Source: a virus | Lineage: Duplodnaviria; Caudoviricetes | Virus record (IMG/VR): IMGVR_UViG_3300042465_001918 | Location: 1-63,406 of that record | Length of the DNA: 63,406 nucleotides | Strand: one strand, 5' to 3' | Shown here: piece after piece, positions 1-63,406 of the stretch | Numbering within the stretch: the stretch's first letter is position 1 | How the letters are laid out: every line of letters begins with the position of its first letter | Program-made: the position numbers and the translations under genes | Notes under the pieces: model-generated | Told to the model about the DNA's origin: nothing | Seen by the model: the letters and a program-made list of their open reading frames with translations, nothing else | The model's database searches: none

Positions 1-184
1 TGTGCAGAGTAACCCGCAGGTCGCCCGTCATAAGCGTGGCCAATGGCCTGCACTGCTGTTTAAACATGTCAGAGTAGTTCAGCGCCTTCTCGCTTTTGAT
101 GAGACGGGACACCCCTCCAAACCGCACCAACCTCCGACTGTTGGCTTTTGACGCCGGTTCACCAAAAATAATTTGCACAAGGGC

Positions 185-213
185 TTGCAATTGTTGCGTA
201 TCATCACTATCAT
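185..213 (+). promoter_or_regulatory. Putative sigma70 promoter for the recombination operon
   Basis: TTGCAA-17 nt-TATCAT upstream of RBS GGAGA and ATG 249. Confidence 0.55.
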
Positions 214-248
214 TGAGTTTGTCAGTCATAAAAACCTTTGGAGAAAAG

Positions 249-1115
249 ATGCAAGTTACGAACGTTCACAACCTGCCAGAGCCACTTGTGACTCTAGCAC
301 GGAGAGAGTATTACAGCAAGGGGGCTGCTCAGTACAGCGTCACAGAGATCATGTCTCCCCCCAAGATCCGCAGGATGAGAGAGAAATACGATGACCAGAT
401 CGTGACGGATGTCTCCCAGATGCTGTGGTCGCTGCTGGGTTCTGCCCTGCACGTTGTCATGGAGCGCGGAGAGACTTCCGGATGGATCAAGGAGGAGCGT
501 TTGTTCGCGGAGGTGGACGGGGTATCCATCAGCGGCGCAATCGACCTCCAAGAGGAGGGGGAGAGCGGGATCACCATCTATGACTACAAGTTCACATCCG
601 CATGGGCAGTCATGCAAGAGAAAGAGGAGTGGATACAACAGCTAAACATTTACAAGTGGCTGGTCGAGACGGTCAAGCAACGCAAGGTTGTGGGTCTGAA
701 GATCTGCGCCATGGTCAGGGACTACAGCAAGCATGACCTGCGGGAGGCTTACCCAGCCGCCCCCATTTGCATTGTTGACGTGCCCCTGTGGGACAGCGTC
801 AAGACTGAGATGTACATACGGGAGCGTCTGGAGATGCACCGTGAGTCCAAGATGAGAGCGGACTTTGAAGAGGATCTTCAGAACTGCTCCAACGAGGAAC
901 GGTGGATGTCGGAAACGACATTCGCGGTTAAGAGGGAGGGCCGGAAGACTGCCATCCGTGTTTTTAAAACCATAGAAGAGGCCACCGAACTGGCTGAGAA
1001 GGAAAAAGGATATGTTGAAACAAGACTCGGAGAACCAAAGCGCTGTACTGGAGACTTCTGCGGGGTATCTCAGTGGTGCGCTCAATACCAAGGAGAGCGC
1101 AGTGCTGACGAATGA
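249..1115 (+). CDS. PD-(D/E)xK (Cas4/RecB-like) exonuclease
   Basis: ISGAIDL...IYDYK motif, QLNIY, C-terminal Cys cluster (C...RC-x3-C-x5-C); start moved to ATG 249 after GGAGA RBS. Confidence 0.75.
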   Translation: MQVTNVHNLPEPLVTLARREYYSKGAAQYSVTEIMSPPKIRRMREKYDDQIVTDVSQMLWSLLGSALHVVMERGETSGWIKEERLFAEVDGVSISGAIDLQEEGESGITIYDYKFTSAWAVMQEKEEWIQQLNIYKWLVETVKQRKVVGLKICAMVRDYSKHDLREAYPAAPICIVDVPLWDSVKTEMYIRERLEMHRESKMRADFEEDLQNCSNEERWMSETTFAVKREGRKTAIRVFKTIEEATELAEKEKGYVETRLGEPKRCTGDFCGVSQWCAQYQGERSADE

Positions 1116-1368
1116 CTTTCGTGGCGGACGCTACATGATTTTTAAAACAAGCGATGACGTATTGATGGGAGAGGTGCTTGCCATCTCCGACACCTACGTT
1201 CGCTTTCACCCTTGGTCTTTTTTGGAGGGCTGCTTGGATTTAGATCAAGAGAAGTTGCTCCAACTTGCAGACATCAAGGCGTTCCACGCCTTTAAAGATG
1301 TTGTGGATATGGACCACTACTGCGCCACACATTACTGGAACAAGGAGATTTCAAATGATACCAAATGA
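1102..1368 (+). CDS. Hypothetical protein
   Basis: GTG after AGGAGAG RBS, overlapping neighbours. Confidence 0.55.
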   Translation: MLTNDFRGGRYMIFKTSDDVLMGEVLAISDTYVRFHPWSFLEGCLDLDQEKLLQLADIKAFHAFKDVVDMDHYCATHYWNKEISNDTK

Positions 1369-2023
1369 CCTGCTGAAGATCAACGTCAACGACCACACGG
1401 AGAAAAAGAATGGTCTGACCTACCTGTCATGGGCATGGGCGTGGGCGGAGGCACTGAAGGCTGACCCCACCGCAACCTTCGAGGTCAAGACGTTCAAGTA
1501 TGACGCCTACACCGATTTGCCATTTATGGCGATGAATGGGACTGCAATGGTCTGGGTCACAGTCACAGTGTTCGGTAAGCCGATAACGTGCTTCCTTCCT
1601 GTGATGGATCACCGGAACAAGCCCATCCTGAACCCTGATTCGTTTCAGGTCAACACTGCGCTTATGCGCTGCATGGTTAAGGGTCTTGCTCTGCACGGAC
1701 TGGGTCTTTACATCTATGCGGGTGAGGACCTGCCGGATGATGGTCAGTCAGTTCAGGCAGAACCTGTGGTTGTCAAGGTTGTGACACCCACTGCCACGGC
1801 TGATCTTGAGGTCAACACTGGCAACGCAGATGCGAATGCCGAGTTGTTTGCCGAGGGAATGATGACATACACGAACCATTGCACAGACGTCAAAGGTTTA
1901 AACAGTTACTGGAAGTCGAATCAAACACAACTTGATTCACTCAAGGTAAGCCGCCCTGATCTTTACGATCAGATTCGCAACCGCTTCGCAGAAATCAAGA
2001 AGCAATTATCGGAGAGCAAGTAA
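1355..2023 (+). CDS. Sak3/DUF1071-family single-strand annealing protein
   Basis: INVNDHTEKKNGLTYLSWAWAW and RCMVKGLALHGLGLYIYAGEDLP signatures. Confidence 0.85.
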   Translation: MIPNDLLKINVNDHTEKKNGLTYLSWAWAWAEALKADPTATFEVKTFKYDAYTDLPFMAMNGTAMVWVTVTVFGKPITCFLPVMDHRNKPILNPDSFQVNTALMRCMVKGLALHGLGLYIYAGEDLPDDGQSVQAEPVVVKVVTPTATADLEVNTGNADANAELFAEGMMTYTNHCTDVKGLNSYWKSNQTQLDSLKVSRPDLYDQIRNRFAEIKKQLSESK

Positions 2024-2343
2024 TGCCATATCAACCCAAAGCACCTGAGTACAAGGCGTACCCCGACAGTGGTTCGCTACGCGCCTCGACCAGCAAGAAG
2101 GGGCCAAAATCCCCCGACTACTGGGGCAACATTGCCATCAATCTGAAGGACATGACCAACATCAAAACAGAGGATGGCCTGACTGTTGTCAAGCTCTCTG
2201 GCTGGAAGAAAGTTGGCAAGGATGGCAAGACCTATCTGTCAATTGCCGTTGACCGCTTTTTGCCAAAGCAAGAGGGCGAAACCTATAGCCGCCAACCAAT
2301 CCGCCAAGAGGATGACTTTGGCGATCAAGATATTCCATTTTAA
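2023..2343 (+). CDS. Putative single-stranded DNA-binding protein (DUF736-like)
   Basis: PDYWGNI...LSGWKK...YLSIAV; acidic DQDIPF tail; follows annealase. Confidence 0.7.
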   Translation: MPYQPKAPEYKAYPDSGSLRASTSKKGPKSPDYWGNIAINLKDMTNIKTEDGLTVVKLSGWKKVGKDGKTYLSIAVDRFLPKQEGETYSRQPIRQEDDFGDQDIPF

Positions 2344-2353
2344 GGAGAGCGAT

Positions 2354-2683
2354 ATGTCAGCTAAACAACTCATCAAAGATTACATGGCGGCGAACCCCAA
2401 AGCCAAGCCCAAAGAGATTGCACTTGCTTGCAAATGCTCTGTCCACACGGTCTATAACTTTCGGGCCTCGTTGAAAACAAAAGCCGCATCGTCCCCCCGC
2501 AGTGATGCCAAGCTTTTGGCTGAACGCGAAAGGGAGATCAAAGGCTTTGTGGACACAACAAACCTGCTTTTGCACAAAATTGAAAAGCTGATGGATGAAA
2601 ACCAACTGTACGCGAGCCGCGAAACAAAGCTGATGGGCGTCATTGATTACCTTGAGTCTAAAGTCGATGGCCTTGCAGTTTGA
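2354..2683 (+). CDS. Hypothetical protein, N-terminal HTH plus coiled coil
   Basis: PKAKPKEIALACKCSVHTVY HTH-like; RBS AAGGAG. Confidence 0.6.
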   Translation: MSAKQLIKDYMAANPKAKPKEIALACKCSVHTVYNFRASLKTKAASSPRSDAKLLAEREREIKGFVDTTNLLLHKIEKLMDENQLYASRETKLMGVIDYLESKVDGLAV

Positions 2684-3050
2684 AGCAAGAAAGGTAGCGC
2701 TCAAGCAAGACCGAACAGGTTTTGTCTTGACGCTGGCGATCCACCCTGACGAATGCCCAGAAGAGATTCTGCGTGACTTCGTTGGGGCGCGATACGGTTG
2801 TGCGCTGGTGCGGATTCAAGATGACGAGTCTGCTACCCCGTACAGCAACAGGGTTCAGAAAGCCGCAATGCTTTGCAAAGATTCCAAGTTTCAAGATTAC
2901 TTAGGCGTAGACAACGAAGACTTTGCTGCGGAGGTGTTGTGTAAACACTGCGGCATAGAAAGCCGGACCGAGTTGCACGGCAACGCTAAGGCGCAGCAAG
3001 TATTTGATGCTCTGATCGATAGATTTAACGACCAAGAAGTTCCGTTTTAA
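2667..3050 (+). CDS. Hypothetical phage protein with SSB-like acidic tail
   Basis: LCKHCGIESRTEL motif; ends DQEVPF. Confidence 0.65.
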   Translation: MALQFEARKVALKQDRTGFVLTLAIHPDECPEEILRDFVGARYGCALVRIQDDESATPYSNRVQKAAMLCKDSKFQDYLGVDNEDFAAEVLCKHCGIESRTELHGNAKAQQVFDALIDRFNDQEVPF

Positions 3051-3059
3051 GGATGCACC

Positions 3060-3377
3060 ATGGCATTTTCAGTTAATTACAAACCCTTTATGACCTATCT
3101 TGAGCCGGACGATATTGTGCGGTTGAAGAGGTTCTCCAAGGCCCAGAAGATACCAATGACGCAGATCATTCGAGAAGGGCTTTCTGCGCGGCTGTCATCT
3201 GGCGATGCCTACACCAACGGCTTCAACGATGGTCTTTTGAAGGCCATCAAAGTTGTAAACGGTATTGAGGCGGCTGGGATGAGATTCCCATCCGGCCTTT
3301 CATTTGCCGAACTCTCCGAGCAAGAGGTCTCTAAAAACTTTATTCGGGGGGATCATGAACCTGACCGGAAATCGTAA
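3060..3377 (+). CDS. Putative ribbon-helix-helix DNA-binding protein
   Basis: FMTYLEPDDIVRLKRFS...MTQIIREGL pattern. Confidence 0.55.
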   Translation: MAFSVNYKPFMTYLEPDDIVRLKRFSKAQKIPMTQIIREGLSARLSSGDAYTNGFNDGLLKAIKVVNGIEAAGMRFPSGLSFAELSEQEVSKNFIRGDHEPDRKS

Positions 3378-3564
3378 CCAGTGTCAAGCGTGTAAACAGT
3401 ACTTCAACAGTAATGCTGCGTTTGACAAGCATCGGGTTGGTGGGCACGGCGTTGATCGCCGTTGCAGAACCACTGATGAGATGACGGCCAAAGGCATGCT
3501 TATTAACCACGCAGGTTTTTGGGTCACCAAAGCATATGACGTAGTCAGAGAGGAGTCAGAATGA
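3355..3564 (+). CDS. FDxHR-family putative zinc-binding protein
   Basis: CQAC...AAFDKHR...RC. Confidence 0.7.
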   Translation: MNLTGNRNQCQACKQYFNSNAAFDKHRVGGHGVDRRCRTTDEMTAKGMLINHAGFWVTKAYDVVREESE

Positions 3565-3902
3565 AAAAGTTATCTCAAGCTGAGTTGTTCAGTGTCTTTG
3601 GGTCTGATCCCAAAACCCTTGTCCGCAGCAACGACCCTGACACGAGTCATGCAGCAGCAAAGACTGTTGACACTAGCCAACTAGAGTTAATGGTTTATGA
3701 GGTCATTAGCAAATACCCAAATGGCTGCATTGCTGATGATGTCCAGCAAGAACTTGCACACTTACGCAGCAATACCATCACGCCAAGGTTTGCGCCTCTA
3801 ATTCGTAAAGGTTTCATAGAGGATACGGGTGAGCGCCGCAGGGCGTCATCTGGACGATCACAGCGCGTGATGAGAAAAATAGAAAAGACAACACAGGAGT
3901 AA
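3561..3902 (+). CDS. Winged-HTH phage protein
   Basis: RSNDPDTSHAAA leader; TITPRFAPLIRKGFIEDTGERR wHTH wing. Confidence 0.65.
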   Translation: MKKLSQAELFSVFGSDPKTLVRSNDPDTSHAAAKTVDTSQLELMVYEVISKYPNGCIADDVQQELAHLRSNTITPRFAPLIRKGFIEDTGERRRASSGRSQRVMRKIEKTTQE

Positions 3903-3906
3903 CGCT

Positions 3907-4113
3907 ATGTGGAGATATTTATGGACAGAGTTGAGGCTGATGCTAAAAACTGTAACTCCGGCACAGGCTGTCACGCATGAGCTGATGCACGCCGAGCATG
4001 AATTGTTGAAAGCTGAATCGGGGGTCGAGTACGCACAGGCGCTGGTGACTTACAACAAGCAACGAGTCAAGCGCTTGAAGGCGTACTTGGGCAAGACTGA
4101 GGAGGTGGCATGA
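3907..4113 (+). CDS. Hypothetical protein
   Basis: RBS AGGAG; ATGA-coupled to the next gene. Confidence 0.6.
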   Translation: MWRYLWTELRLMLKTVTPAQAVTHELMHAEHELLKAESGVEYAQALVTYNKQRVKRLKAYLGKTEEVA

Positions 4114-4529
4114 GCATCAATCAAGGGCTGATGACATCCGCAACAGACCAGTGGGCGACTCCACAAGATTTTTTTGACCATCAAAACGCTTTACACGGGC
4201 CGTTTGATGTTGATGTGTGCGCTGATGCAACAAACGCCAAGTGTGCCGTGTATTTTGACAAAGACGCTGATGGCCTTAAACAGACTTGGGCTGGCAAGTG
4301 TTGGATGAATCCACCTTATGGCCGAGACATTGGCAAGTGGATGAAAAAAGCGCATGAGTCTGAGGCGACTGTGGTTTGCCTTGTGCCAGCAAGAACAGAC
4401 ACCAAGTGGTGGCACGACTACGCAATGAAGGGGGAAATCACATTTATCAAAGGCCGATTAAAGTTTGGTAGCGCCGTAAACAGCGCACCCTTTCCATCAG
4501 CGGTTGTAGTTTTTAGGGGTACGAAATGA
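4110..4529 (+). CDS. Phage DNA N6-adenine methyltransferase (phage Dam family)
   Basis: DQWATPQ, FDVDVCA, WMNPPYG, LVPARTDT, IKGRLKF. Confidence 0.9.
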   Translation: MSINQGLMTSATDQWATPQDFFDHQNALHGPFDVDVCADATNAKCAVYFDKDADGLKQTWAGKCWMNPPYGRDIGKWMKKAHESEATVVCLVPARTDTKWWHDYAMKGEITFIKGRLKFGSAVNSAPFPSAVVVFRGTK

Positions 4530-4789
4530 CCAAGATGTGCGACACGGGGTATCGTGAATGCCCACGCCAGCCGACTTGCGGCATGGACTGCCACTTCACC
4601 ACGGCGGGGCTTGAGCCAGAGACGCGCAAGGTCAAGCCGTATCTGTCAGTGCCTGATGACATAGACCCAGTGCCGGAAACATGGCACAGGATTGGAGCGT
4701 TCATGCTTTGGTCTATTTTTACAGTGCTGGCAATAATCTGCCTTGGGCTGTTCTTTACTGGCGTTTGGATTTGGAGTCTGCTGATATGA
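4526..4789 (+). CDS. Hypothetical membrane protein
   Basis: Cys-rich N-terminus; C-terminal hydrophobic helix. Confidence 0.55.
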   Translation: MTKMCDTGYRECPRQPTCGMDCHFTTAGLEPETRKVKPYLSVPDDIDPVPETWHRIGAFMLWSIFTVLAIICLGLFFTGVWIWSLLI

Positions 4790-5106
4790 ATACGAACAAA
4801 TTCCCCGAAGACATCGGGCCGTATACGACAGGGGTGTGGAGATGCAGAGAAAACCACAAAGGTGAGTTTTTCATTAGTAGTCAATCGTTTGGGTTTGCAC
4901 CGATAGCAAAGGTCAAAGGCGACAAGCGTTCGACGCTGAAAGACGCCAAGGCAAACGCACATTTGATCTCCGCCGCGCCTGAGCTACTGACTGCGCTGTA
5001 CGCCATGATGAACAGTTGTTTCGACCCAGCCTTGACCGAGGGCGCAGCGTATGAAGCGTTTGATTTAGCGCGTGATGCAATTGCCAAAGCGGAGGGCTTC
5101 AAATGA
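4786..5106 (+). CDS. Hypothetical phage protein (ANAxLIxAAPEL type)
   Basis: YTTGVW...ANAHLISAAPELLTAL common phage motif. Confidence 0.65.
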   Translation: MNTNKFPEDIGPYTTGVWRCRENHKGEFFISSQSFGFAPIAKVKGDKRSTLKDAKANAHLISAAPELLTALYAMMNSCFDPALTEGAAYEAFDLARDAIAKAEGFK

Positions 5107-5429
5107 AAATAAGCAACAGCACAGGAAAGAGCAAAGACTTCTACAACAGGGGCAAGGCAATGTTTGACCAAATACCGCCCGTTACCCAAGCCGTTACTCA
5201 GATTCCTCAAAAGCATTCCTCAAAACGCATGACGGTATTTGAATTGATTGAGGCCAATGGCCTGACGCTGCATGGTGACATCGAGCACTTTGCCGAGCTT
5301 GTCCGTGCTGATGAGCGTGAGGCCATACTTGCGATTGAGGCTAGTTCTGCGTTTAACCGCATGTATGGCGAGTTTTGCCCAAAAGCTAAAGATCTTGCCG
5401 ATGCCATCCGAGCAAGGGGACAAGCATGA
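5103..5429 (+). CDS. Hypothetical protein
   Basis: ADEREA...ADAIRARGQA; ATGA coupling. Confidence 0.6.
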   Translation: MKISNSTGKSKDFYNRGKAMFDQIPPVTQAVTQIPQKHSSKRMTVFELIEANGLTLHGDIEHFAELVRADEREAILAIEASSAFNRMYGEFCPKAKDLADAIRARGQA

Positions 5430-5662
5430 CTGAAGAAGATGAAGAATTCCAGCGCCTTGAGCGCGAAGCCAAGATGCGAGCCTTGGAGGACGATGACGAT
5501 GACACACAGGTCTACAAGAAGCCGTGGGTAGACCTGACTGAAACGCAAATACAAAACATTTACTACAAGGTTGTGGACGAACACCGAGGTGCCGCAATGC
5601 CTTACGGGCAAGTGCTGTTTGGACGGGCGGTGCAAGCTAGGTTGAAGGAGTTGAACACATGA
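5426..5662 (+). CDS. Hypothetical protein
   Basis: KPWVDLTE...RAVQARLKELNT; ATGA coupling. Confidence 0.6.
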   Translation: MTEEDEEFQRLEREAKMRALEDDDDDTQVYKKPWVDLTETQIQNIYYKVVDEHRGAAMPYGQVLFGRAVQARLKELNT

Positions 5663-5817
5663 CCAAGTTTGGAGACGCACCGATAAAGATGGAAGGCGGC
5701 ATTGCTGACCCTGATGAATTTACGTGGGAGTGCAACTGCAAAGCATGCAAGGTCAAGTATCAAAAGTGGAAAGCGGCGTTTGATGCTCAACAAAAACAAC
5801 TCAAGGAGGGATCATGA
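5659..5817 (+). CDS. Small hypothetical protein (52 aa, below track cutoff)
   Basis: MTKFGDAPIK...CNCKAC; ATGA overlaps at both ends. Confidence 0.55.
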   Translation: MTKFGDAPIKMEGGIADPDEFTWECNCKACKVKYQKWKAAFDAQQKQLKEGS

Positions 5818-6182
5818 TACGAGCACCGAACGGCAAGCCCATACTCAACGAGCCGGACGCTGAAGGGTTGTACACCTGTCAGTACACGGGGCTTAGAGTG
5901 TCGCGGGAAGAGGCCATCTTCTTGGGGGCATGCGTACCACAGGTCAACGGTACATACGTGTGCCACCCGACTGCACTGCCATTCTTTAAGAAGTCCAAGC
6001 GCAATTTTGACGAGAGCGAGGCAAACTGCAATACCTGCAAGCATCTTGTCCGCGTGAAGCACGAGCCAAGAAAAGATGGGATGCTACAGGGCGAGTGCAA
6101 AACGATGCCCAAGCTGCTGTTCCACCCCGATGACTTTATGGGGATGAATTGCTACGAACAAAGACCGGAGAAGAACACATGA
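5814..6182 (+). CDS. Cys-rich hypothetical protein
   Basis: CNTCKHL...C; coupled ORF. Confidence 0.55.
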   Translation: MIRAPNGKPILNEPDAEGLYTCQYTGLRVSREEAIFLGACVPQVNGTYVCHPTALPFFKKSKRNFDESEANCNTCKHLVRVKHEPRKDGMLQGECKTMPKLLFHPDDFMGMNCYEQRPEKNT

Positions 6183-6361
6183 CCAGACCAACAACCGCAC
6201 ATGAATGGTGGCTGCAAGAGCGTGAGAACCAGCTTTATCTTGCCAAACTTTTCTATGACCGCTTTGAGAACAAGTCCGCAACCATGTGGCACTGCCTATT
6301 TGCATGGGCAACACCTGACATCTGGCGTGACCCCGAGTACATAACCAAGGAGAAGACATGA
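6179..6361 (+). CDS. Hypothetical protein
   Basis: RBS GGAG, ATGA coupling. Confidence 0.5.
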   Translation: MTRPTTAHEWWLQERENQLYLAKLFYDRFENKSATMWHCLFAWATPDIWRDPEYITKEKT

Positions 6362-7002
6362 GCTACATCGTTGCATCACTGCCTCCCATCAAATGCTTTG
6401 TCAGGCGGGAATTTTTGTACAACTTTGAAAAAGGTTTCGGCGAGTTAGAGCCAGCCATCTGGGTTAGCCTAAAAGCCTTGCGAGGCCAAGTGTTCCGCAT
6501 TGAGTCGCTGTTGCCGAACTACGGCGCTTTGTACGACAAGCTGCCGATTCATGCTTACGTTTGGATGGATGATTTTTACAAGGGGTCGGTTGACCTCCCC
6601 ATCGACGTTTTGCAATTGTGGGACTGCATGGGCTATCGGTTTACCATTGTGGAAAAGATTGGCCTACGCAATCTGGGCGTCAAGTTCTTGGGCAAGGACA
6701 AGCAGTGGCACTTCGGGCGCTATCTGTTTACGGTGGACTTCTGCGCTGATGAGATGGCGCTGGACACGGGCTTCTCTGAACAGGCCGAGGAGCACAAGTC
6801 GTTCAACTGGATTGCGCTGGACAACGGACAGTTTGCTTGCCAGCCAAACAATCGGTGTCTTTGGTATGACCAAAGCCTGATCCCAGCCGAGACAAAGTTC
6901 CCAGACTTCCAAGCGTCTAGGTTTTTCTACACCGTTGACGGTACGCGCAAATGGTCCGCTGGCGATGATTGGTTCTACGATATTCAGGAGAAGAACACAT
7001 GA
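6358..7002 (+). CDS. Conserved phage hypothetical protein
   Basis: YGALYDKLPIHAY, QLWDC, EHKSFN, LDNGQFACQPNNR motifs; 214 aa. Confidence 0.75.
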   Translation: MSYIVASLPPIKCFVRREFLYNFEKGFGELEPAIWVSLKALRGQVFRIESLLPNYGALYDKLPIHAYVWMDDFYKGSVDLPIDVLQLWDCMGYRFTIVEKIGLRNLGVKFLGKDKQWHFGRYLFTVDFCADEMALDTGFSEQAEEHKSFNWIALDNGQFACQPNNRCLWYDQSLIPAETKFPDFQASRFFYTVDGTRKWSAGDDWFYDIQEKNT

Positions 7003-7107
7003 CAATACAAATTGCAGCCGACAACGAGGTTTTTTACGGATTGCCTCACGAGTCGGCAAGTGCGCTAAACGCGAGCGGCAATGCGTGACTGATGGAGAGA
7101 CATCACC

Positions 7108-7278
7108 TTGAACTGCCCTACCTGTAATGCATGGACATCAGTCGATCAAACAAAGAACACGGGTGGCTTTGTAGAGCGTAGACGCAGATGCGCCAACAAC
7201 CACACGTTTACAACTGAGGAGAGGGCTGTACCGGACAAGAAGCGTGGTCGCCCCGTTAAAACTAAGGAGATCAAATGA
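7108..7278 (+). CDS. NrdR-N-like zinc-ribbon protein (56 aa, TTG start)
   Basis: CPTC...RRRRCANNHTFTTEE; not in ORF track. Confidence 0.6.
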   Translation: MNCPTCNAWTSVDQTKNTGGFVERRRRCANNHTFTTEERAVPDKKRGRPVKTKEIK

Positions 7279-7718
7279 GTACACCACAAGAGTATTGGGA
7301 CGCTTGCCTTATCCGCACATGGAGGCAGTCTGGCTCCGTCCTTGATGCCATGATAATGTTTAAAAGCATCACCAAAGTTAACTTAGAAGATGTTGAGCCA
7401 AAGCTGTTAAGAATCCCAAGAGTTGGGTTTCCTTGGAAGATAGGTATTAAAGTTTTTGTGGCAGAACATTTATCCAAAATAAGCGCCAGATTGTGGGATC
7501 AGCCGCCTGAAAAAGATGTCGCCCTTCTAAAAAAACTGAAAGACTCTAAGTACGACACTGAAAAAGACGCGATAGCGGACCACGAGTTAAAAAATGAGAT
7601 CAGCAAAACGGTTAAAAACAAACGGAAGATGGAGCTTCTAAGCAAGAACAACTCAGAAAGAAACAAAGCCACAGACTGGGGCACGATGAAAACTCCTAAC
7701 CGTGGCAGATATAAATAA
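7275..7718 (+). CDS. Hypothetical protein
   Basis: RBS AAGGAG; 147 aa. Confidence 0.6.
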   Translation: MSTPQEYWDACLIRTWRQSGSVLDAMIMFKSITKVNLEDVEPKLLRIPRVGFPWKIGIKVFVAEHLSKISARLWDQPPEKDVALLKKLKDSKYDTEKDAIADHELKNEISKTVKNKRKMELLSKNNSERNKATDWGTMKTPNRGRYK

Positions 7719-7752
7719 GAGCTACCTATCGTAAAAACTAAGGAGAAGACAA

Positions 7753-7950
7753 TTGACGGAGCATAAACATGCCGAAGTGCTACGCGCTATTGCTGATGGC
7801 AAGGCGATACAGGTGCTGGTGCTAACGGGTGACGATCAAACCGATTTCTGGATTGACATGCCCACACGCCCATCCATCTGCATGTACCACGAGAAAACAT
7901 ACAGAGTAAAACCGGAGGCTACCCATGTACAGGAATCAAAAGCTGCTTGA
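7753..7950 (+). CDS. Hypothetical protein
   Basis: HKHAEVLRAIADGKAIQ...YRVKP common phage motif. Confidence 0.6.
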   Translation: MTEHKHAEVLRAIADGKAIQVLVLTGDDQTDFWIDMPTRPSICMYHEKTYRVKPEATHVQESKAA

Positions 7951-8215
7951 GGCTTTACGCGCTGCCCCCTGCATGCACTGCGGGGTTGAGGATGGGACTG
8001 TCTGTGCCGCCCACTCCAATCAGATGAGGGATGGCAAGGGCAGAAGCCTCAAGGCCAACGACTACAGGATTGCCGCCCTATGCTTTAAATGCCATTCCGA
8101 GCTTGATCAGGGCCGGGTAATGAGCCGGGAAGATCGTTTAAACATGTGGGAGAACGCCCACCGGGCGACGGTGGGGTGGCTCTTCGACAATGATCTTATT
8201 GGGCTGAAGAGATGA
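7925..8215 (+). CDS. DUF1364/YbcO-like zinc-binding putative nuclease
   Basis: CMHC...AAHSN...GKG..LKAND...LCFKCHSELD. Confidence 0.75.
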   Translation: MYRNQKLLEALRAAPCMHCGVEDGTVCAAHSNQMRDGKGRSLKANDYRIAALCFKCHSELDQGRVMSREDRLNMWENAHRATVGWLFDNDLIGLKR

Positions 8216-11200
8216 TTGTCTTGATTCTCTGGATCTCTGCGTTGATAGCATTCTCCGCCCTGTTGATTCCAGTGATTGCGTCACGCTTCTCATCCCCCGA
8301 CATTTTGGAGATCTGAACCGCAGACTTCATCTGCCGGAGTTCCTTCATGGTCTTCTCGGTGTCGCGGATGTAGTCTTTAAACGCGAAGGTGCCTTGGTTC
8401 TTCTTGAGGTAGTCCACGTATTCTTCAGACTCGCCCTGCTTCTCAAGGAAGTTCATTGTCCTGACAACCGAGTCCACCGAGTCTTTGAGCTTGTAGTACT
8501 CCGTCACGTTGCCTCGCGCCTCTGGGTCGAGGGCGAACCTTTTGATGACGGGTAGCTGCTCAAAGCGCTTGGTCGCCCTCGGGCTGTCGCCGAACTGATC
8601 CATGACCATATCCAGCGTGTCCACGCCGTACATGCCAATCGTTCCGGTGTAGCCTTTGATGACGTGATCCACCTTCATGGGAGACAGCCCCAGCACGTCA
8701 GCGATGCCTTTGGCAAGGGACGATGTGCCCGGGCCAACCTGAAATCTAGGATCTACATCTACCATGCCCTCACTAACGATGGGGCGCAATGTAAACGTGT
8801 TGAAGTTAAACCCAGCCTCAACCAACGGTTTGATAGTTTGAGGTATCGGGTTAAACGCGAAGGTCGAGACCATGTTGCGTTTAATAGCGTCTCTCAGGTC
8901 TTGACCCGTGTCATTGCCAAAGGTGTAGGCGGCAAGCCTTTCCGGAATTGTTTTGAACAGCACACCCACCTCGAACGGGATTGGGATGCGGATGCCCAAG
9001 TACGGGATCAGCCAGTTGTTGTCCTTGGTCTCCTGCTCCTGCTTCTTGTATTCCTCATCGTCTGAGACCATGAACCAGTAGGCGGTGGACAGGGCCATCA
9101 TGGTCATGCCGCGCACAAAGAACTGACGCTGGATAGCCGCTGCGTCCTTGTTGTTCATGTTGCCTGTCGAGGCACGGTAGAACAGATCCAGACCTTGCAG
9201 ACGGGCGTTGAAGAACGGAACAGCCGCAGTCAGGACCCGGATCAATGCTGAGCTACCCTTGCGGTGGAAGTTCATTACCTCCATAGACCTGAACAGGGCC
9301 TCGGCTTCGTTGCCAGTCTCGGCCATGACCCGCTCGTATATGACAACGCGGGTGGCAGCATCTGATGCGGTTGTGCCCTTTTCCAAGGCGTCCCACAGTG
9401 ATGTAAACGGGCGCAGCAGGAGCGCATCCTTCTGGCCCGCTTTCTTGGCCAGATCCTTTTCAAGGTTTAAACCTGACTTCTCGATGTTGCCGCTGTCGTA
9501 ACCGCTGATGATGCCAGCATTGAGCAGTGCTTCAAAGGTTGGAGAGTTCCGAGTCAACGACTTGCCGAAGGACATGACCGTATCTACTACGGGTGTCATC
9601 TTCACGCCTGACGTTACATACGCAGACAGTGAGTCACGCAACAAGTTAGCCATCATGAAGCCGGGATCTTTGGTCACCAAGTTACGCAGGAGGTCCGCTG
9701 GAGCGGACAGTATCCCCATGAAGGGCAGGTCGGATAGGTTTAAACTCTTCACCGCCTCAATGAGCAGGTTGTCCGCCGTTGCATAGGATACGAGTTCACC
9801 CTTCTCTAGAACGTTGATGACGTCGGGAGCCGTAGATGGTGTTTTTAAACGGGTCACACCCATACCCGGCGCATTCACTTGAGACGCAACATTGATGGCT
9901 CGCTGACCTGCATAGTTTTTAATGCCAGCCTGAATGGCTGATTGGGTGTTGCGAACCATGGTCTCCAAGAAGTCGGCAAGAGGTGCTTCCTCTGCAATCG
10001 CACCCTTGAGCTTCTTCGGGGCCTTGACGCCGGACAGAGACTGGAACAGGTTCGGCCCCACCGTTTTCTCGCCGTCCATCTGACGGTAAAAAGGAACGTA
10101 GTCTGCGTACTTCATGTACTCAACGCCCCGTTCTTTTGACAGGACGCCCGTGTCCACCATGTACTTGACCAGCCCGTTGTTGAACGCGATCAGGTCTTTC
10201 TGAACGCTGACAAACTCTGGAAACTTGGCTTCAAGAGCTTTGGCGTAAGCCACATCGGCGGTGGTGATACCGGTTGGTTTTCCCTGCTTGTCCAAGCGCA
10301 CGCCGCGCTTAATCATGGCCCAATACTGGTAGTACTGATATACCTTTGGCTCGTTGTAACGCGCCAGAGGAGCAAGGGATGGAACCAACCCCTTGACGCT
10401 GGTATCGATGGTTGTGATCCCGTTGCGCAGGGTGGGGATGCCGCCGTTGCGGTCTCCCATGCCCATGGCTGACGCTGCGATACCAGCACCCACATCAGAG
10501 AACAGCGCGGCTGACTCTGCGCTTTGATCTGCCAGCAGCACCGCCCCGCCCATCTGCTCCGCCAGCTTCTTGTCATAGACAGACAACTGGTTGTAGCGGT
10601 TCAGGAACCTAGCCCGGAAAGACGCAGCACTCTGTGGAGTGATGGCCTCGATCATGCGCTGAGCAAAGTTCTTTCTCTCGCGTGTAAACGTGGTTTCGTT
10701 AACCCGGTCATTGAGGGCTGTTGAGAAGGTAGGCAGGCTAAAACGAATGTTCTTGGTCTCCCGGCCAAACTCGCCAAGGTTACCGGTCACTGACTTCAGT
10801 TGGGTCGGCTGATAGACCGCATATGTTTTAGCCGGGGTGCGGTCATCTTTTAGCGTGAAGGAGTCAAAGCCAAACCGGTGCAAGCCTCGCTGTACACGGG
10901 GGTCTTCTATAGCCTGTCTCACGCCAAAAGTGATACGACCCGTCAATGAGTCTAGCCATTTATCTGCGAATTCTTGCGGGTAATCGGTGTTGTGGGTAAC
11001 CCACTCCATCACCTGAGCAACGTGTTCCTTGTTCTCAAAGTCAAACGGCGTCTCTGCCCGTGCGTACAGGGGCATGATGGACATCTTGGACGGCGACAGA
11101 TCCAGCAGGGCTGCGTACACCTGATCTTCTATCTCGCCAAATTTCCCGTACACAGGAATCTTGCGCTTGGCCTGACGCATGAAGTTGGCGCTTTCGTCCT

Positions 11201-14200
11201 CTGTGATAGCGCCTTTCTCGGTCTGTGCGTCCAGCACCCGCTCAAAGAAGCTGAGCTTTTCATCTTTGGTTAGGGCGCGGTACACCTCCTGTTGCAAACG
11301 ATCCTGAGCCTTCAGGCCATACTTCTGGGCCGCTTCTGGTGTGGTCGAGAGATAAACGACCTTCGAGTCGCCAGCAGGCTCAAACTCAAAGAAGTTGCGA
11401 GCGGTGGCATGGTAGAACACCATGGGGTTACCGTCGTTGTCGTTCCACTGATTCCCGGCAATGAAGCGTTTAAACGCATCAGTCTTAGGAATGCTGGTTG
11501 CTTCGACGGCCTCTTTGGTTTCCCGAACAGATGGGAAAGAAACATTCTTCAGGCTGTAGCGAACATCGGGGTTTTCGCGGTCAAACGCTCCCGTATTGCC
11601 TATTGCTGATTTAACCTGCCCAGATTCGTACACGGCGAGGTTCTTGCGGCCATTTTCCTTGACGTAGAAGCTGTCAAAACCCAACTTGAGGATGGCATTT
11701 TGCACCGCCTTGGTTTCAATCTGCTCCCACCTTCCAGCCGCAAGGTAAGCTTTTTCTAGATTGCCAATCTTTCGGCCATAACTGTCTGTCAGTTTGTTTA
11801 GCTCGTCTACCATCTGCTGTATGTGCGATGGGTTCTCATAATCAAACGGATTCTGAGCACTGACATAGACCGGCATCACATTGGGGCCGGACGGCATCAT
11901 CTCGGCGTAGGCTTTGCGCAGGTACTCTTTAGCCTCCGGTGTGGCCTTGGAGTAGTCGTTGGTGTTGATGCTGTCAATCATCACCTTGCCCTCTGGGCGG
12001 CTGCGGTAGTCTTTACGGACGGCTGCAATTGCCAGCTTACGGCCTTCGGCGATCTGTTCGTCGGTCAGGACCTGCTCGACCCGCGCAGTTGCAACATCCA
12101 CGCTGTCCATGGCAAAACGATCAGCAAATGTGGGATCGTCGGTCAGGAAGATGGGTGCGCCACGCGCTGTCTTGCGGGTAAAGTCGGTCACATCTTTAGA
12201 TGTGCCGTGGTACATGATCTTGGGCTTGCCGTCCTTATCTACGGCCTTGCTGTCACCAAAGAACTGTTTAAACTCAGGCGTATCTGGGGCGGTACGCAGG
12301 CTGAACTTAGTTTTAACTGCATGCTTGCCGATTAAAACGGCATAGTCCTGCGAGGATGACAAATCCTTAACGAGGTAGCCATCAAAACCGGCCTCCCGCA
12401 CACCGCGCTCCCACTGGCTTGCTCGATCCGCCTGTGAGTCGCCCTTGGTATTTTTTAGGATCTGAAGTGGGTCTGTCTTTGTGTTGTACAGATTGTTCAA
12501 CTGAATGACATGAGGCGCTCCGCCGACACCGGCCTCTGGGCGGATACCCTTGCCATTGTCAACGTAGAAATAAATCCGGCTGCGGATGTCTGCGTTGTCT
12601 TTGTTGTTTAAACGCTCACGCTCAAGACCTCGCAGGCCAGCCCCATGGAACTCAGACGAAAGTGTTTCGCGTGGCTCTTGGCTGAAATGAACGCCAACAG
12701 CGCTTACCGAGTCTTTGGTTGCTGTGCCGTATTCTGCGGTTGGCTTCCCGTAGTCAATCGCAGAACCGCGCTCTCCACCACCGAGGCGAGCCGCTCCTCT
12801 GGCGTCAATCCATCTGTCGCGGAGGGCGATGGCGTTCTCTGAAATGGCCTGAAGACGGCGGCTCCCTTGCCCCCGAACATCTGCCCCGGCTTCTCCTTGA
12901 AGTCTCTTACTGTCGCCATATCGCGTTTCCTTTAGATAGTCGCTTCTCGTATCAGGGGCAATGAATGAACTGTGGAAAGTTTCCGGAGCCGAGACGTCAA
13001 TAACGCCATCGTATGGAAACGATTCAATAGCATCTCTGATTGCCTGATGGTATTGCTTGTCATCGAGCGTGTCAACTTTATCGTTGTACGCAGAAAAATT
13101 TCCGTACAGAAGACTGCCATCACGCAGAGTGTCGCCGTCAGCTTGCGGGACTTCTTTGGCAATGTGGTCTCGCAGACCGCTCAGTTCTTCTTCAGTCATC
13201 CCCTCTGGGATCTGAACCTTTACAAACCCAGCCTGATCGCCAGAGGTCTTGTTTGTCTCATCAAAGACAACCATGGCCTTTTGGTCAAGCACATAGCCAA
13301 GAACACGGCCCAACTCATCAAGCTCTTGCGTGGTTGCATTCTCTGGGGCCTCAACAATGATGTTGGGGTTAACCTCGCCCTCATATTTCCCGCTGCTGAA
13401 TGTGTAGCTGTAGCCGGTAAAGCCAAGCTCAGAAAAGACCGCAGACATCGTTTTGTCTGCCACTGCCTTTGTTGAGTTGATGCGCTCTTTGGGCGTCATC
13501 TCCCGCCACTTCTCGGCGGTTACTTGGTCTGGGTTGGGCGCGACCTCGGCAACTATTCCTTTTCGGAGGGAGAGCTTTCCTGTAGCTGGCGCAGCAGCAT
13601 CGCTGACACCCTTCTCACCGCCTCTTCTTCCTGCCTCGACGAATCGCTTTGCGCCATCGCTGAAGCCGTAGGAGGGCGAGAGGACGCCGATTTTTGTGAA
13701 GAGTTGTTGTTCATAGAACCAGAGGAGGGACTGGGCTTGGTACGGTTTGATTCCTGCATTTTTTGCTACCTCGTTAATCAGTGCCTTGATTGCTCTGCGC
13801 TGTGGCTCAGTTGGAGCGTCAACAATCTTGCCGTCCGGGCCGAGCATCTTACCAAAATAGCGGTTGAACGTGCGGGTCATCCACTTGTCAACGGTGACAT
13901 CGTGGATGCCGTTTAGGTTCGAAACAAATGGTCCAACCTTGGGGCCGAACGCATACAGACCGGGCCGCATATCCGTAAGCTTGCCGTCAATTCCGCTCTT
14001 GACGTTCCCGTACTTTAAGCGGAAGCTGTTTATTTCCTTGACCGTGTGATCTGTGAAGAGCCACTCAAGAGCCTTCTTTTGGCCCATGTCCTTGACCATC
14101 TTGTTAAGGAAGTCAAGCTGCGTCTTTTTGTTGACCGAGGTTGTGCCGCCCGTCCACAAGCTGCCAGTCTCTGGGTTTATGCCCGGGATAACACCTGCGT

Positions 14201-16952
14201 CAACGTAATGTTGAAACGCCTTTGCGGCAATAAACCAGTTGTCCCGCGCCGTGGTCTGCGGGGACATGATGCCAGCCATAACGCTGAAGAGCAGCCGGTT
14301 GTCTACCTTGCTCAGCTCAGGGATTAACTTCTTGGTCTGTTTAAACGCATCTTTTACGTCGTCCTCATACCAATTCAAGCCGGACTTCTCGCTTTTAAGT
14401 TGGAAGGCGACCTCTTCGGTGGCAAGCTTAACCGCACGGTCAAAGCTGGCCTTGTCGGTGAAGTCAAGTGATGAGCCAAACTCCTCCCTCACCTGATCAT
14501 CAAAATACTTGCCAATCGAATCTACGGTTGGCTTGATCTTGGTTGGTTCCGTTTTGCCCTCTTTTGGAGGACCCTCAAACTTTGGAGCCTCTTCACCGCG
14601 CATGATCGGCAGGCTTAATTTCTCCTCGGCCTTCTTTGCTTTTGGCTTGCGCGACTTCAACTCGCCACGCTCAACGCGCTCAAAGATGTCCTCAGACGAT
14701 TCAAAGCCAGCACCGCGCAGGGCTTGGCCAAAGTTCTTGAAGAAGTCCTTGAGCTTTTTAAACAGGGCGGCAATCAATCCGGGTGGCGGTTTAACGCCAC
14801 GATCATAGGCACCGAAGGCATCGGCCACAGCCTCCTCAATAATCGCCTCCTGCGAGTATCCGAGCTTCTTGTAGGCATCAAGGCGACTCATGGTCTGCAT
14901 CTTGCCGTCCACCTCAACTTCGGCGGTCTGATCCTCAAGGTACTCTTTGACCCACTGCTTGTTGGCTCGCTCTGTGAGGGCTTTCCATTGCTGCGGGGTG
15001 AAAAACTCCAAATCTCTCAGCGCATGCATAGACTCATGGCGCATGGTCTGCAAAGGCTTTGGCTCATCCATGGAGATCTGGATCAGCTTATCGAGATACG
15101 ATCCGCCTGCGTTGTTGGCAATTTTGTCAACAATGTTTAAACCCACATCCCCCAAGTTGAACTTGGTGATCATGGGCCGGAGCAGCTCGTCAAGCTTCTG
15201 GGATTCTGACTGCGCTTGGAGAGTTTGAGCCTCTAAATCTGTCTGTTTAAACACCTCTGGCTCTGCCGCCCGCAGTGTTGCTTCGGCTTCTTCAAAGGTC
15301 GGGTAGGTTCCAACAATCTCGTCGCCACGGGTTGCAACAAAGTCACTCTGAATGTTGGTCTTCAGACCAATCGGGGCAAAGCTTAGGGGTGCTTGATAGC
15401 TGTTAAATTGGGCATCTATTTCTGCCAACCGGACTTCTGCTTCTTGCTGTTTTTGTGAAAACAGTGCTTTGGCTTGAACATACTCATCCGTGTCGGCCTT
15501 TCCTGTGGCCTCCATGACATCAAGCTTGCGGCCCTCCGCTTGAATCGTCTTCGTAATCTTGTCGCCTTCCTCCAGTAGACGGAGTTGTTCCTCTGCCCGG
15601 ATCTCGGTAAGAGAGGCGATCTTGGCGTCTATGTCAGCTTGCGTTGCAACGGTTGTCAGGGGCTTGTCCGAGCCTTCAGCAAAGATGCCAAAGGACTCAG
15701 GCACATCCTCACGGCTGAGTTCTCTCTGAGTGATTGTGAAGCCGCCGGGTAGCTGTACTGGCTCAGGGGCAGGAACATCTACGGGCGTACCTTCGCCAAA
15801 CTCTTTGGCAAATTGATCACGCTCGTCTTGTACCTGCGTGAGGGCTTCCGAGGGCTTGACTTGAGGACGGGCAGACAAGGCTCCAGCAGCGCCTCCGATA
15901 CCGGCAGCGCCAAGGGTTGCCATGGCAGCAGCTTCACCAGTTCCCGCAAGCAGATCACGGTCAAGGCCAGCCTGTTGGGCTGCGATGTTTTGAGCGATCT
16001 TGCCACCAACTTCTTCGATGTTCTCGCTAGGGATTTCTTTAAGGGCGGTTATGGCTGCACTGCCAAGTCGAGAACCGGTCAGTTTTTTACCCGCCAAAAC
16101 CTCTTCCAGCGCCTTACCGCCGGGAAGGTATCTGTTAGCAAGAACGGAAAGACCGTAGCCAGAAACGCCAGCAAGACGGGCCTTGTTAATGGCTTCTTCT
16201 GCGGCTTGTTCTGGGGTGGAACCCTGCTCAATCAAACCTGCCACGATCTCGTCGTAAGAGCCAGCGCCAATGTCTGCACCCTGCATGACCGCGCCAGTTT
16301 GAATGGCGGCAGTTGTTCCGGCCTGAATCGCTTTCTTTTGCGCAAGACGCTGAGCCGCCTCTAGGGCAGCGCCTCGGGCGGCTGCGGCACTCATGACGCC
16401 CTGTTTGGCTATGTAACCAGCACCACCGCCAGCCAAAATCATGGGGATAACCTGTGGGGCTTGTTCCGCAAGAAAGCCAGCAAGCAGGCCGGGGTCTGTA
16501 ATCGTCTGACCCAAAGACGCTTTAAACGCAGCAAACTGGCCTTCTTTCGAGGCTTCCTCTACGGCTTTTGCGCGTTCGGCTTCCCGGGCCTTGAGGCCCT
16601 CGGACTTCATTTCTTCGCCAAATTGGGAGAGTCTTTCGCCAGCGCCAAGTAACCCAGTTTTGGAGAAGTTGCCGGTTGCTAAACCATACACTTGACCCGG
16701 CACCTGCACAATACTTCCAAGACCACCAACAAGGCCAGCGCCAACGTCTTTGATGGCCGCGCCTACGGTACGCTCTTTGTCTTTCTCTGTGACGGACGGC
16801 GCAATAGGCTCATCAGTCATCCACTGATTGTTTATTAGATAGGCTTTTTCTTTTTTCTCATTAAATGCTGTCTGGCTGACGGGCATCCATTGCCCATCGA
16901 CCAAGGCAACTACTTCGCCCGTTTCCGAGTTTGTGGCAGTTTGAATTGCCAT
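8196..16952 (-). CDS. Giant polyvalent virion/ejection protein (zincin HExxH, glycosylase-like, 2-3 ART-like domains, LPD38)
   Basis: 2918 aa; HESMH; VTVDKWMTR; two FKxF..G...YH(G/A)T...MP(V/L)Y...PFD...GFDS...Q(V/L)KS..GN modules; C-terminal KDNNWLIP..IRIPIPFEVG; last gene of ejection cluster. Confidence 0.8.
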   Translation of the reverse strand: MAIQTATNSETGEVVALVDGQWMPVSQTAFNEKKEKAYLINNQWMTDEPIAPSVTEKDKERTVGAAIKDVGAGLVGGLGSIVQVPGQVYGLATGNFSKTGLLGAGERLSQFGEEMKSEGLKAREAERAKAVEEASKEGQFAAFKASLGQTITDPGLLAGFLAEQAPQVIPMILAGGGAGYIAKQGVMSAAAARGAALEAAQRLAQKKAIQAGTTAAIQTGAVMQGADIGAGSYDEIVAGLIEQGSTPEQAAEEAINKARLAGVSGYGLSVLANRYLPGGKALEEVLAGKKLTGSRLGSAAITALKEIPSENIEEVGGKIAQNIAAQQAGLDRDLLAGTGEAAAMATLGAAGIGGAAGALSARPQVKPSEALTQVQDERDQFAKEFGEGTPVDVPAPEPVQLPGGFTITQRELSREDVPESFGIFAEGSDKPLTTVATQADIDAKIASLTEIRAEEQLRLLEEGDKITKTIQAEGRKLDVMEATGKADTDEYVQAKALFSQKQQEAEVRLAEIDAQFNSYQAPLSFAPIGLKTNIQSDFVATRGDEIVGTYPTFEEAEATLRAAEPEVFKQTDLEAQTLQAQSESQKLDELLRPMITKFNLGDVGLNIVDKIANNAGGSYLDKLIQISMDEPKPLQTMRHESMHALRDLEFFTPQQWKALTERANKQWVKEYLEDQTAEVEVDGKMQTMSRLDAYKKLGYSQEAIIEEAVADAFGAYDRGVKPPPGLIAALFKKLKDFFKNFGQALRGAGFESSEDIFERVERGELKSRKPKAKKAEEKLSLPIMRGEEAPKFEGPPKEGKTEPTKIKPTVDSIGKYFDDQVREEFGSSLDFTDKASFDRAVKLATEEVAFQLKSEKSGLNWYEDDVKDAFKQTKKLIPELSKVDNRLLFSVMAGIMSPQTTARDNWFIAAKAFQHYVDAGVIPGINPETGSLWTGGTTSVNKKTQLDFLNKMVKDMGQKKALEWLFTDHTVKEINSFRLKYGNVKSGIDGKLTDMRPGLYAFGPKVGPFVSNLNGIHDVTVDKWMTRTFNRYFGKMLGPDGKIVDAPTEPQRRAIKALINEVAKNAGIKPYQAQSLLWFYEQQLFTKIGVLSPSYGFSDGAKRFVEAGRRGGEKGVSDAAAPATGKLSLRKGIVAEVAPNPDQVTAEKWREMTPKERINSTKAVADKTMSAVFSELGFTGYSYTFSSGKYEGEVNPNIIVEAPENATTQELDELGRVLGYVLDQKAMVVFDETNKTSGDQAGFVKVQIPEGMTEEELSGLRDHIAKEVPQADGDTLRDGSLLYGNFSAYNDKVDTLDDKQYHQAIRDAIESFPYDGVIDVSAPETFHSSFIAPDTRSDYLKETRYGDSKRLQGEAGADVRGQGSRRLQAISENAIALRDRWIDARGAARLGGGERGSAIDYGKPTAEYGTATKDSVSAVGVHFSQEPRETLSSEFHGAGLRGLERERLNNKDNADIRSRIYFYVDNGKGIRPEAGVGGAPHVIQLNNLYNTKTDPLQILKNTKGDSQADRASQWERGVREAGFDGYLVKDLSSSQDYAVLIGKHAVKTKFSLRTAPDTPEFKQFFGDSKAVDKDGKPKIMYHGTSKDVTDFTRKTARGAPIFLTDDPTFADRFAMDSVDVATARVEQVLTDEQIAEGRKLAIAAVRKDYRSRPEGKVMIDSINTNDYSKATPEAKEYLRKAYAEMMPSGPNVMPVYVSAQNPFDYENPSHIQQMVDELNKLTDSYGRKIGNLEKAYLAAGRWEQIETKAVQNAILKLGFDSFYVKENGRKNLAVYESGQVKSAIGNTGAFDRENPDVRYSLKNVSFPSVRETKEAVEATSIPKTDAFKRFIAGNQWNDNDGNPMVFYHATARNFFEFEPAGDSKVVYLSTTPEAAQKYGLKAQDRLQQEVYRALTKDEKLSFFERVLDAQTEKGAITEDESANFMRQAKRKIPVYGKFGEIEDQVYAALLDLSPSKMSIMPLYARAETPFDFENKEHVAQVMEWVTHNTDYPQEFADKWLDSLTGRITFGVRQAIEDPRVQRGLHRFGFDSFTLKDDRTPAKTYAVYQPTQLKSVTGNLGEFGRETKNIRFSLPTFSTALNDRVNETTFTRERKNFAQRMIEAITPQSAASFRARFLNRYNQLSVYDKKLAEQMGGAVLLADQSAESAALFSDVGAGIAASAMGMGDRNGGIPTLRNGITTIDTSVKGLVPSLAPLARYNEPKVYQYYQYWAMIKRGVRLDKQGKPTGITTADVAYAKALEAKFPEFVSVQKDLIAFNNGLVKYMVDTGVLSKERGVEYMKYADYVPFYRQMDGEKTVGPNLFQSLSGVKAPKKLKGAIAEEAPLADFLETMVRNTQSAIQAGIKNYAGQRAINVASQVNAPGMGVTRLKTPSTAPDVINVLEKGELVSYATADNLLIEAVKSLNLSDLPFMGILSAPADLLRNLVTKDPGFMMANLLRDSLSAYVTSGVKMTPVVDTVMSFGKSLTRNSPTFEALLNAGIISGYDSGNIEKSGLNLEKDLAKKAGQKDALLLRPFTSLWDALEKGTTASDAATRVVIYERVMAETGNEAEALFRSMEVMNFHRKGSSALIRVLTAAVPFFNARLQGLDLFYRASTGNMNNKDAAAIQRQFFVRGMTMMALSTAYWFMVSDDEEYKKQEQETKDNNWLIPYLGIRIPIPFEVGVLFKTIPERLAAYTFGNDTGQDLRDAIKRNMVSTFAFNPIPQTIKPLVEAGFNFNTFTLRPIVSEGMVDVDPRFQVGPGTSSLAKGIADVLGLSPMKVDHVIKGYTGTIGMYGVDTLDMVMDQFGDSPRATKRFEQLPVIKRFALDPEARGNVTEYYKLKDSVDSVVRTMNFLEKQGESEEYVDYLKKNQGTFAFKDYIRDTEKTMKELRQMKSAVQISKMSGDEKRDAITGINRAENAINAEIQRIKTIISSAQ

Positions 16953-16954
16953 AA

Positions 16955-18514
16955 TTAATTTACCTTAAAGCCGGGTGGCGGTGGTGGCGCCTTACCCGTT
17001 TGTGAGGCCACTGGGCCAAACAATTCCTTCTTCAATCTAGCAATGTTCGCTTGCTGTTCGGGAAGCAGCGATGCGGACGGCGAGGCTTCAAGCTCTGCCA
17101 ATTTCTTGACCATTTCTTTTTTGTATAAACCTTGGATGGTTCCTTCGCCCATTGTTTGCAATTCGGCGTTTGCTTTAAGTACGTCGCCTTTGTTCTTGGC
17201 TATAAGCGCTTTAAAAACTTGCTGAGTCGGCGTATCTTCTTTTGCACCAATCTGCATCGCAGTTCTGCGGTCAGCTCGCTCCTCTCCTCGGAGGGCAATA
17301 GCATCTTTAATCTGAAGATCAAGGATTTTGAGAGCCACTTCCCTGCTAACGTTATAACGCTCTTTAATATCTTTGACCATGTCTTCTGTAGCTTCAATAC
17401 CAACCTTGCGCTCATTCATGCGCAGCTTGTGAAGCTGGGTGGCGTTCAACTCACCACGTTGGGCTTCTGCTGCCTCAAGGCGGTCTCGAGACTCTGAAAG
17501 CTTATCTCTCGCCGCAGCGACTCTATCGCGGTTAGCCAAGTAGCCTTTGACGCCGACACTTGCATCTGGATTGCGTTTTGACATCAACTCAGCGCCATAC
17601 AGCAGCAAACCAATCCCAATGCCTTGGTTGTCCATGGCCGCAATTTCTTTCTCTTTGGCATCCTGACGTGCCCTCTGGCCCTTGGTGATGTCACCGTACT
17701 TCTCTTGTATCTTTTCTAAGCCAGCGGTATCTGCTTGAGCGGCCTCTTTCCTCTCACGAGCAAGAGCCTCAAGCTGAGATTTATATGGGCTTTCTGTTAC
17801 AGCAACCTTGCCCATCGCTTCATCAAACAAACCTTGTATGCCAAGAGGTTTTGAGCTTGGCATGGCAACGCCTCTTGGGGCGGCAATTGGGGCGGCGCTT
17901 GTTGATGCAGGTGTTCGACCACTCCCAACACCAACTTCGGGCGGCAGGTCTACCACTTGAGGCGCGGCAACAGGAGACTTGGTTGGAGCGGTAATCTTTC
18001 CTTCTTCAATGTCTCGGATGGTCGATAAACCAACATTTTGCTTGTTATCGCGCAGAGCCTGCACTATGGCGTTAACTTGTTCTCTGCTTGGCTTTGGAGG
18101 CGCTGGACGATCATCCTCCATTTGGGCAATAGAACCGCCAAACTGAGGGTCCGTAACCAGACCTTCGTCAGCAAACGCAATGATGCCGCCGTTTGCACCG
18201 TAATATGTATCGTCAATTGGGATTTGACCAATGCCAGTGTCTTCGGGCATCTCTTGTTCGAACTCCACCTCCTCTGCGGGGATGGTGGCTCTAGCCATCG
18301 GGGCGATGTTTTCAATAGCGCTATCAACAACGGAAGCCTGTGGCTGAGCCTTGGCCTGCCTAGACCTGTCCATTGCTTTTTGCTGATCAGAGACAAATAG
18401 AGCCAGAGAGACAAGGTAGGGGTTTCCTGCGTTGTTCTGTGCGTATTCCTTCAACTGATCTCTGCTCATCGTTGCCAAGAACTCGGCAGTGTTGGAAAAG
18501 TCTTGTATTCTCAT
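16955..18514 (-). CDS. Putative internal virion/DNA-ejection protein (P22 gp20 position)
   Basis: Helical, low-complexity 519 aa; GANGGIIAF motif; synteny. Confidence 0.6.
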   Translation of the reverse strand: MRIQDFSNTAEFLATMSRDQLKEYAQNNAGNPYLVSLALFVSDQQKAMDRSRQAKAQPQASVVDSAIENIAPMARATIPAEEVEFEQEMPEDTGIGQIPIDDTYYGANGGIIAFADEGLVTDPQFGGSIAQMEDDRPAPPKPSREQVNAIVQALRDNKQNVGLSTIRDIEEGKITAPTKSPVAAPQVVDLPPEVGVGSGRTPASTSAAPIAAPRGVAMPSSKPLGIQGLFDEAMGKVAVTESPYKSQLEALARERKEAAQADTAGLEKIQEKYGDITKGQRARQDAKEKEIAAMDNQGIGIGLLLYGAELMSKRNPDASVGVKGYLANRDRVAAARDKLSESRDRLEAAEAQRGELNATQLHKLRMNERKVGIEATEDMVKDIKERYNVSREVALKILDLQIKDAIALRGEERADRRTAMQIGAKEDTPTQQVFKALIAKNKGDVLKANAELQTMGEGTIQGLYKKEMVKKLAELEASPSASLLPEQQANIARLKKELFGPVASQTGKAPPPPPGFKVN

Positions 18515-18522
18515 GACGTGCC

Positions 18523-19674
18523 TTACAACATTGAGATGGCTAACTCAGACAAGCCGCCTGACTTCATCTTTTTGGTGGACATGATGCCGCCCTTTTTACC
18601 GCCAAACATTTTTGTCGCCGCCGCGCCGCCTGCTGGCCCCATCAAATACGCACCGGCCAAGGATGTTCCAAGACCCAACGCCTGCTGCCCAAAGGATGGC
18701 CCGGGTGTGTATGTGCTGGATGTTGTGCCATACGGCGTTCCACGCATGATGTTTGACATGAACTCAAGCTGCTCATACGGGTACTTCTTCCCCTTGAGGA
18801 ACTCTTCGTAGTCCGTTTGTAATTTTGATTGTTCTTTTGCTTCGCGCTGACCACCCGCTCTTTGTAAAGCGCCCAATGCATCAACTTCCTGAGCGAACTC
18901 GGCAGTGCCAAGCTCGCCAAGTCTGCCTGAAGCAGCCAAGGCGGCTTCAAGACCCTTCAAACCTAAGCCCTCACCAAACTGGCGCGAACTCTCACCAAAC
19001 TGTTTTGTGCTTTCAGCCAGAGCCTGCTCTTTGTTGAACTGATCAAGCCCCTTTGTGTAAGCTTCTTGCAGTCCGCGAGCCTGAATGTCGCCCTTTTGTG
19101 TGGCTAGATTACGAGCAGCTTCGGCGTCCATGATGGCTTGTCGGCTACCGCCAAAAGCACCTGATTTAACAGCTTCTGCACCGCGCTGAGTGCCTTGAAT
19201 GTCTGCCGCCCTCTGAGCTTCACGCTGCTGAATGTCAACCACGCTCTGCATGTACGGGTCCATGTACTGACCCGCCTGAGCACCAAACCCACCCGGCTGA
19301 TAGTCTGACTTGTACGGGTCATAACTCAAACCTAGCGCTCTTTTTGAGGCTTCGCCAGCAATACCGGCGGCTTCACCAAGATTTCCAGACGGCCTTAGAC
19401 TTTCAACGCCGGAGAAAAACTTGTTTTGTAGCGGGTCAAACTCAGCAATACGCTCACCGGTATAGGCTTGGTATGGGTTTTGTGTAGTGTCTGTGAGCGC
19501 TCTAGCTTTGCCAAGACCCTCCTTTGCCGCCTCTTCCATAAAAGGGGCAATTTCATTCTTGGTCGTAGATGTAGACCCGCCGCCGCCGTAGATGATGCGG
19601 CCAGCCTCTTTGCGGGTAACGCTGTCGCCGAGCGGCTCGCCAAATGCTTCAAGTTGTCTGCGTGAGAGGTTCAT
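18523..19674 (-). CDS. Putative DNA-ejection/pilot protein (P22 gp7 position)
   Basis: Leader then GGGGSTSTT; YMDPY, GAFGGSRQAI; C-terminal Gly-rich hydrophobic segment. Confidence 0.65.
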   Translation of the reverse strand: MNLSRRQLEAFGEPLGDSVTRKEAGRIIYGGGGSTSTTKNEIAPFMEEAAKEGLGKARALTDTTQNPYQAYTGERIAEFDPLQNKFFSGVESLRPSGNLGEAAGIAGEASKRALGLSYDPYKSDYQPGGFGAQAGQYMDPYMQSVVDIQQREAQRAADIQGTQRGAEAVKSGAFGGSRQAIMDAEAARNLATQKGDIQARGLQEAYTKGLDQFNKEQALAESTKQFGESSRQFGEGLGLKGLEAALAASGRLGELGTAEFAQEVDALGALQRAGGQREAKEQSKLQTDYEEFLKGKKYPYEQLEFMSNIMRGTPYGTTSSTYTPGPSFGQQALGLGTSLAGAYLMGPAGGAAATKMFGGKKGGIMSTKKMKSGGLSELAISML

Positions 19675-20075
19675 AATTTAACTCCTACAATCCTGTATTT
19701 CTCTTCAAAGCCGTATCTGGTCCAAAGACGGGCCACTGAATCTCTCGCAGCGCCTTCGATGCATGTGGCACCCATCGAGGCTGCGTAGGATTTTAACTGT
19801 TTAAACATATCATCGCTACTAATCAGTTTGCCGCCTATGGCAAGAATAAAACAGACCCTGTCATTGGGCCGGTTAAAAAACTGCACGATAGCCATGCCGT
19901 GGATTCCATCGTCGTCTGTCGCAACCAGTAAGCTCCATTGGCCCGTGGTAACCATGACCTTGGCCTGTTCGGCTGTGTACTCACCCTTTGAATGGGACAG
20001 CGCAGACTCAACAAAAGGCGCAACATGCGGCCATGTCTGATTAACCCATTCGTTGGGGACGTACTGAACGTTCAT
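19671..20075 (-). CDS. GNAT-fold virion assembly protein (P22 gp14 position)
   Basis: IEGAARDSVARLWTRYGFEE GNAT-like C-terminus; synteny. Confidence 0.6.
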   Translation of the reverse strand: MNVQYVPNEWVNQTWPHVAPFVESALSHSKGEYTAEQAKVMVTTGQWSLLVATDDDGIHGMAIVQFFNRPNDRVCFILAIGGKLISSDDMFKQLKSYAASMGATCIEGAARDSVARLWTRYGFEEKYRIVGVKL

Positions 20076-21097
20076 GCAGGAAGCAGTTTTTCTGCGCGGC
20101 TATTGACCGCTACACGGCCTTGCCCGATAGACTTCTTACGGGCATTCTGAACCCGCGCCAGCATTTGATAAAGCTTTCGAGCGCCAGCCTCGGTTGATCC
20201 ATTGCCCAACTCAGAAACAATCCTCGCAGGAACGACAAACTCGCCATCCGCAAGCCTAGCGGGTTGCTTGTTGGCAATCGTTGCTGGGATGGAGTCCGAG
20301 ACGCCATCGCCGGGGCCGCGCAAAAGTCTGCCGCCATCGGAGTAGTCTCCGAGATTGGCAATGCCGCCTTGGGCTAGGGCAGGTGTTCCTTCGCTTTGAC
20401 CACTGATGTCTCCGCCGCCAATGCCTTCACCGCCGCCAGTATCGCTGCCCTGTTCTGCTGGGTTGCCCACACCCGACTGGTAACTTGTTAAACCCATTGG
20501 ATTGTTCGAATACGTACCCCGGCTGTCTACAGGAACTCCGTAGTTGGGCTGGCTCGCCGGGGGGTCAAAAAAGTTTGCAATGCCGCCAACTATAGGACTT
20601 GATAAAGCACCGCTAAGTGCTTTAGCGGCCATCCCTCCGGGCACTACCATGCTTATAAAATCACTTACTTTTCCCATGCGGGCATCACGCGCACCGGGGA
20701 TGTTGGCCTCGTTGTCAAGGAAAGCAGCAGTACGTGGGTCTAGCGGTACATCTTGGCCTCCATCACTGCCACTGCCACTGCCATTTTTTGCAAAAGAATT
20801 ATTTATTGGATTATTGTCCGTCACTAGCGTATATTTTTGCGTTACCGGGTCATATGTGTACTTGGGCACATTAGAAGACGCCGCTGTAACACCGTCTATC
20901 TGAGTGTATTTGCCTGTGATGGGGTCATATGTGTATGTTGGAATGCCGCCAGCAGCCATTCTGGGAATATTAGAAATGCCGCCACTAGCAAAGCGCTGAC
21001 CGCCATTAGCCATCAGCGTTTCCATCATGTTGCGATCCGACATGTTCTGCACGGTGTTTAAACCACCTAGACCGGAAGATTGCATTGGATAGTTCAT
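20072..21097 (-). CDS. Putative internal virion protein with multiple hydrophobic-xxGG motifs
   Basis: MANGG, FASGG, MAAGG, LAQGG, YSDGG; GPGDGVSDSIPA...LADGEFVVPA. Confidence 0.7.
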   Translation of the reverse strand: MNYPMQSSGLGGLNTVQNMSDRNMMETLMANGGQRFASGGISNIPRMAAGGIPTYTYDPITGKYTQIDGVTAASSNVPKYTYDPVTQKYTLVTDNNPINNSFAKNGSGSGSDGGQDVPLDPRTAAFLDNEANIPGARDARMGKVSDFISMVVPGGMAAKALSGALSSPIVGGIANFFDPPASQPNYGVPVDSRGTYSNNPMGLTSYQSGVGNPAEQGSDTGGGEGIGGGDISGQSEGTPALAQGGIANLGDYSDGGRLLRGPGDGVSDSIPATIANKQPARLADGEFVVPARIVSELGNGSTEAGARKLYQMLARVQNARKKSIGQGRVAVNSRAEKLLPA

Positions 21098-21107
21098 GTC
21101 TTGACTT

Positions 21108-21380
21108 TCATATCGAGGTCTTTATGCGAAGCATTTGACTGTTAACCTGTACACCATCCTGCGTGTCCCTGTACACATCGCCAAGCCTTAAGGTGGCGAG
21201 GTCGGCTTCAGTTGGAAGCGTGTCAAGGTTAAAGTTTAACGCAGACCCAGCTATGTCGCCGGGGTTGTCTAACTGGTTGAAATACAGGCGTAGAGAGCTA
21301 AGCAGCACCTCCATATACTGCTGGTTGTATTCAGCCGGAGGACTTACTAAACGCGGAGCACGGACTAAGGGATTGCTCAT
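21108..21380 (-). CDS. Hypothetical tail protein
   Basis: PPAEYNQQY...LRLYFNQLD; follows tail tubular gene. Confidence 0.6.
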   Translation of the reverse strand: MSNPLVRAPRLVSPPAEYNQQYMEVLLSSLRLYFNQLDNPGDIAGSALNFNLDTLPTEADLATLRLGDVYRDTQDGVQVNSQMLRIKTSI

Positions 21381-21383
21381 CGC

Positions 21384-23537
21384 TTACCTCCGTCCGTCTG
21401 GGCGTATGTCGAGGGAAGGCACACCTAGCTGCCACTGCACCCCAAGGGTGTTTGAGCTAATTCTGAACGCCATTTGACGCCCACGGACCCTAACATACAC
21501 GATCTGGGTGAACTGCTGCACCTCGTAGTTGCGGGTGGCTTGATAGTTTTGCGTACTGGTGACCGTAGGGGTTGCCGATGAACTGTAGTTTGAGCCGGGG
21601 TTTTGCCGAGGCCGCAACGTCAGCGTGACCGCTGGGTTATTCACTGTAGAGCCGTTGAATGTAACGTCCGGGATCATCCGGTAACCAAAGCCGTAGTTGT
21701 GCCCGTCCCCGATATTGATGTCGGCAGATTGGCAGAAAGATTCAATTGCTATTGGCGGGTTGACCGTGCCGTCGTCTACACCGCTTTCGTGATATATAAG
21801 CTGTCCGTTATATCCAGCAGCCATTGGCGAAGCTCGCAGCGGCGAGTCAAGCCACGCCGTTCTTTCAAGGTTGCCGTATGACCAGATTTTTTCTAAATGG
21901 TTGTAAATTACGTATCGGTCAATATCTGTTGAATTGGCAGAACAGTAAAACCACCAAATCTCGTTGTATGCCTCATTGGTTCCGGAAAAAAACTGGAACG
22001 TTTGAGATAGATTAATGTCGTTGAAAACATACTGACGAAGAGGGCAATACAGGGTTTCAACCCGCCCAGAATACATGTAGAACTTGTCCACACCCATCCA
22101 GTAGGCAATATTATTGGCCGTAGATGTTGCATTTGGGCCAGCTATAGACAAGTTGTCGGCAAGAATTTGGAAACCCCATACATATGGTGGGCCAAGGTAT
22201 TGCATGGAATATAGAGCAGAGTCTGTCCACACCAAGATCTCTTGCCGCGACTGCATGGCGGTAATAATCTGAGAGCCTTCGCTAAGCGTGAAGCTACCCG
22301 CCTGATTTGTAATGGCCGGTGTCCACTGGGTATAGTCTTCTTGATCTGACCAGCGTACCAACATCGGATTCTGTACGGCGGAGCCGTAGTCGTTTACACC
22401 AAAACCAATGACAAAACGTGAGTTATCCGACACCATAACAAGGTTGCAAATGTCTGGAGTATCCCCAGCGGTCAGCAAGGTGCCACGATCAAAAATGTTT
22501 GGGTTGGCGTTGGTTTCCCAAAGATAAAGACCACCACCGCGTGGGTTAAAAATCAAGTCTTCGCCGTAGTTTGACTGACTCCACAGGCGAAGCTGAGTGC
22601 CAAGGCCAACACCTGCGGGTGCTGGCGAACCCCAGCCCACAGCACTAGAATTATCTTGCACTAAAGCGCCATCTAGGTGCGAAACTGCTAATGTTCCCGA
22701 CTGCCCCCGCGTGCAACCAGTCAACGTATTGCCGCCACCCTTTGCCGCATACGTAATGATCTCTGCGTCAATTATGATTGTGCCCGAAGCAGCAAACGCT
22801 GAATTGGAGACTAGCGTGATGGTTGTAACGCTGTTATTAATTGCGCCATTAAGCGTAGAAGATACCGGCGTTGGAGGGTTTATACCGCCCCAGCCGCCAG
22901 AACCCCAACCCACACTGACTGTGTAAACATCAGAGCCGGTTGTAATTTGATACGTACCAACGGTAGAACTGCCTCCAGCACCAACATCAGAAGCGTTTGC
23001 TGCAACGGTGGAAGTAATCGTGTAGCTGTTGTTGCTGATAACGGTTACTACTTGATACTCTTTATTGAGCACGGTAGCGGTAATTGCCCCGCCAAGGCTG
23101 GCTGCACCACTGTACGTAACAAAGTCTCCCGCCTGCGCTCCGTGCGCGGCATCGGTAACTGTCAGGGTGGTCGAGCCGTTGGTGGCCGCAAAGGTTACAT
23201 CCCCCGCAGCGGTTGTGAGGCGGATAGGCGTAATGTCGTAAAAAGTGCCGCCAGTGCCGTTCTGAATATAGAACTTGAGGTTTGTGCCAATGCCCAGCAG
23301 GTTGTAGCTAGACAGCGTAATCCAGTTAAACAGAGAGCGACATACACCCCAAAACGACCCCGCAGGGGGTGCTAGCGTAGCATTGGATGTGCCAGTATCT
23401 GCAACCCATCCGCCAATTTTTTCGGGATAGCCTGAGCGAAAACGCACCTTGTCCATCTCGAACCAAGTACCCTCGTTGGCTAGAGTTGTGGACTCTTTGT
23501 TGATTCCCGGTCTTAGCTGAAGTTTCTGTAGCGTCAC
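21384..23537 (-). CDS. Tail tubular/nozzle protein (P22 gp10-like beta-propeller)
   Basis: DKVRFRSGYPEKIGGW, VRWSDQED, EIWWFY, C-terminal DIRPDGRR. Confidence 0.7.
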   Translation of the reverse strand: MTLQKLQLRPGINKESTTLANEGTWFEMDKVRFRSGYPEKIGGWVADTGTSNATLAPPAGSFWGVCRSLFNWITLSSYNLLGIGTNLKFYIQNGTGGTFYDITPIRLTTAAGDVTFAATNGSTTLTVTDAAHGAQAGDFVTYSGAASLGGAITATVLNKEYQVVTVISNNSYTITSTVAANASDVGAGGSSTVGTYQITTGSDVYTVSVGWGSGGWGGINPPTPVSSTLNGAINNSVTTITLVSNSAFAASGTIIIDAEIITYAAKGGGNTLTGCTRGQSGTLAVSHLDGALVQDNSSAVGWGSPAPAGVGLGTQLRLWSQSNYGEDLIFNPRGGGLYLWETNANPNIFDRGTLLTAGDTPDICNLVMVSDNSRFVIGFGVNDYGSAVQNPMLVRWSDQEDYTQWTPAITNQAGSFTLSEGSQIITAMQSRQEILVWTDSALYSMQYLGPPYVWGFQILADNLSIAGPNATSTANNIAYWMGVDKFYMYSGRVETLYCPLRQYVFNDINLSQTFQFFSGTNEAYNEIWWFYCSANSTDIDRYVIYNHLEKIWSYGNLERTAWLDSPLRASPMAAGYNGQLIYHESGVDDGTVNPPIAIESFCQSADINIGDGHNYGFGYRMIPDVTFNGSTVNNPAVTLTLRPRQNPGSNYSSSATPTVTSTQNYQATRNYEVQQFTQIVYVRVRGRQMAFRISSNTLGVQWQLGVPSLDIRPDGRR

Positions 23538-23544
23538 GCTTACC

Positions 23545-24135
23545 TCACGCAGTTAGTACGTTAAGGGCGGAATTGATGTGCGCAACCCTGTCGGCAAGAC
23601 CTATTGTCCCACCGTTTATCTTTTTTGTCATCCCCGTGAAGTCCTTGGCATCGGCTTCTTTGTTTAAACTGCGCTTGTTCCAGTACCACGCTGCGGTCAG
23701 GGCTGCGTATTCTTTGGTCAGCACAAGGTCAGGGTCTTTGACGAAGTCCACGCCCAAGGCATCCGAAGCCAAGCGGTAGTTGTCTTTGCCGGTCAACTGA
23801 ATGAGGCCACGACCACGGAACTTCCAGCCATCGCCCTCATCGGTGTTGCCCATCCGGCCAGAGTAGACCTTGTTGGCGATCTTCTCGGGCTGGCGATGGA
23901 AAGGCTGTGCCGCGTCCTCTGACGGGAACCGGCTGGGCCATGTGGCGTTTAAACCCTTCGCACTGTAGTTCAGGTTCTCTTGCAGCGTCTTGAAGTTGGC
24001 AGACTCATGGGCACATTGCCCGATAAACGCAGCTTGGCGCTCCGGGGTGTTGATCTCAAAGCGGTTAAACGCCGCCGTCAGCGGCTCAAGCCATGACGGG
24101 TCGATGTGCATTTGCTCAAGTTGGTCTTCAGTCAT
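23545..24135 (-). CDS. Endolysin, glycoside hydrolase family 19
   Basis: FIGQCAHES, ENLNYS, GDGWKFRGRGLIQLTGKDNY, TKKINGG. Confidence 0.93.
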   Translation of the reverse strand: MTEDQLEQMHIDPSWLEPLTAAFNRFEINTPERQAAFIGQCAHESANFKTLQENLNYSAKGLNATWPSRFPSEDAAQPFHRQPEKIANKVYSGRMGNTDEGDGWKFRGRGLIQLTGKDNYRLASDALGVDFVKDPDLVLTKEYAALTAAWYWNKRSLNKEADAKDFTGMTKKINGGTIGLADRVAHINSALNVLTA

Positions 24136-24629
24136 TTGATTGCTGGAGCCTTAGAAAGAAGGTCTGTCTTGGCCTGTGAGCCAGCAGAGGAGCCAAAGTA
24201 GTAAGCAATGATGCCCGTCCAAGCGGTGGACAAACTGCCCAGCATCATCAAAATTGTAGGGTTGTTGCCGTCCACTTTGCCAAACATCATCATGCCAAGA
24301 ATGCCAAAAAACCCGACGGTGATGATTGCAGCCAGTGCAGGTGGCACGATTGATCTTGTTGCTGCTTGCATGTCACGCGCAGACTTCCTGTCTTCAACTT
24401 CCAGCTTCGCAAAGTTAAGGCCAAGCTCCTGCGCTTGTTTCTGCAACTCGATCTCAGCGATCTTGACCTGAGCAATCTGCTCTGCTGAAAGTTTGTTGTT
24501 TCCGATAAGATCGCTAACTTCAGTAGGATCGACTCCAGTGGCTTTGCTGATGGCGGCTACAGCCATCCCCACCAATGGCCCCCCCATCGCCGAAGCAATT
24601 GTCGGTGCAATTTGTTTTAACCAGTCCAT
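24132..24629 (-). CDS. Holin (3TM/GTA-type)
   Basis: DRKSARDMQ, two C-terminal TM helices, YYFGSS; adjacent to endolysin. Confidence 0.75.
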   Translation of the reverse strand: MDWLKQIAPTIASAMGGPLVGMAVAAISKATGVDPTEVSDLIGNNKLSAEQIAQVKIAEIELQKQAQELGLNFAKLEVEDRKSARDMQAATRSIVPPALAAIITVGFFGILGMMMFGKVDGNNPTILMMLGSLSTAWTGIIAYYFGSSAGSQAKTDLLSKAPAIK

Positions 24630-25237
24630 TACTGTTTACTCCTAGAAAGCATGGTTGCTGCGATTTGAAGCATGGCGCGGGTGTTGTCCATGTCTTCAGG
24701 CTGAGTAGCCCATCCGACTGTAATCTGGCCAACAAACCTGCCCGGCTCCGGTGGAACACTGATGCGGCACGTATAGGTGACGCCCTTGGCGATGTACCAC
24801 AAACCCATTTCTGACTGCGCTGACTTGTACTCGCTGCACGGAATCTCGTTTGCCATGAGCTTGACGACATCCGAATTGTTGCCTGCGTTCTGTGTAAACA
24901 GCCCCACGTCCAGCCCGTCGTTCGTTTTGTCCCTGCCGTCCTTGGCATAGGCCCGGTGCAGGATGCGTGTGCCAAACATCGAGTTGACCTTAAATACCGC
25001 CACGATCTGTGCGCCAGACTGTTTAAACAGATGAGCTGCTGCGTCTTCTACGCGATCTTCAGCGATGCTTGGAATCTTCTTGGACTCCTTGTACGCCCCT
25101 ATCAACAACTCTTGGTTTGTATATACAAAATAGCCCGCAAACGTGAGCACGGCCATGAGCACCATTGCAAAGAGACGGAAGGGGCTGCTGACATACGCCA
25201 GCACCTTGTCAACTAGGTTTAAACGCTCGTCGCTCAT
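24629..25237 (-). CDS. T4 T-like holin with periplasmic GAF-like domain (putative)
   Basis: One N-terminal TM, globular C-domain with two Cys; tail FVGQITVGW...LQIAATMLSRSK resembles T4 gpT tail as recalled. Confidence 0.55.
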   Translation of the reverse strand: MSDERLNLVDKVLAYVSSPFRLFAMVLMAVLTFAGYFVYTNQELLIGAYKESKKIPSIAEDRVEDAAAHLFKQSGAQIVAVFKVNSMFGTRILHRAYAKDGRDKTNDGLDVGLFTQNAGNNSDVVKLMANEIPCSEYKSAQSEMGLWYIAKGVTYTCRISVPPEPGRFVGQITVGWATQPEDMDNTRAMLQIAATMLSRSKQ

Positions 25238-25704
25238 TTTTGCTGCTCAAGGATGCCAATGGTAAAATAAAGGATAACGCCAATCAAGCCGAAGAAGATA
25301 ACCGCTAGCAAGGCCAACTCAACAACCTCATCCATTTCTGCTTTGCGCTTGGCCGCAGCTTCTTTTTCTCTGCGTGCATCATGGGCAGACTCCACATCCA
25401 TCGCCGCTGCTCTGGACTTAATCTTGTTCCAGACGTCTACCTTCCCCGCCTGCATAAACAGCAGTTGCAACTCATCCTCAAACCGCTTGGCTTGATCGAG
25501 CGCCATTTCAATCTGGATGGCAGTGCCCATTGAGGACTTGGACTTCTTGGCGGCAACAACAGCCTTGGTGGCGGTGGACTTCGCGTCAAAGTATTTGCCC
25601 AGCACAGGGCCAAGGGAGCTTACATCGTCAACAGTCTTGCTGACCTTTTTAATCAGTGCGACTGCTGCCTGTATACCCGCTAGGGCGCTTATGGGGTCGA
25701 TCAT
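25234..25704 (-). CDS. Membrane protein in lysis module
   Basis: MIDPISALA..., C-terminal TM. Confidence 0.7.
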   Translation of the reverse strand: MIDPISALAGIQAAVALIKKVSKTVDDVSSLGPVLGKYFDAKSTATKAVVAAKKSKSSMGTAIQIEMALDQAKRFEDELQLLFMQAGKVDVWNKIKSRAAAMDVESAHDARREKEAAAKRKAEMDEVVELALLAVIFFGLIGVILYFTIGILEQQK

Positions 25705-25817
25705 TTCTTACGCCATTGCAAGCACCAGACCAGCAGACGGTCAGGCGTCCACGTCCACTTCACGCACTCAAATACGGGCGATTTTGCCGCTGGCGGTGGA
25801 GGTGGCAGGGAGTCCAC
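25701..25817 (-). CDS. Small Pro/Trp/Cys peptide (38 aa, GTG start)
   Basis: (M)DSLPPPPPAAKSPVFECVKWTWTPDRLLVWCLQWRKK fills the gap; ATGA overlap. Confidence 0.5.
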   Translation of the reverse strand: MDSLPPPPPAAKSPVFECVKWTWTPDRLLVWCLQWRKK

Positions 25818-25820
25818 AAT

Positions 25821-26888
25821 TTACGCAGTCCGATGCCACACATACACAACAATGTACGGCTGGAGGTTGGCGTTAGTGCCAGAGACGCCTGCGGCTACGT
25901 TTGTTGTTGCGACTGTGATGTCGGTTACGGCGGTTCCAGTATTTACTGCTCCTCCTGCGGTACTACCTGTTGTATATCCCGCACCGCCGCTGACAGGTGT
26001 TGAACCACCCCTTGCAGTTGCTGAATGGAAGTGGCCCGGGTCAGTGACAATGGAAGTCGCGGTATGGTTATGGCTAACCACCACTGCATCAGCCGAACCG
26101 CCCGTAGCGCCTGCGGTAAACCCGCCGCCATCACCAATTAAAACCCTACCTGCGCCAAAGGCTGTCCAAGTGCCAAAACCAAGCAACGTGGCAGGATTCG
26201 TTGCGTTGGCAGCGTTAAAGTAGAGAGAGCCGACTGGGTGTTGGGCCTCAATTGCCGCTTGGACAAACGCCGTGGTTGCAAGTTGAGTATTGTTTGTACC
26301 CAGCGTCTCGGTGTTGCTCGTGCAGTTGTCCAGCGTGCCAGATGTGGGGGTTCCAAGAATGGGAGTTACCAGCGTTGGGCTTGTGCTCAGGACGGTGTTG
26401 CCTGTGCCTGTAGAAGTGGTTACGCCTGTGCCGCCGTTAGCCACCGGAAGAACCCCGGTCAGGTTGGCGGCTTCGATGGTGTAGAAATTCGTTGCGTCAC
26501 TAAAAACAACCAGCTTCTTAAATGCTGGGACTGCGATGCCTGCGCCCGCTGCGGTTGTGTTGCCCAGCACCGTGGAGTTGTAGATCGTTGCTGTGTAGGC
26601 AGTGGTGTTGTAGATGATGTAGGTCTTCTCCTGCGGGGGAGCGTAGACGGCAAAGTTGGCTGTGGTCGTGGTAGTCAGTGCAATGACGGCATTTCGCGCT
26701 TGGTCAGGCGCACCGTCCAGCGCAGTGAAGGCTTGGTTGGCCGAGGTAACGGACACCGACACATACCCAGCAATAGCCGACTCAATGATCGTGCCGAGGT
26801 TGGTGTTGGTCGTGGTGTCCCACGTACCAGCTTGTTCACCAGCGCCAATCAGTTCGATCCGCAGTGAGGAGGAGTAGGTGCTTGCCAT
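25821..26888 (-). CDS. Tail fibre/baseplate-type protein (T4 gp10/gp12 collar-like C-terminus)
   Basis: HPVGSLYFN..NPATLLGFGTW..FGAGRV; NLQPYIVVYVWHRTA. Confidence 0.75.
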   Translation of the reverse strand: MASTYSSSLRIELIGAGEQAGTWDTTTNTNLGTIIESAIAGYVSVSVTSANQAFTALDGAPDQARNAVIALTTTTTANFAVYAPPQEKTYIIYNTTAYTATIYNSTVLGNTTAAGAGIAVPAFKKLVVFSDATNFYTIEAANLTGVLPVANGGTGVTTSTGTGNTVLSTSPTLVTPILGTPTSGTLDNCTSNTETLGTNNTQLATTAFVQAAIEAQHPVGSLYFNAANATNPATLLGFGTWTAFGAGRVLIGDGGGFTAGATGGSADAVVVSHNHTATSIVTDPGHFHSATARGGSTPVSGGAGYTTGSTAGGAVNTGTAVTDITVATTNVAAGVSGTNANLQPYIVVYVWHRTA

Positions 26889-26921
26889 AGGAGTCCTTTA
26901 GTTCGGGGTATTTTCGCAGGT

Positions 26922-27173
26922 TTACGGCGTACTGTCAGCCGCTGCTTCTAGAGCGGTGATGATTGTCTTTAGGGCGGCAACATCAGTAGCGGCGTCAACA
27001 GCAGTCTGCATCTCAGCGTACTTGGTGCGAATGGCGGCACGGTCTTCTTCAGCAGCCACTGCCTCAGACGGAATGGTGGCCTTCACATCTAACGGTGCAA
27101 ACTCTTGGGCGCGGGCGGCTCTACGCGCATCATGCGTGATGGCCTTGGCCTTGGTCAGGTTGATGGTAATCAT
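26922..27173 (-). CDS. Putative tail fibre assembly protein, part 2
   Basis: MITINLTKAKAI...RRAARAQEFAPLDV; follows fibre gene. Confidence 0.6.
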   Translation of the reverse strand: MITINLTKAKAITHDARRAARAQEFAPLDVKATIPSEAVAAEEDRAAIRTKYAEMQTAVDAATDVAALKTIITALEAAADSTP

Positions 27174-27346
27174 GCTGTGTATTCCCATGCGTTGCGGAAT
27201 GTTCGGTCTGATGGAATGTCTGCAACATCAACGATGGCGTACTCAGCGCCCTCTGGAATATCTTTCATGCAGGCTTCAATGGTGTCAGCGGGGACGATGA
27301 CAGCAACGCCGCCATCAGTTGTTTTATAAATAATTCGTTGGGTCAT
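27170..27346 (-). CDS. Putative tail fibre assembly protein, part 1 (58 aa, not in track)
   Basis: MTQRIIYKTTDGGVAVIVP...KDIPEG...IPSDRTFRNAWEYTA. Confidence 0.65.
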   Translation of the reverse strand: MTQRIIYKTTDGGVAVIVPADTIEACMKDIPEGAEYAIVDVADIPSDRTFRNAWEYTA

Positions 27347-27355
27347 GGTGTTCTT

Positions 27356-30238
27356 TCAGCGGAGCAAAATAACATTGCAGTCATAAACATCTTGCAAAGT
27401 TCCGGTAGTGGTGCGTGCGCTCAGTCTAACTGCGGTTGTAGTTTTTGTAGTTGGCGCTGCGGTTGATGCGCTGGAGGCAAGGCCTACAACCATTCCCGCG
27501 CCGCCATTTGTAGCAATCCCGCCCAATGCGTAGTTTATATCTGGCAGCGCAGTTGTAAAGTTAACCGTGTAGTCACCAGTCCCATTATCAGTAATACTCG
27601 ACACATTACCACTAGCATTAATCGCCACAGTGCCTGTGCCGTTAAAGTTCACCCATGCGCGGCAACCGTAGGCCACAGCAGCAGAGCCGTAGCCAGAGTT
27701 GAACGAGAAGTTACCGCTGGAGTCGATATACAAGTTAGTGCTCTTAACCGAGCCAGCATCGTTCATGGACTGAATAGCAAAGTCACCTGCCGCAGTGATC
27801 TGCGTGACCAATCGGATGCGCTTTAGGTTAGTACCCTGATTTGTGCCGTCAAAGACCAAGCCGGGGTTGCCCGTGGAAGACAATTGCAGAAGGGCCGTTG
27901 GCGAAGCCGTCCCAATCCCCACATTGCCGCTGGAGTCGATAGCCATCCTAATGGCGTTAGATGTCTGGTCGTAAAAAGCCAGCCTACCGCCGCCAACAGC
28001 ACCAGACGAATTGTTGGTAGAGCCAATCCAATATTCAACTCCACCTGTTCCTGTATTGTTGATGGTGAATTTTGTTTCCGCGCTTGTACTTGTAAGCAGT
28101 CCAGAGCCTACGACATGCAACTTTGCACTTGGCGCAGTAGTCCCAATGCCCAAATCACCTGCGTTAGTAAGACGCATTCGCTCTGAACCACCAACTTGAC
28201 TAAAGACCAAATCAGGTGTTGCGGAATTTGATGCGCCTATATAGTAAATGCCAGTTCCAACGCCATATCGAACCCCCAACGCATAGATTTCTGAAGCCGC
28301 TACTAAATCAGTTCTTCCACCTGAGACATGAAGTTTTGAAGTTGGCCCCGTTGTCCCAATTCCCACGTTGCCGCTTGCGTCTTTGTAGAACTGACCGCTG
28401 CCAAGATTGACGATGCCCGTGCCGCCTGTCAGCGTGGTGCTGTAGGCGAGGGACGTAAACGCACCTGTGCTGGCTGTTGTAGCCCCTACAGTCCCATTTA
28501 TGTTGATGGAAGCTGTGCCTGTCAGGTTTGTCACCACACCGGAGGCTGGAGTGCCAAGAGCAGGAGTAACCAGTGTGGGGCTAGTCGCAAATACCAAAGA
28601 ACCAGAGCCTGTTTCGTCAGTAACGGCAGATGCAAGATTGGCTGAACTTGGCGTAGCAAGAAAGGTGGCTACGCCCGTACCTAGACCACTGACACCCGTG
28701 GCAATAGGCAAGCCTGTGGCGTTTGTTAAGGTTGCCGAGGAGGGAGTACCCAAAGCAGGAGTTACCAATGTGGGGCTGTCAGAAAGAACGACCGAGCCTG
28801 TGCCCGTAGAAGATGTAACGCCTGTACCGCCGTTGGCTACCGGCAGGGTGCCGCTGACATGGGTTGCCAGACCAATCTTGCCGTAGCTTGGGGCTGAACC
28901 AACACCGCCTGAAATCAGGGCGTTACCAACAGCTACGTCGGCCAGCTTTGCCAGAGATGTAGTGGTGTCTGCGTAGATCAGGTCGCCCACAGCGTAGGAA
29001 GTCTGGCCCGTGCCGCCCAGTGGGGCTGATACTGCGGTGAACCCCGTAGCCAACGAACCTGCTGCCAGTGCGCCTGTGCCTGTGAGGCCGGTGTAGGAAC
29101 CCGAGATGCGACCAGACGGCAGGGTACCCGAGGTGATGTTGGCTGCGTTGGTTGTGTCCGTTGTAGCCGAAGCGGCTAGCCCCGAGACTGCCCCAGAGGC
29201 AATGGCAATGCCTGTGTTCGTGACGCTGGTAACCTGCCCCTGCGCGTTGGTGACGAACACCGGGACGTTGGAGGCGGAGCCGTATGTACCGGCTGTGCCT
29301 ACGGCGGTTATGTTGAATGTGAACGCTGGAGACTCGTTCAGCCCTGTACCAGCCGTGTAGGTAATTGGCGCAGCGAACTGCTGGAAAACAATCGCTGTTG
29401 TACCAACTGTAATAGGCGGAGCAGTCTGCTGAACCCAAGCAGTATTAATGTTGGCAACACCGCCGGTTACCAAGAAGAAGTCGCCCTCGTCGATCTGGTC
29501 AACACCCGACCCAGCGGTATCAAAATCGGTAGCACGGGTCAAGATGTATGGCGTTCCAGCGGAGCCAACCTGCGTAACTGTGTAAACACCGTTGTTTGCT
29601 TGCGTGACTTCGTTCTTGACCAGAACCCGGTTTGCGACAACCGTAAGCGTTGAGTCCACAGACAGAGCGCCGTTGGCGTTTGCTGTAAGAGTTGCCCCTA
29701 CCCCAGATGTCCCGTTGTTGTACGTATTGGCTGGCAGCGCAGCGGTGGTTGCCAACTCCACGGCTTCATGGAAGTGAATGCCCGATGCAATAGCGTCAGC
29801 GTACTGCTTGTTGACAATATCTGTGTTGCTGGTTGGAGCCGTTGTGATTGTGCCCGTGGTCAGCGCAATCGAACTAGCCGTCAGAGCATTAAAAGTGTTC
29901 TGAACGGGGTAAGCACCTGCCGTATCCAAATAGACTGCACGCTCTGCTGGGTACGTAACAAACACGTCCTTGGAACCTGCGCTGAAAGACACCTTACTGC
30001 CCCCGGCGCTGGACTCAAGAACCGTTGTTCGTGTGAGAGTAGGGCCAGACGTTGTGTACGTGCCAATGCCCACCTCCCAGTCGCCTGTGATCGCATCCGT
30101 AGCGGCGTAGTAAGTGACGTTGCCGTCTCCAATAACGGAAAAGTTTTGGAACCCAAGAGACGCGCTTCCGAGGGTGAAGTCGCTTGTGCCCGTAGTTGTG
30201 GTCGTAACTTTAACGCGGTCTTTTACAACGAATGCCAT
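27356..30238 (-). CDS. Tail fibre protein
   Basis: DRVKVTTTTTGT N-terminus; G/T/S/A-rich; repeated G(N/D)(V/L)GIGT.P; CRAWVNFNG..NVSSITDNGTGDYTVNF tip. Confidence 0.88.
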   Translation of the reverse strand: MAFVVKDRVKVTTTTTGTSDFTLGSASLGFQNFSVIGDGNVTYYAATDAITGDWEVGIGTYTTSGPTLTRTTVLESSAGGSKVSFSAGSKDVFVTYPAERAVYLDTAGAYPVQNTFNALTASSIALTTGTITTAPTSNTDIVNKQYADAIASGIHFHEAVELATTAALPANTYNNGTSGVGATLTANANGALSVDSTLTVVANRVLVKNEVTQANNGVYTVTQVGSAGTPYILTRATDFDTAGSGVDQIDEGDFFLVTGGVANINTAWVQQTAPPITVGTTAIVFQQFAAPITYTAGTGLNESPAFTFNITAVGTAGTYGSASNVPVFVTNAQGQVTSVTNTGIAIASGAVSGLAASATTDTTNAANITSGTLPSGRISGSYTGLTGTGALAAGSLATGFTAVSAPLGGTGQTSYAVGDLIYADTTTSLAKLADVAVGNALISGGVGSAPSYGKIGLATHVSGTLPVANGGTGVTSSTGTGSVVLSDSPTLVTPALGTPSSATLTNATGLPIATGVSGLGTGVATFLATPSSANLASAVTDETGSGSLVFATSPTLVTPALGTPASGVVTNLTGTASININGTVGATTASTGAFTSLAYSTTLTGGTGIVNLGSGQFYKDASGNVGIGTTGPTSKLHVSGGRTDLVAASEIYALGVRYGVGTGIYYIGASNSATPDLVFSQVGGSERMRLTNAGDLGIGTTAPSAKLHVVGSGLLTSTSAETKFTINNTGTGGVEYWIGSTNNSSGAVGGGRLAFYDQTSNAIRMAIDSSGNVGIGTASPTALLQLSSTGNPGLVFDGTNQGTNLKRIRLVTQITAAGDFAIQSMNDAGSVKSTNLYIDSSGNFSFNSGYGSAAVAYGCRAWVNFNGTGTVAINASGNVSSITDNGTGDYTVNFTTALPDINYALGGIATNGGAGMVVGLASSASTAAPTTKTTTAVRLSARTTTGTLQDVYDCNVILLR

Positions 30239-30247
30239 TTTTGTTCC

Positions 30248-31039
30248 TTACGATGGCAGGATAGTCCAACCGGGGGCTTGTGTGTCTACAACATCACTCC
30301 ATCCGGGTGTCTGCGGGTTGTTTATATTTTGCCAGTTCGGCGTCTGACTGTTACTTACTGCCACCCAAACCCCGCTTTGTGCGTTGTTTATATTTTGCCA
30401 GTTTGGCGTTTGGCTGTCATCAATTACTGCCCATACAAGCACTCCGCCGATATAGACATAAAGCTGGATGCCGGTTGGATATACATTGGCTTCTCGCAAC
30501 GCTGTAAACGTCGCTACAGCGGAGGCCACTTCGGCTATTGTTCCGTTAAACACCGCCGTGTTGGTTACAACAGCAGCCCCAGACGCCGCCTCTGAAATAC
30601 TGACAGCAAACAGTGCCCCCCGCGTCATATCCGCTGCGCCCGAAGCTGCTTCCAAGATAGACGCAAGTACCACGGAGTTTGCCGTGGGTGTAGCAAGTGT
30701 TGTAGCGCCTTCTGCCACACTCCCCAACATCGTTGCAATAACTGTCTGAGCCGCTTGGGTTGACGCCGCCTCTGCTATCAAGCCCGCAAAAGTAGCTTGT
30801 GCTGTCTGTGCCGAAGAACTAGACACCGCTTCGGTAATTACGTTATTGAAGATATTGTTGATCGTATTGACAGCCGCCGCAGTGGACGCAGCTTCTGCAT
30901 TGGTGGCAACCAACACGTTGCCAAAAGAACTTACGGTGCTTGCGGAACTTCCGACTTCAGCTACTGCAACGTCAATCACCGCACCCCCGCTGCCTAGAGC
31001 AGCAAACGGGGCTTGGGCAAATGTTGCGTAGCCAAACAC
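30248..31039 (-). CDS. Putative tail/virion protein
   Basis: MFGYATFAQAPFA start; Ala-rich repeats; QTP(N/G)W repeats. Confidence 0.65.
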   Translation of the reverse strand: MFGYATFAQAPFAALGSGGAVIDVAVAEVGSSASTVSSFGNVLVATNAEAASTAAAVNTINNIFNNVITEAVSSSSAQTAQATFAGLIAEAASTQAAQTVIATMLGSVAEGATTLATPTANSVVLASILEAASGAADMTRGALFAVSISEAASGAAVVTNTAVFNGTIAEVASAVATFTALREANVYPTGIQLYVYIGGVLVWAVIDDSQTPNWQNINNAQSGVWVAVSNSQTPNWQNINNPQTPGWSDVVDTQAPGWTILPS

Positions 31040-31049
31040 CTATCCGCCT

Positions 31050-31622
31050 TTAGGTGGCAGTCAACGAGAATGTGTAGGTGACGTTCAATGTGTCGCCGCT
31101 GTCCACGAGCTTGTCGCCGCCAGTGAAGTCACCAGCAGAGAACAAGATACCGGAGGTGCCGCTATCCACGGTACACAAGAAAGCACCAGCGATTGTGACC
31201 GTAGCGTTCATAGCAAACGACGCTGGGGAGGCCGAGTTTGAGATCACCGACGGATTGGCTGTAGTGGCCGTGCCGAATACCGCTGCTTTACGAGCACCAG
31301 CGTAGGCTGAGCTTTCCGTCCAGCCAGCATGGCTAGCCAGCGTATCTCCAGCAGCAAACGTGGTGCCAGAACCGGGGCCGGTTACCAGACCCAAGAAGGG
31401 GGTGGCGGTATATGAAATACCCTTAAAGTAGTCCGTGACCATGTCCTGCACGCCCGTGTTCATGACGAGGTTGTGGAACGTGTCCGTCCACTTGACTTGA
31501 CCGTCAGGGCCAACACACTCAACGGAGTACACGCCGCCAGCGCCAAGGGTATCAAACGCTTGCTTGTTGGCGATCATGCCTGCTTGCACGGCGTCTTGAG
31601 TCTTGCTGTTTTCGATAGGCAT
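31050..31622 (-). CDS. Putative tail-fibre-associated structural protein
   Basis: KWTDTFHNLVMNTG...GDTLNVTYTF. Confidence 0.65.
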   Translation of the reverse strand: MPIENSKTQDAVQAGMIANKQAFDTLGAGGVYSVECVGPDGQVKWTDTFHNLVMNTGVQDMVTDYFKGISYTATPFLGLVTGPGSGTTFAAGDTLASHAGWTESSAYAGARKAAVFGTATTANPSVISNSASPASFAMNATVTIAGAFLCTVDSGTSGILFSAGDFTGGDKLVDSGDTLNVTYTFSLTAT

Positions 31623-31634
31623 AAAAGCTCCTGT

Positions 31635-32081
31635 TTAGCTTATTCTGACGATTGCGCTGGTGGCATCGGCGGTTGGGAAAATGATCTGAAACGTGTCGTT
31701 GGTGACCGTCTTGTCTGCACCAAAGTCCAACACCGCTACGGACTTGTTGCCCTCAGTGCTGTTGTAAATCAGAGCGCCACGCGCCGTAAACGATGCGCTT
31801 GCCCAAGATGAATTGGAGAAGCTAACAAACGCTGTGGGCACACTTGACTGATTGTTACCTGATGTAGGGCTGGTCGAGATGACAAGCGTGTTGCCGCCCG
31901 CCGTGTAGCCCGTGCCAACAACTTCTCCTGACGTTGTATATACAGTGGTTGTCGGGCCAATATTTGCCGCCGCTGTGTACAGCGCAACCTTAAAGGTGTC
32001 GGGGGATGCGGGGCCAAAGCTGTGAATTGCTTGAAGCAGTTCAACTTTAAAGCTCGTCGTTGCGGTTTGTGCGATGGTCAT
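31635..32081 (-). CDS. Putative tail structural protein
   Basis: SFKVELL, FKVALYT, GYTAGG, TARGALIYN, VLDFGADK. Confidence 0.7.
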   Translation of the reverse strand: MTIAQTATTSFKVELLQAIHSFGPASPDTFKVALYTAAANIGPTTTVYTTSGEVVGTGYTAGGNTLVISTSPTSGNNQSSVPTAFVSFSNSSWASASFTARGALIYNSTEGNKSVAVLDFGADKTVTNDTFQIIFPTADATSAIVRIS

Positions 32082-32734
32082 GTTACTGCCTGTCTATATT
32101 GGCCGGAACGATAAGCGTCTTGACGCTCCATACCGTCACCCAAACGTTTTGCGAGAGCGAGAGCTTCTTTGTACTTGCCATCGTACAAGGCCATCATGTC
32201 AGCCTCACCCTTCATGAAGGTATACGCTTCAACCAAGCTGCCATACAGCAGCACCGTGTCAAAGTTGTCACCCAGCCATGATGTACTCGCTGTTGCAATC
32301 GACTGTGGATAGTAATAGTAGTGAAGCTCTACGGAATACGTGGCATCTGGCGTAGGCCCAAGGATAAACGTAAGCTCGTTTGCGGAACTGCTTTGAGAAC
32401 CAAACAAGGCGTAGTACTTGGGGATGGCTGTATCAGTCGGCTGCGGGTATGCCTGACGAATGAAGTTTACGTCTTTGTTCAGCAAAAACTCATACGCGCC
32501 AAGCGCGTCAACCACTGCAATTGAGTACACGGCCAAGAAATCATCTGGACAAGCCAAGTACTTGTTGTTAGCCGTGACGCTGCCCGTCACATTCTTGCGA
32601 ATGGAGGGGAACTGAACCGTGTTGTAGATGCGCTGCTCCGCCTGCTCGACGAACACCGGAATGTTGTCAATGAAGTCTTGGTCGAAGTTCTGCGTGTAAT
32701 CGCAGATTGCAGCGGTCAACTCGGTGTAGTTCAC
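32078..32734 (-). CDS. Head-tail adaptor/tail tubular protein
   Basis: MNYTEL...FVEQAEQRI; GPTPDATYSVELHYY; LLYGSLVEAY. Confidence 0.7.
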   Translation of the reverse strand: MNYTELTAAICDYTQNFDQDFIDNIPVFVEQAEQRIYNTVQFPSIRKNVTGSVTANNKYLACPDDFLAVYSIAVVDALGAYEFLLNKDVNFIRQAYPQPTDTAIPKYYALFGSQSSSANELTFILGPTPDATYSVELHYYYYPQSIATASTSWLGDNFDTVLLYGSLVEAYTFMKGEADMMALYDGKYKEALALAKRLGDGMERQDAYRSGQYRQAVT

Positions 32735-32934
32735 GCCATTGGTCCCCGTGCCGTGATGCCTTTTGTGGCTGCGCCGTTACCACGGGTCACTATGCCTGTG
32801 GTTTTGGTGGGCTTGTAAGCGTTGCTGCGGTTGTTGCCAACAGACACGTTTAAATCCTTCATGTACTGATCGTTGTCACATGGAGGAATGACCGCCTTTG
32901 TTGGGGCTGGTCTGGTTTTATACGATATGGCCAT
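32731..32934 (-). CDS. Small basic protein with RGxGAATKG C-terminal motif
   Basis: Ends TRGNGAATKGITARGPMA; RBS AAGGAG. Confidence 0.7.
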   Translation of the reverse strand: MAISYKTRPAPTKAVIPPCDNDQYMKDLNVSVGNNRSNAYKPTKTTGIVTRGNGAATKGITARGPMA

Positions 32935-32944
32935 TTTTAACTCC

Positions 32945-33331
32945 TTAAGTGGTAACTGTAACTGTACCAATTTGCACGCCTAAAGCCAAGAGATTTGGCG
33001 TCAGCGCATCATCAAAAAACCTAGAGCCGCCCACTGGGTTCCATCCCCATTGGATGTTCCGGCTACCCCCGGTAGGGAACCCTGCCACGTTTAAACCTGC
33101 CACCACATACGTTGAGTCCCTGCGGGGGTTGCGTACCGCCTGCGGGTCATCAACCGGATACATGCCCAACTGAAGCTGTGGCTGATCAGGGTCAAAACAG
33201 GATGGACATACCAGCGTGTTGACCACCTTGGTTTTGACGATCTCTTTTCTCAGGTTGGTCAGTTTAAACTGAAAGCCACACCTGTCGCACATGGCAATGC
33301 TATTTTTGCCAGATGCATAACGATTGCCCAT
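32945..33331 (-). CDS. Conserved protein with CxxC pairs
   Basis: CDRCGF...VCPSCFDPDQPQL...DPQAVRNPR. Confidence 0.7.
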   Translation of the reverse strand: MGNRYASGKNSIAMCDRCGFQFKLTNLRKEIVKTKVVNTLVCPSCFDPDQPQLQLGMYPVDDPQAVRNPRRDSTYVVAGLNVAGFPTGGSRNIQWGWNPVGGSRFFDDALTPNLLALGVQIGTVTVTT

Positions 33332-34264
33332 TTAAGTTCCGCTCCCCAGATACTGACGGCGCGGGACAAACCGGATAGCTGCTTTTTCGCGGTCTTCATC
33401 CGAAGCGAGTTGCCACGCCTCATCGTATTGCTGTTTGAGCATGGGTAAACGCTCAAATCCCGCAGGGATCTTGCCAGCTATGTAATACGACAAGCCAGCC
33501 GCCATGCACGGAACGAACCGGAAGGGCACGTCCATGATGTTGACACCCCCACCAGCATCCTGTGTCCGGCGCAAGCGCCAGTAAGCCAGCGTATAGGTCT
33601 GTGAGCCATCCGGCGTGGGCCAGACGGTGACGGCTGGCAATTGCTCCCAGTACACCGCTGCACCAGTGGTATGGGCGGCTGCGGTGGTGTTGTTCTGAGC
33701 GCGGAAGCAGTTATTCAGGGTATTACCTGAGATGTAGCTGTAGTTGATGGTCTCGTTGTCAATTTTGACAAAGCCGGAGGCTGGTAGGCCCACAGTAGAA
33801 CTGAGGGTAATCGTTGTGGCTGTCGAAGTAATAGTACCGTTCAGCGTCAGACCAGTAGGCGAGCTTTGTGCGTTGTACCGTTGAATCCAGATCTGGATGG
33901 GCCGAGCCTGCTGAATTTTGTTTGGGATTGTGGCGTAGGTTGATACGCTGATCCGGGTGATCGTCAGGTCTGCCTGTGTAGACGTTGAATTGGCGCCAGT
34001 GCGGATGACGTGCTCGAGCAGGTCAATGGTGTCAGATGGCAGGGCGTAGGTGTTCTGGCCCTGCACGAAGGTAATGGTTCCCGGCTCAATCGACCACATG
34101 TTGATGCCGCGATTGGCCCAATCAGCAAACATGATGTTTAAACTGCGGCGGGCGGTACGTAGGTCATAGCCGGTACGCAGTTCGCCCCCGGCGCGTTCAA
34201 ACGCCTCCTCGACCAAATCGGTTAGGTCAAGGTTAAACGCGGAAGAGCCGGAAGTGTTTGCCAT
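33332..34264 (-). CDS. Head completion/tail tubular-A-like protein with inserted beta module
   Basis: EEAFERAG..RTGYDLRTARRSLN...WANRG; VWPTPD; DVPFRF. Confidence 0.7.
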   Translation of the reverse strand: MANTSGSSAFNLDLTDLVEEAFERAGGELRTGYDLRTARRSLNIMFADWANRGINMWSIEPGTITFVQGQNTYALPSDTIDLLEHVIRTGANSTSTQADLTITRISVSTYATIPNKIQQARPIQIWIQRYNAQSSPTGLTLNGTITSTATTITLSSTVGLPASGFVKIDNETINYSYISGNTLNNCFRAQNNTTAAAHTTGAAVYWEQLPAVTVWPTPDGSQTYTLAYWRLRRTQDAGGGVNIMDVPFRFVPCMAAGLSYYIAGKIPAGFERLPMLKQQYDEAWQLASDEDREKAAIRFVPRRQYLGSGT

Positions 34265-34497
34265 TATCTAAACCCTGCTGTTTTCTTTGCGATCTTCTTT
34301 GGTTGTGCTACGAACTGCTTCCCGGCGGCTTTTCCTGCTCGCTTGGCTTTGGTCGTTGCAGCGTACTCAGAAGGGCTGAGACTTTTAATCGCAGCGCTTG
34401 GAAGGTATCTTTCGCCTGTTTCAGAAGATTTTTTACCACTTTTCGTTCTCCATTTTTGGTCGCCCCAGTTTTTCAGGGACTGCTGTGGGGCTTTCAT
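34264..34497 (-). CDS. Small basic protein (DUF5872-like)
   Basis: QQSLKNWGDQKWRTKSGK...ERYLP...KQFVAQP. Confidence 0.7.
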   Translation of the reverse strand: MKAPQQSLKNWGDQKWRTKSGKKSSETGERYLPSAAIKSLSPSEYAATTKAKRAGKAAGKQFVAQPKKIAKKTAGFR

Positions 34498-34498
34498 A

Positions 34499-34738
34499 TC
34501 AGTCTTTGTAGCCGCCGCCAGCGGCTTTGTAGCGTTTAGCCATCAATTGGGCCTTACGGGCTGACCACTGACCTGCGCCCGTACCCTGTACTGCGGCAGC
34601 TTTGATGCTGTTAAAAATGCGCTTACGCAGCCCGGGCTTGGTGTAGTTGCCAGCAGCGTTGACCTTGCCACCCTTGGCCATCTTGGCTGCTTTCGGCAAT
34701 TTATTGGGGTTTACGGCCCCCATGCCACGGCTGGACAT
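34499..34738 (-). CDS. Small basic protein
   Basis: MSSRGMGA..MAKGG..NYTKPGLR..GQWSARKAQL..GGGY. Confidence 0.7.
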   Translation of the reverse strand: MSSRGMGAVNPNKLPKAAKMAKGGKVNAAGNYTKPGLRKRIFNSIKAAAVQGTGAGQWSARKAQLMAKRYKAAGGGYKD

Positions 34739-35229
34739 CAAAATTGAGTCTCCCAACGTTGCCCATTAACGATTTTATGGATTGTAGGCTGCCCCACTCC
34801 AAAAACACAGCTTATTTGAGACTGGCTAAATTTACCGCTGGCGTATAATTCTCGAATAAACAGAATTTGGCTGGCTACAAGTTTTGACATTCCATTTGCG
34901 GCTCCGAACTGTGGTTTCCCGCCAGACCTACCTTTAGCAACGCGGTCAGCAACATTGTCCGCATTAGTACCAATAAACAAATGCGCTGGATTCACACACT
35001 TGGGGTTATCGCACGAATGTAAGACATGCAAATTGGAGTCGAGCGAATCAAGCAACCCGTGCAAAACCGCCGAAACCCGGTGTGCTGTTCTACTTAGCCC
35101 TCTGTGTACATAGAACCACCCATAACCAATCGGCAGACAGTGGGCAGTCCACTCCCAGCAGCCGCCGACGCCCTGCTTATTGACCTTCGGCCAAAAGCGC
35201 ACATCAAGGGAAGCTGCCGTTTTACTCAT
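34738..35229 (-). CDS. HNH homing endonuclease with C-terminal HTH
   Basis: CWEWT..GYG..AHRVS..VLHSCDNPKCVNPAHL..GTNADN; overlaps both neighbours. Confidence 0.88.
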   Translation of the reverse strand: MSKTAASLDVRFWPKVNKQGVGGCWEWTAHCLPIGYGWFYVHRGLSRTAHRVSAVLHGLLDSLDSNLHVLHSCDNPKCVNPAHLFIGTNADNVADRVAKGRSGGKPQFGAANGMSKLVASQILFIRELYASGKFSQSQISCVFGVGQPTIHKIVNGQRWETQF

Positions 35230-35900
35230 ACCATCCTGCCTTTGGTCTTGCCACGCTGAGCAATACCATCACCGCGTTTAGATGTAGATGATACAGCGCC
35301 GCCCGAAGCCATTTTCTTGACTGGAGCCTTTGCTTTGACTGCGCCGCCTTTTTTCATAGCAGGTAGGAATTGTGAACCTAGGCTCATCCTTTCGCCAATT
35401 GGTGCTGCTCTGTCGCCGAGTAAACCGCGTAGTCCAGTCATACCCCCTCCTACACCGATTGGTGCTGGTGAAGTACCAACCGGCCCACCATCAGGCGTTG
35501 GCTCTGCAATACCTTTGTATTTTCTGTAAGCCGCGTCTTGCGCCCGCCCAACCGACCCAGAGCCTACGCTGCCAAAGTACGGAGAGTCGTACATATCCAT
35601 CGTAGCCGGTTTACCTGCCGAGTCTTTTTGAAACCCCTTGTACTCAGGCGAACTATAAAAAGCATCTTTTTTTCCCACCACCGGTTGGGGGGTTGGTGGT
35701 GCCAGTCTGGGTGCAATAACAGGTTTTGCCACCGGTCTGGGTGCAATAACAGGTTTTGCCACCGGTCTGGGTGCCATGACCGGTTTTGCTGCAACCGGTT
35801 TGGGTGCCATGACCGGTTTTGCTGCAACCGGTTTGGGTGCCATGACAGGTTTGCCCATCACAGGTTTAGGTGCGACCGGCTTAGGCTTAAAAATCGCCAT
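35226..35900 (-). CDS. Basic Pro/Lys-rich protein with C-terminal RGDGIAQRGKTKGRMV tag
   Basis: PV(M/I)AP(K/R)PVA(A)K repeats; MKKGG, MASGG. Confidence 0.75.
   Translation of the reverse strand: MAIFKPKPVAPKPVMGKPVMAPKPVAAKPVMAPKPVAAKPVMAPRPVAKPVIAPRPVAKPVIAPRLAPPTPQPVVGKKDAFYSSPEYKGFQKDSAGKPATMDMYDSPYFGSVGSGSVGRAQDAAYRKYKGIAEPTPDGGPVGTSPAPIGVGGGMTGLRGLLGDRAAPIGERMSLGSQFLPAMKKGGAVKAKAPVKKMASGGAVSSTSKRGDGIAQRGKTKGRMV
35705..35890. repeat. Coding tandem repeats (30-bp and 33-bp units)
   Basis: ggttttgccaccggtctgggtgc... and ggttttgctgcaaccggtttgggtgccatgac units in tandem. Confidence 0.85.
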
Positions 35901-35901
35901 A

Positions 35902-36189
35902 TCAAACCATCCTTCCACGAGTTTTGCCGCGCTGAGCAATGCCGTCGCCACGACGTGCGGTGACCTTGCCGCCCTTTTTCATCTGGACGGGGGTTGCTGT
36001 TGCGGGATTCTGTTCCATCTGTGCGGCGTCTGCTGCCCCTGCGTTGACCTGAACTAAGGGCGAGTTGTTGCCCAGACCAACAGAAGGCGTCGGCGCCGCA
36101 GGAGCCGACATCTGCCCTTGCCCAAACGGGTAGTTGGAATTTGCAACTACGCCGCCGTCGTCAAACCGTTTTGCTCTTTTTGTAGCCAT
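35902..36189 (-). CDS. Small protein with C-terminal RGDGIAQRGKTRGRMV tag
   Basis: RFDDGG...MKKGG..RRGDGIAQRGKTRGRMV. Confidence 0.75.
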   Translation of the reverse strand: MATKRAKRFDDGGVVANSNYPFGQGQMSAPAAPTPSVGLGNNSPLVQVNAGAADAAQMEQNPATATPVQMKKGGKVTARRGDGIAQRGKTRGRMV

Positions 36190-36191
36190 GA

Positions 36192-36446
36192 TTACACCAT
36201 CCGGCCTTTTGTGTGGCCCTTGGTGATGCAGCCATCAGCACGAGTGACACCACCGGACTTAAAGCGTTTGCCCATCTCCGTGCGAGTGGTTGGCGCTTTC
36301 TCCGCCGCCTTCTTGGCTTTTTCATCAGCCATCGTCTGCTTCATAGCATCTGTAGGTGGGGCGTCAGTGCCGCCAGAACGGGCTTCTTCTCTGGCTTTCT
36401 TCGCCAGAGTTTCTGCGTCAATTGCTGCTTGCTTTGCATCAGACAT
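36192..36446 (-). CDS. Small protein with C-terminal RADGCITKGHTKGRMV tag
   Basis: FKSGG then tag variant. Confidence 0.75.
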   Translation of the reverse strand: MSDAKQAAIDAETLAKKAREEARSGGTDAPPTDAMKQTMADEKAKKAAEKAPTTRTEMGKRFKSGGVTRADGCITKGHTKGRMV

Positions 36447-36448
36447 AA

Positions 36449-37444
36449 TTAGTAGATCTTTCCGCGAGTTTTGCCACGCAATGCGATACCATCACCACGC
36501 TTAGAGGCTGTAGAGCTTTTGACAGATCCGCCATGGGCCATCTTTTTGACTGTGCCGCCTCTTTTCTTGGATTGTTTTGCTGCCGACGAAGCTAAACCTT
36601 GAAATTCATCGAGCAGATTGGCATCAATGCCTTCTTCGGCTTGTTTTTTAAGAATGGCTCGCTTCTGGGCACCCACCCGAGACGCTTCTTTAGCGGCTTG
36701 TCCCGCTTTATACATCTTTCTGCCCTTATAAAGAGCGCCAGTAAGTAAACCCAATCCCGCAGCGCCAGCACCTAAAGTGCCAGCCTCTAAGCCCTTTTGA
36801 GTGTTTTCCGCTGAAGGCGGTTTAAAAGCTTGGTCAATGCCAGCTTGCCGCTCTTCTTTGGTGGTTGCAGTCGGTTTAGCAGCAGCAGGCGCCGCAGCCG
36901 GAGTTTTAGCTCTTGCATCTACCGCTGCTCTCCTAGAATACTTTCTAAGATCATCCGTAGCATTAGCTGAACTAGATGCAGCAGCAGGTCTGGAGGCGGC
37001 AGGCTTTACCTTGCCAGCAAGAATTGCCGCATTCTGAGCTTGAGCCACTGGAGATGGAGCCATTCTTTTTTCATCGCGCATGCCTTCTGCGCGGCCACGA
37101 GCCATCATTTCTGACATCCGAGCGGTCTCGCCTGCTTCAGCGTCTAGCTGTTCAGGCGCATAGCTGCTTTTTGCAGGACGGGCGGCATTCATTTCATCAA
37201 CCATGCGGTTGGCAGCAAGCTCACTCGCTGCGTCACGATCCATCTTTGCACGGCCAGCCCCAAGGCGGTTGTATGCCTGTGAGCCTTCTTGATCGATGTT
37301 GCCCATACGAAGACGCTCAAAGAAACCCATGGGAGCATCCTTGTTCGAGGCGGCAAGGCCAGCCATCTTGTCGGCAGTTTCTCCGCCCTCTTGAAAGCGA
37401 CGAACGCGCTTAACGGGTTTTTTCATTGGTTTCTTTGTAGCCAT
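36449..37444 (-). CDS. Ala/Lys-rich protein with C-terminal RGDGIALRGKTRGKIY tag
   Basis: RFQEGG near N-terminus; MAHGG before tag; RBS GGAG. Confidence 0.75.
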   Translation of the reverse strand: MATKKPMKKPVKRVRRFQEGGETADKMAGLAASNKDAPMGFFERLRMGNIDQEGSQAYNRLGAGRAKMDRDAASELAANRMVDEMNAARPAKSSYAPEQLDAEAGETARMSEMMARGRAEGMRDEKRMAPSPVAQAQNAAILAGKVKPAASRPAAASSSANATDDLRKYSRRAAVDARAKTPAAAPAAAKPTATTKEERQAGIDQAFKPPSAENTQKGLEAGTLGAGAAGLGLLTGALYKGRKMYKAGQAAKEASRVGAQKRAILKKQAEEGIDANLLDEFQGLASSAAKQSKKRGGTVKKMAHGGSVKSSTASKRGDGIALRGKTRGKIY

Positions 37445-37457
37445 CTTGTACTCCAAG

Positions 37458-37958
37458 TTAAATGATCTTGCCTTTGGTCTTGCCGCGAGACTCAATGCCG
37501 CCGCCTATGGAGTAACCCATGCCGGTAACCTTTTTGTTCACGGGGCCACCTTTTTTCATCTTGCCTTCGCCATCTGCGGCAAACGCTGGAATCTTTTTGC
37601 CGTCTTTCATGACCATGGGCATGCCGCCCTCTTTGAGGCCAGCGTGAGCTTTAGAGGCGGGTTTGGCTGCGTGTTTGGCAAGAGCAGCAGGCATGCCACC
37701 CTTTTTCATGCCCATTTCAGCCCTCTCGTGCTTGATCATGGACTTGGGGGCACCAGCTTTTTTCATGAAGCCGATTTCTTTCTTCACCATTGCCTTGGAT
37801 TCTTTCATGTCGCCACCTTTTGAAAATTTGCGGCCCTTGTCCGCTGTTGAAAAGTCTTTACCCACGGACTGTGGAACGCCTACTTTCTTGGCGAATGCTG
37901 GGTTATTTGCCACAGCCGCCATGAAATTATGTTGTTTCTTGCTTGTGCTTGGCATCAT
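37458..37958 (-). CDS. Basic protein with five hydrophobic-xxGG motifs and GIESRGKTKGKII tag
   Basis: MPSTSKKQHNFMAAVANNP; FSKGG, MKKGG x2, LKEGG, YSIGG. Confidence 0.75.
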   Translation of the reverse strand: MMPSTSKKQHNFMAAVANNPAFAKKVGVPQSVGKDFSTADKGRKFSKGGDMKESKAMVKKEIGFMKKAGAPKSMIKHERAEMGMKKGGMPAALAKHAAKPASKAHAGLKEGGMPMVMKDGKKIPAFAADGEGKMKKGGPVNKKVTGMGYSIGGGIESRGKTKGKII

Positions 37959-38194
37959 TTCCCCGCCTGAATAAGCTGGTCAATCTTGGCCTCAAGGCGG
38001 TTGAACCGCTGGTCAATGTGCTCAGTTATTCGCTGAACTTCTGCTTTAGTTGTGTAATCACGGGCAATTTCCTCTCGTGTTATGTTCAAAAGCCGCTCAA
38101 GACGCTTTATGTCTTCGAACTTCTCTCGCACAAAGAACCACAGTGCGCCCATAAACACCGATAGAGCGCCCGACCATATGATGTTGATGTCCAT
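37955..38194 (-). CDS. Small membrane plus coiled-coil protein
   Basis: N-terminal TM; LLNITREEIARDY...RFNRLEAKID. Confidence 0.7.
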   Translation of the reverse strand: MDINIIWSGALSVFMGALWFFVREKFEDIKRLERLLNITREEIARDYTTKAEVQRITEHIDQRFNRLEAKIDQLIQAGK

Positions 38195-38195
38195 C

Positions 38196-38546
38196 TCAGC
38201 ACATCTTTCCACGGGTTTTGCCGCGCTGGGCTATGCCGTCTGCACGTTTAGAAGCCGAGACTGCGCCACCTTTGGAAAAAGGCTTTCCGCCGTATTCTGG
38301 ATCATACTGATAATCCCGGTCGCCTCTATCGATGGATTTTTGCTCTGCTTCAATATCCCGGGCAAGTTTATCGCTGTAGTCTTTTCTACCTTTGGAGCCA
38401 GAATACTTTGGGCCGCCAAAAAAAGGAACGAAATTCATGACATCGCCAGCATAGCCAGCCGCCTTAGAACCCAAACTCTCGTTGCTTTCTTTTCGATTTT
38501 GCAAGTCTTTAAGGCGTTGCTTGTCCGTAGTATTTTTGGCGGCCAT
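38196..38546 (-). CDS. Small protein with C-terminal RADGIAQRGKTRGKMC tag
   Basis: FSKGG then tag; RBS GAGG. Confidence 0.75.
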   Translation of the reverse strand: MAAKNTTDKQRLKDLQNRKESNESLGSKAAGYAGDVMNFVPFFGGPKYSGSKGRKDYSDKLARDIEAEQKSIDRGDRDYQYDPEYGGKPFSKGGAVSASKRADGIAQRGKTRGKMC

Positions 38547-38553
38547 GTTTACC

Positions 38554-38811
38554 TCAGCACTTCCATCTCTTCAGAGCAGCCGCCTTGCGGGTGGGCTGGC
38601 CTTTTTCATCTTTGAGCGGCCCGGGCATCCCTGACATCCGTGCGCAGAACGAATCCTTGCGCTTGCCGCCCTGCGGCTGGGGAGCCTTCAGGTTGCTGCC
38701 CGTAGCAGCGTTGTACTTAGCACGGCCTTTGGCAGTCAGACCCGCTCCCTTGGAGATCGGGAGCTTTTCGCCACGACCAACCGAGAGAACCGGGCCTTTC
38801 TTTTTAGCCAT
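38554..38811 (-). CDS. Small basic protein (DUF6321-like)
   Basis: GLTAKGR..YN...GSNLKAP...RKDSFCARM...LKRWKC. Confidence 0.7.
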   Translation of the reverse strand: MAKKKGPVLSVGRGEKLPISKGAGLTAKGRAKYNAATGSNLKAPQPQGGKRKDSFCARMSGMPGPLKDEKGQPTRKAAALKRWKC

Positions 38812-39319
38812 AATAAATCTGCGCTGCGTCAATGGCGTCCATATAGGCGTAAATCCCATTTACTGCCAATACACCTTCGCCGGGAACAAGAGGGGCATTC
38901 TGGAACTCGTCTGATGAGTGAGTTTCATAAGTTAACAGCCAACGATTTACACCACTGACATAAATCGCTGCTGGGGTGCCTGTAATATTCCCAGTATTGA
39001 TGTCTTTGATCGTAAACGCATCTGCGGTTGTTACAGTAATGGGGTAATTTCCATCAGTAGCAGAGCCGCCCGAACCGCCGTCAAAGTGAATGCCAACTAC
39101 AGTACCAGTTGTCAACCCATGCGCAGTTTTACCAATCGTCACGGTTGTGCCGCTACGACCATAAGTTACGCTTGAGGTTACTGGGGCTACGGTTGTGTCA
39201 AACAAAACCAAAGTTCCGGAAGCGCCGTAAAAAGAAACGCCTTTTACACGGTTACGCCCAAGAACAAAAAAACCGCTTTGGTTTAAATGACCTTGTCTTA
39301 CGTCATACTGCATCGTCAT
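38804..39319 (-). CDS. Putative virion structural protein
   Basis: Beta-rich; AHGLTTG..V module; PGEGVL..NGIY...IYYG end. Confidence 0.65.
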   Translation of the reverse strand: MTMQYDVRQGHLNQSGFFVLGRNRVKGVSFYGASGTLVLFDTTVAPVTSSVTYGRSGTTVTIGKTAHGLTTGTVVGIHFDGGSGGSATDGNYPITVTTADAFTIKDINTGNITGTPAAIYVSGVNRWLLTYETHSSDEFQNAPLVPGEGVLAVNGIYAYMDAIDAAQIYYG

Positions 39320-39482
39320 GTTGTTGCTCCAGTTCTGGTGATGGGCGATCTAATTCGGTCAACAAAACATCCACCATTGCAATTGCTCCGTTAGCCTGTT
39401 GGATGAGGTCCAGATACTTTTGCCGTTGCTCAAGTGCCTGACCCCTTAACCCCAACAGGTAGTCCTTATCTAACTCGGCCAT
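39303..39482 (-). CDS. Small coiled-coil protein (59 aa, not in track)
   Basis: MAELDKDYLLGLRGQALEQRQKYLDLIQQANGAIAMVDVLL...; TAATG coupling. Confidence 0.6.
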   Translation of the reverse strand: MAELDKDYLLGLRGQALEQRQKYLDLIQQANGAIAMVDVLLTELDRPSPELEQQHDDAV

Positions 39483-40054
39483 TAGGCGTTGAAGTTAGCG
39501 GCAGTAGCTGCCAGCAGGTAATAGTCACTGCCAGCAATCTTCACGCGAAGACCGTGCGTAATCTCGTTGACGTTGGTAATCGTGCCAGTAGCAGCCAATT
39601 TGGCACCGGCAACAGTTACACCAGCCAGATTTAGCAGGTAGCCGTTGGTATCGACAGTAGCAGCGCCAGCGCCATTAAGCGAAGCGTAAATCATCGAAGT
39701 GGCTGCGCCAGTAGAAGCGCCAGAGCCAGCGTTCAACTCGATTTCAACAGGAGCGTAGGTTCCAGAAGATGTACCGGCAGACAGGGTCAACTCAGCAACA
39801 AAGGCTGAACCCAGACCAGTTGTGCGACCAGTAGCGCCGTAGGTGACTTCGGCTTTTAGGGCGTTAGAGAACGAACCCAGAGCAACGTTAGCGCTCATCT
39901 GGAACAATGTGCGTCCGCCCGTGCCGCCAACACCCGTCATCGTGACGGCAGTGGTGCTCGCATTAAAAGCTGCGGCACCAGTGGAAGAATTGGAAATTGT
40001 GGTAATGAAGCCGTTTTGCGAAGCAACTGGGCCGGAGAAGGTGGTTAATGCCAT
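39482..40054 (-). CDS. Putative capsid decoration/fibre protein
   Basis: MALTTFSGPVASQNGF start; directly after major capsid gene. Confidence 0.65.
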   Translation of the reverse strand: MALTTFSGPVASQNGFITTISNSSTGAAAFNASTTAVTMTGVGGTGGRTLFQMSANVALGSFSNALKAEVTYGATGRTTGLGSAFVAELTLSAGTSSGTYAPVEIELNAGSGASTGAATSMIYASLNGAGAATVDTNGYLLNLAGVTVAGAKLAATGTITNVNEITHGLRVKIAGSDYYLLAATAANFNA

Positions 40055-40061
40055 GATATGG

Positions 40062-40137
40062 TCCTTACATGCAAGTTAGGCGTATCTGTCTGCATGTCGT
40101 CAGCCGGGACTGTCAGATACACCGGAAAGCCCGGAGT
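40062..40137 (-). ncRNA. Candidate pseudoknotted 5' leader RNA
   Basis: Three interleaved complementary pairs; last strand abuts the SD sequence. Confidence 0.45.
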
Positions 40138-40143
40138 GGCATC

Positions 40144-40172
40144 TTTATACCATGCCGTTTAAACTTGTGCAA
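40144..40172 (-). promoter_or_regulatory. Sigma70 promoter with GTTTAAAC in spacer
   Basis: TTGCAC-17 nt-TATAAA with extended TG. Confidence 0.65.
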
Positions 40173-40173
40173 G

Positions 40174-40197
40174 AAAAAAGGGGCCGAAGCCCCTTTT
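40174..40197 (-). terminator. Intrinsic terminator after major capsid gene
   Basis: GGGGC-TTCG-GCCCC followed by T6. Confidence 0.85.
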
Positions 40198-40208
40198 CTC
40201 ATTTTCCC

Positions 40209-41138
40209 TTACGCGCCGGGTGATCCGAAGATGCCCAGTGGGTCAGAGAAGCCGAAGCTGTAACGCTCACGGGCTTTGTAACGGACGTTGCCGGTGTCGA
40301 AGTCACCATCCATGGATGTTGTCATCGCAGCACGCTCGAAGTGCTTCAAACCGTTAGGAACGTCTGTGGTCAAGAACCAAGCATTCGGATCGGTCAGATA
40401 GTGGTTAACGGTGTAACCAGCAGAGATGGTGCCCATTGACTTCAACGCATTGATGTCGTTGTCAGCGGTAGCAACACGCAGTTCGGTGTCCAGCAAACGC
40501 TTTGCCACGAACATCAAATTTGGTGGGATCACCAGTTTGACGGGCTTGGAAGCGATCAACAGACCACGCTCATCCACCCAAGCAGCGATCTGAATGGTTG
40601 CGGCTTCCAAAGAAGTCTCATTCAAATCAGCAGGTGTGGATGGGGTGTTGTTGTTTACACCACCGCTAACCAGCGGGTGACCGACCAGTTGGGCAGAACT
40701 GTTGTAGCCGAACAGAGACACGCCGTCACCACCGAGGGCGGTACCGGAGAAGCCTGTATTCAGAACAGCAGCAGCTTTGACCTGTTTGGTGTAAGCCATA
40801 CCGCGAGCCAGAGCTTTGGTGTAGCGGGCAGACAAACTGTCGTACAGGTTGTCTTCCACTGCTTCTTCAGTGATGGAGAAGCCCAGAGCGATGGTCTCGT
40901 GGGTGTAGCGTGCAGTAAAGGCTTCCTGCGCGTTGTCAAAAGCGATGGACGAACCCTCGTTTTTAACAGGTGCAGCGCCGAAACCGGACAGCTTGGTCTC
41001 TTCCTCAAATGAACGCTCAGAAGATTCTGTTTCGTACAGTTCTTTGTGCTCTTCGCCGTAGCGAGCATATTCCAGACCAAACAGTGCGTTCAGACCGGGG
41101 AGCAGTTCTTTAAGTAGTTGTGCGCGTGAAATAGCCAT
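40209..41138 (-). CDS. Major capsid protein
   Basis: MAISRAQLLKELLPGLNALFGLEY; DLNETSLE; GDFDTGNVRYKARERYSFG; followed by terminator. Confidence 0.9.
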   Translation of the reverse strand: MAISRAQLLKELLPGLNALFGLEYARYGEEHKELYETESSERSFEEETKLSGFGAAPVKNEGSSIAFDNAQEAFTARYTHETIALGFSITEEAVEDNLYDSLSARYTKALARGMAYTKQVKAAAVLNTGFSGTALGGDGVSLFGYNSSAQLVGHPLVSGGVNNNTPSTPADLNETSLEAATIQIAAWVDERGLLIASKPVKLVIPPNLMFVAKRLLDTELRVATADNDINALKSMGTISAGYTVNHYLTDPNAWFLTTDVPNGLKHFERAAMTTSMDGDFDTGNVRYKARERYSFGFSDPLGIFGSPGA

Positions 41139-41149
41139 GATTTAGCTCC

Positions 41150-41752
41150 TTAGATGCCAACGGCGTTACTGAAGGCGTGTGCGCCGGGATTGAACTTAAC
41201 CAGAACATCTGGGAAAGCGTCAGTCACAGGGGATGCAAAGCCGATGATTTTGAACGCAGCAGCGGCGGTCTGAGTGGTTGACTCCAATGCGCTGGTCGAG
41301 TTACCTGTACGGGTAGAACCTGTAGAGGTGGACTGCACAGCAGCAAAGAAAGTGTTCGCACCGAGGTCCGACTGGTCAGCAACGCCGTCCAGTTGTGCTT
41401 GGAAAGTTACGGCGTCGTCGGTTACAACGTACGCAGTTACCACACCAGTTGTGCCGGAGGGGTAGTACTGGCCGTAAATCTGCTGACCTTGCGCGTTGAT
41501 GTACGAGCAGCCAACAAACACGCCAATAGCGCCCAGATTGTTACCACCAAGGTTATTGGTAGTCAAATCTGCGCCAGTAGCGGTAGACAGAGCGATATAA
41601 CCGTCTGCACCAATGATAACCACTTGCCCGTAAAACAGGTTTGTGCCTTCACCAGCGGGATCGATTAGAAACTGACTCGTAGCGCCAGCATAAGGCATGC
41701 CGTCGATACGATTAATGGGACGTAGCCCATAGGGGGAAGCAGTAGCGGCCAT
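41150..41752 (-). CDS. Putative capsid cement/decoration protein
   Basis: PYGLRP...GVFVGCSY; immediately upstream of capsid gene. Confidence 0.65.
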   Translation of the reverse strand: MAATASPYGLRPINRIDGMPYAGATSQFLIDPAGEGTNLFYGQVVIIGADGYIALSTATGADLTTNNLGGNNLGAIGVFVGCSYINAQGQQIYGQYYPSGTTGVVTAYVVTDDAVTFQAQLDGVADQSDLGANTFFAAVQSTSTGSTRTGNSTSALESTTQTAAAAFKIIGFASPVTDAFPDVLVKFNPGAHAFSNAVGI

Positions 41753-41766
41753 TTAAGGACTCCTTG

Positions 41767-42222
41767 TTACTTTGAACCTGAACCAAATCCGCCACGAGTT
41801 GTTGATGACTTTCGGTCAGAAAACAACGGCATGCGCGGGTCATTGTTTCGCATGAAACTATTATCCACAGAGGTCATCTGGTTTGCAGCTTGTTGGTCGT
41901 AATACTCGTTCCGTGCCTGTACGCGATCAATAGCCTGCTTGCAGAGCATGAGGCCACCTGTCTCGACATTTCCGGTCTTAGCACTACCTTCCAGAAGCAA
42001 CTCCGGATGATCTGCCGCCTTCACTGGTTCCCAGCCTTCGCGCATCATTTTTGATACATGCGTAGGTTGTGGCATTCCATTGATACTCGTCATGATGTAA
42101 CGGTATCGATAGTTGGCATCGGGAAGCGGGTCGGGCAGCGAACTCGAAGGTGTATACACATAACGAGTTGTTTTTGCGCGTGACTCAAGATCACGAGGGT
42201 TCCGGTTTGTATTTTCAGCCAT
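41767..42222 (-). CDS. Conserved head-module protein
   Basis: LPDP...REGWEPVKA.DHPE...GGLMLCK...RNEYY. Confidence 0.7.
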   Translation of the reverse strand: MAENTNRNPRDLESRAKTTRYVYTPSSSLPDPLPDANYRYRYIMTSINGMPQPTHVSKMMREGWEPVKAADHPELLLEGSAKTGNVETGGLMLCKQAIDRVQARNEYYDQQAANQMTSVDNSFMRNNDPRMPLFSDRKSSTTRGGFGSGSK

Positions 42223-43162
42223 TTGATTTCTCCAATTTTGCTACTTCGTTTGCATACTGCTGCGGGGTAAGTCCATATTTCTTCGCCAACGCTACTTGCG
42301 TCGGTGTCAGTTGTATTTTTCTTGCGCCCGTAGAGCGAGTTGCCGGTGCAACCACCGAAGTAGGTCGTTTGGAGCCATCGCCGGAACGTGGCTTGTCTTC
42401 ACTACCGAATACTTCCGGGAATGTCGACTTCATGCGAGCATCAATGCGCTCGAAATATTCATCAGAGCGGGGGTCAAGTCCCGAGTTGACTAGTTTTTGG
42501 TGCAGCCCTAGTGCAAAGCTGGTGTGTTCCTCGTATCCCGTAGAACCGAACCACTGGTTTTTAGCCTGCCAGCGAACAGTTTTTTCGTCGATTTCTGGAC
42601 GAGATACTTGTGTTTGTTGAGTTTGTACAGGAATTTCTGCGTCTTGTAAAGCAGGAGCGCGAAAATTCTTTGCAGCCTCGGTTCGCATCTTGGCGTCAGT
42701 CATGGCCTCTTGGGCCGCAACTAAGGCATCTGCGTCCCCAGATTCATAAGCCGCCTTGTATTGCCGCTTGGCATTTTCAAGCTCGCCATCAGCCACCTGT
42801 TTAATGGAGGCTGCGTATTGTTCAGTGCCGGACTTAACATATTCTTTAAGCTTGGCATTCTCACTGACCATATGCTGTGCAAGGCGCTCAAGTTCCTGCT
42901 TTTCTCGGAACAAAGACTCTTTTGCCCTGCGCTCATCGTGGCGGGCATGGGTTAGTTCTTTAATCCGTTTTTGGACGCCTTCCGAATAGGTTTCAATCTC
43001 TTCGTCGGAAGGATCTTCTACCTCGCGCTCCAGTGGCTTGCGGCCACGGTCTTTTTCGGGGGTGTCATCAACGATCTCGACCTCTACCTCGTCGGCGGAC
43101 ACGGTGACGTCAACGTCTTTGTCTTTATCGTCAATCTCATCAGGGAATTTAAAAGCTGGCAT
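42215..43162 (-). CDS. Putative scaffolding protein
   Basis: Acidic N-terminus, coiled coil, W..KNQWFG, LTPTQVALAKKYGL end; between portal and capsid. Confidence 0.7.
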   Translation of the reverse strand: MPAFKFPDEIDDKDKDVDVTVSADEVEVEIVDDTPEKDRGRKPLEREVEDPSDEEIETYSEGVQKRIKELTHARHDERRAKESLFREKQELERLAQHMVSENAKLKEYVKSGTEQYAASIKQVADGELENAKRQYKAAYESGDADALVAAQEAMTDAKMRTEAAKNFRAPALQDAEIPVQTQQTQVSRPEIDEKTVRWQAKNQWFGSTGYEEHTSFALGLHQKLVNSGLDPRSDEYFERIDARMKSTFPEVFGSEDKPRSGDGSKRPTSVVAPATRSTGARKIQLTPTQVALAKKYGLTPQQYANEVAKLEKSNG

Positions 43163-43171
43163 TTTTGCTCC

Positions 43172-43597
43172 TTAAGCGCGGGTGTAACCCCGAGGGTCTT
43201 GCACAACACATTCAATTTGGTCGTCGTTCAGTACCCTGAACTCTTTACCAAACACTCGAAAGCGCGTCCCTGTATAGGTACGCACGAGCACAAAGTCACC
43301 CTCTTTACACCATGGACCCGAAGGGAACTTGGCGGTGTCTTTGTACGCATCTGGCCCGAGCTTCATGACCCAAAGCACGGTTGTGGCGCTCTCTTCAAGG
43401 CGCATAGTCGCGGCATCTCGGATAAGGTCAAGAGATGTCCCGGCGAGCTTCTCGTCTACGGCAGGAACGATACACAGCATCTTGTAGCCCGTCGGTATAG
43501 GCAAGGCGGACCCTTTATCGCCGTCCTCGTCGGGTTTATCTAGGGGCTGGATGTGTTTGGGTAAGGTAATACCCGGTGGCAGAAGGATTTCACTCAT
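43172..43597 (-). CDS. groES: Co-chaperonin GroES-like
   Basis: PTGYKML...LGPDAY...PWCKEGDFV..RTYTG...RVLNDDQI. Confidence 0.8.
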   Translation of the reverse strand: MSEILLPPGITLPKHIQPLDKPDEDGDKGSALPIPTGYKMLCIVPAVDEKLAGTSLDLIRDAATMRLEESATTVLWVMKLGPDAYKDTAKFPSGPWCKEGDFVLVRTYTGTRFRVFGKEFRVLNDDQIECVVQDPRGYTRA

Positions 43598-43784
43598 CTG
43601 ATTGTTCAGCTTTCTTTGCAAGGTCAAGAAGATGGCGCTCTGCGATAGCCAGACCCTGAATGGTTCCGCAGAGTTTTTGATATTCTTCAAATGAGCGACA
43701 TGCTCCGCTGGCGGCATCATCCGCATAGTTATTCATGTCGATGCGTATTTGTTCGCGCAATACACGAGCGAATTCTTGAATCAT
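43590..43784 (-). CDS. Conserved small protein after portal
   Basis: SFEEYQKLCGTIQGL motif. Confidence 0.65.
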   Translation of the reverse strand: MIQEFARVLREQIRIDMNNYADDAASGACRSFEEYQKLCGTIQGLAIAERHLLDLAKKAEQSDE

Positions 43785-46126
43785 GGTGATTTCCTTAGTT
43801 TGGCGACTTCAATAGCTGTTTTGTCTTGCTGTGCCCGAGCTTTAAGAGCAAGCTCCTGCTCCTTGATCTGTGCATCAGCCGCATTCTTTTGAGCCTTGAT
43901 CTGCACTTCGTTTTCTTTGATTGCCAAGGTTTTCTGTTGCATTTGAACAACGGGATCTTCTGCCTGTTTCTGGATTTCTTGCTGTGCAGCCTGCGCTTGA
44001 TTCTGTTGAAGAAGCTGCTGAGATGCCTGCGCCAGCATTTTTGACAGAGCAATTTCGATCTCTGGTGGCAACTGTTCTCCCTCTGGAGGCAGCGGCATAC
44101 CGAGTTGTTGTTCGATCTTCTGGCGATAACCAAAGCCAACGTGCTCTGCAATATGGGCCATGGCTGCGGCTTGAATGGCCCCGGCTCTTGGGTTTTGTCC
44201 AATCAATTCCATGATGATTGGATCTTGCATCGCAGACGTATGAACCTGAATATGGGCTTGGTGGTCCTGATGCTGGAAGGCTTTGACGGGTTTGCCCTTG
44301 AGCAGGTTTTGGTTCTCAGAGACCGGATCTGTCGGTTTCTGGTCTTCGTCCAGAGGAACGAGCTTGTCCGCATTCTTAATTCCCAGAACATCCAACATAC
44401 CCCTGTGTAGTTTGGGCAGGTCGTAGATGTCCGGGGCGGATGCGGCCAACTGAATAACCGCCTGATACTGCACCACCCGTTGTGAAAGAGTGGCTGCGTT
44501 GGGGTCGCTGACGGGCAGGATGTCTACATGGCGGTAGTCGCCACGCTTGGCCCTCGGGCCTTTCTCGCCGTCCGGCTCGTAGGTGTACTCGTCATCGGTG
44601 TAGTCCCGAATGATCACCGCCAAGAGTTGTAGCTCCTGCTTCAGGGCAAAGTGGACCCGCGCCTGAACTGCGGTCATGACCTTGAGTTGCCTCTCGAGCA
44701 ACGCCAGAGTCGAACCCACGGGTGCGTTGGCGCCCATGTCGCTGATCTTCATGTCTGCGGTGGCGGCGAACCGGCGGCCCTCTTCCACAATGGTGTTCAG
44801 CAGCGACATCAGAACCTGACTCGGCTCTTTGTAAGGCAGCGGCAAGATGTTGTCGCGGATTGTTCCGGAGCCTACATCCACGTCACGGAACTCGCCCGGG
44901 GCAATCGGGGTATCGTCCCCCTTAATCCGCAGACCACGGGATTTAAGACCGCCCGGAAGGTTGGACAGGGTACCTGCGTCTATCAATTGACGCATCAAGC
45001 TGGTGGCAGAGTTTGCAAACCCGCCAATCAGGTGAAACAAACCAAAGCCATACGCCCCAAAGCCGGGGATGTATTGGTAGTGGACGAAGTGCTGGCGCTT
45101 GAGGTGAAGGCTGTCTTCCTCTTCCCAGTTGCGCCGGATCGCCAGAACAGTATTGGTTCCGCGAATGAAAGTAACTACATACGGAAGAGCAATACCAGTG
45201 GGTTCGTCATCATCATCCTTGTCGCACAAGGGATCGTCTTTGATGCACAGCTTGACATGGCTTTCGCAGAGCGTGAAGCGCTCGTCGTTTAAATCAGCAA
45301 AGCCAGTCTCTTTGTCCTTGGCCTTGTTGATCTCATCAATCGCCCGGTCAGGATTGCCAATGTCTACATCGCAGTAGAACCCTGCTTGTTGTAGCTCCAT
45401 GATCTCGTTCTTGGTCTTGCGCATGACATGCGTGACCCGGTAGCAACTCTGGATGTCTGAGGTTCCGTAGGGAAGATAGATGTCCTCCGCCGGGATGAAA
45501 ATCGAAGTTTGACGGCCAATGCTTGGGTCGAAATAGACCTTCTTGAAGGCCGAGCCGGTGGCCGGAAGGCTCCACAACATGCGTTCATGCTCTGGTCGGA
45601 ACTCCTGCATGACCTCCGTCAGTTGGAAGTTCATGTCATCCTGCACCCTTTGAGCGGCCTCTTTCTTCTCGGGGGTGTCCTTGCCCATAATTTTTGTACG
45701 TACAGGACCCTGCGCCGGGAAGGTTTCGGTGATAGTTTCCGACTGAAAGCGGACCACTGCCTCGGTGATCATCGGGTGGAATACCCCGGAGGCACCATCC
45801 CACGGCTCAGTGCGCTCTTCAATCTGTAGGCCCAGAAGCTTCAGGCCGGTGACATACGCCTTTTCCCATTCCTTGCGGGAGTTCTTGTCATTGTCAATGT
45901 CGCTTGCCAGATCACTAACCAACATAGACATAGCGCCATCTGGAAGATACTCGGCGAGGTTGGCGTCAAAATCATCAACGCTAGGCTCGCCCTTCTCGAT
46001 GCTGATCTCAAGATCGCCAGCTTGGATATTGACCGCCTCGGGGTCAATGATCTCAATCTCAATGGCCTCCTCTTCAGCGGCCTCCATGGGTTGCTGGTAG
46101 AGGGCCTTGTCAATATTGGTTGCCAT
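43781..46126 (-). CDS. Portal protein
   Basis: 781 aa after TerL; EPWDGASGVFHP, GSAFKKVYFD, LIDAGTLSNLPGG; Q-rich barrel end. Confidence 0.88.
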   Translation of the reverse strand: MATNIDKALYQQPMEAAEEEAIEIEIIDPEAVNIQAGDLEISIEKGEPSVDDFDANLAEYLPDGAMSMLVSDLASDIDNDKNSRKEWEKAYVTGLKLLGLQIEERTEPWDGASGVFHPMITEAVVRFQSETITETFPAQGPVRTKIMGKDTPEKKEAAQRVQDDMNFQLTEVMQEFRPEHERMLWSLPATGSAFKKVYFDPSIGRQTSIFIPAEDIYLPYGTSDIQSCYRVTHVMRKTKNEIMELQQAGFYCDVDIGNPDRAIDEINKAKDKETGFADLNDERFTLCESHVKLCIKDDPLCDKDDDDEPTGIALPYVVTFIRGTNTVLAIRRNWEEEDSLHLKRQHFVHYQYIPGFGAYGFGLFHLIGGFANSATSLMRQLIDAGTLSNLPGGLKSRGLRIKGDDTPIAPGEFRDVDVGSGTIRDNILPLPYKEPSQVLMSLLNTIVEEGRRFAATADMKISDMGANAPVGSTLALLERQLKVMTAVQARVHFALKQELQLLAVIIRDYTDDEYTYEPDGEKGPRAKRGDYRHVDILPVSDPNAATLSQRVVQYQAVIQLAASAPDIYDLPKLHRGMLDVLGIKNADKLVPLDEDQKPTDPVSENQNLLKGKPVKAFQHQDHQAHIQVHTSAMQDPIIMELIGQNPRAGAIQAAAMAHIAEHVGFGYRQKIEQQLGMPLPPEGEQLPPEIEIALSKMLAQASQQLLQQNQAQAAQQEIQKQAEDPVVQMQQKTLAIKENEVQIKAQKNAADAQIKEQELALKARAQQDKTAIEVAKLRKSP

Positions 46127-46135
46127 AGATATTCC

Positions 46136-47626
46136 TTAGTAATACGCAGCTTTGCGGCGAAAGCTTGGTTGATCTTCTTCATCGCTCTCGAGGCTTATAA
46201 AGCCCCCGCGCCTAAATCTCAGTAACGCTTGGCTGGTTGAGTCAACAAGGTCGTCGTTGTCGCCGTTGGGGAACGCGGCAAGCTCTTCCATCAACTCATC
46301 TGCCCATCTGGTGTCTGGACACCAAACCACGCCCGACGAAAAAAGATCGGAAATGGCGTTTACACGCGCAATCTTATCGCTTCCTTTGCCCGGTGTATAT
46401 TCCGAAAGAGGAACACCTATCTGGCGAAGCTCATAAATGAGGGGGGCACCTGCGGCTTTTTTCTCAACGATCAGGGTGTCCGGCTCCCACTCCTGATAAA
46501 GCTCAAGCGCTTTCTGTTTGAGTTCAGGAAACTCCATCCGGGCCTTGAAGGAGTCCAAACAGATGATATTGGTGCGGTTTTCGCCCTGATTGTTGGGGTG
46601 GTCGAAGACCCCCCACGTTGTGCAAGCTGAATAGTCTGCGCGGTTTGACTTCTCGAAGGCTGTATCCCAGCTTTGAATGACGTAGTCACAGATAGGAGGG
46701 GTCTCGGACTCCCAGATCTTCCACATATCGCGCTTGATGATCGCGTTTCCCTCGGATGTGGGGTTCTGTTGGTACTGCGCCTCCCATTTGGCGACAGGAA
46801 TCTCCGCTTTGATGGCCTCAAGCTCTTCTTTTTTCCAAAATCCGGGCCACAAAGGGGTGCCCGAAGGCAAAATAGCCGGGAACTCAATCACTTCCCAGTC
46901 GTTTACACCGTCTTTTTCGGAATTCTTGAGGATGGCGCCGGTCAGATCTCTCTTGGCCCACCGGGTCATCACAATAATGATGGCTCCACCGGGCTGTAAA
47001 CGCTGCCGAGGGCCAGATGTGTACCACTCATACACATTGTCAAACACCGCAGGGTTGCCTTGCTTAGCCTCCTGCTCAGAATGAGGGTCATCAATGATCA
47101 ATAGATCCGCACCCTTACCAGTGACGGCACCTCCAACACCAATAGCGAAGTAGTCCCCGCCTTTATCGGTGTTCCATCGTCCTGCGGCTTTTGAGTCAGA
47201 GGACAGCTTGGTGTCAAAGATCCGGCTGTAGGTCTCAGAAGAGACCAGATTCCTAACCTTCCGGCCAAAGCCTACGGCAAGTTCTGCGGTGTGAGCAGTC
47301 TGGATGATCTTCTTCTCCGGATACTTACCCAGAAACCAAGCTGGCAGCAGGAAGGAGGCAAACTCCGACTTAGTGTGACGGGGAGGCATGTTGATGATCA
47401 ACCGCTTCAACTCCCCCTTGGCAACGCGCTCAAAAGCGCTTGCCATGATCTGGTGGTGCTTTCCGGAAATAAACCCCGGCCACATGTGGGAGGCAAAGTA
47501 GATGAACGACTCATTGCACTTCTCAACCCTGTCGTACTCCAGAAGCATCATGATCTTGGCTCTCTCAAGCTCATCGACCATAGGGATCAACTTGTTGTAC
47601 TTCTCCACCTCCGCGCGGCTCATCAT
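46136..47626 (-). CDS. terL: Terminase large subunit
   Basis: INMPPRHTKS Walker A, LLIIDDP Walker B, QSWDTA and DDLVDS nuclease motifs. Confidence 0.95.
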   Translation of the reverse strand: MMSRAEVEKYNKLIPMVDELERAKIMMLLEYDRVEKCNESFIYFASHMWPGFISGKHHQIMASAFERVAKGELKRLIINMPPRHTKSEFASFLLPAWFLGKYPEKKIIQTAHTAELAVGFGRKVRNLVSSETYSRIFDTKLSSDSKAAGRWNTDKGGDYFAIGVGGAVTGKGADLLIIDDPHSEQEAKQGNPAVFDNVYEWYTSGPRQRLQPGGAIIIVMTRWAKRDLTGAILKNSEKDGVNDWEVIEFPAILPSGTPLWPGFWKKEELEAIKAEIPVAKWEAQYQQNPTSEGNAIIKRDMWKIWESETPPICDYVIQSWDTAFEKSNRADYSACTTWGVFDHPNNQGENRTNIICLDSFKARMEFPELKQKALELYQEWEPDTLIVEKKAAGAPLIYELRQIGVPLSEYTPGKGSDKIARVNAISDLFSSGVVWCPDTRWADELMEELAAFPNGDNDDLVDSTSQALLRFRRGGFISLESDEEDQPSFRRKAAYY

Positions 47627-47853
47627 AGCGAAGCTACTCCACGAACACTGCGGTCAACTAGCTTGATCGAATTGAACTTGTGCGGCTTGATCACAAGCAT
47701 CCCTTCATCCTGAAGGATGTGGATCACCCTGTGGATGTTCGACTTGCTCTTCAATCCCAATCCCCGAGCAATCACAGAATACGACGGCGGCACGCCGTGT
47801 AAACGTACATAAGCACGAATGAAATCAAGAACGAGTTGGTGTTTGGGACTCAT
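47623..47853 (-). CDS. LexA-type winged-HTH DNA-binding protein lacking peptidase domain
   Basis: QLVLDFIRAY...GVPPSYSVIARGLGLKSKSNIHRVIHILQDEG. Confidence 0.8.
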   Translation of the reverse strand: MSPKHQLVLDFIRAYVRLHGVPPSYSVIARGLGLKSKSNIHRVIHILQDEGMLVIKPHKFNSIKLVDRSVRGVASL

Positions 47854-47891
47854 GTTTAAACGATTGTAAACCAAGACGCGAACGTTCGCAA
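47854..47891 (-). promoter_or_regulatory. Promoter of LexA-like gene with two palindromes
   Basis: TTGCGA-17 nt-TACAAT; GCGAACGTTCGC over -35/spacer; GTTTAAAC directly before ATG. Confidence 0.65.
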
Positions 47892-48060
47892 GCCTCTTTT
47901 TGAAAAATATATATACCCCCGGGGGGTCTGGATTTGGAAGAGAAGGGGGGGGTCTGGGAAAATAGTTTCGTTTGAGCGGATTAGAGCGTATAGGGTAGAC
48001 GGGTCAGTGCCGCCGCAAAAGGCGGGTGGGGTACGGGTGGGGTGCGGCTGATGACCGATG

Positions 48061-48696
48061 TCAGGTGTTTACACGCATGGGCTTGACGTTGTCCAGTAGC
48101 TTGAGGTGACCCGACAACTCCTTGCGTAACTGCTCTGCGCTGGGTTTGTCTACAGGCTTATCGGTGGCTATCTGGAACATGCCAGCGGCTCTGCCCATCA
48201 ACTCTAGTGCTTTTAAACGACTACCTTCCTGCTTGCCTCCCTTGGTTAGTGCCAACAACTCTTTCATCACATACCGTTTGGTTGCGGCGGTATCCTCAGC
48301 CAAGACTTCGATGGTCTCACCCCAAGCGTCCTGCAATGCCTTCTGGATACGTGGATCCCTACTTAGCCTGTAGGCGCTGGACGTGATCACTTGATCTGAT
48401 CCCTTGGCGTTGGGGTATGCGTCACGGTATGCTTGCCGCATGGTCTTCCCAGCGATACAGCCCTTGGTGAATTCCATCTGGCTTGCGGTCAGTGGTTGAA
48501 TCTTCTTGTAGTCTTCTGTCCCTCTTGGCTTTCCATCGACTCTCATTACTGGAGGCTCAGCCCGTGAGGCCAACCGTTCCGCTTCGCTGATTTCCGGCCC
48601 GTCATCTTCTATGTCTGGCTCTTGCAAGTGAGCATCCTCCAGCGCTTGAAGTAGTTCGTCTTTGCTTGCCCGTCCGGCCTTCTTTGTATCAGTCAT
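48061..48696 (-). CDS. terS: Terminase small subunit
   Basis: LTASQMEF...AYRDAYP...AYRL..DPRI; RLKALELMGR..GMF; upstream of TerL. Confidence 0.75.
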   Translation of the reverse strand: MTDTKKAGRASKDELLQALEDAHLQEPDIEDDGPEISEAERLASRAEPPVMRVDGKPRGTEDYKKIQPLTASQMEFTKGCIAGKTMRQAYRDAYPNAKGSDQVITSSAYRLSRDPRIQKALQDAWGETIEVLAEDTAATKRYVMKELLALTKGGKQEGSRLKALELMGRAAGMFQIATDKPVDKPSAEQLRKELSGHLKLLDNVKPMRVNT

Positions 48697-48756
48697 GGCT
48701 TATGTCCTGTGGTTAATTACAGCCTGTTTAAACATCCAGCACCGTTCTCAGGGCAG

Positions 48757-48785
48757 AGTGTACAGGAGACGTTTAAACCTGTCCA
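48757..48785 (-). promoter_or_regulatory. Putative terS promoter with GTTTAAAC in spacer
   Basis: TGGACA-17 nt-TACACT. Confidence 0.55.
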
Positions 48786-48856
48786 TGCTACCCATGCCCC
48801 AACCCATCCCTGATCGTGCCTTGTAGGCACTTCTGCAATACTTTTGTACTAGAAAG

Positions 48857-48918
48857 TTATCCACAATTCAGTGCATAACCTTGAGTTATCCACAACCCTC
48901 TGTGGATACTGTGGATAA
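48857..48918. promoter_or_regulatory. DnaA-box cluster (candidate origin)
   Basis: TTATCCACA at 48857 and 48886; TGTGGATAA at 48910; near matches at 48870 and 48901. Confidence 0.7.
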
Positions 48919-49092
48919 GTTTCTAAGTACTTATGCATTGCACAAACCCCTGCAAGCTCGCCGTTTAAACGGTTGATACCAACCCAGCCTGTCACCCCTT
49001 CAGCGCCTTGTAGACCCTCTTACCCAGAGCATTGATCCCACTATATAGAGCGCTGACTCCACTGGCAGTGCCCCCAATGCTGGTGATCTATC

Positions 49093-49152
49093 TAAGGGTA
49101 AACCCTATTAGGGAAAGTCCCTATACACAAGCGTTTAAATGCAACCGATACT
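49093..49152 (+). promoter_or_regulatory. Two 15-bp palindromic operators plus promoter
   Basis: TAAGGGTAAACCCTA, TAGGGAAAGTCCCTA, then TACACA-17 nt-GATACT. Confidence 0.55.
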
Positions 49153-49390
49153 TGTGTTCATGGTGCTAGTAATTGCACCGCTGATCACAGCAAGCTACGA
49201 CTCCGGTCTGACGCTACCTGCCGCACGGTTTAGTTGCGGACAGTGACCTGCCCACTATAAGGTAGTTCTGAGGCGGTCTCGGTGGCAACACCCCCCAGCA
49301 ATGGGTGCAAATCAGATCTGGTTATGCCAGATACCCCAACAGGTCAGGGTAGACAAGACAACCCATCTCTCCCAATGAGAGAGTCAAAGG

Positions 49391-49414
49391 AAGCCCATCA
49401 CCGTGGGCTTTTTT
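49391..49414 (+). terminator. Intrinsic terminator
   Basis: AAGCCCA-TCACCG-TGGGCTT followed by T run. Confidence 0.7.
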
Positions 49415-49517
49415 GGACTTCGTTAACCACTCTGAAAGGCTCACCATGTTTCACATTCCAGCGCATCTCAATACCCAAACCCCTCCCGCTCAATTCAACC
49501 CAAAGTAAGGACGCACC

Positions 49518-49814
49518 ATGACTACTCGACTCACCTCCCCCCTCGCCTCCCACGTCTCATACACAAAGGAAGTCCTCGCCCGTGCCCACAGGGATTTTGC
49601 CAAGAACCCCTCTGCGACCAACTGGGACGTGCTCCAACGCGCCGCCATGACCTACCAGCAGATCGAATGGGCCAGCCGCACCCATACGATTGACCGCGAA
49701 AAGCTGGCCTTTGATATCGACTCCAACCCTATCGGCGAATGGCAAAACGTGATCTGCCGCGCCACGCTGGGCGTTGGGGTGCGTACCGCTCTGCGTGACT
49801 GTGCAACCGTTTAA
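49518..49814 (+). CDS. Early hypothetical protein
   Basis: RBS TAAGGA; 98 aa. Confidence 0.65.
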   Translation: MTTRLTSPLASHVSYTKEVLARAHRDFAKNPSATNWDVLQRAAMTYQQIEWASRTHTIDREKLAFDIDSNPIGEWQNVICRATLGVGVRTALRDCATV

Positions 49815-49830
49815 CCACTGGAGAATGACT

Positions 49831-49944
49831 ATGCTAGAACAACGCTATCAAATCTATCTGGCCCTTGCCAATGACGGCAAAGGCGGCGACATCACCAACG
49901 GTGGTGCTCCCCTCAAAACCTTTGCGGAGTGGCTTGCATCATGA
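49831..49944 (+). CDS. Small early protein (37 aa)
   Basis: MLEQRYQIYLALANDGKGGDIT...PLKTFAEWLAS; RBS GGAG; ATGA overlap. Confidence 0.55.
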   Translation: MLEQRYQIYLALANDGKGGDITNGGAPLKTFAEWLAS

Positions 49945-50186
49945 ACCATCAAGACCGCACCGCCTACGCTCAGGCGTTTAAACGCAAGGCCAGCGCCTAC
50001 GACATGGCGACATGCCGCCGTGCCATTGCTGACATTGACGCTACCCTGCTGATCCATGAGTGCCGCCAGACTGCCAATGAACCCAGCGACTACGTCACCC
50101 GCCTCTGGCTGGAGCGTGATGCCATGCTGGATCGTCAGTCTGACATCTGCCGCCAAATTGTTCGTGAACTTGAAAGTGAGGAATGA
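49941..50186 (+). CDS. Early hypothetical protein
   Basis: ATGA-coupled ORF. Confidence 0.55.
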   Translation: MNHQDRTAYAQAFKRKASAYDMATCRRAIADIDATLLIHECRQTANEPSDYVTRLWLERDAMLDRQSDICRQIVRELESEE

Positions 50187-50187
50187 C

Positions 50188-50331
50188 ATGTACGCAATTC
50201 TGACAACCATCGTAGCCGTGCTGACCATCTGCATGACCCTGCCCCTCGTTGACGGTGGCTGGCTCTTTATCGCTGGCCTCATCTGGGGCAGTGCCATGCT
50301 GGGCGGGGTCATTGCAACTGCTATCAAATAA
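50188..50331 (+). CDS. Small two-TM membrane protein
   Basis: MYAILTTIVAVLTIC...; RBS GAGGA. Confidence 0.55.
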   Translation: MYAILTTIVAVLTICMTLPLVDGGWLFIAGLIWGSAMLGGVIATAIK

Positions 50332-50333
50332 AA

Positions 50334-50362
50334 AAGACTACCCCTTTTAAACATGCTACAAT
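50334..50362 (+). promoter_or_regulatory. Extended -10 promoter
   Basis: AAGACT-17 nt-TACAAT with TGn; TTTAAAC in spacer. Confidence 0.55.
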
Positions 50363-50383
50363 TACCACTAAGGAAAAAATACC

Positions 50384-50962
50384 ATGACTACAACTAACCG
50401 TGAAGACTGGCTCAGCGCCGCCGTCTCTGAACTACGCCCATTTTTCGAGGCGGTGGGCAAGCCACTGCCAGCGAACGTACGTGTTACGTGCGGCTTCCCT
50501 AGCAATGCCAAGCGCTCCGGTGCTATTGGCGAATGCTGGGCTGACACTGCCAGCGCAGACAAGACCTTTGAGGTCTTGATCAGTCCCGTGCTGGATGACC
50601 CAACCAAGGTCTTCGAGGTATTGGTTCACGAACTCTGCCACGCCACTGCTGGCGCTATGAACCACGGGGTCAACTTCCAAAAGGTAGGCAACCTGATGCA
50701 CCTTGCCCCGTCCCCTACCAAGGCCGGATGGAAAGCCACGGGTAAGGCCGCAACCTTCGATTCGGTTTATGGCGAGATCATCAAGTCGCTTGATGCGTAC
50801 CCCCATGCCGCCCTGTCGATGACTACCAAAAAGACTCAGGGCACTCGCATGCTCAAGGCGGTCTGCCCGTCATGCGGGTACACCGTGCGACTCACCAGCA
50901 AGTGGGCGGCTCTTGGCCTACCGTCCTGCCCACAAGACGATGACATTCTTAACCTTGTTTAA
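50384..50962 (+). CDS. SprT-like zinc metalloprotease
   Basis: VLVHELCH..H..F; C-terminal CPSCGY...CP zinc finger. Confidence 0.8.
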   Translation: MTTTNREDWLSAAVSELRPFFEAVGKPLPANVRVTCGFPSNAKRSGAIGECWADTASADKTFEVLISPVLDDPTKVFEVLVHELCHATAGAMNHGVNFQKVGNLMHLAPSPTKAGWKATGKAATFDSVYGEIIKSLDAYPHAALSMTTKKTQGTRMLKAVCPSCGYTVRLTSKWAALGLPSCPQDDDILNLV

Positions 50963-50974
50963 ACGGAGTACTTT

Positions 50975-52483
50975 ATGACTGACGCACAAATCAAAATGGA
51001 AATTCTCGCACTGCCCATCGCGGTGGTGATGGCGGCATATGCGGTGCGTAGCACCACAGTGCTGAACGGTACAAATGCGGAAATCAAAAGCCAAGCCGCC
51101 GATTTTCTGGTGACAAAGGTGCGTGACGGGTCTATTGATCTGAACGCCATCAGGGGCACTGCCCCCGTGACTATCACCAACGGCGTGACGGCAATCATGG
51201 CTCAGAACGCGACACTGTCCACTGCACAAGCCGTTGTGCTGGACGGCATCACTCAGCGCCAGAGCAATGACCGCGCCCTGCTGGACTCTGTACGGGCAGT
51301 GGCAGATCGTGCCGCCAGTGACGCGCTGAAAGGGCTTAACAGCCACAACACTCTGACCCAGACCGTCAGCCGCGCCTTGGCGGCGCTGGAGCAGGACATT
51401 GAGGCCAACCGCCAGAACATAGACCGCCTTGCAGTCTCCACGGTTGATGACCGTAAGGTTGCGGCTGAGGTTGCTCTGGCCATCGACAAGGCGTTTGCCC
51501 CGTTTAAACAGTCTGTTATTGATGCTGGCGCGGAGCAGGTTATCGCCAACGGCGTGAGTGCCAAGGTGATTGGGTCTGAGACCGCCCTGAACGTGTTTGG
51601 CGTGGACGTGCGGGATGCCAAGGGCAACCCTCTAATGGTTGACATCTGGGATGCCGTGGACGCACCAGCCATTGACCCCAACTTCATTTGGACTGAGGGC
51701 ATCATCAAGCACCTGTTGCTGTCGCAGAACACGGGCGAAAACCTGTGGTTTGGCGGTGAAAAAGGGACTGGAAAGAGCGAGACCGCCCGTCAGTTTGCCG
51801 CCAAAACAGGCCGCGCCTACACCCGCATCAACTTCCACAAGTACACCACTTCGGAAGACTACGCTGGTTCTGTTGGCCTTGAGAATGGCAATACGGTGTT
51901 TAAACGTGGTGCTTTTCTGACCGCCTTTGCTTCGCCTTCGACTGTGATTTTGCTGGACGAGATTTCCAACTGCGATAGTGGAGAACTGGCAACGCTTAAC
52001 GGTATGCTGGAGGTGAATTCAGCCGTCAACTACGGGGGTCAGGTTCACCGCCGTGCGGCTGGTGTACTGGTGTTCGCCGCTGACAACACCTTGACGAACG
52101 GTGATCAGTCTGGACGCTACGCTGGCACTCGCCAGATGAATTCCTCGCTGGCTGATCGTTTCTCTCGCGTCATTCGCTTTGAGTACCTGTCCAAGGCTGA
52201 CGAGGTGACTGCGCTGGTGAGGCATACCCAATGCAATGAATTGCTGGCTGGGCACGTTGTGGATGCCATCAATGCCGCCCGTGCCAAGGTGGAGACCGGA
52301 GACGTTATCGATGCACCTTCGATCCGCTCTGCCATTGCCTTTATCCGCGCACTGAACGTGCTGTCTGTTGACGAGGCTTGGGCCTCAGCAGTGACCGCCC
52401 GTCAGCCTAGCGAAAGTGCCGCCGCTCTTGATTCGATCAAAGCGGCTTACCTCAACCCTGCTCAAATTGAGAAATGGATCTGA
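50975..52483 (+). CDS. MoxR/CobS/CbbQ-type AAA+ ATPase
   Basis: GEKGTGKS, ILLDE, AADNT, YAGTRQMNSSLADRF. Confidence 0.88.
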   Translation: MTDAQIKMEILALPIAVVMAAYAVRSTTVLNGTNAEIKSQAADFLVTKVRDGSIDLNAIRGTAPVTITNGVTAIMAQNATLSTAQAVVLDGITQRQSNDRALLDSVRAVADRAASDALKGLNSHNTLTQTVSRALAALEQDIEANRQNIDRLAVSTVDDRKVAAEVALAIDKAFAPFKQSVIDAGAEQVIANGVSAKVIGSETALNVFGVDVRDAKGNPLMVDIWDAVDAPAIDPNFIWTEGIIKHLLLSQNTGENLWFGGEKGTGKSETARQFAAKTGRAYTRINFHKYTTSEDYAGSVGLENGNTVFKRGAFLTAFASPSTVILLDEISNCDSGELATLNGMLEVNSAVNYGGQVHRRAAGVLVFAADNTLTNGDQSGRYAGTRQMNSSLADRFSRVIRFEYLSKADEVTALVRHTQCNELLAGHVVDAINAARAKVETGDVIDAPSIRSAIAFIRALNVLSVDEAWASAVTARQPSESAAALDSIKAAYLNPAQIEKWI

Positions 52484-53394
52484 TCATGCGTAAATATTTT
52501 GGCTGGGAATTCAAACCCGCACTGACAACCGCCATCCACAAGATGGCCTCTGACCTTTCGGTTCGGAGGGTCAACGTCCAATTCAAAGAGTGGATTCCTA
52601 CGGCGGCTATCAACCGCAACGGGCAGATCTACATCACCAACATCAAGGATGACGCAGTGATGAGCCAGCTTGAGTTGCAGAAATTCACAGGCTTTGGTCT
52701 GCATGAGTTACTGCACCGCAAGTTTACTGACTTCGACCAGATCGACACCAGCAAGTCGCCTTACCTGATTGGTCTACACAATGCCATTGAAGATGCCTAC
52801 ATTGAGAACCGCGCAGTGCGTATGGCGCTGACCGGAAACGCGCAGGGTCTGCTGGGTCTGCTGATCGACACCATGGCGACTCAAGCCCTTGTCGAGGTCA
52901 AGGATTGGGCTGACCCTAAGCAGTACCCGTTCGCCCTCGCCGTGTATGCGCGTAATCACGGTCAAGTGCGCGTACCACTGGCAAAGGGTTTACGCCCAAT
53001 CTTTGATGAGGCTTGCTACCGTCTGAAATCGGCAAACTCCACGCAAGACACATGGAAGATTGCTGAGTGGGTCTACAAGCAACTGATGACCCCGACCCCG
53101 CCAGAGCCGCCCGTTGGCCCAACAGAGCCGCCGGATGGCCCTACAGAGCCTCCAGACGGCCCCACAGAGCCTTCAAATGACGAGGGTGAGGGTGACCCAC
53201 AGGACGAGGCTGACGAGGGCACTGGCGAGGCTAAGACACCGCGCCGCCCCAGCGGCAAGGACGTTACCCCCCGCTCCACTGAGCCTGACGTGGATCTGCC
53301 CCCAGAGTCAAAAAGCGGTGGCGCTACCTCTGAGACCGACATTCGCAAAGAGGGCTACCACGTTGACACAAAGCGCTGGACTATTTCAATCTAA
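52474..53394 (+). CDS. CobT N-terminal-like zincin-motif protein
   Basis: HELLH..FTD, NAIEDAYIE; Pro/acidic linker with PTEPPDG repeats. Confidence 0.7.
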   Translation: MDLIMRKYFGWEFKPALTTAIHKMASDLSVRRVNVQFKEWIPTAAINRNGQIYITNIKDDAVMSQLELQKFTGFGLHELLHRKFTDFDQIDTSKSPYLIGLHNAIEDAYIENRAVRMALTGNAQGLLGLLIDTMATQALVEVKDWADPKQYPFALAVYARNHGQVRVPLAKGLRPIFDEACYRLKSANSTQDTWKIAEWVYKQLMTPTPPEPPVGPTEPPDGPTEPPDGPTEPSNDEGEGDPQDEADEGTGEAKTPRRPSGKDVTPRSTEPDVDLPPESKSGGATSETDIRKEGYHVDTKRWTISI

Positions 53395-53403
53395 GGAGAC
53401 CCC

Positions 53404-54060
53404 ATGATCCCCGCAAAACTTCGCTACGAAATTCGCCAGATGTTTGAGAACAGCGGCACTGAGGAATTCAACATCAACCGCCGCACTGGTTCACTCAACA
53501 TCAACGCCTTGTCAAACATCGGGCACAGTGATCGCCTGTTTAAACGCCGACATGAAGTGGCTGGTGTTGACTCAGCGGTGACCATTGTGCTGGACTGCTC
53601 CGGATCGATGGAACATGATAAGCGCATGCCCAATGCCGTCAATGTCTGCTACGCCCTGCTGACTGTGCTTGCCGCCTCTGGTGTAGCTACCAGCGTAGTC
53701 ACATTCAACCATGTGGTCAGCGTTCTAAAGCCTTGGTCAATGCCAGTGCCGCGCACCAAGGCGTTGCTTGAGTGCGTCTCGCCCAGTGGCAATACGAACG
53801 ATTACGCCGCCCTATCCTACGCTCACGGCATGCTGTTACGCCGCCCAGAGGCGCGAAAGGTTTGCTTTGTCCTGACTGATGGCGAGGGCGACCCTGATGC
53901 TACCCGCGCACAGTGCCTGTCCGGTGCAAAGCTGGGCGTGACAACGATAGGGGTTGGCATTCTGGAGGGCGTGGGCCATGTGTATCCCAACGCTGTCTAC
54001 GTCAACAATGTTGAAGACCTTGGAACAGTGGCATTCAACAAACTAAAACTTGCGGCTTGA
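53404..54060 (+). CDS. von Willebrand factor A domain protein
   Basis: MIDAS DCSGSM, T, LTDG; IGVGI. Confidence 0.88.
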   Translation: MIPAKLRYEIRQMFENSGTEEFNINRRTGSLNINALSNIGHSDRLFKRRHEVAGVDSAVTIVLDCSGSMEHDKRMPNAVNVCYALLTVLAASGVATSVVTFNHVVSVLKPWSMPVPRTKALLECVSPSGNTNDYAALSYAHGMLLRRPEARKVCFVLTDGEGDPDATRAQCLSGAKLGVTTIGVGILEGVGHVYPNAVYVNNVEDLGTVAFNKLKLAA

Positions 54061-54083
54061 GCCGCGCAACTAGGAGAAGACGA

Positions 54084-54254
54084 ATGAGCAAGGTAACCAT
54101 ATCCAAGGGCGTGATCGAAAATCACATTGACGATCTGCTCAACAGATTGCAATCCGCTATACAGGGAACGCCCCTCATAAAACGTGAGTTAGAAGTTATG
54201 CAAGAGATGCTCTGGCGCGTCAAGCACTACATCGACCAAGGAGAGGGCAAATGA
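54084..54254 (+). CDS. Hypothetical protein
   Basis: RBS AGGAG. Confidence 0.5.
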   Translation: MSKVTISKGVIENHIDDLLNRLQSAIQGTPLIKRELEVMQEMLWRVKHYIDQGEGK

Positions 54255-54433
54255 AGACTTATCAAATCGAATTGAAACGCACCAGCTACGTCAACCTCAC
54301 CGTGGAGGCCGACTCTGTGGAGGAGGCAGAAGAACTGGCATGGGATGAGTTGCAATCGGACGGGTCTTATGGCTTGACCTATGCGGACTGGGAGATCGAA
54401 TCCATCGAACTAGATCAAGGAGAGACGGCATGA
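54251..54433 (+). CDS. Small acidic phage protein
   Basis: VEADSVEEAEELA motif. Confidence 0.65.
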   Translation: MKTYQIELKRTSYVNLTVEADSVEEAEELAWDELQSDGSYGLTYADWEIESIELDQGETA

Positions 54434-54621
54434 AAACAGGCGATAACATTGTGGTCATCATGGATGGCAAGATCAGAGGCGCGGAAGTTATTGCGGTGCT
54501 GGCTGATGGCAGGATAGAAACATCCCTTAAGACTTATGACGGGGATAACGCGAGAGTGGATCGTCACAAGGCGTTTACCGCATCCGAATGGGATCTGGTC
54601 AAAGGAGAGTTTTATGTTTAA
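54430..54621 (+). CDS. Hypothetical protein
   Basis: RBS AGGAG; ATGA coupling. Confidence 0.55.
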   Translation: MKTGDNIVVIMDGKIRGAEVIAVLADGRIETSLKTYDGDNARVDRHKAFTASEWDLVKGEFYV

Positions 54622-54703
54622 ACGAGAAGACCTGATCACCCGTGTTGTGTTCCTCCTTGCCATAATTGTGGTGGCACTTGATCTTTTGTACTGGAGACCA
54701 TAG
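54614..54703 (+). CDS. 29-aa single-TM peptide
   Basis: MFKREDLITRVVFLLAIIVVALDLLYWRP; RBS AGGAG. Confidence 0.55.
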   Translation: MFKREDLITRVVFLLAIIVVALDLLYWRP

Positions 54704-54934
54704 ATGATAGAACCCGCCACTGATGACCGTACCAATCCCGCTGACGTTTTATACAGCGTTGTTGGTTTGCTTGAGGCATCCAACCTTGACCACGACATGG
54801 TCTGCGCTTTGCTCCACAAGGTGCTTGCCAGCCTCTCAGTCATGACAATAACCCGTGAGGAGTACTTGCAACGCTCTGCACGTTGCTACGATTTAGAAAT
54901 GTTTTTAAACCCGCCACAAAAAGGAGTGCATTGA
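54704..54934 (+). CDS. Hypothetical protein
   Basis: RBS GGAG; abuts previous gene. Confidence 0.5.
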   Translation: MIEPATDDRTNPADVLYSVVGLLEASNLDHDMVCALLHKVLASLSVMTITREEYLQRSARCYDLEMFLNPPQKGVH

Positions 54935-55218
54935 TGATTTTATTATCTGTGATTGACTTGATGCCAGTGATTGATTTACTGCGCGAGGATGAGTTTGTTG
55001 TCACGATCCATGATCGAGGTACCAACGAGGAGGTTAAATTTTGTCTGGCTGTAAAGATTGATGACCCTCTACACCTGTATTACTTGGGCCGCAAGCTATC
55101 AATGTTTTCTTTGGGAGTGCCGTATTACAGCCAAACAGGTCTCGCCTACTTTCCGGCGGTTGAGATCGATGCTGAGTTGTACGAGTACATCTGTGCGGCT
55201 GGTAAAGACGCTGACTGA
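54934..55218 (+). CDS. Hypothetical protein
   Basis: RBS AGGAG; TGATG coupling. Confidence 0.5.
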   Translation: MILLSVIDLMPVIDLLREDEFVVTIHDRGTNEEVKFCLAVKIDDPLHLYYLGRKLSMFSLGVPYYSQTGLAYFPAVEIDAELYEYICAAGKDAD

Positions 55219-55427
55219 CCCGTGCCCTCACTTTGTCAGACAGGCGGGGCTTTTCAGCCATCTTTTGGAACTCCATCAGACCACGCAACTGTTTAAAAAA
55301 GGTGAGCGCTACATCAGGTACAACCCTGCAAAACAACACTGGTGCGTCCTTTCGCACAGTATTAGTCCTCAAGTAAGGGGGCGATACACAACCGTGATGA
55401 GAGCGGTGTTTTATGCGTTGAAATAAA

Positions 55428-55472
55428 GAGGGGGGGGTGAAGCAATGACTTCATCCCCCCCTCCCTTTTTTT
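55428..55472 (+). terminator. Terminator between convergent blocks
   Basis: GAG-G run-TGAAG / CTTCAT-C run-TC stem followed by T7. Confidence 0.7.
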
Positions 55473-55488
55473 GTCTGTACTTGTGCGT

Positions 55489-57189
55489 TTAAACGTCAAA
55501 CGAATCTAGGTTCTCTGTGTAGTTTCCTGCGGTTTTGTTGTAGAGCAGAGTGGTCTCACCCTGCGTCCCGACCCAGCGATAGCGGCACTTCCAGACCGCG
55601 ATCTCGACAAACCGATCCTGCCTGTGGACGGTGATCCCGCAATCGGTCTTTGCCCACCATGCCATCGACCCGCTGATCGACATGCCGTCCGGTCTGGGTT
55701 GCTCGACCCCAGCGCGGTTGATCTTGCTGGGATGGGCGACAAACCATGTGTGTACATCGTGGGTCATGCAGAACTTCTTGACCTTGGTCAGGATGTCACT
55801 GATGGCGTTGGTCTCCGACTTGTCACCCGCTGGCTGATCAATGTAGTTGTACGGGTCAATCACCAGACCCCTGACCCCCATTCTCTTGACGGCGGCTTTC
55901 GCCCTTGTCAGGATCGAATCAATTGTGTTCGGCTCTTCGCCTTGGGTATCGATGAACAGGAAGTGATCCTGCACCCACTTGAACGCATCATCTGCGACCT
56001 GCTTACTCATGCGGTCACGGCCTTCGTAGAACGACTGTAAGCTGTATAACTCCATCAAGCGGGTGATATGGACTTCGGGCTGATTCTCAAAGGAACAGAT
56101 GGCAAACTTCCAATCCGATGACCTTGCGAGGTTGACCATGATTTGGTCAACAAAGTTGGACTTACCGCTGGACGGGTAACCCGTGACCACCGTGAGCTGA
56201 CCCGGGGCAATCGTGTAAACGCTATCAATTGACGGGTAACCCGTGGTGAACCCCTTGCCCGTTCCCTTTGTGTACAGGTCATTTATCTTGTCGAGGTAGG
56301 AGTTGGCCTCTGAAATGCCGTTGATGGGGTAAGGCTCGGCCTCATCGATTATCTTGTTTAAACGCTCTACTGGCGCGTCGTCGAGCGTCGGGTTGTCGTC
56401 GAGCCAAGCCTCGTTTAAATCCTTCCACGCGAACTTGGCAAGGCGGCATTTCTCTTTGCCAATCCTTCGGGACAACTCCTCCGCCAGCGCTTGACCAGCA
56501 GGGTCTTGGTCTGTGGCGAGAATCACGTAGGGGGCGGCATCGATGATCTCCCGCGCATTCCATACGAATCCAAACTTCTTGTCCTCGCTGGGCAGGACTT
56601 TGCCGTCCGCAACCTTGACGGGAGCACCGCTCGGGACGCTCACAACGTTCTTGATCCCTGCCTCTATCGCTGTCAGGCAGTCGATCTCGCCCTCGACAAT
56701 GATCAGCGGTTCACCCTTGATGATCGTATCTATCCCAAAAAAATCATGCGCTCCACCTGCGTCTTGGGTGAAATCCTTGGCTTCGATTGACCTGTACTTG
56801 GCTGAGACCAGCGCACCATCTCGGTAGTAGGGAAAGCCAACTGCCTGTGTCGGCTTGCTCAGGCGGGAGAAGAACTTCTCCGCTGAGAACAAACGCATGG
56901 TGTCTGCGGTCTTTTGTGAGATGCCCCTCGACTTCAGAAAATCGTAGTGCAGGGCGGTCAGGCGATTGTTGACGATGGTTCGGGCTGGTACGACTGACAA
57001 TTGGGTCTCCTTGGGTTGCACAGAACCCGCCGCATAGCAATGATGGCAGTGGTACACAACCGCCCCGTCATCCTTGCGGGTGAGGGTCATGTCCTTGAGG
57101 TTTTGTTTTCTGCGGGTGGGGGTGCAAAAGGGGCAGATGACCCTTGTCGAATCGTTGAAACGGGTCTCAGCGACCAGAACTTCGATCAT
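55489..57189 (-). CDS. DNA primase-helicase (T7 gp4/Twinkle-like)
   Basis: CPFC..CHHC zinc finger; Toprim EGEID and DQD; GYPSSGKS; VIDP; VAHPSK. Confidence 0.92.
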   Translation of the reverse strand: MIEVLVAETRFNDSTRVICPFCTPTRRKQNLKDMTLTRKDDGAVVYHCHHCYAAGSVQPKETQLSVVPARTIVNNRLTALHYDFLKSRGISQKTADTMRLFSAEKFFSRLSKPTQAVGFPYYRDGALVSAKYRSIEAKDFTQDAGGAHDFFGIDTIIKGEPLIIVEGEIDCLTAIEAGIKNVVSVPSGAPVKVADGKVLPSEDKKFGFVWNAREIIDAAPYVILATDQDPAGQALAEELSRRIGKEKCRLAKFAWKDLNEAWLDDNPTLDDAPVERLNKIIDEAEPYPINGISEANSYLDKINDLYTKGTGKGFTTGYPSIDSVYTIAPGQLTVVTGYPSSGKSNFVDQIMVNLARSSDWKFAICSFENQPEVHITRLMELYSLQSFYEGRDRMSKQVADDAFKWVQDHFLFIDTQGEEPNTIDSILTRAKAAVKRMGVRGLVIDPYNYIDQPAGDKSETNAISDILTKVKKFCMTHDVHTWFVAHPSKINRAGVEQPRPDGMSISGSMAWWAKTDCGITVHRQDRFVEIAVWKCRYRWVGTQGETTLLYNKTAGNYTENLDSFDV

Positions 57190-57431
57190 TTAATAGCTCC
57201 TGAAGCAGTGCGTTTAAACGACCTGTTTTCGGAGGCTGGCTTGGCTTTGAGGTTGCTTCTGACGGTAGTGCCGCCTTTACTGAGAGGGGCGATGTGGTCT
57301 ACGTCTTTGCCGTCACCCTTGTGAACCAGACCCTCCCGCTCCAACATCCGTCTGGCCTTGTTTCTCTGCGCCCTTTTCTTTTTAACAGCAGGGCTACCAT
57401 CGTAGGCTTGTTCTTTTTTGTAGTCACGCAT
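57186..57431 (-). CDS. Small HNH endonuclease-like protein
   Basis: DVDHIAPLSKGG...SNL......NRS. Confidence 0.75.
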   Translation of the reverse strand: MRDYKKEQAYDGSPAVKKKRAQRNKARRMLEREGLVHKGDGKDVDHIAPLSKGGTTVRSNLKAKPASENRSFKRTASGAIK

Positions 57432-57624
57432 TTCTTTGCTCCTCTACCGCATCTGCGATACGTGCCATTTGGTCGGCAAGATTGTTGATGGCTTCAGCGA
57501 TCAACATGCTGTGTGCCTCAAGGCCACCAAGCTGAGTGCCGTGCTCCGTTGCTGCCCCGTTGTTTGAAATGATGTGTGCGGCGCGAATGATGGCTTCGGC
57601 AACGCTATTGTTTTCTTCTGTCAA
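57424..57624 (-). CDS. Hypothetical protein
   Basis: RBS AAGGAG; TTG start. Confidence 0.5.
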   Translation of the reverse strand: MTEENNSVAEAIIRAAHIISNNGAATEHGTQLGGLEAHSMLIAEAINNLADQMARIADAVEEQRNA

Positions 57625-57713
57625 TTGTTCTCTCCTTGTGGGTGGGGGTACTCGCTGCGTCTGTTTGCATCACCGAGAACCCCCAGTGCCAGCATCCGCT
57701 TTCCCCCCGAAAC

Positions 57714-57941
57714 TTAAATTCTGACTTGGTTAACAATCCCTGTCTTGCCGCGAGACCAGAGCATGAGGGTGATGCGATTGGCACCAGCCGTCAGCAGTTC
57801 ACTCACGCTGTAAACAGACAGGTTGTGTCTTGGATAGCCCGGGCCAACAAAATAACCATCGTTGCGATAGTGCGGAAGATACGTCACCCCATTGAGTTGG
57901 TAGGCATTGTTCTCTATGCGATCTACAGTGTCTTGTGTCAT
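57714..57941 (-). CDS. Hypothetical protein
   Basis: TYLPHYRN...VGPGYP; ATGA coupling. Confidence 0.55.
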   Translation of the reverse strand: MTQDTVDRIENNAYQLNGVTYLPHYRNDGYFVGPGYPRHNLSVYSVSELLTAGANRITLMLWSRGKTGIVNQVRI

Positions 57942-58147
57942 GCTTGCTCCGGCAGTTCAAGTTCAAGCTGGTCTTCCCTGTAGTCCTCTACATCACACCC
58001 GTCTCTCACGGCATCTATCAGTGCGTCTTGGCTGGCAACCTTGACCGTGATGTTGGTTCTTACAAAATAATTCAATGCTTGGGTTTTAGTTTTAGCCCTG
58101 ATCAGACGGGTGTCTCCGTCCAATGCCTCTACGATGTAAATTCTCAT
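57938..58147 (-). CDS. Hypothetical protein
   Basis: RIYIV...RLIRA...QAL...VASQDAL common phage motif. Confidence 0.6.
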   Translation of the reverse strand: MRIYIVEALDGDTRLIRAKTKTQALNYFVRTNITVKVASQDALIDAVRDGCDVEDYREDQLELELPEQA

Positions 58148-58380
58148 GTTCTATCCTCTGTTGATGTTTGTTGATGACTTGAATTGATCTGCGTTACTTT
58201 GGTTTTGATCTCCTTGTAAATTGACATCAGGGTCGCTTCGCTGACCTTCCAATGCCTGTTGTTTGCGATGATGTCCGAAATCTCTCTGCTTGTTAACCAT
58301 AACAGAGGCTTACGCTTTCTGTACTCCAGATGTTCCCTAAGTTCATCGGCGACAGCCTTGTAATATTCTTTAGTGTCCAT
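58144..58380 (-). CDS. Hypothetical protein
   Basis: ATG after GGGAGG RBS. Confidence 0.55.
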   Translation of the reverse strand: MDTKEYYKAVADELREHLEYRKRKPLLWLTSREISDIIANNRHWKVSEATLMSIYKEIKTKVTQINSSHQQTSTEDRT

Positions 58381-58669
58381 GTACCTCCCGTATAGCCCCT
58401 CGCGGGGCTTTCTGATAATTTTCACCCAAAGACCCCCCTTCCCCGCAACGCAGGAAAGAGAGGGAAGGTGCTTCACCGCTCAGTGAGCATCATCATGCTA
58501 CGGATTGGATACCGTAAGCCCCTCGGCTTGATGATTCGACCAGCCGTGCGGGTTTCTGGGGGTAGTTGCCCCGTAGTCTTGCGACACACCGCATAACCCT
58601 TTTCTTCCGCGCCGTCAGGATGAACGCTTGCTATCGTGCGGAGTACGGCTGGGTGTGGAAGTACAGACG

Positions 58670-58796
58670 AAAAAAAAGCCGTTAGTGAAACCCCGGTGGA
58701 AGAACACCTCAGCTTTGTGGGCTGAAGCGCTACCCCATTCGGGGTCGGGATTTCACTAACGACTCTTTTATCAAACTCGGTTTCCACACCTAGCTG
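58670..58796 (-). ncRNA. Candidate C4/CI-like structured antisense or attenuator RNA
   Basis: 18-bp stem with G-U pairs enclosing two hairpins, then a U run; promoter directly upstream. Confidence 0.5.
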
Positions 58797-58801
58797 ACGC
58801 A

Positions 58802-58854
58802 ACTCTAGCATGTTTTCGGCGACTGTGCAAACTTTCTTGTAGGGACTTACCCTA
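58802..58854 (-). promoter_or_regulatory. Promoter plus 15-bp operator
   Basis: TAGGGTAAGTCCCTA, then TTGCAC-17 nt-TAGAGT (TGn). Confidence 0.6.
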
Positions 58855-58856
58855 AC

Positions 58857-58916
58857 AGACAGAAGAGACAGAAGAGACAGAAGAGACAGAAGAGACAGAA
58901 GAAATTGCTTCTGTCT
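58857..58916. repeat. 9-bp iteron-like array: AGACAGAAG x5 plus one inverted copy
   Basis: Perfect tandem 58857-58901; CTTCTGTCT at 58908-58916. Confidence 0.9.
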
Positions 58917-59093
58917 GAGGTAAGCGTTTAAACGCAACCTTTCGTCAGTTTCGTCAGTACCCAACCCCGGCGTTAACCCCGGCCCATTTGCTATGTTTAA
59001 ACGCACGTCAGCTTCGTCAGTTCCCCGGTCGCGGGCGGCGTGCCTGCTTTTCGTTTAAACTGGCATGGCTCGGTGTGACACCGCGCAGTTGTT

Positions 59094-59537
59094 CTATGCC
59101 TCCTTTGCCCCGGCCTTGTGCCGGGGTTTCTTTTTGGGGGCAACGCAATCAATCCGCTCGATCAGGATCTCAGCCCTTGGGTTCTCTGGGTCAAGCCCCC
59201 AATACGCATGGCGCTCCTTGACCTGCCTGTCGTTCTCATAGATCAGCCCCTGCATCAGGTCGAGGATCAATGACTCATCAAGGTCTGGCCTTCGGCTGGC
59301 ATACCAAATGTGCAGAGTAACCCGCAGGTCGCCCGTCATAAGCGTGGCCAATGGCCTGCATTGCTGTTTAAACATGTCAGAGTAGCTCAGCGCCTTTTCG
59401 CTTTTGATGAGACGGGACACCCCTCCAAACCGCACCAACCTCCGACTGTTGGCTTTTGACGCCGGTTCACCAAAAATAATTTGCACAAGGGCTTGCAATT
59501 GTTGCGTATCATCACTATCATTGAGTTTGTCAGTCAT
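59094..59537 (-). CDS. RusA-like Holliday junction resolvase (true start probably further downstream)
   Basis: GEPASKANSRR; RRPDLD...LDLMQGLIYENDRQV...PRAEILI. Confidence 0.8.
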   Translation of the reverse strand: MTDKLNDSDDTQQLQALVQIIFGEPASKANSRRLVRFGGVSRLIKSEKALSYSDMFKQQCRPLATLMTGDLRVTLHIWYASRRPDLDESLILDLMQGLIYENDRQVKERHAYWGLDPENPRAEILIERIDCVAPKKKPRHKAGAKEA

Positions 59538-59556
59538 AAAAACCTTTGGAGAAAAG

Positions 59557-60423
59557 ATGCAAGTTACGAACGTTCACAACCTGCCAGAGCCACTTGTGAC
59601 TCTAGCACGGAGAGAGTATTACAGCAAGGGGGCTGCTCAGTACAGCGTCACAGAGATCATGTCTCCCCCCAAGATCCGCAGGATGAGAGAGAAATACGAT
59701 GACCAGATCGTGACGGATGTCTCCCAGATGCTGTGGTCGCTGCTGGGTTCTGCCCTGCACGTTGTCATGGAGCGCGGAGAGACTTCCGGATGGATCAAGG
59801 AGGAGCGTTTGTTCGCGGAGGTGGACGGGGTATCCATCAGCGGCGCAATCGACCTCCAAGAGGAGGGGGAGAGCGGGATCACCATCTATGACTACAAGTT
59901 CACATCCGCATGGGCAGTCATGCAAGAGAAAGAGGAGTGGATACAACAGCTAAACATTTACAAGTGGCTGGTCGAGACGGTCAAGCAACGCAAGGTTGTG
60001 GGTCTGAAGATCTGCGCCATGGTCAGGGACTACAGCAAGCATGACCTGCGGGAGGCTTACCCAGCCGCCCCCATTTGCATTGTTGACGTGCCCCTGTGGG
60101 ACAGCGTCAAGACTGAGATGTACATACGGGAGCGTCTGGAGATGCACCGTGAGTCCAAGATGAGAGCGGACTTTGAAGAGGATCTTCAGAACTGCTCCAA
60201 CGAGGAACGGTGGATGTCGGAAACGACATTCGCGGTTAAGAGGGAGGGCCGGAAGACTGCCATCCGTGTTTTTAAAACCATAGAAGAGGCCACCGAACTG
60301 GCTGAGAAGGAAAAAGGATATGTTGAAACAAGACTCGGAGAACCAAAGCGCTGTACTGGAGACTTCTGCGGGGTATCTCAGTGGTGCGCTCAATACCAAG
60401 GAGAGCGCAGTGCTGACGAATGA
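59557..60423 (+). CDS. PD-(D/E)xK exonuclease (repeat copy)
   Basis: Same translation as 249-1115. Confidence 0.75.
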   Translation: MQVTNVHNLPEPLVTLARREYYSKGAAQYSVTEIMSPPKIRRMREKYDDQIVTDVSQMLWSLLGSALHVVMERGETSGWIKEERLFAEVDGVSISGAIDLQEEGESGITIYDYKFTSAWAVMQEKEEWIQQLNIYKWLVETVKQRKVVGLKICAMVRDYSKHDLREAYPAAPICIVDVPLWDSVKTEMYIRERLEMHRESKMRADFEEDLQNCSNEERWMSETTFAVKREGRKTAIRVFKTIEEATELAEKEKGYVETRLGEPKRCTGDFCGVSQWCAQYQGERSADE

Positions 60424-60676
60424 CTTTCGTGGCGGACGCTACATGATTTTTAAAACAAGCGATGACGTATTGATGGGAGAGGTGCTTGCCATCTCCGACA
60501 CCTACGTTCGCTTTCACCCTTGGTCTTTTTTGGAGGGCTGCTTGGATTTAGATCAAGAGAAGTTGCTCCAACTTGCAGACATCAAGGCGTTCCACGCCTT
60601 TAAAGATGTTGTGGATATGGACCACTACTGCGCCACACATTACTGGAACAAGGAGATTTCAAATGATACCAAATGA
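60410..60676 (+). CDS. Hypothetical protein (repeat copy)
   Basis: Same as 1102-1368. Confidence 0.55.
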   Translation: MLTNDFRGGRYMIFKTSDDVLMGEVLAISDTYVRFHPWSFLEGCLDLDQEKLLQLADIKAFHAFKDVVDMDHYCATHYWNKEISNDTK

Positions 60677-61331
60677 CCTGCTGAAGATCAACGTCAACGA
60701 CCACACGGAGAAAAAGAATGGTCTGACCTACCTGTCATGGGCATGGGCGTGGGCGGAGGCACTGAAGGCTGACCCCACCGCAACCTTCGAGGTCAAGACG
60801 TTCAAGTATGACGCCTACACCGATTTGCCATTTATGGCGATGAATGGGACTGCAATGGTCTGGGTCACAGTCACAGTGTTCGGTAAGCCGATAACGTGCT
60901 TCCTTCCTGTGATGGATCACCGGAACAAGCCCATCCTGAACCCTGATTCGTTTCAGGTCAACACTGCGCTTATGCGCTGCATGGTTAAGGGTCTTGCTCT
61001 GCACGGACTGGGTCTTTACATCTATGCGGGTGAGGACCTGCCGGATGATGGTCAGTCAGTTCAGGCAGAACCTGTGGTTGTCAAGGTTGTGACACCCACT
61101 GCCACGGCTGATCTTGAGGTCAACACTGGCAACGCAGATGCGAATGCCGAGTTGTTTGCCGAGGGAATGATGACATACACGAACCATTGCACAGACGTCA
61201 AAGGTTTAAACAGTTACTGGAAGTCGAATCAAACACAACTTGATTCACTCAAGGTAAGCCGCCCTGATCTTTACGATCAGATTCGCAACCGCTTCGCAGA
61301 AATCAAGAAGCAATTATCGGAGAGCAAGTAA
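60663..61331 (+). CDS. Sak3/DUF1071 annealing protein (repeat copy)
   Basis: Same as 1355-2023. Confidence 0.85.
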   Translation: MIPNDLLKINVNDHTEKKNGLTYLSWAWAWAEALKADPTATFEVKTFKYDAYTDLPFMAMNGTAMVWVTVTVFGKPITCFLPVMDHRNKPILNPDSFQVNTALMRCMVKGLALHGLGLYIYAGEDLPDDGQSVQAEPVVVKVVTPTATADLEVNTGNADANAELFAEGMMTYTNHCTDVKGLNSYWKSNQTQLDSLKVSRPDLYDQIRNRFAEIKKQLSESK

Positions 61332-61651
61332 TGCCATATCAACCCAAAGCACCTGAGTACAAGGCGTACCCCGACAGTGGTTCGCTACGCGCCTCGACCA
61401 GCAAGAAGGGGCCAAAATCCCCCGACTACTGGGGCAACATTGCCATCAATCTGAAGGACATGACCAACATCAAAACAGAGGATGGCCTGACTGTTGTCAA
61501 GCTCTCTGGCTGGAAGAAAGTTGGCAAGGATGGCAAGACCTATCTGTCAATTGCCGTTGACCGCTTTTTGCCAAAGCAAGAGGGCGAAACCTATAGCCGC
61601 CAACCAATCCGCCAAGAGGATGACTTTGGCGATCAAGATATTCCATTTTAA
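61331..61651 (+). CDS. SSB-like protein (repeat copy)
   Basis: Same as 2023-2343. Confidence 0.7.
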   Translation: MPYQPKAPEYKAYPDSGSLRASTSKKGPKSPDYWGNIAINLKDMTNIKTEDGLTVVKLSGWKKVGKDGKTYLSIAVDRFLPKQEGETYSRQPIRQEDDFGDQDIPF

Positions 61652-61661
61652 GGAGAGCGAT

Positions 61662-61991
61662 ATGTCAGCTAAACAACTCATCAAAGATTACATGGCGGCG
61701 AACCCCAAAGCCAAGCCCAAAGAGATTGCACTTGCTTGCAAATGCTCTGTCCACACGGTCTATAACTTTCGGGCCTCGTTGAAAACAAAAGCCGCATCGT
61801 CCCCCCGCAGTGATGCCAAGCTTTTGGCTGAACGCGAAAGGGAGATCAAAGGCTTTGTGGACACAACAAACCTGCTTTTGCACAAAATTGAAAAGCTGAT
61901 GGATGAAAACCAACTGTACGCGAGCCGCGAAACAAAGCTGATGGGCGTCATTGATTACCTTGAGTCTAAAGTCGATGGCCTTGCAGTTTGA
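61662..61991 (+). CDS. Hypothetical HTH protein (repeat copy)
   Basis: Same as 2354-2683. Confidence 0.6.
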   Translation: MSAKQLIKDYMAANPKAKPKEIALACKCSVHTVYNFRASLKTKAASSPRSDAKLLAEREREIKGFVDTTNLLLHKIEKLMDENQLYASRETKLMGVIDYLESKVDGLAV

Positions 61992-62358
61992 AGCAAGAAA
62001 GGTAGCGCTCAAGCAAGACCGAACAGGTTTTGTCTTGACGCTGGCGATCCACCCTGACGAATGCCCAGAAGAGATTCTGCGTGACTTCGTTGGGGCGCGA
62101 TACGGTTGTGCGCTGGTGCGGATTCAAGATGACGAGTCTGCTACCCCGTACAGCAACAGGGTTCAGAAAGCCGCAATGCTTTGCAAAGATTCCAAGTTTC
62201 AAGATTACTTAGGCGTAGACAACGAAGACTTTGCTGCGGAGGTGTTGTGTAAACACTGCGGCATAGAAAGCCGGACCGAGTTGCACGGCAACGCTAAGGC
62301 GCAGCAAGTATTTGATGCTCTGATCGATAGATTTAACGACCAAGAAGTTCCGTTTTAA
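61975..62358 (+). CDS. Hypothetical protein (repeat copy)
   Basis: Same as 2667-3050. Confidence 0.65.
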   Translation: MALQFEARKVALKQDRTGFVLTLAIHPDECPEEILRDFVGARYGCALVRIQDDESATPYSNRVQKAAMLCKDSKFQDYLGVDNEDFAAEVLCKHCGIESRTELHGNAKAQQVFDALIDRFNDQEVPF

Positions 62359-62367
62359 GGATGCACC

Positions 62368-62685
62368 ATGGCATTTTCAGTTAATTACAAACCCTTTATG
62401 ACCTATCTTGAGCCGGACGATATTGTGCGGTTGAAGAGGTTCTCCAAGGCCCAGAAGATACCAATGACGCAGATCATTCGAGAAGGGCTTTCTGCGCGGC
62501 TGTCATCTGGCGATGCCTACACCAACGGCTTCAACGATGGTCTTTTGAAGGCCATCAAAGTTGTAAACGGTATTGAGGCGGCTGGGATGAGATTCCCATC
62601 CGGCCTTTCATTTGCCGAACTCTCCGAGCAAGAGGTCTCTAAAAACTTTATTCGGGGGGATCATGAACCTGACCGGAAATCGTAA
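62368..62685 (+). CDS. RHH-like protein (repeat copy)
   Basis: Same as 3060-3377. Confidence 0.55.
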   Translation: MAFSVNYKPFMTYLEPDDIVRLKRFSKAQKIPMTQIIREGLSARLSSGDAYTNGFNDGLLKAIKVVNGIEAAGMRFPSGLSFAELSEQEVSKNFIRGDHEPDRKS

Positions 62686-62872
62686 CCAGTGTCAAGCGTG
62701 TAAACAGTACTTCAACAGTAATGCTGCGTTTGACAAGCATCGGGTTGGTGGGCACGGCGTTGATCGCCGTTGCAGAACCACTGATGAGATGACGGCCAAA
62801 GGCATGCTTATTAACCACGCAGGTTTTTGGGTCACCAAAGCATATGACGTAGTCAGAGAGGAGTCAGAATGA
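62663..62872 (+). CDS. FDxHR zinc-binding protein (repeat copy)
   Basis: Same as 3355-3564. Confidence 0.7.
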   Translation: MNLTGNRNQCQACKQYFNSNAAFDKHRVGGHGVDRRCRTTDEMTAKGMLINHAGFWVTKAYDVVREESE

Positions 62873-63210
62873 AAAAGTTATCTCAAGCTGAGTTGTTCAG
62901 TGTCTTTGGGTCTGATCCCAAAACCCTTGTCCGCAGCAACGACCCTGACACGAGTCATGCAGCAGCAAAGACTGTTGACACTAGCCAACTAGAGTTAATG
63001 GTTTATGAGGTCATTAGCAAATACCCAAATGGCTGCATTGCTGATGATGTCCAGCAAGAACTTGCACACTTACGCAGCAATACCATCACGCCAAGGTTTG
63101 CGCCTCTAATTCGTAAAGGTTTCATAGAGGATACGGGTGAGCGCCGCAGGGCGTCATCTGGACGATCACAGCGCGTGATGAGAAAAATAGAAAAGACAAC
63201 ACAGGAGTAA
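62869..63210 (+). CDS. Winged-HTH protein (repeat copy)
   Basis: Same as 3561-3902. Confidence 0.65.
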   Translation: MKKLSQAELFSVFGSDPKTLVRSNDPDTSHAAAKTVDTSQLELMVYEVISKYPNGCIADDVQQELAHLRSNTITPRFAPLIRKGFIEDTGERRRASSGRSQRVMRKIEKTTQE

Positions 63211-63406
63211 CGCTATGTGGAGATATTTATGGACAGAGTTGAGGCTGATGCTAAAAACTGTAACTCCGGCACAGGCTGTCACGCATGAGCTGATGCACGC
63301 CGAGCATGAATTGTTGAAAGCTGAATCGGGGGTCGAGTACGCACAGGCGCTGGTGACTTACAACAAGCAACGAGTCAAGCGCTTGAAGGCGTACTTGGGC
63401 AAGACT

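What the first reader, a model, noticed from the sequence alone, without database searches (positions are those of the whole stretch)
58..59060. Highly iterated palindrome GTTTAAAC (~37 copies) across the phage genome
Seen: by-eye count of 37 exact copies in the 59.3-kb unit, starting at 58, 1896, 8136, 9465, 9738, 11468, 12266, 12606, 14339, 15135, 15245, 19799, 21056, 23662, 23947, 25021, 25217, 33089, 33262, 34136, 40157, 47854, 48726, 48771, 48963, 49976, 50957, 51502, 51898, 53538, 54616, 55487, 56356, 57212, 58926, 58995 and 59053, plus many one-mismatch copies. At roughly 52% GC, under 1 copy is expected. It occurs in all three frames (F-K-x, x-L-N, V-stop) and in intergenic DNA, so selection is on the DNA rather than the protein. 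I saw none in the capsid, portal, terL, main tail-fibre or basic-array genes; it is dense in control regions, early genes and the giant ejection gene. Known: phages usually avoid palindromes; the nearest analogue is cyanobacterial HIP1 (GCGATCGC). Inference: a genome-wide binding, modification or recombination mark read by a phage or host protein.
Basis: partly seen in the sequence, partly recalled or inferred. Interest (0 to 1): 0.88.

Follow-up and report, generated by a model that had tools for sequence, protein, structure and literature searches.

The report
Phage-wide DNA word tied to SprT-like protein
The phage genome really is peppered with the 8-base word GTTTAAAC, and the same word (or its one-letter variant GTTTACAC) marks unrelated phages of many hosts whenever they carry one particular small zinc-ribbon protein, which is therefore the likely reader of the word.

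Summary
There are 37 exact GTTTAAAC per 59,308-bp unit and 39 in the window, against about 0.9 in dinucleotide shuffles and about 9 in codon shuffles. About 33 of 43 protein-compatible positions carry it.

It is not a host-type "HIP".
- Palindromy is not essential. The selected word is GTTTAMAC: the asymmetric variant GTTTACAC/GTGTAAAC occurs 13 times against 1.3 expected, and the double variant GTGTACAC is absent.
- The word follows one phage gene, the SprT-like zincin/Zn-ribbon protein at 50384-50962. All 184 IMG/VR loci with a homolog hold 2,150 words in 2,050 kb, against 56 reversed controls.
- Cultured phages of E. coli, Enterobacter, Burkholderia, Pseudomonas, Acinetobacter and Dinoroseobacter carry GTTTAAAC. 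Actinophages carry GTTTACAC, 16-39 copies each.
- Homologs without the C-terminal QxTR...Zn-ribbon signature, and phages without the gene, have none or one.
- E. coli K-12 itself is not enriched.
- The window's Dam methylase is not conserved in relatives.

Most likely these are docking sites for that protein. What the docking achieves is inferred, not shown. I found no description of this pairing in print.

The parts
50384..50962 (+). SprT-like zincin + C-terminal Zn-ribbon protein (P0001, 192 aa; HELCH 82-86; Q152-x-T154-R155, C161xxC164, R169, C182). Candidate reader of the word. Its TAA stop lies inside the GTTTAAAC at 50957.
   Evidence: Pfam SprT-like E 8e-4 (below the gathering cut-off) and phrog_6361 E 1e-39. 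AF2 pLDDT 93.9. Best fold match is abylysin 4jiu, E 9e-3. It is the only family shared by motif-rich phages of different lineages.
50344..50351 (.). Near-cognate TTTTAAAC, 33 nt upstream of the SprT-like gene's ATG
58..65 (.). GTTTAAAC, intergenic (repeated at 59366)
   Evidence: conserved in 4 of 4 aligned relatives
1896..1903 (.). GTTTAAAC in Sak SSAP gene (repeated at 61204)
8136..8143 (.). GTTTAAAC in HNH gene 7925-8215
9465..9472 (.). GTTTAAAC in giant 2918-aa gene
9738..9745 (.). GTTTAAAC in giant gene
11468..11475 (.). GTTTAAAC in giant gene
12266..12273 (.). GTTTAAAC in giant gene
12606..12613 (.). GTTTAAAC in giant gene
14339..14346 (.). GTTTAAAC in giant gene
15135..15142 (.). GTTTAAAC in giant gene
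15245..15252 (.). GTTTAAAC in giant gene
19799..19806 (.). GTTTAAAC in ORF 19671-20075
21056..21063 (.). GTTTAAAC in ORF 20072-21097
23662..23669 (.). GTTTAAAC in ORF 23545-24135
23947..23954 (.). GTTTAAAC in ORF 23545-24135
25021..25028 (.). GTTTAAAC in ORF 24629-25237
25217..25224 (.). GTTTAAAC in ORF 24629-25237
33089..33096 (.). GTTTAAAC in ORF 32945-33331
33262..33269 (.). GTTTAAAC in ORF 32945-33331
34136..34143 (.). GTTTAAAC in ORF 33332-34264
40157..40164 (.). GTTTAAAC, intergenic, 45 nt downstream of the capsid gene
   Evidence: kept in 15 of 26 aligned relatives
47854..47861 (.). GTTTAAAC abutting the ATG of the LexA-like HTH gene
   Evidence: kept in 17 of 31 relatives, GTGTAAAC in 5
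48726..48733 (.). GTTTAAAC beside the DnaA-box region
   Evidence: kept in 16 of 20 relatives
48771..48778 (.). GTTTAAAC beside the DnaA-box region
48963..48970 (.). GTTTAAAC beside the DnaA-box region
   Evidence: GTTTACAC in 7 relatives
49976..49983 (.). GTTTAAAC, intergenic by my gene calls
50957..50964 (.). GTTTAAAC supplying the stop codon of the SprT-like gene, just before the MoxR gene's RBS
   Evidence: kept in 11 of 18 relatives
51502..51509 (.). GTTTAAAC in MoxR AAA+ gene
51898..51905 (.). GTTTAAAC in MoxR gene; 11 relatives have the synonymous GTTCAAGC here
53538..53545 (.). GTTTAAAC in VWA gene 53404-54060
54616..54623 (.). GTTTAAAC supplying the stop of ORF 54430-54621
55487..55494 (.). 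GTTTAAAC at the 3' end of the primase-helicase gene
56356..56363 (.). GTTTAAAC in primase-helicase gene
   Evidence: kept in 10 of 17 relatives
57212..57219 (.). GTTTAAAC in the small HNH-like gene, centre of a 38-nt imperfect palindrome
   Evidence: kept in 7 of 10 relatives
58926..58933 (.). GTTTAAAC followed by a CGTCAG-repeat
58995..59002 (.). GTTTAAAC followed by a CGTCAG-repeat
59053..59060 (.). GTTTAAAC
59366..59373 (.). GTTTAAAC, second copy of site 58 in the repeated end
61204..61211 (.). GTTTAAAC, second copy of site 1896 in the repeated end
22392..22399 (+). variant word GTTTACAC
40653..40660 (+). variant GTTTACAC in the capsid gene
46358..46365 (+). variant GTTTACAC in terL
46901..46908 (+). 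variant GTTTACAC in terL
48067..48074 (+). variant GTTTACAC in the TerS-like gene
2939..2946 (-). variant (GTGTAAAC on + strand); repeated at 62247
3390..3397 (-). variant (GTGTAAAC on +), intergenic; repeated at 62698
10682..10689 (-). variant (GTGTAAAC on +) in the giant gene
22921..22928 (-). variant (GTGTAAAC on +)
24892..24899 (-). variant (GTGTAAAC on +)
29580..29587 (-). variant (GTGTAAAC on +) in the 960-aa fibre ORF
47797..47804 (-). variant (GTGTAAAC on +) in the LexA-like HTH gene
56213..56220 (-). variant (GTGTAAAC on +) in the primase-helicase gene

Best explanation
GTTTAAAC is the self-complementary form of an 8-base word, GTTTAMAC (M = A or C). The word is kept at high copy number by selection on the DNA in phages that encode one particular small protein: a SprT/Spartan-like zincin domain fused to a C-terminal zinc ribbon carrying the signature Q-x-T-R...C..C...R...C (here the ORF at 50384-50962).

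Shown here:
- the enrichment;
- its independence from coding frame, from strand and from host taxon;
- its tight co-occurrence with that protein, and specifically with the protein's zinc-ribbon signature.

Inferred:
- the zinc-ribbon domain binds the word on double-stranded DNA, probably as a monomer and in either orientation (a palindromic copy offers both);
- the 50 words per genome (37 + 13) are therefore docking sites that spread the protein along the phage chromosome.

More speculative: the purpose of the docking. It could be genome-wide control of transcription or lysogeny, in the manner of 'stoperator' sites. Where the HExxH site is intact, it could also bring a DNA-activated protease to proteins sitting on phage DNA.
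For: 1. Enrichment and DNA-level selection.
- 37 copies against 0.87 in dinucleotide shuffles and against 9.3 in codon shuffles, max 14.
- 33 of 43 protein-compatible positions are occupied, although TTA is only 114 of 1457 Leu codons. Compatible positions are themselves 2-3 times more frequent than in the motif-free relative DSL-LC04.
- Aligned sites are kept in 108 of 231 site-relative pairs against 45 expected. New sites arise through paired synonymous changes, e.g. GTTCAAGC to GTTTAAAC at 51898.
- The 3.5-7.9 kb block of clade-variable genes has none.

2. The word is asymmetric.
- GTTTACAC/GTGTAAAC occurs 13 times against 1.3 expected, max 5 in 200 simulations.
- It occurs 10-26 times in seven clade genomes, while GTGTACAC is 0 in six of those seven and 3 in one.

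3. Lineage-wide.
- GTTTAAAC is listed first among palindromic 8-mers in 62 of 80 TerL-relative loci.
- Five whole relatives carry 30, 23, 49, 39 and 21 copies against 0-2 reversed controls.

4. Gene-motif link across unrelated phages.
- In a blind triple-motif scan of IMG/VR, 14 of 80 loci encode a homolog, and these include 8 of the 10 non-clade loci with dispersed copies.
- When loci were selected by distant homologs (33-48% identity), GTTTAAAC was listed first in 58 of 61.
- All 184 homolog-bearing loci together hold 2,150 words in 2,050 kb, against 56 reversed controls.
- It is the only family shared by 10 of 13 motif-rich genomes in an all-against-all BLASTP.

5. Cultured phages of different host phyla.
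- GTTTAAAC: R5C 6 of 6 TTTAAA and Pan1 8 of 8; ep3 4 and Mica 7 of 8; Persinger 4 and Alexa 8; Arya 7.
- GTTTACAC in actinophages: Tweety19 27, UNTPL 39, GardenState 16, with reversed controls 0.

6. Double dissociation.
- Homologs lacking the QxTR/Zn-ribbon signature go with 0-1 words: CN1, Dismas, Armstrong.
- Six IMG/VR loci whose homolog lost HExxH still have 18.5 words per 10 kb.
- Phages without the gene have none: BaileyBlu, Donkey and DSL-LC04 have 0; 023Pt has 3 at 37% GC.

7. The neighbouring sigma-like gene of actinophages is excluded. UNTPL has the word without it (tally), and BaileyBlu and Donkey have it without the word.

8. In 5 of 5 cultured proteobacterial phages examined (ep3, Arya, Mica, Persinger, Alexa), a copy lies 10-35 nt upstream of the gene's start, after a terminator and a -10-like box.

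9. A preprint reports that Arthrobacter phage Liebe, with a truncated homolog, makes clear plaques, while its near-twin Maureen makes turbid ones (passages read).
Against: - No binding has been shown. Everything rests on co-occurrence, and homolog-bearing phages could share another, undetected short gene or a common cis signal.
- The 'own-promoter' site is not general. Only 11 of 123 distinct IMG/VR upstream regions have an exact word within 160 nt of the gene, fewer than the roughly 21 expected from locus-wide density. The window itself has only a near-cognate TTTTAAAC there.
- A subclade with a 55-58%-identical homolog (G006, G007) uses ATTTAAAC/GTTTAAAT and avoids GTTTAAAC, while homologs at 30-40% identity keep GTTTAAAC. 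I found no residue that tracks A against C at position 6.
- Family assignment is weak by sequence: Pfam SprT-like is below its cut-off, Spartan in the PDB scores E 0.22, and no Foldseek hit reaches E <= 0.001.
- Only 17 cultured phages were tested, out of 164 records with a homolog.
Confidence: 0.55

Rival explanations
1. The word is a cis signal read by conserved host machinery or by another, undetected phage factor (a promoter, operator, terminator or RNA-processing element at cistron boundaries). The SprT-like gene merely travels with the same early-gene module.
For: - Noncoding or edge positions hold 8 of 37 copies although only about 6% of the DNA is noncoding.
- In L290, L293 and L298 the copies form tandem arrays in the divergent control region. 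They then sit at nearly every junction of small co-directional early genes. Some are at the apex of hairpins with differing stems, and some supply the TAA stop.
- In GardenState, about 10 of 16 copies are intergenic, several of them 24 nt before a start codon.
- Repeated intergenic motifs of unknown function are described in Microbacterium phages (passages read).
Against: - Most copies in the window clade are inside genes, in both open frames and at near saturation.
- The asymmetric variant occurs in both orientations in genomes transcribed almost wholly rightwards: GardenState 6 forward and 10 reverse, Tweety19 19 and 8. This argues against an RNA signal or an oriented promoter.
- Hairpin flanks are rare: 0% in the window clade and 3-6% elsewhere.
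- The hosts span Actinobacteria and three classes of Proteobacteria.
- No other gene family is shared, and the sigma-like neighbour is excluded.
Confidence: 0.2
2. The copies accumulate through a mutational or repair drive (biased gene conversion or very-short-patch-like repair towards the word), possibly set off by the same protein. Individual copies then need have no function.
For: - Protein-compatible positions are near saturation and sites turn over quickly.
- The clade-variable block, probably recently acquired, lacks copies.
- The phage carries its own recombination set: a PD-(D/E)XK exonuclease, a Sak SSAP, RusA and two HNH proteins.
- A model of this kind was proposed for HIP1 (Elhai 2015, PMC4390886; abstract in the search listing).
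Against: - Some sites are held at the same position across 70%-identical relatives well above background.
- Amino-acid sequences appear to be bent to create compatible positions.
- Cultured phages keep only 4-8 copies, preferentially at gene boundaries.
- No repair enzyme co-occurs with the word across lineages.
Confidence: 0.12
3. The word is the target of a restriction-modification or other DNA-modification system, for example the phage's Dam-family methylase or a host enzyme of TTTAAA/GTTTAAAC specificity.
For: - The window encodes a Dam-family methylase (PF05869, E 5e-27).
- HIP1 is tied to cognate methylases (abstracts in the search listing).
- The total avoidance of GTTTAAAC in G007, next to abundant ATTTAAAC, looks like pressure from a host enzyme that cuts GTTTAAAC. 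That PmeI cuts this site is recalled, not from a call.
Against: - The methylase has no homolog in any of 9 clade relatives that keep the motif.
- No methylase family is shared across motif-rich lineages.
- Being a modification target explains tolerance of a site, not a 40-fold enrichment.
- The asymmetric variant and the absence of GTGTACAC do not fit a palindromic enzyme site.
Confidence: 0.07
4. It is a host-derived iterated sequence carried over into the phage: a HIP1-like palindrome, a DNA-uptake sequence, or a Chi-like recombination hotspot of the host.
For: - The copy density (0.6-0.8 per kb) resembles HIP1, DUS or USS densities (recalled).
- Lambdoid phages rich in host Chi are reported (PMC12315714, search listing only).
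- The phage has linear ends with a long terminal repeat.
Against: - The same word occurs in phages of E. coli, Enterobacter, Burkholderia, Pseudomonas, Acinetobacter and Dinoroseobacter, and as a variant in phages of Arthrobacter, Microbacterium and Streptomyces.
- E. coli K-12 has 87 copies against 98 reversed controls.
- A triple-motif scan of 185,579 species genomes returned single isolated clusters scattered over unrelated taxa. In the 80 loci examined there were 0.275 dispersed copies per locus.
- The asymmetric variant shows no end-directed polarity in Tweety19 or UNTPL.
- The TerL relatives DSL-LC04 and 023Pt lack it.
Confidence: 0.03

Closest known systems
Stoperators of Cluster A mycobacteriophages (L5/Bxb1-type immunity repressor sites)
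   Same: A short asymmetric word is present in tens of copies across a whole phage genome. It is read by one phage-encoded protein acting as a monomer, also away from promoters. Source: abstract of PMC9283540 in the search listing. Copy numbers of 23-36 are recalled.
   Different: - Stoperators are 13-bp sites, lie mainly in short intergenic gaps, and are oriented with transcription (recalled).
- Here the word is 8 bases, is found in both orientations, and in this clade lies mostly inside genes.
- The candidate reader is a zincin/Zn-ribbon protein, not an HTH repressor.
- The word is shared by phages of different bacterial phyla, including lytic ones.
HIP1 (GCGATCGC) of cyanobacteria
   Same: An octamer that is 15- to 300-fold over-represented, occurs in all frames, and is maintained by selection (abstract of PMC5861425 in the search listing).
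   Different: - HIP1 is a feature of the cellular chromosome and is tied to cognate methylases.
- Here the host is not enriched, no methylase co-occurs, and palindromy is dispensable.
Repeated intergenic motifs and start-associated sequences of actinobacteriophages (Clusters K, EC, EF, EG, EI)
   Same: Cluster-specific short motifs repeated 5-19 times, 14-30 bp upstream of start codons, of unknown function (passages of PMC7302621 read). The GTTTACAC copies of GardenState and Tweety19 sit in similar places.
   Different: - Those motifs are 13-30 bp long, confined to one cluster, oriented, and intergenic.
- GTTTAMAC is shared across phyla, extends into coding DNA, and has a candidate trans-factor.
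- I could not see the supplementary motif figures.
SprT/Spartan DNA-dependent metalloproteases, and ArdC-type antirestriction proteins
   Same: An HExxH zincin domain joined to a small zinc-containing nucleic-acid-binding domain. The AZ-cluster preprint reaches the same fold assignment (4JIU, Spartan) for Lizalica gp46 (passages read; my). CN1's homolog is annotated 'antirestriction protein'.
   Different: - Spartan binds DNA without sequence preference (recalled).
- A sequence-specific word partner is not described for any member.
- Some phage members have lost HExxH yet keep the word.
Chi-rich lambdoid phages
   Same: A phage genome loaded with an 8-base word that modulates a DNA-processing machine (PMC12315714, search listing only).
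   Different: Chi is the host's word, is oriented, and is host-specific. None of these holds here.

Membership tests
HIP1-like highly iterated palindrome | The octamer is hyper-abundant in the cellular (host) chromosome | tested here: not met
   E. coli K-12, host of ep3-type phages, has 87 copies against 98 reversed controls. No taxon recurred among at least 120 triple-motif hits in species genomes, and the 80 loci examined had no dispersed copies. The window's own host is unknown.
HIP1-like highly iterated palindrome | The palindromic sequence itself is the selected unit | tested here: not met
   GTTTACAC is enriched 10-fold here and is the only form in actinophages. GTGTACAC is absent.
HIP1-like highly iterated palindrome | Cognate DNA methyltransferase(s) co-occur | tested here: not met
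   The Dam-family gene at 4110-4529 is absent from 9 of 9 clade relatives. No methylase family is shared across lineages.
HIP1-like highly iterated palindrome | Over-representation of tens- to hundreds-fold, in all frames | tested here: met
   About 40-fold against shuffles. Both open frames, the stop frame and noncoding DNA are used.
Stoperator-type genome-wide repressor sites | Tens of copies of one short asymmetric word spread over the phage genome | tested here: met
   50 GTTTAMAC per unit; 16-39 in actinophages.
Stoperator-type genome-wide repressor sites | Sites are oriented with the direction of transcription and lie in intergenic gaps | tested here: not met
   Both orientations occur in rightward-transcribed genomes. 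29 of 37 copies are inside genes here.
Stoperator-type genome-wide repressor sites | Bound by the phage's immunity repressor, halting transcription | not testable with these tools
   Only indirect: the plaque difference between Liebe and Maureen in the preprint.
SprT/Spartan-like zincin (the protein at 50384-50962) | HExxH metal site in a minimal zincin fold | tested here: met
   HELCH at 82-86. Pfam SprT-like E 8e-4, but 19.6 bits is below the 25.6-bit cut-off. Foldseek best hit is abylysin 4jiu, E 9e-3. Spartan 6mdx scores E 0.22.
SprT/Spartan-like zincin (the protein at 50384-50962) | C-terminal zinc-binding nucleic-acid-binding domain | tested here: met
   C161xxC164...C182 with invariant Q152, T154, R155 and R169 in 35 aligned members. 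The region is confidently modelled as a beta-hairpin ribbon.
SprT/Spartan-like zincin (the protein at 50384-50962) | DNA-dependent proteolysis | not testable with these tools
   HExxH is lost in L079, L081, L181 and L176, so proteolysis is not needed for keeping the word.
Chi-like recombination hotspot | Host-specific word with polarity towards DNA ends or replication | tested here: not met
   The same word occurs across host phyla. Forward and reverse GTTTACAC are interspersed along Tweety19 and UNTPL.
DNA uptake sequence (DUS/USS) | Enriched about 1 per kb in the genome of a competent host | tested here: not met
   as for the HIP1 host test above.
-1 frameshift slippery site (U_UUA_AAC) | Heptamer in the X_XXY_YYZ frame of an ORF, with a downstream stimulator | tested here: not met
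   17 copies are in that frame, but 12 are in the F-K frame and 8 are noncoding or at gene edges. Downstream structures were not examined.

The most novel reading that the evidence does not exclude
A Spartan-like protease has been turned by phages into a sequence-addressed chromosome guardian. Its zinc ribbon reads GTTTAMAC, and the phage sows its genome with tens of these words. The protein, and where HExxH is intact its DNA-activated protease, is thereby stationed every 1-2 kb. From there it could silence or pace transcription and cut host proteins that bind or track along phage DNA, such as restriction or defence enzymes and xenogeneic silencers. The same 8-base address would then have been conserved from actinophages to proteobacterial and freshwater phages.
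Probability: 0.25. Interest if true: 0.9.

Novelty: new variant of a known kind. Interest (0 to 1): 0.78.

Why it matters
If the pairing holds, it gives a function to a very common 'SprT-like protease' gene of phages. That gene has 164 cultured records and 710 database proteins, and so far its role has only been guessed. The pairing would also reveal a DNA address conserved across phages of different bacterial phyla, which is unusual for any phage cis-element.

It is directly testable in laboratory systems: E. coli phage ep3, Enterobacter phage Arya, and the SEA-PHAGES Arthrobacter and Microbacterium phages.

For genome scanning, it shows that a striking 'palindrome' can be the self-complementary face of an asymmetric word. 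It also shows that the informative control is co-occurrence with a gene across lineages rather than composition alone.

Practically, the word and the gene together could serve as a marker for this early-gene module in viromes.

Tried and rejected
- Maximal-order Markov expectation (33.6). Rejected as a null, because the 7-mers consist of the motif.
- Sense-strand orientation of ATTTAAAC in the G006/G007 subclade. A first impression of co-orientation with genes did not hold.
- Hairpin or RNA stem-loop reading. It is striking in L290 and L293 but rare overall.
- Dam methylase, LexA-like HTH, RHH and wHTH as readers. They are not conserved with the motif.
- The sigma-like neighbour gene in actinophages. 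Excluded by double dissociation.
- Autoregulatory site as a general rule. Not met in IMG/VR loci, 11 of 123.
- Residues that would explain A against C at word position 6. None found.
- Megablast of 20 kb against cultured phages gave no match.
- No tRNA genes.
- Profile search of the PDB gave only E 0.22 to Spartan. NCBIfam gave nothing useful.
- Literature. Searches for GTTTAAAC, GTTTACAC and GTGTAAAC with phage terms, for R5C, and for SprT-like with phage terms found no description of the word or of the pairing. The library lacks most subscription journals, and supplements were closed. The motif figures of PMC7302621 and the 'repeat sequences (data not shown)' of the AZ preprint could bear on priority.
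- I did not run complex prediction, read laying, the look-up of sequencing runs, the search of protein representatives or the protein-atlas search.
- Gene calls are my own longest-ORF heuristics, not a gene finder. Counts by frame or region shift by a few between the two sets (31 against 33 occupied positions).

Full report
**What the window is.** The window is a complete IMG/VR virus record. Its first 4,098 bases recur at the end with 3 mismatches, so the unit is 59,308 bp. It is a podovirus-like phage with these genes:
- TerL (46136-47626), portal, and a 2,918-aa polyvalent virion protein;
- a primase-helicase and a MoxR/VWA pair;
- a PD-(D/E)XK exonuclease, a Sak annealing protein, RusA and two small HNH proteins;
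- a Dam-family methylase.

It has no tRNA genes. The nearest cultured relatives reach only 50-59% TerL identity: phage 023Pt_psg01, DSL-LC04 and pelagiphages HTVC027P/023P. IMG/VR holds 597 TerL relatives.

**Checking the observation.** With the two copies in the repeated end there are 39 in the window and 37 per unit.
- Dinucleotide shuffles give 0.87, maximum 3.
- It is the commonest 8-mer of the genome, and 37 of the 59 TTTAAA hexamers carry G..C. The hexamer count is therefore a consequence of the octamer, not its cause.
- When synonymous codons are shuffled, within genes or genome-wide, the count falls to 9.3 or 7.9 (maxima 14 and 12 in 200 shuffles each). About 8 of those are noncoding copies that the shuffle cannot move.
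- Inside genes the word uses both frames that are open to it: 17 x-L-N and 12 F-K. Two copies provide a TAA stop.

**Strength of the pressure.** With an automatic gene set, 43 positions in the proteome could encode the word by synonymous choice, and 33 of them do. This holds even though the L-N frame needs TTA, which is only 114 of 1,457 leucine codons.

The motif-free relative DSL-LC04 has 15 such positions in 50 kb and none is used, so the protein sequences themselves seem to have been bent.

By region, compatible positions run at 0.9-1.4 per kb and about 90% occupancy in the giant-gene block and the replication/early blocks. In the conserved capsid-to-tail core they run at 0.37 per kb, with 4 of 8 occupied. 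The clade-variable 2-8 kb block has essentially none.

In relatives that are about 70-74% identical in DNA, aligned sites are kept in 108 of 231 cases against 45 expected for random octamers. Others turn over. At 51898, eleven relatives read the synonymous GTTCAAGC.

**The lineage.**
- GTTTAAAC is listed first among all 256 palindromic octamers in 62 of 80 TerL-relative loci, over 45-57% GC.
- Five whole relatives have 30, 23, 49, 39 and 21 copies against 0-2 for the reversed word.
- One subclade (G006, G007 and similar loci) is TTTAAA-rich but uses ATTTAAAC/GTTTAAAT and ATTTAAAT. G007 has no GTTTAAAC at all among 40 TTTAAA.
- DSL-LC04 and 023Pt show no enrichment.

**The turning point.** I scanned IMG/VR for three copies within short gaps, which gave 94 stretches and 80 loci. 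This returned many unrelated contigs.

Those in which the word was also dispersed shared just one protein with the window: the 192-aa ORF at 50384-50962. It was found in 14 of the 80 loci by HMM, including 8 of the 10 non-clade loci with dispersed copies, and in none of the loci with only a local cluster.

I then reversed the ascertainment and fetched loci by two distant homologs (33-48% identical to the window's protein, with otherwise almost no shared genes). GTTTAAAC was listed first among palindromic octamers in 58 of 61, at 36-59% GC.

Over all 184 homolog-bearing loci in hand there are 2,150 GTTTAMAC words in 2,050 kb, against 56 reversed controls. An all-against-all BLASTP of 13 motif-rich genomes or loci found this family in 10 and TerL in 5, with no other family in more than 3.

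**The protein.** It has an HExxH motif (HELCH) and a C-terminal CxxC...C ribbon. In 35 aligned members the invariant positions are mostly C-terminal: H141, Q152, T154, R155, C161, R169 and C182.
- Pfam gives a sub-threshold SprT-like hit, and PHROGs gives phrog_6361 of unknown function.
- A confident AF2 model (pLDDT 93.9) resembles minimal zincins. The best match is abylysin 4jiu at E 9e-3, and no match reaches E 0.001.
- A preprint on Cluster AZ Arthrobacter phages describes the homolog Lizalica gp46 in the same terms. It notes that Liebe, whose copy is N-terminally truncated, makes clear plaques, whereas its near-identical twin Maureen makes turbid ones (passages read).

**Cultured phages.** 164 GenBank phage records encode a homolog. 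I tested 17 cultured phages in all, with and without the gene.

GTTTAAAC in phages of Proteobacteria, plus Pan1, which is recorded on Pseudanabaena:
- R5C: 6 of 6 TTTAAA in 28.7 kb. Pan1: 8 of 8 in 35.5 kb.
- ep3: 4. Mica: 7 of 8.
- Persinger: 4. Alexa: 8.
- Arya: 7.

Actinophages have no GTTTAAAC at all. Upstream of their SprT-like genes I saw GTTTACAC or GTGTAAAC, and that one-letter variant turned out to be massively enriched: Tweety19 27, UNTPL 39 and GardenState 16, with reversed controls of 0.

The same variant is the commonest near-copy in the window (13 against 1.3 expected). It is also the usual replacement at aligned sites in relatives, and it occurs 10-26 times in seven clade genomes.

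The double variant GTGTACAC is 0 almost everywhere. The unit is therefore the asymmetric word GTTTAMAC, and GTTTAAAC is simply the version that reads the same on both strands.

**Dissociations.**
- Homologs that keep the zincin part but lack the QxTR/cysteine ribbon go with 0-1 words: Bordetella phage CN1, and Microbacterium phages Dismas and Armstrong.
- Six IMG/VR loci whose homolog has lost HExxH are even richer in words, at 18.5 per 10 kb.
- Phages without the gene have none: BaileyBlu, Donkey and DSL-LC04 have 0, and 023Pt has 3 at 37% GC.
- The sigma-like gene that neighbours the SprT-like gene in actinophages is not the partner. Streptomyces phages have the word but do not appear among that gene's 99 records, while BaileyBlu and Donkey have the sigma-like gene without the word.

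**Not a host feature.** E. coli K-12 has 87 copies against 98 for the reversed word. The triple-motif scan of one genome per prokaryote species gave at least 120 hits, each from a different, unrelated organism. In the 80 loci examined there were no dispersed copies and no SprT-like gene.

**How it probably works.** The asymmetric variant occurs in both orientations in genomes transcribed almost entirely rightwards, which points to recognition on duplex DNA rather than RNA.

In five cultured proteobacterial phages, one copy sits 10-35 nt before the gene's start, just after a terminator and a -10-like box. This suggests autoregulation there.

In three other IMG/VR lineages (L290, L293, L176), tandem arrays of 3-6 copies lie in an intergenic stretch, which in L290 and L293 is the divergent control region just upstream of the gene. 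In L290, L293 and L298, further copies mark the junctions of small early genes.

Neither feature is general. Only 11 of 123 distinct IMG/VR upstream regions carry an exact word, below the density expectation, and the window has only TTTTAAAC there. Hairpin flanks are rare.

I therefore commit to the following. The zinc ribbon binds GTTTAMAC, and the many copies are docking sites that distribute the protein along the chromosome. The outcome is regulatory, and where HExxH is intact possibly proteolytic. The binding and the outcome are inferred, not shown.

**Comparison and novelty.** The nearest described system is the stoperator network of Cluster A mycobacteriophages. There a monomeric repressor reads an asymmetric site at numerous positions across the genome (abstract in the listing).

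HIP1 resembles it only in statistics.

My searches found no paper that mentions this word in phages or links it to SprT-like proteins. Supplements and most subscription journals were out of reach.

Noticed in passing
window 48850-48925: Cluster of four perfect DnaA boxes (TTATCCACA/TGTGGATAA: two forward, two reverse, forming a 16-nt inverted repeat pair). It lies in the divergent region between the TerS-like gene and the rightward early genes, and is flanked by GTTTAAAC at 48726, 48771 and 48963. It looks like a DnaA-dependent phage origin.
   Followed up: no
window 1-4098 and 59309-63406: 4,098-bp terminal duplication with 3 mismatches. Several relatives' records are 62.0-63.9 kb, and one is flagged as having direct terminal repeats. 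So this may be a real long terminal repeat, or an assembly that wraps round a population.
   Followed up: partly
window 58854-58902: Tandem 9-bp repeat (AGAAGAGAC-like, 4-5 copies), followed by two GTTTAAACGCA...CGTCAG(T/C)TTCGTCAGT units 63-69 bp apart. This is iteron-like, next to RusA and the exonuclease/SSAP operon.
   Followed up: no
G007 (L109-L110) and G006 (L106-L108); loci L057-L061, L067-L071, L084: A subclade uses ATTTAAAC/GTTTAAAT and ATTTAAAT instead. G007 has 0 GTTTAAAC among 40 TTTAAA. This could be a shifted reader specificity, or avoidance of a host enzyme that cuts GTTTAAAC.
   Followed up: partly
window 3561-7950: A block of small genes with no homolog, or homologs in only 1-3, among 9 clade relatives, including the Dam-family methylase (4110-4529). 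It carries no GTTTAAAC and no protein-compatible position, as if recently acquired and not yet 'ameliorated'.
   Followed up: partly
window 8196-16952 (-): Giant 2,918-aa virion protein with ART-PolyVal (ADP-ribosyltransferase) and LPD38 domains. It carries 8 exact copies and 1 variant copy of the word.
   Followed up: no
window 50975-54060: A MoxR-type AAA+ ATPase, a 306-aa protein and a VWA/CobT-like protein lie directly downstream of the SprT-like gene. All are conserved in the clade. The trio is not shared with the other motif-rich lineages.
   Followed up: partly
L290 9186, 9992, 10516; L293 10863, 11228, 11828: In two other phage lineages the word sits at the apex of 10-14-bp hairpin stems whose sequences differ from site to site, at junctions of early genes. 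This is a lineage-specific elaboration (terminator- or REP-like).
   Followed up: partly
PMC7302621 (Cluster EC Microbacterium phages): The published 18-bp intergenic repeat TAGaCTCTaGGTgTaAgC ends in a near-copy of GTGTAAAC, and Tweety19 has TAGACT immediately before GTTTACAC upstream of its SprT-like gene. The two may be related elements. Whether Cluster EC phages carry the gene was not checked.
   Followed up: no
L351 (R5C) and L352 (Pan1): Both word-bearing Nanhaivirus phages also carry a full 7-deazaguanine (QueC/D/E/F plus a DpdA-like transglycosylase) DNA-modification cluster. The G of the word could be a modification target there.
   Followed up: no

What the first reader, a model, noticed from the sequence alone, without database searches (positions are those of the whole stretch)
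32731..38811. Array of unrelated small basic proteins sharing a C-terminal tag: candidate capsid cargo-loading system
Seen: six genes end in nearly the same peptide: KRGDGIAQRGKTKGRMV (35226), RRGDGIAQRGKTRGRMV (35902), TRADGCITKGHTKGRMV (36192), KRGDGIALRGKTRGKIY (36449), GGGIESRGKTKGKII (37458) and KRADGIAQRGKTRGKMC (38196). Looser variants occur at 32731 (RGNGAATKGITARGPMA) and at the N-terminus of 34499 (SRGMGA). Codons differ synonymously, so the conservation is at protein level. In the six tagged genes a hydrophobic-x-x-GG motif precedes the tag (MASGG, MKKGG, FKSGG, MAHGG, FSKGG), and two also have one after a basic N-terminal leader (RFDDGG, RFQEGG), bracketing unrelated, low-complexity middles. 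The array lies between head and head-tail genes. Known analogy: T4 internal proteins carry a cleavable capsid-targeting sequence. Inference: a modular leader-GG-cargo-GG-tag system for packaging and releasing variable peptides (DNA-condensing or anti-defence) in the virion.
Basis: partly seen in the sequence, partly recalled or inferred. Interest (0 to 1): 0.85.

Follow-up and report, generated by a model that had tools for sequence, protein, structure and literature searches.

The report
Shared end-tag on small basic phage proteins
An abundant group of uncultured freshwater phages attaches the same short, undescribed peptide to the ends of many unrelated small, positively charged, floppy proteins; it is probably a docking peptide that places them inside the virus head, but this is untested.

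Summary
Six minus-strand genes between the major capsid gene and the head-tail adaptor genes end in the same peptide (R-A/G-D-G-I/C-A-x-R/K-G-K-T-K/R-G-x-M/I-x-stop). Their remaining sequences are unrelated, and the shared residues often use different codons.

- **What the tag is.** It is a repeatable unit of about 30 residues: basic, hydrophobic-x-x-GG, short spacer, then the core. It matches no Pfam, PHROG, NCBIfam or PDB entry.
- **How common.** It hits 8305 protein clusters. In every sample I could place, it sits in one phage clade related to the HTVC023P type, in the same gene interval, at 0 to 6 copies per genome.
- **What it is attached to.** The "cargo" is disordered, basic and domain-free. 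Some predicted proteins are little more than tags. No protease was found.

Release by cutting at GG has no support.

My best reading (about 0.4): the tag is a short docking motif that anchors polycationic internal head proteins. The hydrophobic-x-x-GG sub-motif recurs in the phage's putative ejection proteins.

Earlier scan notes describe analogous but different terminal tags in other phages. None has this peptide.

The parts
38196..38546 (-). Tagged protein, 116 aa, pI 9.6; ends ...F-S-K-G-G-...-K-R-A-D-G-I-A-Q-R-G-K-T-R-G-K-M-C
   Evidence: (E 1.2e-19). The Atlas model has pLDDT 0.60.
37458..37958 (-). Tagged protein, 166 aa, pI 10.3. It has a conserved N-terminal three-helix module of about 45 aa (phrog_16759), five hydrophobic-x-x-GG motifs, and the G-G-G-I-E-S-R-G-K-T-K-G-K-I-I tail. 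This is the most widespread family of the array (66 loci).
   Evidence: AF2 gives pLDDT 81-96 for residues 1-40 and 47-56 for the tag region.
36449..37495 (-). Tagged protein. The ORF is 348 aa; the likely start is the ATG at 37444 (331 aa). It has a basic leader ending R-F-Q-E-G-G, an Ala/charge-rich middle, then M-A-H-G-G and the tag.
   Evidence: (orthologue starts)
36192..36446 (-). Tagged protein, 84 aa, charged middle; tag variant R-A-D-G-C-I-T-K-G-H-T-K-G-R-M-V
35902..36189 (-). Tagged protein, 95 aa, pI 11.0; leader M-A-T-K-R-A-K-R-F-D-D-G-G. It has 127 homologues. The conserved blocks are the leader, two short middle motifs and the tag.
35226..35951 (-). Tagged protein. The ORF is 241 aa; the likely start is the ATG at 35900 (224 aa). 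It has a proline-rich K-P-V repeat, two hydrophobic-x-x-GG motifs, then the tag.
32731..32970 (-). Small basic protein (79-aa ORF) carrying a second class of the tag (...R-G-N-G-A-A-T-K-G-I-T-A-R-G-P-M-A). It lies between the two adaptor-like genes.
   Evidence: The tail is conserved in 69 homologues.
34499..34756 (-). Small basic protein (85-aa ORF) with an N-terminal S-R-G-M-G-A motif, one hydrophobic-x-x-GG motif and a phrog_17747 C-terminal module
   Evidence: DSL-LC04 has similar N-termini.
34264..34497 (-). Small basic protein, 77 aa (phrog_14910). A related module forms the N-terminus of the 928-aa family phrog_3477.
38554..38859 (-). Small basic protein, 101 aa, DUF6321. This module is the C-terminal end of larger phage protein families.
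   Evidence: (E 7.7e-23)
37955..38212 (-). Transmembrane plus coiled-coil protein, 85 aa, lying inside the array but untagged. Its homologue in Roseobacter phage CRP-902 lies among lysis genes.
34738..35229 (-). HNH homing-endonuclease gene inserted in the array. It is present in 1 of 61 comparable loci (this window only).
40209..41138 (-). Major capsid protein (Phage_capsid_4 / Mu gpT-like); upstream boundary of the interval; pI 4.9
33332..34264 (-). Adaptor-like protein (SU10_adaptor); downstream boundary of the interval
32078..32734 (-). Adaptor protein (SU10_adaptor, E 3.9e-25)
18523..19674 (-). Putative DNA-ejection protein (phrog_4287). Its C-terminal tail carries K-K-G-G and K-K-M-K-S-G-G, the same sub-motif as the tagged proteins.
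   Evidence: Of 24 close homologues, 22 keep the motif.
20072..21097 (-). 341-aa virion-module protein with three hydrophobic-x-x-GG motifs in its first 55 residues

Best explanation
**What the genes encode.** The six genes, with the two looser relatives at 32731 and 34499, encode strongly basic late proteins. They appear largely disordered and are assembled from a few short linear motifs.

**The shared unit.** It reads basic, hydrophobic-x-x-G-G, 2-9 residues, then R-A-D-G-(I/C)-A-x-(R/K)-G-K-T-(K/R)-G-x-(M/I)-x. It sits at the extreme C-terminus, alone or in 2-3 tandem copies. The unit has no fold of its own.

**Inferred mechanism (not shown).**
- The unit is a docking peptide for a partner encoded by this phage clade. 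The most likely partner is the acidic inner face of the capsid shell, or another component inside the procapsid.
- Docking would trap these polycations in the head before DNA is packaged.
- There they would sit on the DNA as counter-ions or spacers, and they may leave with it at infection.
- The tag would then be the working part, rather than a label on a separate cargo. The variable middles would act as linkers carrying further short motifs.

**Status of each step.**
- Shown: the motif, its modularity, its selection and its restriction to one clade.
- Inferred: docking, location in the head, and any role on DNA.
- No cleavage is assumed.
For: **Specific conservation.** Non-basic positions are invariant or nearly so across 116 tails: both G of GG, R, D, G, G, K, T and G. 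The T95 family scores highest in the tag columns.

**C-terminal position.**
- In 141 of the 150 best database hits, the last unit ends within 1 residue of the C-terminus. In the other 9 it ends within 2-20 residues.
- Of 313 tagged ORFs in relatives, 225 end within 3 residues, 79 within 4-20 and 9 further away.

**No own fold.** AF2 gives the 46-residue tail pLDDT 58 and pTM 0.14. The tag region of the 166-aa protein has pLDDT 47-56.

**Restriction to one clade.**
- All 77 new loci found through the tag have homologues of this window's head-module proteins.
- The same holds for 80 of 80 loci from an exact DNA-pattern scan.
- In 61 loci that span capsid to adaptor, only 4 tagged ORFs lie outside that interval.
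- Tags are absent from the more distant relatives CRP-902, the Alcaligenes phage and Caulobacter GB2A.

**Link to internal proteins.** The hydrophobic-x-x-GG sub-motif also marks the C-tail of the putative ejection protein and the N-terminus of its 341-aa neighbour. It is kept in 22 of 24 close homologues of the ejection protein.

**Link to virion proteins elsewhere.** The N-module of the 166-aa protein matches the N-termini of two PHROG families annotated as virion structural protein.

**Charge.** The array proteins have pI 9.6-11.2. The capsid, portal, scaffold-like and neighbouring head proteins have pI 4.1-5.6.

**Weak within-genome signal.** Tags in one genome are slightly more alike than tags from different genomes (77.3% against 72.9%; 1 of 2000 permutations reached this).
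Against: - No result shows that any of these proteins is in a virion or binds any partner.
- In HTVC023P the capsid-to-adaptor interval also holds an M15 peptidase and a membrane coiled-coil protein. In CRP-902 the homologue of the window's membrane coiled-coil gene lies beside lysis genes. Position alone therefore does not make a gene structural.
- Three of 61 relatives have no tag at the HMM threshold, so the proteins look dispensable for assembly.
- The within-genome similarity excess could come from recent duplication rather than a shared partner.
- The 'virion structural protein' labels are database annotations and I did not check them.
- The ejection-protein name rests on one PHROG match (E 3e-16).
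Confidence: 0.4

Rival explanations
1. Under it the tag loads proteins into the capsid. A protease then cuts at the hydrophobic-x-x-GG sites, removing the leader and the tag and releasing the variable middle peptides as DNA-condensing or anti-defence cargo.
For: - Hydrophobic-x-x-GG is about three times enriched in tagged proteins outside the tag.
- It brackets the middle in two window genes and follows a basic leader in 52 of 313 relatives.
- Cutting after Gly-Gly is known for proteases that process basic core proteins of adenovirus and some large DNA viruses.
Against: - No protease family matched any window protein scanned in Pfam, PHROGs or NCBIfam.
- GG is part of the conserved unit and recurs between tandem cores and after the last core, which suits a binding motif better than a cut site.
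- As I recall the adenovirus consensus, the hydrophobic residue lies one position closer to GG than it does here.
- The middles carry no domains.
- Tag-only mini-proteins would leave nothing to release.
Confidence: 0.1
2. The unit binds nucleic acid directly. Under this reading the Gly-rich G-x4-G-K-T-K-G core forms an anion-binding loop on the DNA or RNA backbone, and no protein partner is involved. The proteins would be phage polycations that coat or condense DNA in the infected cell or in the head.
For: - The whole proteins are very basic, not only the tags.
- The core fits the G-x4-G-K-T pattern, with G, G, K and T invariant or nearly so.
- Units occur in tandem, as expected for multivalent backbone binding.
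Against: - DNA cannot carry bound proteins through the portal, so entry to the head would still need a loading step. This follows from the established procapsid packaging pathway.
- A generic DNA binder would not need an invariant Asp and a fixed C-terminal position.
- It would also be less likely to stay confined to one phage clade.
- Only 5 residues follow the T and no fold is predicted, so this is not a P-loop NTPase domain.
- In some copies K is replaced by H.
Confidence: 0.2
3. The tag staples disordered 'hair' proteins onto the outside of the capsid, so the proteins are external decoration.
For: - The genes follow the capsid gene and cement-like genes (39482-40054; the equivalent gene in DSL-LC04 is annotated as cement protein).
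- Copy number and content vary as for accessory decoration proteins.
Against: - Known decoration proteins are folded. These proteins are predicted disordered and highly cationic throughout.
- The shared sub-motif is with putative internal ejection proteins, not with fibres or cement proteins.
Confidence: 0.07
4. The proteins are not virion components. They are cationic late proteins that act on the host envelope at lysis, or on some other host target.
For: - A membrane coiled-coil gene sits inside the array, and its homologue lies in the lysis region of CRP-902.
- HTVC023P has an M15 peptidase in the same interval.
- I recall that small cationic phage lysis peptides have been described.
Against: - The tagged proteins have no amphipathic or membrane segments and are Gly/Ala/Pro-rich.
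- The window's lysozyme gene lies elsewhere (23545-24135).
- Six parallel copies with unrelated middles are hard to explain by a lysis role.
Confidence: 0.07

Closest known systems
Capsid-targeting sequence (CTS) of phage T4 internal proteins
   Same: A short terminal peptide shared by otherwise different small, dispensable, basic head proteins. In T4 the CTS is enough to take GFP into the scaffolding core (passages of PMC9958956).
   Different: - The T4 CTS is N-terminal, about 10 aa long, and belongs to a system with the gp21 prohead protease.
- Here the tag is C-terminal, about 17-30 aa, repeatable in tandem and unrelated in sequence.
- No protease gene was found.
- The phage is a podovirus-like relative of the HTVC023P type, not T4-like.
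C-terminal targeting (cargo-loading) peptides of Family 1 encapsulins
   Same: Short C-terminal peptides on proteins encoded next to an HK97-fold shell gene, which bind the inside of the shell (passages of PMC8346489). This is the closest analogy in position and logic.
   Different: - Encapsulin cargos are folded enzymes, with a motif such as T-V-G-S-L.
- Here the partners are domain-free disordered polycations and the motif is different.
- The shell is a DNA-filled phage capsid.
- Binding was not tested.
Polyvalent proteins and other packaged or injected phage proteins (Iyer et al. 2017)
   Same: - The same genome encodes a 2918-aa polyvalent protein (LPD38, ART-PolyVal). That class is proposed to be packed in the head and injected (passages of PMC5512222).
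- Several small modules of the array are terminal modules of large phage proteins elsewhere: DUF6321, and the modules matching phrog_14910 and phrog_16759.
   Different: The tagged proteins are small, have no enzymatic domains and are separate genes. The tag itself is absent from Pfam and PHROGs.
Walker A (P-loop) motif
   Same: The core fits G-x4-G-K-T.
   Different: There is no flanking strand or helix. Only 5 residues follow the T, the region is predicted disordered, and K is sometimes H. The resemblance is in pattern only.

Membership tests
T4-type capsid-targeting sequence | N-terminal peptide of about 10 residues | tested here: not met
   The tag is C-terminal: in 141 of 150 database hits the last unit ends within 1 residue of the C-terminus. 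The definition comes from passages of PMC9958956.
T4-type capsid-targeting sequence | Works within a scaffold core that a prohead protease digests | tested here: not met
   No protease family was found in Pfam, PHROGs or NCBIfam scans of the head-module proteins and the other window proteins scanned. A novel protease cannot be excluded.
T4-type capsid-targeting sequence | Sufficient to carry a protein into the procapsid | not testable with these tools
Encapsulin Family 1 cargo-loading peptide | Short conserved C-terminal peptide on genes next to an HK97-fold shell gene | tested here: met
   The tags are C-terminal. The genes lie 1.7-5 kb downstream of a Phage_capsid_4 gene.
Encapsulin Family 1 cargo-loading peptide | Family motif (for example T-V-G-S-L) and a folded enzyme cargo | tested here: not met
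   The sequence is different. None of 148 tag-bearing proteins has a credible Pfam domain. The motif is as quoted in PMC8346489.
Encapsulin Family 1 cargo-loading peptide | Peptide binds the inner face of the shell protein | not testable with these tools
No solved relative of the capsid protein or of the tag exists.
P-loop NTPase (Walker A) | G-x4-G-K-[ST] pattern | tested here: met
   G, G, K and T are invariant or nearly so in 116 tails.
P-loop NTPase (Walker A) | Loop embedded between a beta-strand and a helix of an alpha/beta domain | tested here: not met
   Five residues follow the T. AF2 gives pLDDT 58 and pTM 0.14 with no strand. There is no Pfam match.
Gly-Gly-processed basic core proteins (adenovirus-type protease substrates) | A cognate cysteine protease gene and a hydrophobic-x-G-G cut site (consensus recalled, not from a call) | tested here: not met
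   No protease was found. Here two residues, not one, separate the hydrophobic residue from GG.
DUF6321 (PF19846) | Match above Pfam's gathering score | tested here: met
   38554-38859 scores 81.4 bits against a cut-off of 28.5. This applies to that untagged neighbour only, not to the six tagged genes.

The most novel reading that the evidence does not exclude
The unit is a natural, portable encapsidation peptide for an HK97-fold phage capsid, the phage counterpart of the encapsulin cargo-loading peptide.

Under this reading it docks one to three times per chain into the acidic inner wall of the procapsid. A fast-changing set of disordered polycations would then line the shell, neutralise and organise the packaged DNA, and leave with it together with the ejection proteins, which share the hydrophobic-x-x-GG half of the motif.

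Such a system would be widespread in one of the most abundant freshwater phage clades, and the peptide could be used as a loading tag.
Probability: 0.2. Interest if true: 0.85.

Novelty: new variant of a known kind. Interest (0 to 1): 0.6.

Why it matters
**If the tag is a head-loading peptide.** It would be a second, independent solution to the problem that T4 solves with its capsid-targeting sequence. It would also be the first C-terminal, repeatable one linked to disordered polycations in a small podovirus-like phage.

**Scale.** The capsid gene of this clade has more than 8000 clusters at 90% identity. The tag marks 8305 clusters at 50% identity. All of them are currently 'hypothetical proteins' with no family in Pfam, PHROGs or NCBIfam.

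**What it offers.**
- A testable route to learning what small basic phage proteins do inside heads.
- A candidate natural tag for loading proteins into phage capsids.

**If it is not a loading tag.** A 17-residue motif conserved this strictly on unrelated proteins still points to an unknown, specific binding partner.

Tried and rejected
- **tblastn of the tag against cultured phages.** The 32-aa tag and a two-unit protein gave no match, although Pag-Yong1 does carry a tag. The query is short and low in complexity, so this result says nothing.
- **Complex prediction** (capsid protein alignment A3 plus tag alignment A2) was not available, so no binding test was made.
- **The search for related loci with the tag alignment on genome contigs** failed for lack of a conserved stretch. 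A degenerate DNA pattern then gave 4 hits.
  - Three are true tags on contigs of 13-63 kb binned into freshwater MAGs (Nanopelagicales, Cyanobium, Bacteroidota).
  - The Polaromonas hit is a chance match inside a spurious 450-aa frame, and that genome has no terminase homologue. The prophage and host lead was dropped.
- **Mimicry of a head protein's tail.** The tag HMM finds nothing in the scaffold-like, capsid, portal or polyvalent proteins, and their termini look different.
- **Protease search.** Nothing was found.
- **P-loop NTPase reading.** Rejected.
- **Other look-ups that gave no useful lead.**
  - PDB sequence searches with the tag, the 166-aa protein, the DUF6321 protein and the capsid protein gave no relatives.
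  - The ESM Atlas returned only unnamed viral clusters.
  - BFVD found the N-module of the 166-aa protein in uncharacterised proteins of jumbo Pseudomonas and Serratia phages.
- **Literature.** Eight searches listed no paper on this peptide.
  - I judged the listings from titles and abstract starts only, and read passages of three papers.
  - The papers on Pag-Yong1 and its duplicate records were not found in the library.
  - Supplements were not opened.
- **Earlier scan notes.** A look-up by sequence found nothing.

Full report
**What the window is**

- The record is an IMG/VR virus record of 63,406 bases, rated 100% complete.
- Its first 4098 bases recur at the end with 3 mismatches, so the unique length is 59,308 bp.
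- The late genes lie on the minus strand:
  - large terminase, 46136-47626
  - portal, 43781-46126
  - a GroES-like gene
  - a charged, coiled scaffold-like 315-aa protein
  - the major capsid protein, 40209-41138 (Phage_capsid_4)
  - the array under study
  - two SU10-type adaptor genes, 33332-34264 and 32078-32734
  - fibres and a lysozyme
  - a putative ejection protein
  - a 2918-aa polyvalent protein (LPD38, ART-PolyVal)
- By capsid protein, the nearest cultured relatives are:
  - Planktothrix phage Pag-Yong1 and two records of identical length, 72%
  - DSL-LC04, 66%
  - Pelagibacter phage HTVC023P, 63%
  - Roseobacter phages CRP-901 and CRP-902, 53-54%
- Nothing in the phage collection matches at DNA level.
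- The clade is very abundant in metagenomes. All 8000 scored candidates were capsid homologues, and the 120 listed were 85-97% identical.

**The observation**

- A six-frame regex finds no further copy except the loose one at 32731. An HMM of the six tails finds exactly six places in the record.
- Conservation is at protein level: 59 of 121 identical residue pairs in the last 13 positions use different codons.
- With the tags removed, the six proteins have no significant similarity to each other. The best BLASTP E-value is 0.024, between two N-terminal leaders.
- The genes are packed stop-to-start. The ATGs at 35900 and 37444 are the likely true starts of two of them.

**Anatomy of the tag**

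- In 116 tails from the window and its relatives, these positions are invariant or at least 90% conserved: the two G of hydrophobic-x-x-GG, and the R, D, G, G, K, T and G of the core.
- The unit is a repeat. Of the 150 best database proteins, 121 have one unit, 28 have two and 1 has three. In 141 of them the last unit ends within one residue of the C-terminus.
- Variants in relatives:
  - a further K-M-A-x-G-G-K-x-C after the core, typical of the 166-aa family
  - His-rich forms
  - an N-terminal form on 62-64-aa proteins
- Two looser classes are themselves conserved. One is the C-tail of the 79-aa ORF at 32731, kept in 69 homologues. It aligns to the main core with one indel. The other is the N-terminal S-R-G-M-G of the 85-aa ORF at 34499.
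- Diverged forms occur in more distant relatives:
  - HTVC023P gp51 ends in a G-G-G-A-A-V-R-G-M-G-F-K-G-V-F-like tail.
  - DSL-LC04 has R-G-M-G N-termini and hydrophobic-x-x-GG repeats.
- AF2 gives the tail no fold of its own: pLDDT 58 and pTM 0.14. In the 166-aa protein only the N-terminal 40 residues are confident (pLDDT 81-96), and the tag region scores 47-56.

**Distribution**

- The profile of the six tails hits 8305 representative proteins at E ≤ 0.001 and 315 at E ≤ 1e-10.
- The tag matches nothing in Pfam, PHROGs, NCBIfam or PDB sequences.
- Every sample I could place belongs to one phage clade:
  - All 77 new loci found through the tag carry homologues of the window's adaptor or capsid genes.
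  - In an exact DNA-pattern scan, 80 of 80 fetched loci carry a non-tag head-module homologue within 2 kb.
- In 61 loci that span capsid to adaptor, the number of tagged genes is 0 (3 loci), 1 (9), 2 (22), 3 (15), 4 (10) or 6 (2). The window is at the maximum, and only 4 tagged ORFs lie outside the interval.
- Pag-Yong1 has one tagged gene.
- CRP-902, Alcaligenes phage QDWS535 and Caulobacter phage GB2A have none in the regions read.

**What the tag is attached to**

- The upstream parts of 303 tagged ORFs fall into 154 BLAST families. This clustering used low-complexity filtering and is conservative.
  - One family, that of the 166-aa protein, is present in 66 loci.
  - Most of the others are rare.
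- The 95-aa protein has 127 homologues. Its leader, two short middle motifs and the tag are conserved, and the rest varies.
- No credible Pfam domain occurs in 148 top tag-bearing proteins or in the 14 longer ones, 170-238 aa.
- The window's array proteins have pI 9.6-11.2 and few hydrophobic residues. The capsid, portal, scaffold-like and neighbouring head proteins have pI 4.1-5.6.
- Some predicted proteins of 46-49 aa consist of little else than one or two units. I did not check that they are complete genes.
- The array therefore does not look like enzymes with an address label. It looks like multivalent strings of short motifs on flexible basic linkers.

**A link to internal proteins**

- Hydrophobic-x-x-GG is enriched in tagged proteins outside the tag: 7.2 per 1000 aa against 2.3.
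- Among the large virion proteins, the motif clusters in basic context at a terminus in only two; scattered single matches occur in several others:
  - the C-tail of the putative ejection protein, 18523-19674
  - the N-terminus of the 341-aa protein, 20072-21097
- Of 24 close homologues of the ejection protein, 22 keep the motif in the last 50 residues, often as Y-A-K-G-G-x-V-S, the form seen before tag cores. Of 43 distant homologues, 9 do.
- The N-module of the 166-aa protein matches the N-termini of two PHROG families annotated as virion structural protein.
- DUF6321 and the phrog_14910-like module are terminal modules of large phage proteins elsewhere.
- These are indirect pointers to the inside of the head, not proof.

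**Mechanism**

- My best reading (confidence about 0.4) is a docking motif that traps polycationic, disordered proteins in the procapsid, where they later lie on the DNA.
- It rests on five points:
  - the specific, non-basic conservation
  - the fixed C-terminal position
  - the restriction to one clade
  - the acidic head proteins
  - the sub-motif shared with putative ejection proteins
- A slight excess of tag similarity within genomes fits a genome-encoded partner, but it also fits recent duplication (77.3% against 72.9%; 1 of 2000 permutations).
- Against it:
  - Nothing shows virion location or binding.
  - The same interval in relatives holds lysis genes.
  - Three relatives lack tags.
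  - No protease was found.
  - GG belongs to the repeated unit.
  - Tag-only proteins exist.
- Direct DNA binding by the G-x4-G-K-T loop is a live rival (0.2). External decoration and lysis roles are less likely.

**Comparison with what is known**

- In logic, the closest systems are the T4 capsid-targeting sequence (passages of PMC9958956) and the C-terminal targeting peptides of Family 1 encapsulins (passages of PMC8346489).
- The tag is not a member of either. It is C-terminal and repeatable, unlike T4's. It differs in sequence from the encapsulin peptides and sits on domain-free polycations rather than enzymes.
- Eight literature searches listed no paper on this peptide. I judged the listings from titles and abstract starts. 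The library lacks many journals and the Pag-Yong1 papers.
- Earlier notes of this scan report analogous terminal tags in other phages, but none with this sequence.

**Verdict**

- The tag is an undescribed, very widespread short linear motif of one abundant freshwater phage clade.
- Its role as a head-loading or docking peptide is plausible but unproven. The cargo-release model is unsupported.
- The decisive binding prediction could not be run.

Noticed in passing
window 1-4098 and 59309-63406: The first 4098 bases are repeated at the end with 3 mismatches, so the unique genome is 59,308 bp. The collection classes the record as linear with no end repeats. The distant relative Caulobacter phage GB2A has annotated identical terminal repeats. 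This may be a true long terminal repeat or an assembly wrap-around of a population.
   Followed up: partly
window 8196-16952 (-): A 2918-aa polyvalent protein with LPD38 and ART-PolyVal domains, a class proposed to be packaged and injected. Most of its length has no family match.
   Followed up: partly
window 34738-35229 (-): An HNH homing-endonuclease gene is inserted between two array genes and overlaps the stop of the upstream tagged gene. It is found in only this one of 61 comparable loci.
   Followed up: yes
window 37955-38212 (-): A transmembrane plus coiled-coil protein lies inside the array. It is conserved in DSL-LC04. In CRP-902 its homologue lies next to lysis genes, so it may be a lysis or membrane factor.
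   Followed up: partly
window 43172-43726 (-): A GroES-like C-terminal domain is encoded in a 184-aa gene between the portal and scaffold-like genes. It is conserved in all relatives read and annotated there as co-chaperonin GroES.
   Followed up: no
window 50975-52483 and 53404-54060 (+): A MoxR-type AAA ATPase and a VWA-domain protein are encoded close together in the early region.
   Followed up: no
window 37461-37958 (-), residues 1-45: The confident three-helix N-module of the 166-aa protein also occurs as small uncharacterised proteins in jumbo Pseudomonas phages (Phabio, 201phi2-1, EL) and a Serratia phage. It also forms the N-terminus of large PHROG 'virion structural protein' families.
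   Followed up: partly
GenBank OL906435.1, OQ594354.1, PP438419.1: Three phage records deposited under different host names (Planktothrix, Synechococcus, Planktothricoides) have the same length (65,014 bp) and gave identical capsid matches. They may be one genome.
   Followed up: no
L167 (Polaromonas MAG scaffold): An exact match to the tag DNA pattern lies inside a spurious 450-aa frame of high-GC bacterial DNA, and that genome has no phage terminase. This shows that pattern hits need their context checked.
   Followed up: yes
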